DNA from: a virus
Virus record (IMG/VR): IMGVR_UViG_3300033692_000041
Direction: 5' to 3' (one strand)
DNA: 16,546 nt
Shown: one piece after another, positions 1 through 16,546 of the stretch
Layout: each line of letters starts with the position of its first letter
Position numbering within the stretch: the stretch's first letter is position 1
Notes under the pieces: model-generated
The model's input: the letters and a program-made list of their open reading frames with translations, nothing else
The model's database searches: none
Told to the model about the DNA's origin: nothing
Position numbers and translations under genes: made by a program

Positions 1-99
1 AATCTGACACATAAAGACTTTAAAAGGTTTATATATGAATATAGAACTTAAAGAATTAAAGGTATTAGGGAATAAATAAAGTGAGTTGGTGAGAGGTTA
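1..99. repeat. Terminal overlap copy 1, identical to 16448-16546
   Basis: Base-by-base comparison shows 1-99 equals 16448-16546 exactly. This implies a circular unit of 16,447 bp or a 99-bp direct terminal repeat. Confidence 0.9.
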
Positions 100-252
100 G
101 CTGATAATATTTAAGTATGATAAATAGGGTATTGAAAAAGGTCGGTTAATAATCGAGTCTAGCCTGTTACGATAGCAATCATTGCCTTGCAACTTAATTT
201 ATAACGGTAAATCGAGGCACGGGTTCAAATTTACTTTTATCCCTTTACTTTT

Positions 253-282
253 TTGAAAAAGTTGGCTGCCAACAAAATAATA
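253..282 (+). promoter_or_regulatory. Candidate promoter with operator-like palindrome upstream of the RNase H-like gene
   Basis: TTGAAA at 253-258 and an A/T-rich -10-like ATAATA/TAATAA around 277-283. The perfect 6-bp inverted repeat GTTGGC-T-GCCAAC (261-273) sits in the spacer. Confidence 0.3.
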
Positions 283-311
283 AAGAGTTTCATGATCAGT
301 GAGGTGATCAG

Positions 312-701
312 ATGAATGTCAAAATAATAGTTTGTGCTTCCAGTAATCATTATTCAGTGCTGCTCATTGCTGGTGATCATCAGAAAAAGTTAAAAGGACC
401 GATTAAGGAAGCTGCAGAATTAGAAAACACACTCAGGGCAGCAATTAAAGCAGTTAAAATGCTTAAGTATCCAGTAGATATAGAGCTGGTAACCAATCAT
501 GAGGCATTTAGCCAGGTGTTTGATTTAGGACGGCCAGAAATGCAAAATAAAGCGTTTGTGCAGGATAATATCGAGCTCTGGCAGGAATTAATCAGGTTAA
601 TTAAGCAGCATAACAGTTTCAATCACAAACTAAAAGACAGTAATCGACAGGATTTGACACTATTTAATGAATTATATCGAGATTGTTTATATCGGAGGTG
701 A
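312..701 (+). CDS. RNase H-fold protein with substituted catalytic residues (predicted inactive)
   Basis: 129-aa ORF with SD GAGGTGAT 3 nt before the ATG. Hand alignment to E. coli RNase HI from memory: VKIIVCASS vs VEIFTDGSC, NTLRAAIKAV vs MELMAAIVAL, ELVTNHEAF vs ILSTDSQYV, IELWQELIRL vs VDLWQRLDAA, LFNELYR vs RCDELAR. Confidence 0.55.
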   Translation: MNVKIIVCASSNHYSVLLIAGDHQKKLKGPIKEAAELENTLRAAIKAVKMLKYPVDIELVTNHEAFSQVFDLGRPEMQNKAFVQDNIELWQELIRLIKQHNSFNHKLKDSNRQDLTLFNELYRDCLYRR

Positions 702-712
702 GGCTCTCAAAG

Positions 713-770
713 GCTCATATTTGCAATTTTAGAGAGGGTTGCACTAAAAGGGTATAAACCCTTGCTGAAA
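713..770 (+). repeat. Intergenic repeat module copy 1 (GCTCATATTTGC ... TAAAAGGGTATAAAC)
   Basis: The 12-mer GCTCATATTTGC (713-724) recurs exactly at 2765-2776. The following roughly 45 bp also align with the copy-2 flank, including TTG..TAARGGGTRTAAA. Confidence 0.6.
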
Positions 771-831
771 CAGATTGAGTTAGCAAATGGTAAAGAATTT
801 AATTGATTTGGGGCAAATTAACGGTTAAGTA

Positions 832-860
832 TTGACGAATTGAATTTTTTTGTGAATAAT
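832..860 (+). promoter_or_regulatory. Sigma-A-type promoter (TTGACG - 17 nt - AATAAT, with TG extended -10)
   Basis: TTGACG at 832-837, a 17-nt spacer ending in TGTG, and AATAAT at 855-860. It would give a roughly 180-nt leader before the small ORF at 1048. Confidence 0.45.
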
Positions 861-973
861 AAGTAGAAGGGTAAAATATTTTTGATTAACACTAACAAAT
901 ACCAGGTAAAAACTTTTATATATAGACGAGAGGTGTTTTGTTTGGCAGCGGGTTGTGATAAAATAACCCCTGT

Positions 974-1007
974 AAAAAGAAAAAAACTGCCTCCACGGGC
1001 AGTTTTA
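974..1007. terminator. Bidirectional-looking intrinsic terminator hairpin
   Basis: Stem ACTGCC (986-991) pairs with GGCAGT (998-1003). It is preceded by the A-run 974-986, which reads TTTTTTTCTTTTT on the - strand, and followed by TTTT on the + strand. The - strand version is the stronger one. Confidence 0.5.
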
Positions 1008-1047
1008 AATACCTGTCATCAGTCCAGATAGAAAGGAGGTGATGACT

Positions 1048-1137
1048 ATGAACATCTACATTATGCTAGATTTGAGACTAAGTCTCAGTCTAACATTGGC
1101 TTTTGGTTTGTTCATTGTGCTGACAATAAATAGATAG
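1048..1137 (+). CDS. 29-aa hydrophobic peptide (type I toxin-like or small membrane peptide)
   Basis: Strong SD AAAGGAGGTGAT with AGGAGG 8 nt before the ATG at 1048. Product is MNIYIMLDLRLSLSLTLAFGLFIVLTINR, one predicted TM stretch with a terminal Arg. An intrinsic terminator follows immediately. The ORF is below the track size cutoff. Confidence 0.45.
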   Translation: MNIYIMLDLRLSLSLTLAFGLFIVLTINR

Positions 1138-1148
1138 TCAGCCAGGTT

Positions 1149-1186
1149 CCCTCAGATAAGCTGGTACCTTGTCTGGGGGTTTTTTT
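1149..1186 (+). terminator. Rho-independent terminator after the small peptide ORF
   Basis: CCCTCAGATAAG (1149-1160) pairs with CTTGTCTGGGGG (1168-1179), giving 12 bp including two G-U pairs. TTTTTTT follows at 1180-1186. Confidence 0.7.
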
Positions 1187-1204
1187 ATGTCTTTTTCTAA
1201 GATA

Positions 1205-1233
1205 AGTGTAGAATAATTTGTGCAAATTGTCAA
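1205..1233 (-). promoter_or_regulatory. Minus-strand promoter TTGACA - 17 nt - TACACT
   Basis: The reverse complement of 1201-1240 reads AAAAAAG TTGACA ATTTGCACAAATTATTC TACACT. The -35 is consensus and the -10 keeps T1, A2 and T6. Confidence 0.4.
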
Positions 1234-1314
1234 CTTTTTTTAGCAAAATGCAATCATTTCTGGGCACCTCAGGACCAATGCCTCAGAGAGATGATCCCTG
1301 AACCAATTCCTCTG

Positions 1315-2418
1315 TTAATCCCTCAGTTTTTCAAATTCTTTTTCTGTTAGATTAAAGCTATCAGCTAAATCCTCAACCTCAATTTCTAGCCTGTCAGCTA
1401 CTTCTTCAGCAGTTTTCTCACCTTCAATAAAATATTTTTTCCACCTACTTTTAAAAGACCGATAGTTTGTCGAACAATTAGTGTTTTCGCAGAATTCTCT
1501 TTCTCTTCCCCTGGTGTTTTCTACTGGGAACCAATCCCCACACAACGGGTGCTTGCACCTTTTAAACTTCTTATTTTCTGTTATATCCTCAAAAAATTGC
1601 ATATAGGCAGCAGCCAGCAAGGTTTGGGACTCATTACCTGGCAGCAGATTACTATCATTTGCTATCAAGTGAGGTTTAGTTAAATTCAAATGTTTATTTA
1701 TATTAGCAGAAAATATTTCTTTGGCTCTTTCCAGTGATACTGCATTATCGTTTTTATTTGTGAGTATATTTTTAACAAACCAAATTTTTGTATTATCTAA
1801 ATCAGGCAGCTTATTTTCCTGCAAACCTCCCCAGATTTCAATCAATCCCTGCATTTCCTCTACTGCAAATTTAAACATTTCATAACTTTGAAAAGCATCA
1901 CTTTTAAATCCAATATATGTTTTTTTAGGATAGCATACATCAAAAGAAATAATCTTTATCGGGTGATGATCTGCACCCAGAGGACCATATTTATTGCAGA
2001 ATTCTATAATTTCATTATCATTATCGAGGTTCAATTTATTTATATCAAGATAGATTTTATTTTCAGCAGCATTCCCACCCTCATTGTAAGGATTGTAGCC
2101 CTCATTGCCACTATACCAGTGTTCTTTAATTTTTTTAGGTGAAGCAATAAAGAGACTTTCATCAGTCAGATTATTGTAATCTTTATCTACACTCTCCACA
2201 AAATTATCCATTAATTTTTTTATTTCCTCAGAGACACTTGAAACTTTTTCAGTCTGTTTTATCTCCCAATCTGGTAACTGATCATAAAAATCAACTAAAT
2301 AATTATGATACAGCTGCTTGATCTCCTTAAACTTTAAAATTTTATATGGACCAAAGTTTTTATTATCAATTCTATTAATATCAACATTTGTTCCAGCAAT
2401 TTTTTTAGTGCGAAACAT
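1315..2418 (-). CDS. 367-aa protein with a C-terminal CGNR-type zinc-finger-like motif; putative regulator of the divergent switch
   Basis: Long ORF. I trim the track start (a GTG inside the SD) to the ATG at 2418, since the - strand reads GAGGTG TTTATT ATG TTT CGC. The C-terminus CKHPLCGDWFPVENTRGREREFCENTNCSTNYRSFKSR fits the C-x4-C ... FC-x4-C-x3-Y-R arrangement of zf-CGNR proteins. I do not recognise the N-terminal roughly 280 aa. Confidence 0.8.
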   Translation of the reverse strand: MFRTKKIAGTNVDINRIDNKNFGPYKILKFKEIKQLYHNYLVDFYDQLPDWEIKQTEKVSSVSEEIKKLMDNFVESVDKDYNNLTDESLFIASPKKIKEHWYSGNEGYNPYNEGGNAAENKIYLDINKLNLDNDNEIIEFCNKYGPLGADHHPIKIISFDVCYPKKTYIGFKSDAFQSYEMFKFAVEEMQGLIEIWGGLQENKLPDLDNTKIWFVKNILTNKNDNAVSLERAKEIFSANINKHLNLTKPHLIANDSNLLPGNESQTLLAAAYMQFFEDITENKKFKRCKHPLCGDWFPVENTRGREREFCENTNCSTNYRSFKSRWKKYFIEGEKTAEEVADRLEIEVEDLADSFNLTEKEFEKLRD

Positions 2419-2446
2419 AATAAACACCTCTTTTTTTGCAAGAATG

Positions 2447-2471
2447 ACGGTTTTAATAACTTTAATACCGT
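2447..2471. promoter_or_regulatory. Imperfect 25-bp palindrome (operator candidate) in the divergent control region
   Basis: ACGGTTTTAATAACTTTAATACCGT has identical outer 5-bp arms ACGGT/ACCGT, with 9 of 12 arm positions symmetric. It lies just downstream of the predicted - strand start site. Confidence 0.4.
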
Positions 2472-2479
2472 TATTTTAT

Positions 2480-2508
2480 ATTATAGACTATAAAGTAAGA
2501 AGTTGCAA
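2480..2508 (-). promoter_or_regulatory. Near-consensus promoter for the 367-aa gene (TTGCAA - 17 nt - TATAAT)
   Basis: The - strand reads TTGCAA CTTCTTACTTTATAGTC TATAAT, with -35 at 2503-2508 and -10 at 2480-2485. A weaker + strand -10 TATATT (2477-2482) overlaps it. Confidence 0.55.
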
Positions 2509-2546
2509 TAGCTGGAGGTAAAAAATAAAAAGTGGAGGTGAATTTG

Positions 2547-2747
2547 GTGAATAGAGTAAGAGAATTTAGGAATAAAAAAGGCTTAACTCAGCTTGAATTG
2601 GCAGAGATAACAGAGATTTATCAAAATGACATTAGCCAAATTGAGACGGGTGGGAGAAAAGTTTTCCCAGGTTGGAGGAAAAGATTATCCGAGGCTCTGG
2701 AAGTGGAGGAAGAAGTTCTGTTTCCTGAAGATGAGGGGGAGAAATGA
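2547..2747 (+). CDS. Xre/Cro-like helix-turn-helix transcriptional regulator
   Basis: NRVREFRNKKGLTQLELAEITEIYQNDISQIETGGRKV is a typical HTH_3 signature. GGAGGTG at 2534-2540 favours the GTG at 2547 over the track start at 2532. The gene is divergent from the 367-aa gene. Confidence 0.85.
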   Translation: MNRVREFRNKKGLTQLELAEITEIYQNDISQIETGGRKVFPGWRKRLSEALEVEEEVLFPEDEGEK

Positions 2748-2764
2748 AATTCAGCAGTTTAAAC

Positions 2765-2825
2765 GCTCATATTTGCTCATTTAAGCTGTTGGTGATTAAG
2801 GGGTGTAAAACTACCTGCATTGAAT
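2765..2825 (+). repeat. Intergenic repeat module copy 2
   Basis: GCTCATATTTGC at 2765-2776 is identical to 713-724. Downstream, TTGGTGATTAAGGGGTGTAAAAC parallels TTGCACTAAAAGGGTATAAAC of copy 1. Confidence 0.6.
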
Positions 2826-2869
2826 TGAAGGCTGTAAATAGTGCAGAAATGAAAGGAGAATGACTGAAT

Positions 2870-3280
2870 ATGTTGGATACTAAAAGCTCCAGTGGTGAAA
2901 GAAAGATAAATGACAGATACCCTACTCTTTATTTTGGAATTGATGTCAGTCAGTTGAGTTTTAGTGAGTTTAGAGCTGTAACCAGAGAGGTCAGGACAAT
3001 TATTGAGGATTCGATTGAGAAGGTCGAGAAAGAAAATTACTTTGCTCCCCGTAAACTGTCATTTTTAAAGTGGATTCAAATCAAATTGACAGGTGATGAT
3101 CAGGAGAGAATGATAAAATCTCATAAGTTAGCAGCTGATAAGTTAGGCAGCTTATTTAAAAGAAGTTTTATTTTGCGAGAAATACTGACAGAAAAGCAAT
3201 TGGATACATTGATCAGCGAAGTGAAAGCCTACTGGATTGAAAAAGGAATTGAAGAAATCAAAAGTACCTATCCAGGTTAA
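2870..3280 (+). CDS. Hypothetical protein (136 aa)
   Basis: ORF with AAAGGAG upstream at 2852-2858. No motif recognised. Confidence 0.65.
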   Translation: MLDTKSSSGERKINDRYPTLYFGIDVSQLSFSEFRAVTREVRTIIEDSIEKVEKENYFAPRKLSFLKWIQIKLTGDDQERMIKSHKLAADKLGSLFKRSFILREILTEKQLDTLISEVKAYWIEKGIEEIKSTYPG

Positions 3281-3319
3281 ACAGAAATTGATGATTATTT
3301 TTCAGGGAGATGATTTTTT

Positions 3320-3448
3320 ATGCAGCACAAAAAAGAAAAAAGCCAGTCTCTAAGACCTAGAGCTGGCAAGCAACAAATGATTTATCCTATTAAATCAATT
3401 ATACCAGATAGTTACCGAAATAACAAGGTTCAGGGTGATTTTAAATGA
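3320..3448 (+). CDS. Small basic hypothetical protein (42 aa)
   Basis: The ATG at 3320 follows GGGAGA. Product is MQHKKEKSQSLRPRAGKQQMIYPIKSIIPDSYRNNKVQGDFK. The stop overlaps the next start as ATGA at 3445-3448, which suggests coupling. The ORF is below the track cutoff. Confidence 0.35.
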   Translation: MQHKKEKSQSLRPRAGKQQMIYPIKSIIPDSYRNNKVQGDFK

Positions 3449-4365
3449 GTGATAATAAAAAATATTATTATCTAAAATTAAAAGAAAATTTCTTTGATAG
3501 TGAAGAAATAAAAGTCTTAGAAAGCATGGAGAATGGTTATAAATACAGTAATATTTTATTGAAAATGTACTTAAAATCTTTAAAAAGAGAAGGGTTGTTG
3601 GTTTTCAAGGACACAATTCCTTATGATGTGAAAATGATTGCTACAATAACTGATCACAATGTCAATGATGTTAAGCAGGCTTTAGTATTATTTCAGCAAA
3701 TGGGCCTTATTGAGATTTTGTCGAATGGTGCGATTTACATGATGGATATACAAAATTTCATTGGTAAATCGTCAACTGAAGCTGATAGGGTTAGAGCTTA
3801 TAGAAATCAAGTTCAGGAGAAAAAAGAAGAATTATTAGAGTCTGAAGGTCCTGGAAATATCAGCGATCTTGAAGGTGATGTTACAAATGTTGTTACAAAT
3901 GTACAACAAAAGAACGACATTTCTACACCAGAGTTAGAGATAGAGTTAGAGAGAGAGAAAGAAAAACCGTCGGAAAAATCCGACAGTCAGCCTGGGGATG
4001 AGTTTTCGATAAGCAAAAAGGAAAATGGTCGTTATGATTATCCAAAGGCTTTTGAGAAAATATATAATCTTTATCCCAGTCAAAGAGGAAGTAAGAAGGC
4101 TCACTGGAGAAAATGGGCTGCAACTAGAAGAAAGGGGATACCTCAGGAAGATTTAGAGCTGGCTGCTAAAAACTATTCCTCTGAATGCAAAAAAAATGGA
4201 ACTGAAGAGCAGTATATAAAGCAATTTAAAACTTTTTTCGGAAGAGATGAACACTGGAGAGAATATATAGGACCAGAAACTGACTTTGATCAGGAAGCAG
4301 AAAAGCAAAAAAGGTTGGAAGATATGAGGAAAAAGCAGGAAGAGTGGGTAGAAAACTATGGATAA
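3445..4365 (+). CDS. Phage replisome organizer (N-terminal replisome-organizer domain)
   Basis: The N-terminus KKYYYLKLKENFFDSEEIKVLESMENGYKYSNILLKMYLKSL matches the characteristic Phage_rep_org_N pattern. The gene sits directly upstream of, and overlaps, a DnaB-type helicase gene. Confidence 0.8.
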   Translation: MSDNKKYYYLKLKENFFDSEEIKVLESMENGYKYSNILLKMYLKSLKREGLLVFKDTIPYDVKMIATITDHNVNDVKQALVLFQQMGLIEILSNGAIYMMDIQNFIGKSSTEADRVRAYRNQVQEKKEELLESEGPGNISDLEGDVTNVVTNVQQKNDISTPELEIELEREKEKPSEKSDSQPGDEFSISKKENGRYDYPKAFEKIYNLYPSQRGSKKAHWRKWAATRRKGIPQEDLELAAKNYSSECKKNGTEEQYIKQFKTFFGRDEHWREYIGPETDFDQEAEKQKRLEDMRKKQEEWVENYG

Positions 4366-5740
4366 ACAAAACATCTTTCAAAATTTAGCATTAGAAAAAG
4401 GGTTTTTATCCTCAATACTATCTAATCCCGAGTTATTTGGTGAGCATGTGGAGGAAACCAACGCTGAATTGTTTAGTAATGAGCTGCATAAAGCTGTTTA
4501 TAAAAAAATGGAAGACGATTATTTAGATAAAGGTAAAATTGCCAAAACCGAGGTCATGCTGTTTGCTTCTAAAGAGTTTGGCCAGGGTCAAATAGAAAAA
4601 ATTATTGAGAGTGAATACCTGGCTCCAATGGAGCTGGAGGATATAATTCATAATTTAAAAGAATGCAGGGAGAGAAGGAGAATTAAAGACTCTCTCAATA
4701 AAGCCTATAATTACTTGACTGACAATGAATTAAAACAGGATCAGTTCAAGTCTAAGATACAAGATGAAGTTTTTACTGCCACGAGTGAAAATTTAGAAGA
4801 AAAATTAATTCATGATGTTGAATCAGTAGCTTATGAATCATTCGAAAGATTCCAGGAGCGTCAAGAAGGCAAAGAAACAGAAAAAATAAGGACAGGAATT
4901 TATTCTTTAGATGCTATGACTGGAGGGGGATTAAGTAGAAAACACCTGAGCATTTTGGCTGGACGGCCTTCAATGGGTAAGACTGCAATGAGTTTAAGAT
5001 TATTGGGCTCTATTTTAAAAACTTCTGATACTCCTAGCTTGATGATCAGTTTAGAAATGGATCGAGTTAAACTATTGGATAGAATCCTGATTCAGGAGGC
5101 CAAAGTAAAAGCAAATGATTATTATAAAACAAAAAACAATCAAGAAAATAAAGTTGTTCAAAAGCAGAGAAATGCGATTGAGACAGCCAGAAATTGGCTG
5201 CATGATAAACCTTTAAAGATTACTGATAGAAGAGGACTGACAGTCAATGATATTAAATCAATTGCTAGAAAAGCTGACAATATTTACAATGGTGAATTGA
5301 AATTTATTGTTATTGACTATTTAACTGAAATAAATGTCAGCTCAGTAGGTGGAAGATTCGATAAAGGAACTGCTGAAGCTGTAAGGGAATTAAGAAGTTT
5401 GGCAGCTGAATTGGATGTTCATATAATGCTGCTGCACCAAATTAATAGAGATTTTAAAGGGAGGGGGAATAAACGGCCTCAACTGAGTGATCTTCGTGAT
5501 AGTGGGGAGATAGAAGAGAAGGCTGATAGCGTTTTCTTTGTGCATAGGCCTCAATATTATGAGTGTAAAGAAAAGGGGATTGATGAGCCCAAAGTTCAGG
5601 ATGATGCAGAATTGTTGGTAGCAAAGCAAAGAGAAGGTGCAACTGGGGCGATAAATATGATTTGGTACCCAGAGATAGTGTATTTTCAAGATTTTCATGA
5701 TCAGAAAGTCAGAGGACCCGTGAATTATTTAAAGCAATAA
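4358..5740 (+). CDS. dnaB: Replicative DNA helicase, DnaB family
   Basis: Walker A GRPSMGKTAMSL, Walker B-like FIVIDYLTEI, HQINRD, and LSDLRDSGEIEEKADSVFFVHRP. An 8-nt overlap with the upstream gene suggests coupling. Confidence 0.9.
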   Translation: MDKQNIFQNLALEKGFLSSILSNPELFGEHVEETNAELFSNELHKAVYKKMEDDYLDKGKIAKTEVMLFASKEFGQGQIEKIIESEYLAPMELEDIIHNLKECRERRRIKDSLNKAYNYLTDNELKQDQFKSKIQDEVFTATSENLEEKLIHDVESVAYESFERFQERQEGKETEKIRTGIYSLDAMTGGGLSRKHLSILAGRPSMGKTAMSLRLLGSILKTSDTPSLMISLEMDRVKLLDRILIQEAKVKANDYYKTKNNQENKVVQKQRNAIETARNWLHDKPLKITDRRGLTVNDIKSIARKADNIYNGELKFIVIDYLTEINVSSVGGRFDKGTAEAVRELRSLAAELDVHIMLLHQINRDFKGRGNKRPQLSDLRDSGEIEEKADSVFFVHRPQYYECKEKGIDEPKVQDDAELLVAKQREGATGAINMIWYPEIVYFQDFHDQKVRGPVNYLKQ

Positions 5741-5761
5741 AAAATTTTATGAGGTGATCAA

Positions 5762-6052
5762 ATGAGGGGATTCGCTAAATTACTTAAAGATATTGATAAT
5801 GTCAAACGGCAAAATAATGCCAGTAATCACGAAATGTCAGAGTTGTTGTCTAAAATCAGCGAATATTATAAAGATCGAGCTGAACCAAATCAGAGAAAGA
5901 GGCTGATCAGTGAGACAAAAAGCAAAATTGAAACCGCATTGACCTTTGTTGAAGCACTGGAAGCAGAAAGAGGCAGCGTTTTCACTCATGAAGCGAGGGA
6001 AGTTATCACTGATATTGGTGATTATTTAGACGAGATAGAAAAATACAGTTAG
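5762..6052 (+). CDS. Hypothetical protein (96 aa, helical or charged)
   Basis: ORF with SD GAGGTGAT 3 nt before the ATG. No motif recognised. Confidence 0.65.
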   Translation: MRGFAKLLKDIDNVKRQNNASNHEMSELLSKISEYYKDRAEPNQRKRLISETKSKIETALTFVEALEAERGSVFTHEAREVITDIGDYLDEIEKYS

Positions 6053-6062
6053 GAGGCAGCAG

Positions 6063-6605
6063 ATGTTAGCAACTAAATTAGCTTATCGCTACACTAAAGG
6101 CGAAATGAAAGAACTTTTAAAGAGTTTGACGATTCTCATTGACACCAGGGAGCAGGCCAACACTCATATTCAGGGATATTTCGATAGTAAATGCATAGAT
6201 CATAAAAACAAAAAGCTTGATTTTGGTGATTACAGTTTTATGCTGCCAGCTAATGAAAAGCTGGGAATCATGCGAGATATTTATTTTATGGACCAGATAG
6301 CAATTGAGAGGAAAGCCAGCCTGACTGAGTTAAGCAATAATTTTACTCACGATAGAACTCAGTTTGAGAACGAGTTAATCAGGTCGAATGGGAGCAAATT
6401 AATTCTACTGGTAGAGAATGCAGCAGGGTATGAGGATATTATTGAGCATAATTACAGGACCCAGTATAAGCCAAAAAGTTTTCTGGCCACGCTGCATTCA
6501 TTTAAACACCGTTATGACCTTGATACTGTGTTCATAAAGCCCGAAATAGCAGGAGATTACATTTATCGAAGTTTTTATTATTGGCTTAGAGAATACCTAA
6601 AATAA
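6063..6605 (+). CDS. ERCC4-type (XPF/Mus81-like) nuclease domain protein
   Basis: ILIDTREQ, GDYSF, and IAIERKASLTELSNNF (the ERK motif), followed by a LILLVEN strand. SD is AGGAGG. Confidence 0.7.
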   Translation: MLATKLAYRYTKGEMKELLKSLTILIDTREQANTHIQGYFDSKCIDHKNKKLDFGDYSFMLPANEKLGIMRDIYFMDQIAIERKASLTELSNNFTHDRTQFENELIRSNGSKLILLVENAAGYEDIIEHNYRTQYKPKSFLATLHSFKHRYDLDTVFIKPEIAGDYIYRSFYYWLREYLK

Positions 6606-6710
6606 GACCCTAAGTTCAACATAGGGCGTAGGGTATTAACCACCCCCTTTAAAGGTCAGATAGAATTTCAAACCGACCTATTAGTGCCTAGTTTTAATTG
6701 AGGGACTTAA

Positions 6711-6824
6711 ATGGTATTTCAGACAGGTAAAATTCGTACAGCTGATGGTTGGAACGATATTCGTACAGAGATAGGGAAAAATTGCCGAGAGTTTGGAGCG
6801 ACGAAATTCGTCGGACCAAAATAA
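6711..6824 (+). CDS. Possible 37-aa ORF inside the long spacer
   Basis: GAGGGA lies 5 nt before the ATG at 6711. Product is MVFQTGKIRTADGWNDIRTEIGKNCREFGATKFVGPK. The ORF contains the ATTCGTACAG direct repeat and the 15-bp palindrome, so the region may be regulatory or RNA instead. Confidence 0.25.
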   Translation: MVFQTGKIRTADGWNDIRTEIGKNCREFGATKFVGPK

Positions 6825-7030
6825 ATAATAGTCGGAGTTTCCCGAGGCCTTAAAAAAGAGAGAGTTTGCTGACACGGTTATGCGTGCGAGACTAAAACTT
6901 AACAAAACTTCACATTGAGAGACTTACAAAAGCTTACATTGGATACCTGAAAAAACCTGAGATTGAATAAAAATTATAAAGAGTTTGGTAACACGACAAC
7001 ATGCGTGGGAATGTTTACATATGTTGACAT

Positions 7031-7348
7031 TTGAAAGTAAAGGAGGTGATTGTTATCGAGTCTAAACAGGTAAAGGTTAAGGGAAAAGATTACTTAATCA
7101 AAAACCCTGGTGCCAGATGGGTCATAAAATTAGACGATGAATTAAAGCACAAAGGCGAAAACTTCGGTTCGTATGATTTAAAAGATTTCTCTGACAGGCT
7201 GCTGAATAAAGCAGTTGACGGTGATCTGCCAGCTGATGAAGAAGTGCAGGAAGAATTATTTAATGAGACATTGAAATTTATTGGTTTGTCGATAAAAGAG
7301 GAAACTATTGACGGTGAAAAGATAATGTATTTTGACTTTGAGCCTTAA
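7031..7348 (+). CDS. Hypothetical protein, tail-assembly-chaperone-like by size and position
   Basis: 105-aa ORF immediately upstream of the tape-measure-like gene. The track start is a TTG at 7031, but the strong SD AGGAGG (7041-7046) lies inside the ORF, so the true start is uncertain. The product call rests on position only. Confidence 0.6.
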   Translation: MKVKEVIVIESKQVKVKGKDYLIKNPGARWVIKLDDELKHKGENFGSYDLKDFSDRLLNKAVDGDLPADEEVQEELFNETLKFIGLSIKEETIDGEKIMYFDFEP

Positions 7349-7372
7349 TAGATTACAGAGAGGTGTTTAGTT

Positions 7373-9892
7373 ATGACAGGAGGTTCACAGAGAAGTTTAC
7401 ATTTCAAAGTTGGATTCGGAATTAATGACAGGCCACTCACTCAGGCCGATAGACGAGTTGATGATTTTAAGCAGAGTGTGGTCAGGGCTACTGACAGAAT
7501 GGGAGCCTTAGAGAGAAAAGCATATACTGCTGGCCGAGCTATGTCCAATGCTTTCGGTGGGGTTAAAAGAGCAATGGGTCGAGGGATTGCATTACTTGAA
7601 AGATATCGATACCAGTTAGGATTGATAGCTGGTGCGGGGATAGCTGCTATAGGAAAATCGGTGTTCAGTGCTGGTGATGCCAGGGAAACAGTTAATAAAT
7701 TCAATGTTGTATTTGGTGAGGTGTCTGATCAAACGAAAGATTGGGCTGATAAATATTCAAATCAGATTGGGCGTTCAAAATATGCGACAATGGACTGGCT
7801 CAACAGCTTTCAAGATGTTCTGGTACCAATGGGACTTGCCAGAGATGAAGCAGCTGCACTTTCCAAAGATATGGTTACTTTAGCAGCTGACTTAGGTTCC
7901 TTCAACAATGTTGGTACAGCAGAAGCGGCCAGAGGAATGCAGTCAGCTTTAGTTGGAAACCACGAAGCGGTTAGAATGTTAGGTGCTCAGCTCAATGAAG
8001 AGAATCTTAATGCTAGAGCTGCAGCAATGGGTTTTAAGGAAAACTTTGCTCAACTAGACAGCTTATCGAAAATGCAAATTAGATACCAAGAAATAATTGC
8101 TCAATCTCAAGATTCAATAGGCGATGCAACAAGGACTGCAATGGAATGGAATAATCAGGTTCAGAGATTCAAGGGAACTATTCGAGATGTTTCGATCGCA
8201 ATGGGTTTTAATTTCATACCGAGATTCACAGAGGGACTAATAGTAGTTAATGATTTTTTAGATAGAATAGAACAGAGCGAGAAGCTCACGGCAGCAGCCA
8301 GATTTTTCACTATTGGTGTTGCGATAACTGGAATAGCTGCAGCAATCGGAATGGTAAGCTCTGTTTGGCCTGCAATAGCTGCTATATTTAGCATTCAGGG
8401 TTTTGCTATAGCTGGTGCAGTAACAGGCCTAGTTCTTTTATTGGAAGACTTGTGGGTTGGTTTAAATGGTGGAGAGGCTGTTTTAAGTCCACTGATAGAC
8501 TTCACCAAAGAATATAAAAATGAGGTATTGGCTGTAGCTGGAGTAATAACGGCATTTTTTGCACCTGCAATATATTCTACAGCAATGCCAGCAGTCGGAG
8601 CGTTCGCTACAAGTTTATTTGTAAAGGGTAAAATAGCCTTAACCTCCTTTGCAAGTGGAATTTGGACTGCTATAACGGCCTCATTCGCTTTTTGGAAGGC
8701 TTTAATTACTAAAGCTGTTGTTGGTGTGGCAAGTTTTGCTACTTCGGTAGCTGGGGCTGCCTGGACTGCAGCAACTACCTTTGTTGGAGCAATAGGTTCA
8801 GCGATTACGGCAACATTATCATTTACAGCTGCACTGTTGGCTAACCCTATAACTTGGGTAGTGATAGGGATTGCTGCTTTAGGTGCTGCACTCTATACTT
8901 TGTATAAAAATTGGGATACAGTGAGTGCGTTTCTAACCAATACCTGGAATTCGTTTATTGATACTCTTTCAGCTGGTGTCAGCTGGATAAAAGAGAAATT
9001 TATTAACCTGCTGCCTGATGTTGACATGCCGAGCCTGCCAGATATAGCTGCTGGAATAAAGAATAAATTTAATGAGGCTGTTCAATGGGTAAAAGAGAAT
9101 CCGCTGACAGTAGTTAGATTCTTAGTTCCTGCAGTCAATCTCCCAGATATAATAAATAAGATTTACGAGGCTGGAAGGCAATTCATAAAGGACAAAACAG
9201 GGTTAGAACTGCCTGCCTTAAAACTACCTACACTGCCTGATTTGGTGGGAGCAGTCAAAGGGGTTTGGAATAAGGGTAAAGAGTTTGTGGCTGGCCTGAA
9301 TCCTTTTAAATTTCCTGATATACCTGATTTACCTGATCCAATAGCAAAGATTGATGAGTGGTCAGCTAGAATAAAAAGTAAATTAAGCAATATAGATTTT
9401 GGATCTGCTTTAAAGACTGCTATTGAAAATGCTATGGATAAACTGCCAGGCTGGATGCAGGGAATGGCTAAGAAAGTAATGGACTATCTGCCTCAATCAC
9501 CCGCGAAAGTGGGACCATTGAGCCAGTTAGACAGGGTAGGACCAGGACTCACTCAAACCATTGGAAAAGGTGTCGATAAGTCCAGAGAGCAAGTTACTGG
9601 ACCATTAAGCAGCATGTGGAATGAGTCAATGATTGCTGAGCCTAAAACTATTGTTAAAGATTATAACCCGATGACAGGTATATCTGACAGTGGTTTTGGA
9701 AATAGTAAGTCTGTAACCACGAATAATTATAATAACAGCAATTCTCAGCAGCAAAGGTCAGTGAAAAAAGTGGATAAGATTGAAATTATTGTTCAGGACT
9801 CTGGGGATAGCAAGCAGACTGCTATTGATGTCAGAAAAGAAATTGAAAAATATTTTGACGGAGAGGCCACGGCATCTTTAGCCAGTAGTTAA
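7373..9892 (+). CDS. Phage tail tape-measure-like protein (PhageMin_Tail / TP901-type core)
   Basis: NKFNVVFGEVSDQTKDWADKYSNQIGRSKY..., LAADLGSFNN, SALVGNHEAVRMLGAQLNEENL, and KMQIRYQEIIAQSQDSIGDATRTAMEWNNQVQRF are typical of tape-measure core regions. There is a long Ala/Gly-rich multi-helix hydrophobic centre. SD is GAGAGGTG. Confidence 0.85.
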   Translation: MTGGSQRSLHFKVGFGINDRPLTQADRRVDDFKQSVVRATDRMGALERKAYTAGRAMSNAFGGVKRAMGRGIALLERYRYQLGLIAGAGIAAIGKSVFSAGDARETVNKFNVVFGEVSDQTKDWADKYSNQIGRSKYATMDWLNSFQDVLVPMGLARDEAAALSKDMVTLAADLGSFNNVGTAEAARGMQSALVGNHEAVRMLGAQLNEENLNARAAAMGFKENFAQLDSLSKMQIRYQEIIAQSQDSIGDATRTAMEWNNQVQRFKGTIRDVSIAMGFNFIPRFTEGLIVVNDFLDRIEQSEKLTAAARFFTIGVAITGIAAAIGMVSSVWPAIAAIFSIQGFAIAGAVTGLVLLLEDLWVGLNGGEAVLSPLIDFTKEYKNEVLAVAGVITAFFAPAIYSTAMPAVGAFATSLFVKGKIALTSFASGIWTAITASFAFWKALITKAVVGVASFATSVAGAAWTAATTFVGAIGSAITATLSFTAALLANPITWVVIGIAALGAALYTLYKNWDTVSAFLTNTWNSFIDTLSAGVSWIKEKFINLLPDVDMPSLPDIAAGIKNKFNEAVQWVKENPLTVVRFLVPAVNLPDIINKIYEAGRQFIKDKTGLELPALKLPTLPDLVGAVKGVWNKGKEFVAGLNPFKFPDIPDLPDPIAKIDEWSARIKSKLSNIDFGSALKTAIENAMDKLPGWMQGMAKKVMDYLPQSPAKVGPLSQLDRVGPGLTQTIGKGVDKSREQVTGPLSSMWNESMIAEPKTIVKDYNPMTGISDSGFGNSKSVTTNNYNNSNSQQQRSVKKVDKIEIIVQDSGDSKQTAIDVRKEIEKYFDGEATASLASS

Positions 9893-9903
9893 AAGAAAAT
9901 CGC

Positions 9904-9926
9904 GAGGGGAGAAATCCCCTCTTTTT
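9904..9926 (+). terminator. Rho-independent terminator after the tape-measure-like gene
   Basis: GAGGGGA (9904-9910), GAAA loop, TCCCCTC (9915-9921), then TTTTT. Confidence 0.8.
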
Positions 9927-9970
9927 ACTGATAGATAGCATAAATCTTAAATAAAAAGAGATGTGATTAT

Positions 9971-10444
9971 ATGCAGGAGGAACTGACAAATCATGCAGAT
10001 GTGGCTGACCATTTAAAATGCTATTTTAGTGGTGAGTTGGAAAAATCAATTAGACGGCTTAAGAGGCTGGTTGAAAGGGAATTCCCTGAGGACTATTATT
10101 GCACGGTAAACGCTGTTAATCTGACACCTGGGAGGTCAAGTAATAGCACTGGTCATGCTGATTTTACGGCTTCAAGGGCAATTCATTTGGCTGATATTAG
10201 ATTAACCAGGAAAAGAATTTATAAAAAGCATGTTGAACTGAGAGAAGGTATTAAAAAACAGCTGGAAAAGTATGATCAGGAAGTCATTGACCTATTAAAA
10301 GCCGATTTAGGACTTATTCAGGCCACTAAAACAGAGATAGTGAGTGCAGCAAGTTTTGGTTACAGCAAATCAAGAGTGATATTAAGTCAGGTTTTAAAAG
10401 AATTAAGCACTGTAATTAGGAGGATTTTTGATGAATGCGATTGA
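9971..10444 (+). CDS. ArpU/RinA-like putative late transcriptional activator
   Basis: 157-aa ORF. Its layout resembles RinA/ArpU proteins: an N-terminal helix, a central NLTPGRSSNSTGHADFTASRA segment, and a C-terminal HTH-like TEIVSAASFGYSKSRVILSQVLKEL. Assignment is from remembered family features only. Confidence 0.45.
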   Translation: MQEELTNHADVADHLKCYFSGELEKSIRRLKRLVEREFPEDYYCTVNAVNLTPGRSSNSTGHADFTASRAIHLADIRLTRKRIYKKHVELREGIKKQLEKYDQEVIDLLKADLGLIQATKTEIVSAASFGYSKSRVILSQVLKELSTVIRRIFDECD

Positions 10445-10709
10445 AATCTTAGAAAATTACACAGATTTAAAGACAAAAAAAGAGCTTTTAGAATGCCAGG
10501 GGAAAGATAATTCAGAGCTGGAGGCTCAAATTAAATCTTATAACATAATTAAAAATTCATTATCTGAGAGAAAACAGAAAGTTTTGGAGCTGTATTTTGA
10601 GAAAGAGCACGAATATTATCGAATAGCAAGTGAAATTGGTTATAGTGTCAGCACTGTAAAAAGGGATATTAACGCAATCAAGTCAGAATTCAAGAAATAT
10701 TTGGACTGA
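10431..10709 (+). CDS. Sigma-70 region-4-like / RinA C-terminal-like HTH protein
   Basis: LSERKQKVLELYFEKEHEYYRIASEIGYSVSTVKRDINAIKSEF resembles a sigma region 4 HTH. AGGAGG lies 7 nt before the ATG at 10431. The gene overlaps the previous gene by 14 nt. Confidence 0.6.
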   Translation: MNAIEILENYTDLKTKKELLECQGKDNSELEAQIKSYNIIKNSLSERKQKVLELYFEKEHEYYRIASEIGYSVSTVKRDINAIKSEFKKYLD

Positions 10710-10879
10710 GAGAGGTCAGAGAAATAAAAAGTATGTAGATTTACCCATCTTAGAAAAACTTTTGCCTTATAGAGCCTCTGTAATAGCAGAGAATGACAGG
10801 TATTAAAGCATTTTAAGCATAGGGTGTTATATTGCCCTTTAAAATAAATATGGTCATAATAATAACTACCCTCTTGCTG

Positions 10880-10912
10880 GTGTCCGAATAAAAATCGGGC
10901 ACTTTACTTGTT
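10880..10912 (+). terminator. Weak terminator-like hairpin
   Basis: GTGTCCGA (10880-10887) pairs with TCGGGCAC (10895-10902), with one G-U pair. It is followed by an interrupted T-run, TTTACTTGTTTA. Confidence 0.35.
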
Positions 10913-10975
10913 TATGCAGGAATTACAGGTATTATTGACTAATAATAAGCATAAGGAGGAAAAGGAGGGTTAAAA

Positions 10976-11425
10976 ATGGAGGAATTAACTATCAAGGCAG
11001 CTGCTGAATACTATGGAAAAAGTGAGTCCTGGATAAGAAAAAGAATACTTTCAGGCGAATTGGAGGCAGAAAAAAGACCTTTTCAGTATGGAGAAAGATG
11101 GATCACAACAGAAAAAGCACTGGACGATCTAGCAGAGAGACTGAATGAGCAGGCAAAAATGCAAAAAGACTCAGTGAATATCAGAGAAGTTTCAAAGCCA
11201 ATAGGAAAAGAGCAATTTATCAATGAACTTATTGAGGCCACTGAGTCGAAAAATAAAGAAATGATAGATGATGCACTTAATAAAGTAAGTGAGCAGTTTA
11301 AGCAGCAAAACAAACAGCTGCAGCAACAAAACGAGTTGATCAATAAATTATATGAGAAATTGGACCGAGTGGAGAAAAAGCAGGATAAGAGCCTATTCGA
11401 CAAAATAAAACATTTTTTTAAGTGA
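10976..11425 (+). CDS. MerR/excisionase-type HTH protein with a coiled-coil tail
   Basis: LTIKAAAEYYGKSESWIRKRILSGELEAEK is HTH_17-like. The C-terminal half is Gln/Lys/Glu-rich with a heptad-like pattern. SD is AAGGAGG. The function (regulator, small-terminase-like or centromere binder) is unresolved. Confidence 0.7.
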   Translation: MEELTIKAAAEYYGKSESWIRKRILSGELEAEKRPFQYGERWITTEKALDDLAERLNEQAKMQKDSVNIREVSKPIGKEQFINELIEATESKNKEMIDDALNKVSEQFKQQNKQLQQQNELINKLYEKLDRVEKKQDKSLFDKIKHFFK

Positions 11426-11474
11426 TTCGTTATTCTGGCCACAGATAGCGGTAGCTGATTAATAATTCTACCTG

Positions 11475-11508
11475 AGGCAGTAAAAAGTTAATCTAAACTT
11501 TTCTGCCT
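11475..11508 (+). terminator. Long hairpin downstream of the 149-aa gene
   Basis: AGGCAG-TA-AAAAGTT / AACTTTT-CTGCCT gives about 13 bp with a 2-nt bulge. No clean T-run follows, so terminator function is uncertain. Confidence 0.35.
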
Positions 11509-11510
11509 AT

Positions 11511-11590
11511 GCTCATTTTGGTAGTTTTACAATTGAACAGGTAAAACTTTCGCCCAAAATTGTGCTAAAGGGGTGCGTGTTTTATACATA
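11511..11590 (+). repeat. Intergenic repeat module copy 3 (diverged, with an insertion)
   Basis: GCTCATTTTG (11511-11520) and later TTGTGCTAAAGGGGTGCGTG parallel copies 1 and 2, but with about 20 extra bases between the two halves. Confidence 0.4.
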
Positions 11591-11742
11591 CCCTTAAAAT
11601 TAATTTGTTCAGCTGCCAATGGTCTAATATTTACTTGAAATTCATTTCGGGGAGGAAATAGCTTTTTATTGCTATAATTTAGAAATAGATAACAAAAAGA
11701 GGATATTTAAGGAAAAATTAGGGTATAAAAAATAAATTAAAA

Positions 11743-11771
11743 TTGACTAAAAACAGCTATAAACCTATGAT
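11743..11771 (+). promoter_or_regulatory. Promoter-like TTGACT - 17 nt - TATGAT
   Basis: The hexamers and spacing were counted by hand. The site lies in a 541-bp AT-rich spacer, so a chance match is possible. Confidence 0.35.
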
Positions 11772-11907
11772 ATGAAAGGGATTACAGCACTTTTGCAATA
11801 ATTTCGGAAAATGATTCTTTTACGAAGTTTTTTACTCTAAGTTACACAATAAGTATATATAATTACTTTAGAAGAAACAAAGCGAAACAAAAAGTTTATA
11901 ATATTAC

Positions 11908-11936
11908 TTGATATTACACAAAACTACTGATATAAT
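11908..11936 (+). promoter_or_regulatory. Promoter TTGATA - 17 nt - TATAAT upstream of the 55-aa HTH gene
   Basis: TTGATA at 11908-11913 and TATAAT at 11931-11936, 30 nt before the ATG at 11967. Confidence 0.55.
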
Positions 11937-11966
11937 GATTTTAAATTAAATATTGGAGGTGTAAAC

Positions 11967-12134
11967 ATGGAAGTTTTTTCAGCCGAGGAAGCAGCCGAAA
12001 TTCTCAAAGTCAGTAAGAGAACTGTTTATAATGAAATAAAAAGAGGGAATTTAAAAGCGAAAAAAGTCGGCAATAGATACAGAATCCTTAAATCAGAGAT
12101 TGAAAATTATATGAGAGATACTGAAAATAATTAA
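11967..12134 (+). CDS. Excisionase-family (HTH_17) DNA-binding protein, 55 aa
   Basis: MEVFSAEEAAEILKVSKRTVYNEIKRGNLKAKKVGNRYRILKSEIENYM is the classic excisionase/AlpA-type HTH pattern. SD is GGAGGTG. The ORF is below the track cutoff. Confidence 0.75.
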   Translation: MEVFSAEEAAEILKVSKRTVYNEIKRGNLKAKKVGNRYRILKSEIENYMRDTENN

Positions 12135-12233
12135 TTTTTTAGATGTCTATAACATTATATTTTTGGCCAGCAAAATTAAATACTGACATTTCAAAAGAAT
12201 AAATTGCACCTATATAGCCAAACAGGGTAAATA

Positions 12234-12269
12234 GGTAGATATTGAGCTCTACATGGTAGATATGGAGCT
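12234..12269. repeat. Two 15-bp direct repeats at a 21-bp period
   Basis: GGTAGATATTGAGCT (12234-12248) and GGTAGATATGGAGCT (12255-12269) differ at one position. Confidence 0.7.
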
Positions 12270-12402
12270 TGAAACCCCCTCCAGGTTGAATTTAAGATAC
12301 CCTTTTTCTGTTTTAAAGGTACTCAAACATTAAATAAACCACTTATTTTTTTGTTCTGACAAATTTATAATCTGATTCTATTTCAAAACATAAATTTTAG
12401 GA

Positions 12403-12445
12403 GGCTGCTGGGCTGCTTTGCCCAGGAGAAAGAAGTGCAGCAGCC
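12403..12445 (+). other. GC-rich nested hairpin in the leader of the small-protein operon
   Basis: GGCTGCTG (12403-12410) pairs with CAGCAGCC (12438-12445). This encloses GGGC-TGCTTT-GCCC (12410-12423). It is a local GC island within AT-rich DNA. Confidence 0.45.
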
Positions 12446-12537
12446 GAAAGACAAATAAAAGAATCGCCCAAACCCCACCCGAAAATACTGGAAGTGAAAT
12501 CGGGTTCACACTCAAAAAATAATTAAGGAGGATTAAG

Positions 12538-12972
12538 ATGAGCAGAAAAATCGGTCGAACTAAAGAAAACGAATTAATAAAAGTTTATTCTGCAGCTGAA
12601 AAATATGTTGTTGATATTGATGAGGTAACTATCGGCCAGTTTGATACACCAGGAGAAGCCGAGGAAGTGGCAAAAGTCGAAATGCTAAGGAGCTACGGCC
12701 TTGATTATGAACAGGCCAGAGAAATTGTCGGCTCAAATATAATTATCAGCTATAACTTTCTGAAAGACTGGAAAGAAAAGACTGATCAGAAAGTTGAGAT
12801 AGTCCAAGAGGGCAACAAGTGGGTAACTAAAATAAACGGTGCTCCCAGAGGTGAATCCGATACCAAAGAAGATGCTGAAAGAACTGCTGATTTTATTCTT
12901 GTATCAAAACAGCACCCAAAATGGACTGTGCAGCAGTGTTGGGATTATGTAGATCAGGAAAGAGGGAGCTGA
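12538..12972 (+). CDS. Hypothetical protein (144 aa) with two AP2-like segments
   Basis: SD is AAGGAGG. KYVVDIDEVTIGQFDTPGEAEEVAKV and KWVTKINGAPRGESDTKEDAERTADF both resemble the strand-G-x-F-x-T-x-E-E-A helix pattern of AP2-type DNA-binding domains. This is a weak call made by eye. Confidence 0.7.
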   Translation: MSRKIGRTKENELIKVYSAAEKYVVDIDEVTIGQFDTPGEAEEVAKVEMLRSYGLDYEQAREIVGSNIIISYNFLKDWKEKTDQKVEIVQEGNKWVTKINGAPRGESDTKEDAERTADFILVSKQHPKWTVQQCWDYVDQERGS

Positions 12973-12986
12973 AAGGAGGTGAGAAT

Positions 12987-13316
12987 TTGCTGAAACAAAC
13001 TTATTATTTACAGCTTTTAGTAACAGCTGTTGAAAATGTAGTTGATGCCTATGATATTGTCGAGGAGCCAGACTTTAATAGTGATATACAGCGAGAAATT
13101 CAAAAAATCGCAATGAAAACTGGTGAATCAGTCTTATTTGAGACAGAAATTAATGCTGAACTAATGAGCCTGAATTACAAGCTGGGTCATTTAAACAGAG
13201 TTGAGAGTATAATTAATGATATGAAAGAGGAAATTGAAGGGAAAAGGACCGAACTCATTGATGAGCTGAATCTTGACATTGAAAAGGAGGTGAGAAATGC
13301 TAAGAATAAAAAGTAG
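12987..13316 (+). CDS. Acidic hypothetical protein (109 aa)
   Basis: AGGAGGTG lies 5-6 nt before the TTG at 12987. The track extension back to 12921 overlaps the previous gene and lacks an SD. Confidence 0.65.
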   Translation: MLKQTYYLQLLVTAVENVVDAYDIVEEPDFNSDIQREIQKIAMKTGESVLFETEINAELMSLNYKLGHLNRVESIINDMKEEIEGKRTELIDELNLDIEKEVRNAKNKK

Positions 13317-13458
13317 AATTCATGACAGAAAAACTGGTGAGATAATTAGTGAGGAAATTACAGACGAAGTTCCAGACATCACTTTAGAAGAACTCAATCG
13401 GCCACTGGCTGAAATAATCTATAACAGGATCAAGGAAAAGAGAAAAAATAAAAATTAA
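13297..13458 (+). CDS. Small hypothetical protein (53 aa)
   Basis: AAAGGAGGTG lies before the ATG at 13297. The gene overlaps the previous gene by 20 nt. Product is MLRIKSRIHDRKTGEIISEEITDEVPDITLEELNRPLAEIIYNRIKEKRKNKN. Confidence 0.5.
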   Translation: MLRIKSRIHDRKTGEIISEEITDEVPDITLEELNRPLAEIIYNRIKEKRKNKN

Positions 13459-13473
13459 AGGTGGGATTTTAAG

Positions 13474-13641
13474 TTGGAGATTATTAAAACTGAATTTGAA
13501 GATGTCGAAGCATTTGTTTATACCAGTGATTACAATAATAAATTTTTAACAGTCAGTAATGATCTGGATAAATCAAGGGTAGAAGAAATTAAGGAAGAGG
13601 CAAAAGATAAAGATTATCACATATGGACAAAAAAAGACTAA
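13474..13641 (+). CDS. Small acidic hypothetical protein (55 aa)
   Basis: AAAGGTGGGA lies 7 nt before the TTG at 13474. Product is (M)EIIKTEFEDVEAFVYTSDYNNKFLTVSNDLDKSRVEEIKEEAKDKDYHIWTKKD. Confidence 0.45.
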   Translation: MEIIKTEFEDVEAFVYTSDYNNKFLTVSNDLDKSRVEEIKEEAKDKDYHIWTKKD

Positions 13642-13683
13642 ATATGACATAAAAAGACATTAAACTAAAAGGAGAGATTCAAA

Positions 13684-13854
13684 ATGCTATTAATTCAATT
13701 CGCTGATCTGGAAGGAATGCAGGCTTATTATACTAATTTAGGGCAGGAAAGATTGACATTAGACAATAGTTTAACACCCGTGGAAGCACTGGCATTAGTC
13801 CGTAAAATAGAAAAAGACAGACCAACTCATAGTCAGCCTGTCTGCTGTGCTTAA
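13684..13854 (+). CDS. Small hypothetical protein (56 aa)
   Basis: AAAGGAGAG lies before the ATG at 13684. Product is MLLIQFADLEGMQAYYTNLGQERLTLDNSLTPVEALALVRKIEKDRPTHSQPVCCA. Confidence 0.5.
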   Translation: MLLIQFADLEGMQAYYTNLGQERLTLDNSLTPVEALALVRKIEKDRPTHSQPVCCA

Positions 13855-13948
13855 TACTGCAATTGTGATAAATTCACAACTCTTGGCCGAGTTTTGTGCA
13901 GTAAAAGCGACGATTTAAAACATCTTTTAAATATTATATCACGAATTC

Positions 13949-13982
13949 AGCTCCAGTGTAAAAGCTGGGGCTTTTTGTTTTG
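13949..13982 (+). terminator. Rho-independent terminator ending the small-protein operon
   Basis: AGCTCCAG (13949-13956) pairs with CTGGGGCT (13965-13972), with one G-U pair. TTTTTGTTTTG follows. Confidence 0.65.
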
Positions 13983-13997
13983 CTGCAAAAAAAGTAT

Positions 13998-14053
13998 TTG
14001 ATGTAATTTTATATTTATAGTATCATCAGGTTAATATTTGACATTCAGGTTAA
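13998..14053 (+). promoter_or_regulatory. Promoter TTGATG - 17 nt - TATCAT followed by two TCAGGTTAA repeats
   Basis: TTGATG at 13998-14003 and TATCAT at 14021-14026. The exact 9-mer TCAGGTTAA occurs at 14026-14034 and 14045-14053, in the region from +1 to about +30. Confidence 0.45.
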
Positions 14054-14092
14054 AACCTCCGACATTACAACTATCTTAAGGAGGTGAACCCT

Positions 14093-14353
14093 TTGAATAT
14101 TAAACAAATAAAAAACTTTTTACGCTGCAGGAAAGAAAAACTTCGAAGAAATAAGCAAAATTTTAAAGATGCAGTTGATCTATTTGAAATCAATATCGCT
14201 ATTTTAGAAATAGAGAAATTATTATATTATATGGACCACGGAATTAAACCAGAGATTGCCGAAGATGCCAGGGAGAAAGAGATTATAGGCCAGTTTATTA
14301 AGAGAGATGAAAAGTCAATTGCTAAGATTGAGCAGAAAAATGATAGCAGGTAA
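14093..14353 (+). CDS. Hypothetical protein (86 aa), monocistronic unit
   Basis: AAGGAGG lies 8 nt before the TTG at 14093. The track GTG at 14084 is inside the SD. The gene has its own promoter-like site and terminator. Confidence 0.65.
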   Translation: MNIKQIKNFLRCRKEKLRRNKQNFKDAVDLFEINIAILEIEKLLYYMDHGIKPEIAEDAREKEIIGQFIKRDEKSIAKIEQKNDSR

Positions 14354-14365
14354 ATAAAAAAAACA

Positions 14366-14400
14366 CCCCAGCAGGACACTAAGTCTGTTGGGGCTTTTGT
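14366..14400 (+). terminator. Rho-independent terminator
   Basis: CCCCAGCAGGAC / GTCTGTTGGGG forms an imperfect stem between 14366 and 14393, followed by CTTTTGTATTG and preceded by an A-run. Confidence 0.6.
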
Positions 14401-14525
14401 ATTGCATTAATTATGTGAATATTATATACTTATCAGCAGAAAGTAAAAAAATTACATATAAAAAGACGAAAGACAGCTCCATCTCTCTACCCTTCCACAA
14501 GTTGAGATAAAAGCTGCCTCTTTCA

Positions 14526-14659
14526 CTTCTAACATTCCACCACCAAGCCGATTGTTAGAAGCATAAAAAATATAAATTTGTTAGCTAATGTTTTTCTTAG
14601 CAACATTCTGTATTCTTATATTATCACAACAAGTGATAGATGTTCAATGTTTTTGAACA
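14526..14659 (+). other. Cluster of four hairpins upstream of the prim-pol gene
   Basis: Four hairpins: CTTCTAACA/TGTTAGAAG (14526-14561), TGTT(A)GCTAA/TTAGCAACA (14579-14605), ATCAC/GTGAT (14623-14637), and TGTTCAA/TTGAACA (14641-14659). Confidence 0.5.
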
Positions 14660-14756
14660 AATTTCACTAAAAAGTTTACAGAAAGTGCACTCAAAGTTAC
14701 AAAATGTGCGATTGAATCAACAAATTTATTGAAAAGGTGAATACTAATAAATAATC

Positions 14757-14794
14757 AGGCTTGGGAGGGGTCAAAACTCTTTCAAGCCTTTTTT
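14757..14794 (+). terminator. Terminator or attenuator about 75 nt upstream of the prim-pol start
   Basis: AGGCTTG (14757-14763) pairs with CAAGCCT (14783-14789), then TTTTT. Confidence 0.55.
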
Positions 14795-14812
14795 AAATTT
14801 AGACAAAAAAAG

Positions 14813-14835
14813 ACTCTCAGTAAAGGCCTGAGAGT
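14813..14835 (+). promoter_or_regulatory. Leader hairpin just upstream of the prim-pol SD
   Basis: ACTCTCAG (14813-14820) pairs with CTGAGAGT (14828-14835) around a 7-nt loop. The SD AAAGGAGA follows at about 14850. Confidence 0.45.
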
Positions 14836-14868
14836 TAATCCCCTAAAAGAAAGGAGATTCAATACAGT

Positions 14869-16149
14869 ATGTTTATTATATCAGACAAAAAGAAGAGTAT
14901 CAATGAACATAAAAAAATAGCAGCTTATCAAATGTCAGCAGCGGGTTTTAATCTTTTACCACTAAAAGAAGCTGACAAAGTGCCAGAGTTTAGTTTACTT
15001 CTAGGAAATAGCACAAAGCCGTATTTAGAAAATAAAGCCAGTGCTAACATAGTAAAAAGCTGGTTTGACAGTATGCCAAAAATTAATTTTGGAGTTTTTG
15101 CTGGAACAAAAGTTAATGATCATTATGTTTTAATTATAATCGACTTAGACAAAAGGCCAGATTTTGGGTTGCCAATTACACCAATTGTTAAAACTAGCAG
15201 AGGTTATCACTTATATTTTAAGTGCAGAGCTGACAAGCTACCAGTTCCACACAGGACGGCCAGAGGCGAGATTAAAACTGCTGGCTATGTTGTAGCACCT
15301 CCAAGCCTACACCCTTCAGGAATTAACTATCAGTGGGCTGAATATTTAAGTTTTAAAGATGTGCCACTTGCTGATTTTAGCAATAGGAGAGAACAAATTA
15401 TAAACTTTTTAGACCCAAATTTTACTCCTTCTGAATCCTTTAATAAGATAGCCAATAAAAAAGACTACACTAGAATTAATATTAATACTAGTGTAGTACC
15501 CTCAGAACTAAAAAAAGAGGACTTAGAAATTAAGGTAAAAAAGGGCATTAATAAAAAGTTGTTGATCAGGTTAAGCAAAGATGAAAAAGTTTGTCTGGAA
15601 GTAATGAGAAACTTGTTTGATGTGAAGGTTAAGAGAATCGGGCAGGCCTTTAAATGTCCTTTACATAGTGAAAAAAAGCCGTCTGCTGCACTTTATCAGA
15701 CTGACGACGGTGTCATTGGGTTCAAAGACTTCCACAGAGCAGGCAGTTTTTACACATTGCCAGAGGTTTATTATCAAGCCAGGACTGGGAAACAGCGGGA
15801 TTTAAAAGGAGCGACAAGTTTAATTTGGTGGATCAGAATGTTAAAAGATTCAGGAATAATTGAACTGCCAAAGATTATGCCACCAAAAGAAATTAATCAG
15901 CTGCCAGAGAAGCAGAAAGAGCTTTTAAGCAGCTTTATCGAATTACTGGAAGTTAGACAAGCATATAACACTGAACAGGACTCAGCACCATTTAGCCACA
16001 GGTTTGCAGCAGATTGGAGCGGCCTCAAATATGATACTGTTAGATATTCAAAGACAGCTTTAATCAAAAAAGGAGTTATTAAAAAAGTTGAAGCAGGCGA
16101 CAAAGAAAAAAGAAAAGCAGGAAAGTTTTCTTTAAAAAATAAACAGTAA
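14869..16149 (+). CDS. Prim-pol (bifunctional DNA primase/polymerase N-terminal domain) replication protein
   Basis: LIIIDLDK (DxD), TSRGYHLYF (sGyH motif), and GYVVAPPSLHPSGINYQW are hallmark prim-pol motifs. The C-terminal half contains FKCPLHSEKKPSAALY, which resembles the first half of a DnaG CHC2 zinc finger (CPFHxEKTPSF) without the second Cys pair. Confidence 0.85.
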   Translation: MFIISDKKKSINEHKKIAAYQMSAAGFNLLPLKEADKVPEFSLLLGNSTKPYLENKASANIVKSWFDSMPKINFGVFAGTKVNDHYVLIIIDLDKRPDFGLPITPIVKTSRGYHLYFKCRADKLPVPHRTARGEIKTAGYVVAPPSLHPSGINYQWAEYLSFKDVPLADFSNRREQIINFLDPNFTPSESFNKIANKKDYTRININTSVVPSELKKEDLEIKVKKGINKKLLIRLSKDEKVCLEVMRNLFDVKVKRIGQAFKCPLHSEKKPSAALYQTDDGVIGFKDFHRAGSFYTLPEVYYQARTGKQRDLKGATSLIWWIRMLKDSGIIELPKIMPPKEINQLPEKQKELLSSFIELLEVRQAYNTEQDSAPFSHRFAADWSGLKYDTVRYSKTALIKKGVIKKVEAGDKEKRKAGKFSLKNKQ

Positions 16150-16215
16150 ATTGCAGGGCGTTAATTGCCTTTCTGACGGGGAAAACTTAATTATTAAACG
16201 AGCTTTTTCAATACA

Positions 16216-16237
16216 ATATATAAAAGGTTTATATATG
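16216..16237. repeat. Perfect 9-bp inverted repeat and first copy of a 17-mer
   Basis: ATATATAAA-AGG-TTTATATAT spans 16216-16236. TAAAAGGTTTATATATG (16221-16237) recurs exactly at 16468-16484, which is 21-37 at the window start. Confidence 0.8.
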
Positions 16238-16326
16238 GGCTTTCTCTTTTAATGACTGTTATTAGTTAGAAATATTAAGTAAATTAGCAGAGAAAAAAGA
16301 CGATCCAACACTTATATTTTTAAAGT

Positions 16327-16460
16327 TAGATAGAAAAAATTAGGCCTGCCCTGACGGGTAGGTCTTTAGTTATAAGTGCATATTTGACACATGTAGATAG
16401 AAAAATTTAAGACTGCTATGACGGGGCTCCCCTGGGCTATAAGCGTAAATCTGACACATA
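16327..16460. repeat. Two tandem 67-bp imperfect repeats (iteron-like), putative origin
   Basis: 16327-16393 and 16394-16460 match at 48 of 67 positions in my ungapped hand alignment. The shared blocks are TAGATAGAAAAA, TGACGGG, CTATAAG/TTATAAG and TGACACAT. A related CTGACGGGG occurs at 16183-16191. Confidence 0.75.
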
Positions 16461-16546
16461 AAGACTTTAAAAGGTTTATATATGAATATAGAACTTAAAG
16501 AATTAAAGGTATTAGGGAATAAATAAAGTGAGTTGGTGAGAGGTTA
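16448..16546. repeat. Terminal overlap copy 2, identical to 1-99
   Basis: See the feature at 1-99. Confidence 0.9.

Follow-up and report, generated by a model that had tools for sequence, protein, structure and literature searches.

A closed 16,447-bp element associated with Halanaerobium may be a plasmid satellite of a contractile-tailed temperate phage

What kind of replicon carries phage-type replication, regulatory, and tail genes in a closed unit that has no recognizable capsid, lysis, or integration genes? This question was raised by IMG/VR record IMGVR_UViG_3300033692_000041, a 16,546-nt stretch of DNA that was analyzed in full and is called the window here. The first 99 bp of the window were identical to the last 99 bp (1..99 = 16448-16546); this was the longest exact prefix that was also a suffix, and it gave a unit of 16,447 bp.

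1..99, no strand: assembly overlap, an exact 99-bp prefix and suffix of a unit found closed in three more assemblies

A closed unit of about 16.4 kb had been claimed in the initial annotation, and the additional assemblies bore this out. The unit or close variants of it self-closed in three of them, with overlaps of 141, 127, and 55 bp and different break points. Specifically, ENA ERZ27245864 k141_29563 (16,588 bp, 141-bp terminal repeat) was 100% identical to the window with a rotation of 196 bp, JGI 3300036318 Ga0377188_00199 (16,498 bp, 127-bp repeat) was broken inside the tape measure protein (TMP) gene, and NCBI MIJU01000122.1 (17,701 bp) had a 55-bp repeat. All four overlaps appeared to have lengths typical of an assembler k-mer, which is what an assembly artifact, or a piece of a larger phage genome, would have in its favor. 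However, because the overlaps had k-mer-typical lengths and the break points differed, we concluded that the unit was complete (a circle or a concatemer) rather than part of a larger genome. An artifact is extremely improbable, given that the closed unit came from four assemblers or samples with different k and break points, that seven further contigs were 100% identical to the element over their own length, and that element proteins were found on no longer contig. Copies that were 100% identical to the window element were present in at least six samples. Since the assembly was circular and an integrase was absent, the element is probably episomal.

The element was searched against four HMM libraries (Pfam, PHROGs, NCBIfam, and PADLOC), and no match to a capsid, portal, TerL, tube, holin, endolysin, integrase, or ParA/ParB protein was obtained. 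Beyond the tail genes described below, virion, lysis, integration, partition, and conjugation genes were not found in these libraries; neither a convincing small terminase gene nor a pac/cos site was found in the element, and no capsid-size or helper-interference gene was recognized in it. The two largest unknown proteins (370 and 157 aa) gave helical models with no capsid fold match. These results agreed with the initial annotation, which had reported that capsid, packaging, lysis, integration, and partition genes were missing, and the profile searches brought no hidden capsid or TerL match to light. Its view that the element belongs to no integrase-bearing satellite family also stood. The non-coding fraction was 24.7% by our gene calls, in line with the quarter estimated earlier, and terminator-like hairpins were enriched (19 observed versus 9.2 ± 3.4 in shuffles). 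The description of this DNA as full of repeats did not hold, as there were just a few short repeats, chiefly downstream of the Prim-Pol gene.

16150..16447, no strand: non-coding stretch after the Rep gene that runs on into 1-311; candidate origin

This region contained a 32-nt direct repeat in two copies, at 16327-16358 and 16394-16425, and a GC hairpin was present in both. The 17-nt sequence TAAAAGGTTTATATATG also occurred twice. The position of the region suggests that it may, together with 1-311, be the origin.

The replisome organizer, DnaB, and ERCC4 nuclease genes that had been proposed from the sequence were all confirmed by profile searches. The replication and maintenance genes were as follows.

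312..701, + strand: RNase HI-like protein, 129 aa (NF001236, E 9e-8, below the NCBIfam curated cutoff; phrog_531 RNase H, E 5e-4)
1048..1137, + strand: hydrophobic peptide of 29 aa, with AGGAGG as the ribosome-binding site and a terminator downstream at 1149-1179
3445..4365, + strand: replisome organizer/DnaD-like helicase loader (PF09681, E 8e-33; phrog_5968, E 7e-52)
4358..5740, + strand: DnaB-type replicative helicase (PF03796, E 2e-64; phrog_19, E 9e-73)
6063..6605, + strand: ERCC4-type nuclease (PF02732, E 1.5e-12; phrog_3490, E 3e-59; dN/dS 0.05)
14869..16149, + strand: Prim-Pol replication protein (Rep), 426 aa (PF09250, E 1.4e-13)

The Prim-Pol Rep and the RNase HI-like ORF, as well as a tail assembly chaperone homologue (7031-7348), were additions to the genes listed in the initial annotation. 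The distant matches of the Prim-Pol Rep were phage primase/polymerases and the Prim-Pol Reps found on small plasmids of archaea, and its gene contained a perfect 17+17 palindrome (15464-15497). Two copies of GTTACAAATG were located inside the replisome organizer gene at 3880-3901. Variants L018, L090, and L091 had other cassettes in place of the replisome organizer, and these three and L017 had a 533-aa winged-helix protein in place of the Prim-Pol Rep. The RNase HI-like protein was kept in all variants (81-100% aa identity). In the case of the 29-aa peptide gene, a convergent promoter-like site (1233-1205, - strand) and a - strand terminator (1006-983) accompanied it, and the ORF was retained by each of the five variants examined, even by L017, in which the region was just 77% identical at the nucleotide level. 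This locus is a candidate type I toxin/antisense stability locus.

The tail genes linked the element to a particular phage.

6606..7030, no strand: non-coding region of 425 bp upstream of the tail genes
7031..7348, + strand: tail assembly chaperone (TAC) homologue (tblastn match to the phage ORF directly upstream of the phage TMP gene, E 3e-5)
7373..9892, + strand: TMP, 839 aa (phrog_1535, E 2e-32; no Pfam match)
9904..9921, + strand: terminator-like hairpin after the TMP gene

The gene that had been called tape-measure-like thus proved to encode a true TMP, with a TAC homologue gene located 24 nt upstream in the same frame. When the TAC families of the element and the phage were compared with hhalign, the probability was 95.7% (E 9e-9); the phage chaperone has a frameshift extension and the element TAC does not. 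The relatives of this gene pair belonged to a temperate phage (about 46.6 kb, contractile tail) that is a prophage in Halanaerobium saccharolyticum MA284_T2. Its tail genes include sheath, tube, baseplate J, and sheath initiator genes, which makes it a myovirus and argues against the siphovirus origin proposed earlier. A co-occurring phage with matching tail genes was indeed found in the same sample, but it was this myophage rather than the expected siphophage. Phage and element occurred together in two samples, namely, ERZ27245864 (L001 and L013) and JGI 3300027365 (L004 and L080). The element was also binned with Halanaerobium sp. MDAL1, and this binning and the prophage host point to Halanaerobium as the host. 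In the prophage-bearing isolate, a scan with two short peptide patterns did not detect the element.

The element TMP was homologous over its full length to the TMPs of the Halanaerobium myophage (58-84% aa identity). Its body was exchangeable with that of the phage, and its first ~40 aa and last ~50 aa were element specific and retained in every lineage. The motif (K/Q)YFDGEATA at the extreme C terminus was common to element and phage TMPs, which suggests that docking function is retained. Variant L018 and prophage L072 shared a tract of ~1.65 kb with 100% nucleotide identity inside the TMP gene, with flanks of 47-88%, and reciprocal mosaics were observed: phage L019 had an element-type center, and element L005 had a phage-type center. 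Judging from these sequences, the element and its candidate helper recombined very recently inside the TMP gene. When ~42 of the ~46.6 kb of the phage were compared with the element, the only proteins in common were the chaperone, the TMP, and one 53-aa ORF; therefore, the element is not simply a deleted copy of the phage.

One architecture and gene order was common to at least six lineages, which measured 15.8-17.8 kb. Replication cassettes were swapped among them, and the chaperone and TMP were always kept. The TMP (dN/dS 0.09 between lineages), the TAC (0.17), and every other core gene tested were under purifying selection (0.05-0.19). Two variants are listed as viral contigs in IMG/VR.

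The regulatory genes included a divergent pair.

1315..2427, - strand: 370-aa ORFan with a CGNR-type zinc-finger-like C terminus (PF11706, E 0.004)
2428..2531, no strand: AT-rich divergent control region, 104 bp, 25% GC, with promoter-like sites on both strands (+, 2453-2482; -, 2508-2480)
2532..2747, + strand: XRE-type HTH protein in a Cro-like position (PF12844, E 2e-7; phrog_8, phrog_3)
9971..10444, + strand: 157-aa all-helical protein (AF2 pLDDT 74.5)
10428..10709, + strand: sigma-70 region 4/ECF-like regulator, 93 aa (PF04545, E 3e-6; TIGR02937, E 2e-7)
10976..11425, + strand: HTH_17/DUF5053 protein with a coiled-coil tail, 149 aa (PF16476, E 8e-6; PF12728, E 2e-5)
11967..12134, + strand: HTH_17 (excisionase/MerR-type) DNA-binding protein, 55 aa (PF12728, E 2e-16)

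The XRE and sigma-70 region 4 matches upheld the claim of phage-type regulation. A Cro/CI-style switch had also been proposed, and the Cro side of it stood; the gene in the CI position, which is divergent from the HTH gene, was instead an ORFan that lacked an HTH and had a weak CGNR zinc finger. PF11706 was present in the precomputed annotation of one homologue of this ORFan, which had just five homologous clusters among 5.8 billion proteins, none of them on a contig longer than 17.8 kb. The AF2 model of the ORFan (pLDDT 61) consisted mostly of helices and gave no significant fold match in the PDB, and its dN/dS was 0.14-0.17. It is a candidate master regulator or repressor. The 93-aa protein, which had a weak DUF722 match in precomputed annotation, is a candidate late-gene activator. 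In its model, the C-terminal ~60 aa of the 157-aa protein bore a weak likeness to sigma region 4 that was non-significant in Foldseek (E > 1, local TM 0.58-0.71); the family was small (48 representatives) and had no Pfam annotation. The 149-aa protein also matched phrog_57 small terminase (E 3e-4) and might be an excisionase-like or small-terminase-like DNA binder. The 55-aa HTH_17 gene varied among variants and was absent from L018, L090, and L091.

The remaining conserved ORFs and sites were as follows.

2870..3280, + strand: 136-aa conserved protein, no family match, 76-100% aa identity in variants
5762..6052, + strand: 96-aa conserved protein, no family match, 66-100% identity in variants
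10725..10767, + strand: ~43-nt motif AAAAAGTATGTAGATTTACCCA-N4-AGAAAAACTTTT, common to one phage variant (blastn-short, E 3e-5)
12538..13316, + strand: two ORFs of 144 and 131 aa, no family match in Pfam, PHROGs, and PADLOC searches
13297..13458, + strand: 53-aa ORF (tblastn to L085:15972-16130, E 4e-22)
13474..14353, + strand: small conserved ORFs of 55, 56, and 89 aa

The 53-aa ORF was 75% identical to a 64-aa ORF in the phage early region, directly after the phage antirepressor. Each of the five element variants that span the region (L005, L017, L018, MIJU, and the window type) had the ~43-nt motif, and its copy in the phage variant (L027:15095) was located where two modules meet, upstream of a holin-like ORF. 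Upstream of the tail genes, 6842-6858 (CCGAGGCCTTAAAAAAG) was a 17-nt exact match to the interior of the phage TerS gene (~31/41 nt on extension); this match, which has no significance by itself and which variants L005 and L018 lack, may be a faint lead for a packaging signal.

The explanation that we favor, with a probability of roughly 0.5, is that the element is an integrase-less plasmid satellite (a "hitcher") of the ~46.6-kb phage and makes chimeric helper tails. The earlier suggestion of a helper-dependent episomal satellite gained real support from the co-occurring candidate helper and the very recent TMP recombination; packaging by the helper is an inference. The episome would be kept by the Prim-Pol Rep, helicase loader, DnaB, RNase H-like protein, and ERCC4 nuclease, and the hydrophobic-peptide locus may contribute post-segregational stability. 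The divergent switch, with the 370-aa protein set against the XRE protein, would keep the element silent until the helper is active, and the sigma-region-4-like proteins may then drive late genes of the element or the helper. During helper growth, the element would express its own chaperone and TMP, which would enter tails built of helper sheath, tube, and baseplate. The element-specific TMP termini and private chaperone could provide a separate assembly route, and gene conversion would keep the TMP body matched to the helper. For this step, homology, recombination, and purifying selection were observed, and incorporation into tails is predicted. PLE-encoded TAC and TMP enter chimeric ICP1 tails and are required for transduction (10.1101/2025.01.29.635557); incorporation was demonstrated by experiment in that system. 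Finally, replicated concatemers might be taken up by the helper terminase. Satellite phiAH14b (16.8 kb) is packaged as trimers in the capsids of a 55-kb helper (PMC4936722), and three units of the element make 49.3 kb, or 106% of the phage unit length. Trimer size is a weak argument because the 17.1-17.8 kb variants would give 110-115%.

The main rival is an ordinary, non-mobilizable anti-phage plasmid that is not itself packaged and carries a decoy chaperone and TMP. The phage-matched TMP body would co-assemble and the altered termini would fail to dock, so that tail assembly is poisoned and the host population is protected. A TMP body matched to the prophage by conversion with element-specific termini throughout fits this idea, but the satellite reading predicts the same. 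The chaperone without the frameshift extension of the phage pair, the lack of an identified packaging gene or signal, and the candidate toxin-antitoxin locus, which suits a plasmid lifestyle, also favor a decoy, and two reports (PMC11364771, PMC10884400) describe tail assembly interference as an established defense strategy, as does the case of Rta of PLE11. In contrast, the PADLOC defense models had no match in the element, the shared C-terminal motif speaks for docking, and a pure defense plasmid would hardly be expected to carry phage-like regulators and an ORF in common with the phage early region. We regard a decoy as unlikely, if worth serious attention. Satellites commonly combine interference and piracy, so the decoy and satellite readings overlap and do not exclude each other.

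Decay of a plasmid-prophage into a selfish replicon that lost its structural genes, with the TMP as a functionless leftover, would account for the phage-type nature of every recognizable gene and for the non-coding quarter. Such a remnant is quite doubtful in view of the purifying selection, the retention of gene order, chaperone, and TMP in at least six diverged lineages despite replaced replication cassettes, the recent conversion tract shared with a live prophage, and the three-gene limit on what the element has in common with the ~42 kb of the phage that were compared. An autonomous small virus with capsid or membrane proteins too novel for recognition could draw on the conserved ORFans (136, 96, 157, 144, 131, and 370 aa) and on the two IMG/VR viral contigs. 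However, the model of the sole unknown ORF above 160 aa was helical, ended in a zinc-finger-like tail, and matched neither a capsid nor a portal fold, the 157-aa protein was all-helical, an ATPase and a terminase were absent, and the TMP and chaperone come from a contractile-tail system that needs ~20 further proteins. This makes such a virus very improbable.

If the element is a plasmid satellite of the Halanaerobium phage, it would represent a plasmid-borne phage parasite, a kind that has barely been described. A 2025 review noted that plasmid satellites are expected and that just one has been shown (PMC12282955).

The terminal 99 bases of the window matched exactly and formed its longest exact prefix-suffix match, from which the initial annotation had proposed a closed unit of 16,447 bp. 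Further copies of the element were retrieved via exact-protein look-ups in unrelated assemblies, and three of these copies closed at other break points:

ENA ERZ27245864, contig k141_29563: 16,588 bp, terminal repeat of 141 bp, 100% identical to the window with a rotation of 196 bp
JGI 3300036318, contig Ga0377188_00199: 16,498 bp, terminal repeat of 127 bp, contig break within the tape measure protein (TMP) gene
NCBI MIJU01000122.1: 17,701 bp, terminal repeat of 55 bp

In addition, six shorter contigs from other runs were 100% identical to the window across their entire length. Because each overlap was as long as assembler k-mers typically are and the assemblies broke at different points, the 16,447-bp unit is complete, either as a circle or as a concatemer. 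The proposed closed unit was therefore upheld, and the alternatives that the window was an assembly artifact or a fragment of a larger phage genome were excluded. Element proteins were not seen on contigs longer than 17.8 kb, except for TMP homologues in real phages, and the element probably exists as an episome in cells. The NCBI copy was binned in the metagenome-assembled genome Halanaerobium sp. MDAL1. No match among PLSDB plasmids or GenBank phages was obtained when the entire unit was searched by megablast, and a literature search by the accession numbers found no mention of the element.

Genes were assigned using Pfam, PHROGs, and NCBIfam profile searches, with the following results:

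312-701: RNase HI-like protein
2532-2747: XRE-type HTH protein
3445-4365: replisome organizer
4358-5740: DnaB helicase
6063-6605: ERCC4 nuclease
7373-9892: TMP, by a PHROG match only
10428-10709: sigma-70 region-4 protein
10976-11425 and 11967-12134: two HTH_17 proteins
14869-16149: Prim-Pol replication protein (Rep)
minus strand: 370-aa ORF with a weak CGNR zinc finger match

Six of these assignments (XRE HTH protein, replisome organizer, DnaB, ERCC4 nuclease, tape measure, and sigma-like regulator) corresponded to modules proposed in the initial annotation and were confirmed by the profiles. The Prim-Pol protein, the RNase HI-like protein, and the zinc finger of the 370-aa ORF were additions to it. 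The Cro/CI-style switch that it described was recovered in part, as the XRE HTH protein was found and the 370-aa ORF with its weak zinc finger stood in place of a CI-type HTH protein. The element therefore has its own replication and putative regulation module, which consists of the Prim-Pol protein, replisome organizer, DnaB, and XRE switch. The Prim-Pol Rep distantly resembles the Reps of small archaeal plasmids.

When the element was searched with Pfam, PHROGs, NCBIfam, and PADLOC, no match was found to a capsid, portal, terminase, tube, sheath, holin, or endolysin protein, nor to an integrase, ParA/B, or relaxase, in agreement with the earlier claim that capsid, packaging, lysis, integration, and partition genes were absent. 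PADLOC detected no defense system in the element. The 370-aa protein was the sole unknown ORF product large enough to conceal a capsid or portal. Its family formed five clusters that were confined to these elements, and a scan of a genome collection with this family found no relative. The predicted structure was mostly helical and matched no PDB fold, which is a weak argument against a hidden capsid or portal because the model was of low confidence (pLDDT 61). In the case of the 157-aa ORF that follows the TMP gene, a role as a distal-tail or hub analogue was ruled out by an all-helical model; the only fold resemblance of this protein was a nonsignificant one to sigma region 4. Weak, nonsignificant small-terminase-like PHROG matches were found for the 93-aa and 149-aa HTH proteins.

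The variants that we compared fell into at least six diverged lineages (the window/MIJU01000122.1 type, L005/L008, L017, L018/L092, L090, and L091), which were collinear and 15.8 to 17.8 kb in size. Across these lineages, we found four alternative helicase-loader/helicase cassettes: the replisome organizer with DnaB, a 141-aa protein with a 586-aa Toprim-helicase, Lin1244_N with a 514-aa Toprim-helicase, and a 291-aa protein with DnaB. There were also two alternative Reps, the Prim-Pol protein or a 533-aa winged-helix protein. The swaps (L018:10-2208, L090:2233-4483, L091:6424-9000, and L017:7218-8819) were wholesale, and the rest of the elements remained collinear. Genes kept in all lineages were those for the RNase H-like, 370-aa, HTH, 136-aa, 96-aa, ERCC4, chaperone, TMP, 157-aa, sigma-like, and 149-aa HTH_17 proteins, as well as several small ORFs. 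The dN/dS values between lineages were 0.09 for the TMP gene, 0.17 for the chaperone gene, and 0.05 to 0.19 for other core genes. Judged by these low values, the core genes, including those for the TMP and chaperone, are working genes and not relics. MIJU01000122.1 carried an extra 278-aa ORF (L006:242-1078), in which a GIY-YIG nuclease was fused to a partial tyrosine-recombinase domain. This noncore ORF was missing from all other variants and could be a homing-type insertion or serve in dimer resolution.

The coding density of the element was 75.3%, which bears out the initial estimate that about a quarter of the sequence is noncoding. The noncoding DNA had also been described as full of repeats, and here the description failed, as little was found beyond two pairs of repeats that follow the Rep gene. 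Terminator-like hairpins were enriched (19 versus 9.2 ± 3.4), and an Rfam search (E ≤ 0.1) and a tRNA scan of the element returned no match. The following noncoding features and small loci were recorded:

16327-16425: 32-nt direct repeat in two copies, both containing a GC-rich hairpin that ends in GACGGG
16222 and 22: 17-nt repeat TAAAAGGTTTATATATG in two copies
15464-15497: perfect 17+17-nt palindrome ACTACACTAGAATTAAT/ATTAATACTAGTGTAGT within the Prim-Pol gene
1048-1137: 29-aa hydrophobic ORF MNIYIMLDLRLSLSLTLAFGLFIVLTINR, preceded by a perfect AGGAGG ribosome-binding site and followed by a terminator of its own (1149-1179)
6606-7030: 425-bp spacer before the tail genes, the most GC-rich noncoding stretch (39%), with no ORF and no Rfam match

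Both repeat pairs lie inside the 609-bp gap that follows the Rep gene and are candidates for an origin or iterons. The palindrome, which sits between the N-terminal domain and the C-terminal half of Prim-Pol, may serve as an origin or in regulation. Opposite the 29-aa ORF were a convergent promoter-like site (1205-1233) and a minus-strand terminator (983-1006), and the length and hydrophobicity of the ORF product were kept in all five variants examined, even at 77% DNA identity. The arrangement resembles that of a type I stability locus with a toxin and an antisense RNA.

To place the tape measure gene, we searched 5.8 billion proteins for TMP relatives and inspected the genomic contexts of those that were full length. 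Over residues 3 to 839, the element TMP was 58 to 74% identical to these relatives, which belong to one phage type, and 58 to 84% identical across loci L012 to L034 and L072, in which the TMP gene follows the chaperone genes and precedes the distal-tail/baseplate genes. The structural genes of this phage encode a portal, MuF, major capsid, tail terminator, sheath (E217_gp31_N), and tube, followed in our inventory by two overlapping chaperone ORFs (163 and 75 aa), the TMP, a distal-tail protein, a sheath initiator, and baseplate J; a diversity-generating retroelement and a GH108 lysin were also present. Thus, the related phage is contractile tailed and not a siphovirus. It is also temperate and encodes a serine recombinase, an XRE repressor paired with an ImmA-like protease, a Cro-like protein, and an antirepressor of the ORF6N type. 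One IMG/VR phage contig of 48,392 bp overlapped itself by 1,829 bp at 89% identity, which gives a phage unit of ~46.6 kb; a second phage contig (46,769 bp) was near this size.

The phage was found in the company of the element. Specifically, phage contig k141_2896 came from ERZ27245864, the sample that also held an element copy, and both phage and element were present in JGI sample 3300027365. Scans for co-occurrence in JGI metagenomes yielded no loci in the first round and three in the second, too few to use. A GTDB genome scan located this phage in the isolate Halanaerobium saccharolyticum MA284_T2, on a contig of 138 kb; there, the structural proteins of the prophage were 93 to 100% identical and its 845-aa TMP was 84% identical to that of the element. 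The initial annotation had suggested looking for a siphophage with matching tail genes in the same samples; a TMP-matching phage did co-occur, and its tail was contractile.

Two features of the phage itself were observed. Its diversity-generating retroelement (L012:19154-21260, L072:19600-21680, and L027:13000-15100) comprised bAvd, a reverse transcriptase, and a ~115-nt repeat pair, and adjoined the tail-fiber genes, so the phage receptor-binding protein is probably hypervariable too. Furthermore, within one phage "species," whose flanking genes were 93 to 100% identical, the TMPs ranged from 776 to 845 aa, with identities down to ~65 to 70% (L012/L019/L072), and the TMP gene was the most variable structural gene.

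We compared the element proteins with ~42 kb of the ~46.6-kb phage (the structural region plus 10 kb on the upstream side of TerL and 10 kb on the downstream side of the lysin) and found three proteins in common: the TMP, the chaperone, and a 53-aa ORF. The 105-aa ORF directly upstream of the element TMP gene was homologous to the phage chaperone (pairwise E of 3e-5 to 3e-4 for three element variants; profile-profile probability of 95.7%, E of 9e-9) and lacked the frameshift extension found in the phage pair. The 53-aa ORF (13297-13458) was 75% identical to a 64-aa phage ORF adjoining the antirepressor. The replication genes, the regulation genes, and the rest of the element were unrelated to the phage; therefore, we rejected the idea that the element is a simple deletion derivative of the phage.

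Shared DNA was also found outside these genes. A motif of ~43 nt (10725-10767) was kept in every element variant examined and recurred in one phage variant (L027:15095-15137; E of 3e-5), at a junction between modules that precedes a holin-like ORF and exactly where this variant ceases to match other phages. A 17-nt stretch (6842-6858) matched the interior of the phage TerS gene exactly; this match was nonsignificant alone and missing in other variants, and we treat it as a lead for a possible packaging signal. Two further candidates were rejected. A search with tblastn for a TerS pseudogene upstream of the chaperone gene yielded just the 17-nt match, and mimicry of the attP site of the helper serine recombinase was not indicated, as no significant common DNA was found near the phage int gene.

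The TMP alignments revealed a clear mosaic of element and phage segments. Most phage copies carried one TMP type (type A), and these copies were mutually 91 to 98% identical. In the case of phage variant L019, the TMP had an element-type center (83 to 100% amino acid identity) and phage-type ends, and in the case of element variant L005, it had a type-A center (86 to 100%) and element-type ends. The TMP genes of element variant L018 and the H. saccharolyticum prophage shared ~1.65 kb at 100% nucleotide identity, compared with 75% identity at the 5′ end and 47 to 88% at the 3′ end outside the tract. From this pattern of identity, the tract is a product of very recent gene conversion, which needs both replicons in one cell. 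The ends of the protein remained separate. Over the last ~50 residues, all elements had a version containing SQQQRSVKKVDKIEIIVQDSGDSKQTAIDVRKEIEKYFDGEATA and all phages had a version containing KSSNSKSEKKVVIENLNLEGSNNTVQDAQKIIKIIEQYFDGEATA, with a final C-terminal motif as the only part in common; the first ~40 residues likewise existed in separate element and phage versions. The peptide SQQQRSVKKVDKIEIIVQDSGDSKQTAIDVR at the C terminus of the element TMP was unique relative to the phage type.

The element has no apparent means of making or leaving a particle, yet its chaperone-TMP pair has been retained under selection. By analogy with PLEs, we propose that it is a plasmid-borne satellite of the myophage. 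The helper would supply the capsid, terminase, sheath, tube, baseplate, and lysis functions, the element would supply the tail core (chaperone and TMP), and the helper terminase would package concatemers of the element. Three units amount to 49.3 kb, or 106% of the phage unit length, which is no more than consistent with a headful-sized trimer because the larger variants reach 110 to 115%. The element-specific TMP termini and chaperone may open up an independent path of assembly or may protect against a factor directed at the helper TMP, and conversion of the TMP body would maintain compatibility with helper parts. If so, the family would be an undescribed class of bacterial mobile element: an integrase-less plasmid that parasitizes a temperate myophage, contributes only the tail core, keeps private TMP termini, and continually copies the helper TMP body by gene conversion. 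We assign this tentative reading a probability of roughly 0.4. Of the two origins raised in the initial annotation, a helper-dependent satellite gained from the candidate helper in the same samples and from the conversion tract, and the proposed descent from a siphovirus proved wrong.

The separation of TMP termini from TMP body is also what a dominant-negative TMP would show, and a defense plasmid that makes a decoy TMP would fit both a chaperone that lacks the frameshift extension and an element with no packaging gene found. We consider this explanation rather unlikely, and such a defense could coexist with satellite behavior. A decaying plasmid-prophage is contradicted by the purifying selection and by conservation across the family, and an autonomous novel virus would need a capsid and a motor, for which the element offers no candidate.

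Among known systems, PLEs, which integrate via a large serine recombinase, are the closest experimentally understood case. The element resembles them by gene type, as it is satellite sized (~16 to 18 kb), has no capsid genes, and carries a chaperone and a TMP of its own that are akin to those of a contractile-tailed candidate helper. In chimeric tails, the PLE chaperone, TMP, and hub replace those of myophage ICP1, and PLE transduction requires the TMP (10.1101/2025.01.29.635557). However, PLEs also encode a baseplate hub protein, and their TMPs are ~20% identical to that of the helper (10.1101/2025.01.29.635557), compared with 58 to 84% and tracts of 100% nucleotide identity here. Furthermore, the window holds no recombinase, the unit assembles as a circle, the phylum is different, and the candidate helper is temperate.

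Satellite P4, whose helper is P2, replicates autonomously using its own primase-type Rep, can persist as a plasmid, has no known structural or lysis genes, is about one-third the size of its helper, and encodes a transactivator of helper late genes. In addition, P4 carries an integrase gene, psu, and sid, which acts on capsid size, shares an identical cos site with P2, and is not known to carry a TMP. In contrast to P4-like satellites, the element had no PHROG or Pfam match for an integrase, alpha primase-helicase, sid/psu, delta, or cos, and its Prim-Pol Rep is of a different type. PICI/SaPI elements carry an integrase with att, terS, and cpm/ccm, whereas we found no integrase, above-threshold small terminase, or capsid-related match; the capsid, portal, and terminase that cfPICIs encode for use with helper tails were likewise absent. 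Because no integrase, capsid-remodeling gene, or above-threshold small terminase was recognized in it, the element falls outside the PLE, PICI, cfPICI, and P4-like groups. By analogy, it would be most like PLEs in tail piracy and most like plasmid-state P4 in maintenance.

Other systems share single traits. The 16.8-kb satellite phiAH14b of Pseudomonas sp. ANT_H14 has no structural, terminase, or lysis genes, encodes its own primase and a homologue of a tail-assembly protein of its helper phiAH14a, and is packaged by headful as roughly trimers in the capsids of this 55-kb phage (PMC4936722). Unlike the element, it is a prophage with a tyrosine integrase and no TMP, in Gram-negative hosts. The EPIPs of Mycolicibacterium aichiense are 11-kb satellites with circular assemblies and a TMP, which their authors called unusual for satellites (PMC12822802), but their genes also include those for a small terminase, head-tail connectors, a major capsid protein, a scaffold, and a serine integrase, none of which was found in the element. 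According to a 2025 review, a single plasmid, an autonomous one that depends on an inovirus, has been demonstrated to act as a phage satellite (PMC12282955). As described there, it has no integrase and relies on a phage for transfer in particles, as proposed here, but its helper is filamentous and tail genes play no part. Phage-plasmids are also circular episomes with phage-type replication and regulation genes; they carry a full virion and lysis set, whereas the element has only the chaperone and TMP and is therefore not a phage-plasmid. Its lack of capsid, packaging-motor, lysis, and most tail genes, together with its own replication and regulation genes, is typical of satellites in general, and its Prim-Pol Rep and candidate origin repeats are typical of classical plasmids. 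Compared with the latter, it had no ParA/B, relaxase, or conjugative/mobilization match and only the candidate type I toxin locus.

Nearly all catalogued phage satellites are integrated islands, and the first reports of TMP-encoding satellites, on PLEs and EPIPs, date from 2025. If our reading is correct, this family unites a plasmid-satellite lifestyle and a TMP in a new phylum. Its putative satellite status comes with a candidate helper named in a cultured strain and with a well-defined molecular interface that lends itself to testing. The 2025 review suggests that plasmid satellites may be many, hidden among "non-mobilisable" plasmids (PMC12282955). Because H. saccharolyticum MA284_T2 is a cultured lysogen, the satellite hypothesis can be tested. 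The TMP gene is a hot spot of recombination between a phage and a second replicon in which lineage-specific ends are conserved, and its mosaics are a natural test of where in a tape measure partner specificity resides. If the proposal holds, the tape measure would be a contested interface in a three-way conflict among plasmid, prophage, and host in deep-subsurface Halanaerobium. Since Halanaerobium is dominant in hydraulically fractured shale, the element may influence the phage control of an industrially relevant organism.

Follow-up and report, generated by a model that had tools for sequence, protein, structure and literature searches.

We propose that the window, that is the whole stretch of 16,546 nt analysed here, is a complete circular plasmid-like replicon of Halanaerobium, a salt-loving anaerobe, of ~16.4 kb. 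On balance it is probably a plasmid-like phage satellite that supplies its own tape measure protein (TMP) and tail assembly chaperone for borrowed tails, as in the Vibrio PLEs. The reading centres on a two-gene operon with the following features.

7031..7348, + strand: tail-assembly-chaperone-like gene, 105 aa as listed (homology to the ORF at the phage chaperone position)
7373..9892, + strand: TMP gene, 839 aa, intact (PHROG TMP families, phage homologues, dN/dS)
8285..8911, + strand: hydrophobic Ala/Gly-rich centre of the TMP, residues 305-513 (composition and hydropathy)
9008..9340, + strand: LPD-containing repeats of ~33 aa (motif positions)
9155..9348, + strand: stretch of 194 nt found unchanged in the TMP gene of phage contig L011 (flanking segments 45-90% identical)
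9904..9926, + strand: intrinsic terminator closing the chaperone/TMP unit, GAGGGGAGAAATCCCCTC then TTTTT

An 839-aa ORF with a tape measure core had been described in the initial annotation, and both are borne out: the ORF runs from 7373 to 9892, phrog_1535 matches its residues 28-296 with an E value of 1.6e-32, and the TMP families phrog_991, phrog_58, phrog_28 and phrog_1272 cover residues 364-826. A Pfam scan of the protein returned no family at threshold, PF10145 included, and tblastn with the protein matched annotated TMPs (e.g. FP_Brigit, E 4e-28). Judged by these matches, the ORF is a genuine tape measure gene. The hydrophobic Ala/Gly-rich centre that had been pointed out is also real, residues 305-513 having 22.6% Ala and 9.1% Gly, 14 charged residues in 208 and several Kyte-Doolittle peaks above 1.6. 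A long hydrophobic centre is found in the phage TMPs P0004, P0017 and L047 as well, and a shorter one in P0006, P0007 and P0008. Further, the recurring motif could be located at nt 9011 (LPDV), 9035 (LPDI), 9140 (LPDI), 9233 (LPDL), 9311 (FPDI) and 9329 (LPDP), and the periodicity check that had been suggested gave a repeat of ~31-35 aa. The number of these repeats differs among phage TMPs, where P0007 has one additional unit and P0004 is shorter by ~66 aa. The protein thus shows the length, the hydrophobic segments and the length-variable repeats by which a TMP is recognised. What is lacking in the window is the position within a tail module, which the phage homologues do have; here a chaperone-like gene lies upstream, and a terminator and regulators lie downstream. 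The terminator described earlier is borne out, the stem at 9904-9921 being of 7 bp, 5 of them G-C pairs, with TTTTT after it; together with a long intergenic region it flanks the chaperone and TMP genes.

Full-length homologues of the TMP, at 59-84% identity, were found in the normal contractile-tail modules of temperate phages of ~47-48 kb, between the tube/chaperone genes and the Dit-like/baseplate genes. Over 840 aa the window TMP is 84% identical to the prophage TMP of a cultured strain, Halanaerobium saccharolyticum MA284_T2, which lies in a full tail module, and it is 59-74% identical to the TMPs of metagenomic myophages. The TMP gene of a sister element (contig L002) has 1,749 nt identical to that of the same prophage. 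In the window it is the 194-nt tract shared with L011 which, set between less similar segments, is on this evidence the footprint of recent recombination. A 53-aa gene and parts of the replication genes are also common to the element and the phage early region, the C-terminus of the replisome organiser is 67% identical to a gene in phage contig L097, and element L001 and a 48.4-kb phage contig both come from sample 3300035042. To judge from such sequences, the element and the phages live in the same cells and draw on a common gene pool. The identical TMP tracts, the shared small genes and the one shared sample support the presence of a phage in the same host, on which as a helper we infer the element to depend. 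A literature search for Halanaerobium prophages found nothing specific.

The dN/dS of the TMP is 0.09 at a dS of 0.76 (window against L002), and by this measure the gene is under purifying selection and functional. Three options had been offered for a TMP without a tail. A leftover of genome reduction is rejected by the dN/dS between the element lineages, and a co-opted membrane channel finds no support, as the protein is full length and its gene exchanges long identical tracts with phage TMP genes. The satellite option is the best supported of the three, except that the change of helper tail length which formed part of it is not specifically supported. When the lengths were compared, the element TMPs (839-841 aa) fell inside the range of the phage TMPs (776, 787, 789, 823 and 845 aa), and the idea of a tail-length change by the element TMP was dropped on this ground.

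The extent of the element is defined by one more feature.

16448..16546, no strand: terminal repeat, a 99-nt exact copy of positions 1-99 (assembly overlap)

Because of this overlap the window represents a circular molecule of 16,447 bp and not a fragment. Sister contig L002 has an overlap of 141 nt and a unit of 17,320 bp, sister contigs of ~17.4 kb with permuted start points occur in 34 data blocks, relatives assemble as circles of ~17.3 kb, and contigs of the P0002 lineage begin at differing points on one circle. The same circle was assembled independently from many samples by different assemblers, and the operon junctions on both sides are kept between element lineages. A misjoined fragment hiding further tail genes, which had been named as the case that would overturn the initial annotation, does not agree with the closed circle, on which there are no other tail genes. 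The contigs do sit in a viral contig collection, and the G+C content of the TMP region (~41%) is higher than that of the rest of the element (~33-36%), as one would expect of a defective or miniature phage remnant or of an assembly artefact joining a phage tail fragment to a plasmid. Yet either is very improbable in view of the independent assemblies, with their 99-nt and 141-nt overlaps and differing starts, the strong selection on the TMP and the conservation of both junctions. Searched by megablast, the whole window matched neither the GenBank phages nor the PLSDB plasmids, and its Rfam and tRNA scans were empty. Three other contigs were considered as small elements and discarded, since P0034 and P0018, of similar size and with more distant TMPs, and the MAG contig L048 all have ordinary phage tail modules.

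Outside the operon, the following genes were recognised.

3445..5740, + strand: replication module, replisome organiser and DnaB-type helicase (Pfam and PHROG matches)
6063..6605, + strand: ERCC4-type nuclease gene (Pfam ERCC4 E 1.5e-12; phrog_3490 E 2.7e-59)
9971..10709, + strand: two small regulators of 157 and 93 aa, sigma-region-4/ArpU-like, downstream of the TMP gene
14869..16149, + strand: Prim-Pol type primase/polymerase gene (Pfam Prim-Pol E 1.4e-13)

The 93-aa regulator has Sigma70_r4 matches, and the 157-aa regulator has a weak collinear match to a 161-aa phage activator (phrog_36/248; pairwise E 0.004); both are candidate late-gene activators. Pfam, PHROG and NCBIfam scans of all sizeable ORFs gave no virion or mobility gene besides the chaperone and TMP. 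Capsid, terminase, tail-tube, sheath and baseplate genes are absent from the circle, no ORF of the window has an integrase domain, no relaxase, coupling protein, oriT or baseplate hub-like gene was found in the window, and the element has no recognisable capsid-size or interference gene. The complete virion and lysis gene set of a phage-plasmid is thus reduced to the chaperone and the TMP. Most virion genes are missing while replication and regulation of its own are kept, as is usual for a satellite, and since there is no integrase, capsid-size or interference gene, the element fits no defined satellite family. The full replication functions, the lack of virion genes beyond the pair and the membrane-inserting segments that TMPs have would also suit a plain plasmid independent of any helper, in which the chaperone and TMP are recent cargo or are kept for a non-tail role, be it membrane-active or in DNA uptake. 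We regard such a plasmid as improbable on account of a parallel in a second genus. In Natroniella sulfidigena, a tail-less plasmid-like contig of 25 kb carries an ERCC4 gene just upstream of its TMP gene, and this ERCC4 gene is 60% identical to that of the window (the one in sibling element L072 is 80% identical). The linkage of ERCC4 and TMP genes is therefore seen in tail-less elements of two genera, each with a TMP that is 76-91% identical to that of the local phage (76% in the case of the Natroniella contig and a Natroniella prophage), whereas the two are 40% identical to each other. Linkage and local matching together point to long retention with continual matching, which neither chance cargo nor a phage-independent role explains, and a plain plasmid would also leave the conserved cassette derived from the small-terminase gene (terS), described below, without an explanation. 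The Natroniella contig also carries FtsK/SpoIIIE and Replic_Relax genes, and at least this element may be conjugative and independent of any phage, a point against the satellite reading.

The statement that the TMP is the only tail-type gene turned out to be wrong. The 105-aa ORF upstream, which may truly start a few codons after the listed TTG, can be aligned with the N-terminal domain of the ORF that the phages have at the chaperone position, the NPGxRW motif being conserved, and has a BLASTP match to the 163-aa ORF of L047 (E 1e-7). In a profile-profile comparison (hhalign) it matches the phage chaperone-position protein, itself assigned by position only and without a Pfam or PHROG name, with a probability of 93% and an E value of 2.7e-7. 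The dN/dS of the gene is 0.17. An AF2 model of the protein has a pLDDT of 84, and a Foldseek search with it gave no significant PDB match (best E 0.35), the non-significant top matches including YqbN (3KLU, probability 0.6, TM 0.43-0.48) and the PLE1 TAC (5IR0, TM 0.35). As had been observed, the ORF (7031-7348) ends in TAA TAG, the first stop ending at 7348 and the TMP ATG following 24 nt later at 7373. The absence of a G/GT-type frameshift extension is likewise confirmed, both alternative frames being closed by stops. A frameshift extension of the chaperone normally recruits the tube protein. In related phages an overlapping 75-aa second ORF follows the 163-aa chaperone-position ORF. It may be noted that a truncated chaperone could equally be an interfering protein, which we have counted against the satellite reading.

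Between the ERCC4 gene and the operon lies a group of non-coding features.

6777..6815, + strand: third, weaker GAGTTTGG box copy with a different inverted repeat (CGACG..CGTCG), direct-repeat family D6
6827..7030, + strand: conserved non-coding cassette of ~200 nt upstream of the chaperone/TMP operon, proposed pac-site mimic
6842-6858: type C box, 17/17 nt match to phage small-terminase gene interior
6862-6889: type B box, 26/28 nt match to phage small-terminase gene interior
6945-6964: type A box, 20/20 nt match to phage small-terminase gene interior
~6981-7007: second type-B-like box

Between the window and L002 the cassette is 85% identical, as against 61% at the 4-fold sites of the TMP gene and 39% in 6606-6826, and by this comparison it is conserved well above the neutral expectation. 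It is also present in sibling element L072. All three boxes match inside confirmed terS genes, and each of the three alternative TerS/TerL cassettes of otherwise near-identical phages is represented by one box; none of 100 shuffles reached 34 bits, and the 20-mer is confined in IMG/VR to terS genes and these elements. A decayed small-terminase gene upstream of the operon was considered and rejected, as tblastn of phage TerS found no TerS coding similarity in the elements and the matching frame contains stops; for the same reasons the boxes are treated as DNA elements of terS origin. In pattern scans of IMG/VR both boxes coincide, in many phages, with conserved motifs of the TerS protein; as the search pattern fixes the codons, such scans do not distinguish constraint on the DNA from constraint on the protein. 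Due to the overlap with the protein motifs the matches prove the terS origin of the boxes and not a present function. By analogy with the positions of pac sites in other phages, the short boxes (17-28 nt) suggest candidate pac-site mimicry. Two other roles were tried and set aside. A shared late promoter is not seen, the phage region upstream of terS and the element intergenic regions sharing only low-complexity 9-12-mers, and antisense RNA does not fit boxes that have the same sense as the terS mRNA and show no minus-strand promoter-like site.

The same features could be put to another use in an anti-phage defence plasmid, where an excess of the TMP allele and a truncated chaperone would poison or mis-size phage tails, the terS boxes would be decoys for the small terminase, and the gain would be survival of the host population instead of transduction. 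The chaperone is indeed truncated in comparison with the phage pair of 163 and 75 aa, with no frameshift product possible, the last ~60 residues of the element TMP differ from those of all phage TMPs seen, the Natroniella relative resembles a partitioned, possibly conjugative plasmid, and interference with tail assembly is a known strategy (PMC11364771; Rta in PMC12987554). However, the conservation of the TMP at full length and its import of long tracts from working phage TMPs are expected of a working tape measure and unneeded for a poison. Moreover, DNA that binds terminase tends to be packaged, so that the decoy reading shades into the satellite one, and in related phages the basal chaperone has only 86-91 aa, by which measure 105 aa is not obviously truncated. 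Hence we consider a defence plasmid unlikely.

On the satellite reading, the operon of a short chaperone and a full-length TMP would have been acquired from a group of temperate phages of this host, out of their contractile-tail module, and the element would be a satellite or hitch-hiker of a resident or infecting helper phage. Upon late expression of the helper, its small terminase may recognise the element DNA through the terS-derived box cassette, and packaging would be by the headful, three copies of the element amounting to 49.3 kb against a helper genome of ~47-48 kb. The element chaperone and TMP would then enter tails whose remaining parts come from the helper, as in the case of PLE with phage ICP1. 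Packaging, incorporation of the TMP and any gain to the element are steps that we infer, and by way of gain the element may evade a TMP-targeting block or superinfection exclusion, or have tails fitted selectively to satellite capsids. Only tentatively would we go further and see here a new kind of satellite, a free plasmid without integrase or capsid genes that carries a tandem multi-pac cassette with one box for each circulating small terminase. Its TMP would be re-matched to the helper alleles by recombination, and its own TMP and chaperone might let particles be tailed, or inject, where the helper is blocked (e.g. by superinfection exclusion or a TMP-targeting inhibitor).

Among known systems, the PLEs encode a TMP and a TAC that are selectively incorporated into chimeric tails (PMC12987554). 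Like them, the element carries its own TMP and chaperone and not the tube, sheath or most baseplate proteins, has its own replication module and a nuclease gene, and would use a contractile-tailed helper. The PLE TMP has been shown in chimeric tails, a role for which the element TMP is a candidate. Unlike the PLEs, which are integrated islands with an integrase in Gammaproteobacteria, the element is a free circle without integrase in Halanaerobiales. Also, the PLE TMP is ~20% identical to that of the helper and differs from it by 95 aa in length, whereas the identity of the element TMP to helper-type TMPs reaches 84-91%, with identical tracts. PLEs encode a baseplate hub protein, and PLE11 the TMP-targeting Rta, whereas the element has no hub gene. 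The EPIPs, satellites of Mycolicibacterium phage HerbertWM, also carry a TMP, for which special tail hijacking is suggested by the authors (preprint PMC12822802), but a serine integrase, small terminase, head-tail connectors, scaffold and capsid-related genes are reported for them and none is in the element; their host belongs to another phylum and their helper is siphophage-like. The element shares with PICI/SaPI-type and P4-type satellites a size of about one third of the candidate helper, its own replication and regulators with a divergent regulator pair, and, presumably, virion parts from the helper; some of these satellites carry cos or pac sequences of the helper or their own small terminase. 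It differs from them in lacking an integrase or attachment site, capsid-size redirection genes and a recognisable TerS, and these families are not defined by a TMP. Compared with the ordinary TMP/G-GT module (E217- and Pam3-like myophages, PBSX XkdN/YqbN-XkdO), the element pair is homologous to, and recombines with, the Halanaerobium phage version, and its TMP has the same order of N-terminal core, hydrophobic centre and C-terminal repeats, but it lies outside a tail module, its chaperone has no frameshift partner, and around the pair lie a nuclease gene, a non-coding cassette and regulators. Phage-plasmids are likewise extrachromosomal circular replicons with phage-derived genes, except that they encode a complete virion and the element only two tail-assembly proteins.

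Satellite-encoded TMPs were first demonstrated in 2025-2026, in the Vibrio PLEs of cholera bacteria. If the satellite reading holds, the phenomenon would extend to Halanaerobiales, in an unrelated phylum, and to a free circular replicon without integrase. Halanaerobiales are common in hypersaline habitats and in the hydraulically fractured subsurface. The three terS-derived boxes would then suggest packaging by helpers with different terminases, and the reading could be tested in culture, since a prophage with a matching TMP is present in the cultured strain H. saccharolyticum MA284_T2. It may also be noted that viral catalogues call such contigs viruses on the strength of a single gene. The selectivity of incorporation would be easier to dissect here, where the two TMPs are almost one and the same protein, most of the difference lying at the C-terminus, than in the PLE with its ~20% identity. 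Over the last ~60 residues, the element TMPs have 51-54% nt identity to all phage TMPs seen, as against 92% among the elements, and the C-terminal VDKIEIIVQDSGDSK region of the element TMP would be diagnostic for element-specific peptides.

Homology searches established the 839-aa ORF of the window as a genuine tape measure protein (TMP) gene, in agreement with the initial annotation, which had recognized a tape measure core. A Pfam scan gave no model above threshold for this protein; PHROG tape-measure families match along its entire length (phrog_1535 with E 1.6e-32 at residues 28-296, others at 364-826). Annotated phage TMPs are found by tblastn, the TMP family profile gives weak matches to the TMP chains of solved tail structures, and full-length homologues are located within complete contractile-tail modules. 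The earlier description of the ORFs, the double stop, the terminator, the hydrophobic centre and the LPD motifs proved accurate when checked against the sequence. The region is arranged as follows.

7031-7348: ORF of 105 aa, 5′ of the TMP gene, homologue of the phage tail assembly chaperone
7373-9892, + strand: TMP gene, ORF of 839 aa
9904-9921: terminator hairpin with a 7-bp stem (5 G-C pairs) followed by TTTTT, 12 nt past the TMP stop

The TMP start codon (ATG) lies 24 nt past the first stop of the upstream ORF, which ends with TAA TAG. It may be noted that both ORFs share one reading frame (7346-7375), with the two stops and seven sense codons between them. Residues 305-513 of the TMP have 22.6% Ala, 14 charged residues of 208 and several hydropathy peaks, and the LPD motifs start at nt 9011 (LPDV), 9035 (LPDI), 9140 (LPDI), 9233 (LPDL), 9311 (FPDI) and 9329 (LPDP). 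The G+C content of 7001-10000 is ~0.40-0.42 versus ~0.31-0.38 elsewhere on the element, mostly due to the Ala/Gly-rich centre.

The TMP had been taken as the only tail gene of the element, which is not the case, since the 105-aa ORF is homologous to the phage protein at the chaperone position. It aligns with the phage ORF over the N-terminal domain of the latter, with NPGxRW as the common motif (BLASTP E 1e-7), and comparing the chaperone families profile against profile gives a probability of 93% (E 2.7e-7). Judged from these alignments, the element appears to carry a chaperone/TMP pair. The claim that the upstream ORF has no frameshift extension was borne out, because both alternative frames at its end are closed by many stops. 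In related phages the chaperone-position protein has 86-91 aa (L055 9496-9759, L010 9514-9774, L048 5332-5604), and the 163-aa form of Halanaerobium phages (L007 9290-9781) is an internal duplication of it; the 75-aa second ORF of the latter phages occupies the +1 frame with respect to the first ORF, unlike the usual -1. The AlphaFold model of the 105-aa protein is of good confidence, with a pLDDT of 84. A Foldseek search with this model found no significant match; the top probability was for B. subtilis YqbN (3KLU), which we take to be the XkdN-type chaperone whose gene adjoins that of the tape measure in the skin prophage, and 5IR0 was within the best 30. The latter structure is the chaperone of PLE1, one of the Vibrio satellites of phage ICP1 (PMC12987554).

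In the phages the tail module has the order tail terminator, sheath-like, PhiTE-type tube, 163-aa ORF with overlapping 75-aa ORF, TMP, Dit-like, Pam3_gp18-like, sheath initiator and Baseplate_J.

Phage homologues of the TMP, with length and identity to the window protein
P0004, phage contig: 776 aa, 74%
P0006, phage contig: 787 aa, 64%
P0008, phage contig: 789 aa, 62%
P0007, phage contig: 823 aa, 59%
P0017, prophage in a MAG: 664 aa, 56%
Halanaerobium saccharolyticum MA284_T2 prophage: 845 aa, 84% over 840 aa

The TMP alignment is a mosaic, in which P0004, P0017 and the MA284_T2 prophage have the same long hydrophobic centre as the element, and the number of LPD units varies among the phage TMPs. 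Judged by TMP length, a tail with the 839-aa protein would differ by only ~2 nm from one with an 823-aa TMP and by ~7 nm from one with a 789-aa TMP. A 194-nt tract of the window (9155-9348) is identical to phage L011, with adjoining segments 45-90% identical, and the sister element L002 and the MA284_T2 prophage have TMP genes that are identical at gene nt 112-1860 (1,749 nt) and diverged at the ends. These identical tracts are recent gene conversions, which place the element and the phages in the same cells, with Halanaerobium as host. Further likeness to phages was seen in the 53-aa ORF at 13297-13458 (75% identity to a phage early gene), the C-terminus of the replisome organiser (67% identity to a phage gene) and the N-terminus of a 267-aa protein of L002 (60% identical to another phage gene). 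The relative L001 (TMP 99% identity) shares its sample with a 48.4-kb phage contig. The helper-type phage is temperate. It has genes for RecT and a DnaC-like loader, together with those for a cI-like repressor and a large serine recombinase. A 44-nt stretch just past the 93-aa sigma-like gene of the element (10720-10763) is 88.6% identical to the 3′ end of the reverse-transcriptase gene in a diversity-generating retroelement of phage L024 (15089-15132); such retroelements (bAvd and reverse transcriptase) adjoin the tail-fibre genes in candidate helpers (L007 19454-21260; L024 13223-15107).

Between the window and L002, the TMP has a dN of 0.069 and a dS of 0.762 (dN/dS 0.09), and the chaperone has a dN/dS of 0.17. 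These values exclude the suggestion that the gene is a decaying leftover of genome reduction, and the pair would seem to be functional.

The 99 nt at the start of the window recur at its end, so that the molecule is a 16,447-bp circle. The L002 contig has a 141-nt overlap and a unit of 17,320 bp, and contigs of the P0002 lineage (TMP 89% identity), present in 34 data blocks, are all ~17.4 kb and have one gene order with differing start points. The element being a complete circle, the proviso that tail genes might lie past a misjoined junction does not apply, and an assembly artefact or remnant is highly improbable. The scan of the ORFs of the circle found neither an integrase nor a relaxase gene, and none for capsid, portal, terminase, tube, sheath or baseplate. 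The circle carries an RNase H-like gene, genes for a replisome organiser, DnaB helicase, ERCC4 nuclease and Prim-Pol, HTH_17 proteins, two sigma-region-4-like proteins, small ORFs without assignment, and a divergent pair whose layout resembles a genetic switch or a satellite master repressor.

1315-2427, - strand: 370-aa protein, its C-terminus weakly matching the CGNR zinc finger (E 0.004)
2532-2747, + strand: XRE-type HTH gene, 71 aa, divergent from the former

Directly 3′ of the Prim-Pol gene, two tandem 67-nt units, 72% identical and each with a hairpin, occupy 16327-16460 and run into the 1-99 overlap; this region may be the replication origin. An exact 17-nt repeat, TAAAAGGTTTATATATG, is present at 16221 and 16468. 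Sister elements keep the backbone and exchange replication modules (window 3445-5740 and 14869-16149 vs L002 3459-6035 and 15566-17167), the replisome organiser, DnaB and Prim-Pol of the window being replaced in relatives by the 267-aa protein, a 586-aa Toprim-DnaB_C primase-helicase and a 533-aa winged-helix protein.

On comparing the window with about 480 kb of phage loci at the DNA level, similarities beyond the TMP were confined to intergenic DNA, and three of them lie in the 200 nt directly 5′ of the chaperone gene. Each matches one of three alternative types of small-terminase gene (terS).

6945-6964: box A, 20/20 to terS type A, encoded motif NLKKPEI
6862-6889: box B, 26/28 to terS type B, encoded motif EEFADTITRAK
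6842-6858: box C, 17/17 (35 nt at 83%) to terS type C, encoded motif SEALKK

A score of 34 bits was not reached in any of 100 shuffles. The three targets were confirmed as small-terminase genes (phrog_51, phrog_606 and phrog_309). Extra type-B-like boxes are present at ~6981 and, weaker, at ~6788, and three in L002. The cassette is 85% identical between the window and L002, as against 61% for four-fold sites in the adjoining TMP gene and 39% for the remaining intergenic DNA. Across IMG/VR, the exact 20-mer is confined to these elements and to Terminase_2-type terS genes. A decayed terS gene was rejected, because stops are present and protein similarity is absent. The three terS types belong to alternative TerS/TerL cassettes of phages that have 92-100% identity in their portal genes, so that packaging modules are clearly being swapped within one phage population; the three unrelated cassettes are seen in L040 (2071-3913), L034 (4649-6410) and L032 (8067-9985), where TerS has 189, 170 and 165 aa and TerL has 428, 420 and 474 aa, respectively. 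A conserved G-rich tract, GAGAGGGGAGAGGGGGACTACAGGGGGAGTGGGGAGAGCAGG, precedes all three terS types in these otherwise A+T-rich phages (L040 1960-2000, L034 4540-4580, L032 7768-7810) and might act as a late promoter or in regulation.

Well-studied headful phages, among them P22, SPP1 and the staphylococcal phages that SaPIs exploit, have their pac site within or at the gene for the small terminase. On this basis we infer that the cassette is a putative pac mimic that would serve several helper terminases, bearing in mind the shortness of the boxes and their overlap with conserved motifs of the TerS protein. In the relative L072 (IMGVR_UViG_3300028378_000401; reverse strand, ~7760-9035 as counted on the reversed contig), ERCC4 and boxes C and B are kept, followed by a 171-aa zinc-ribbon ORF instead of the chaperone/TMP pair. 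The Cys-rich N-terminal zinc-ribbon of this ORF resembles the N-terminal part of type A and type B TerS, and the ORF has no PHROG or Pfam match; elsewhere on L072, a 130-aa ORF matches the small-terminase families phrog_1066 and phrog_5110.

A more distant relative was found in a cultured strain, Natroniella sulfidigena AHT3, as a 25-kb plasmid-like contig (L056, JALKBY010000023.1) with genes for ParM-like, primase/D5 helicase, ERCC4, a 231-aa ORF, a 651-aa TMP, FtsK/SpoIIIE and Replic_Relax; no tail gene other than the TMP was found on it. Its ERCC4 nuclease has 60% identity to that of the window, and its TMP has 76% identity to that of a Natroniella sp. ANB-PHB2 prophage, which is complete and of myophage type, versus only 40% to that of the window. 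The ERCC4-TMP linkage is old, because it is present on tail-less replicons of two genera with TMPs only 40% identical. In each genus the TMP tracks the local phage, which speaks for the importance of a match to the tail machinery found locally. A passenger gene on a plain plasmid is unlikely. The main rival is a defence plasmid, whose pair would poison tail assembly and whose boxes would titrate terminase; the plasmid-like Natroniella relative fits it, as do the short chaperone and the element-specific TMP C-terminus (about 60 residues), but purifying selection acts over the whole TMP length and working phage alleles are continually imported, so that we give it a minor chance.

We lean towards the element being a phage satellite, which would use helper capsids, tails and terminase and provide its own chaperone and TMP. 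This is as in PLE, where the TMP and chaperone are conserved and supplied to helper tails, and the particles contain the PLE TMP with the helper TMP excluded (PMC12987554); the EPIP satellites of mycobacteria likewise carry a TMP (PMC12822802). A satellite with its own tape measure is hence not categorically new, having been in the literature since 2025-2026. What is new here is the host phylum, the free circular architecture without integrase or capsid, satellite and helper TMPs that are very close and recombining, and a terS-derived cassette covering three alleles. The helper-type contigs measure 46.8-48.4 kb, the longest being circularly permuted, and three element copies amount to 49.3 kb; that three copies make about one headful, the usual one-third satellite-to-helper ratio, is suggestive only.
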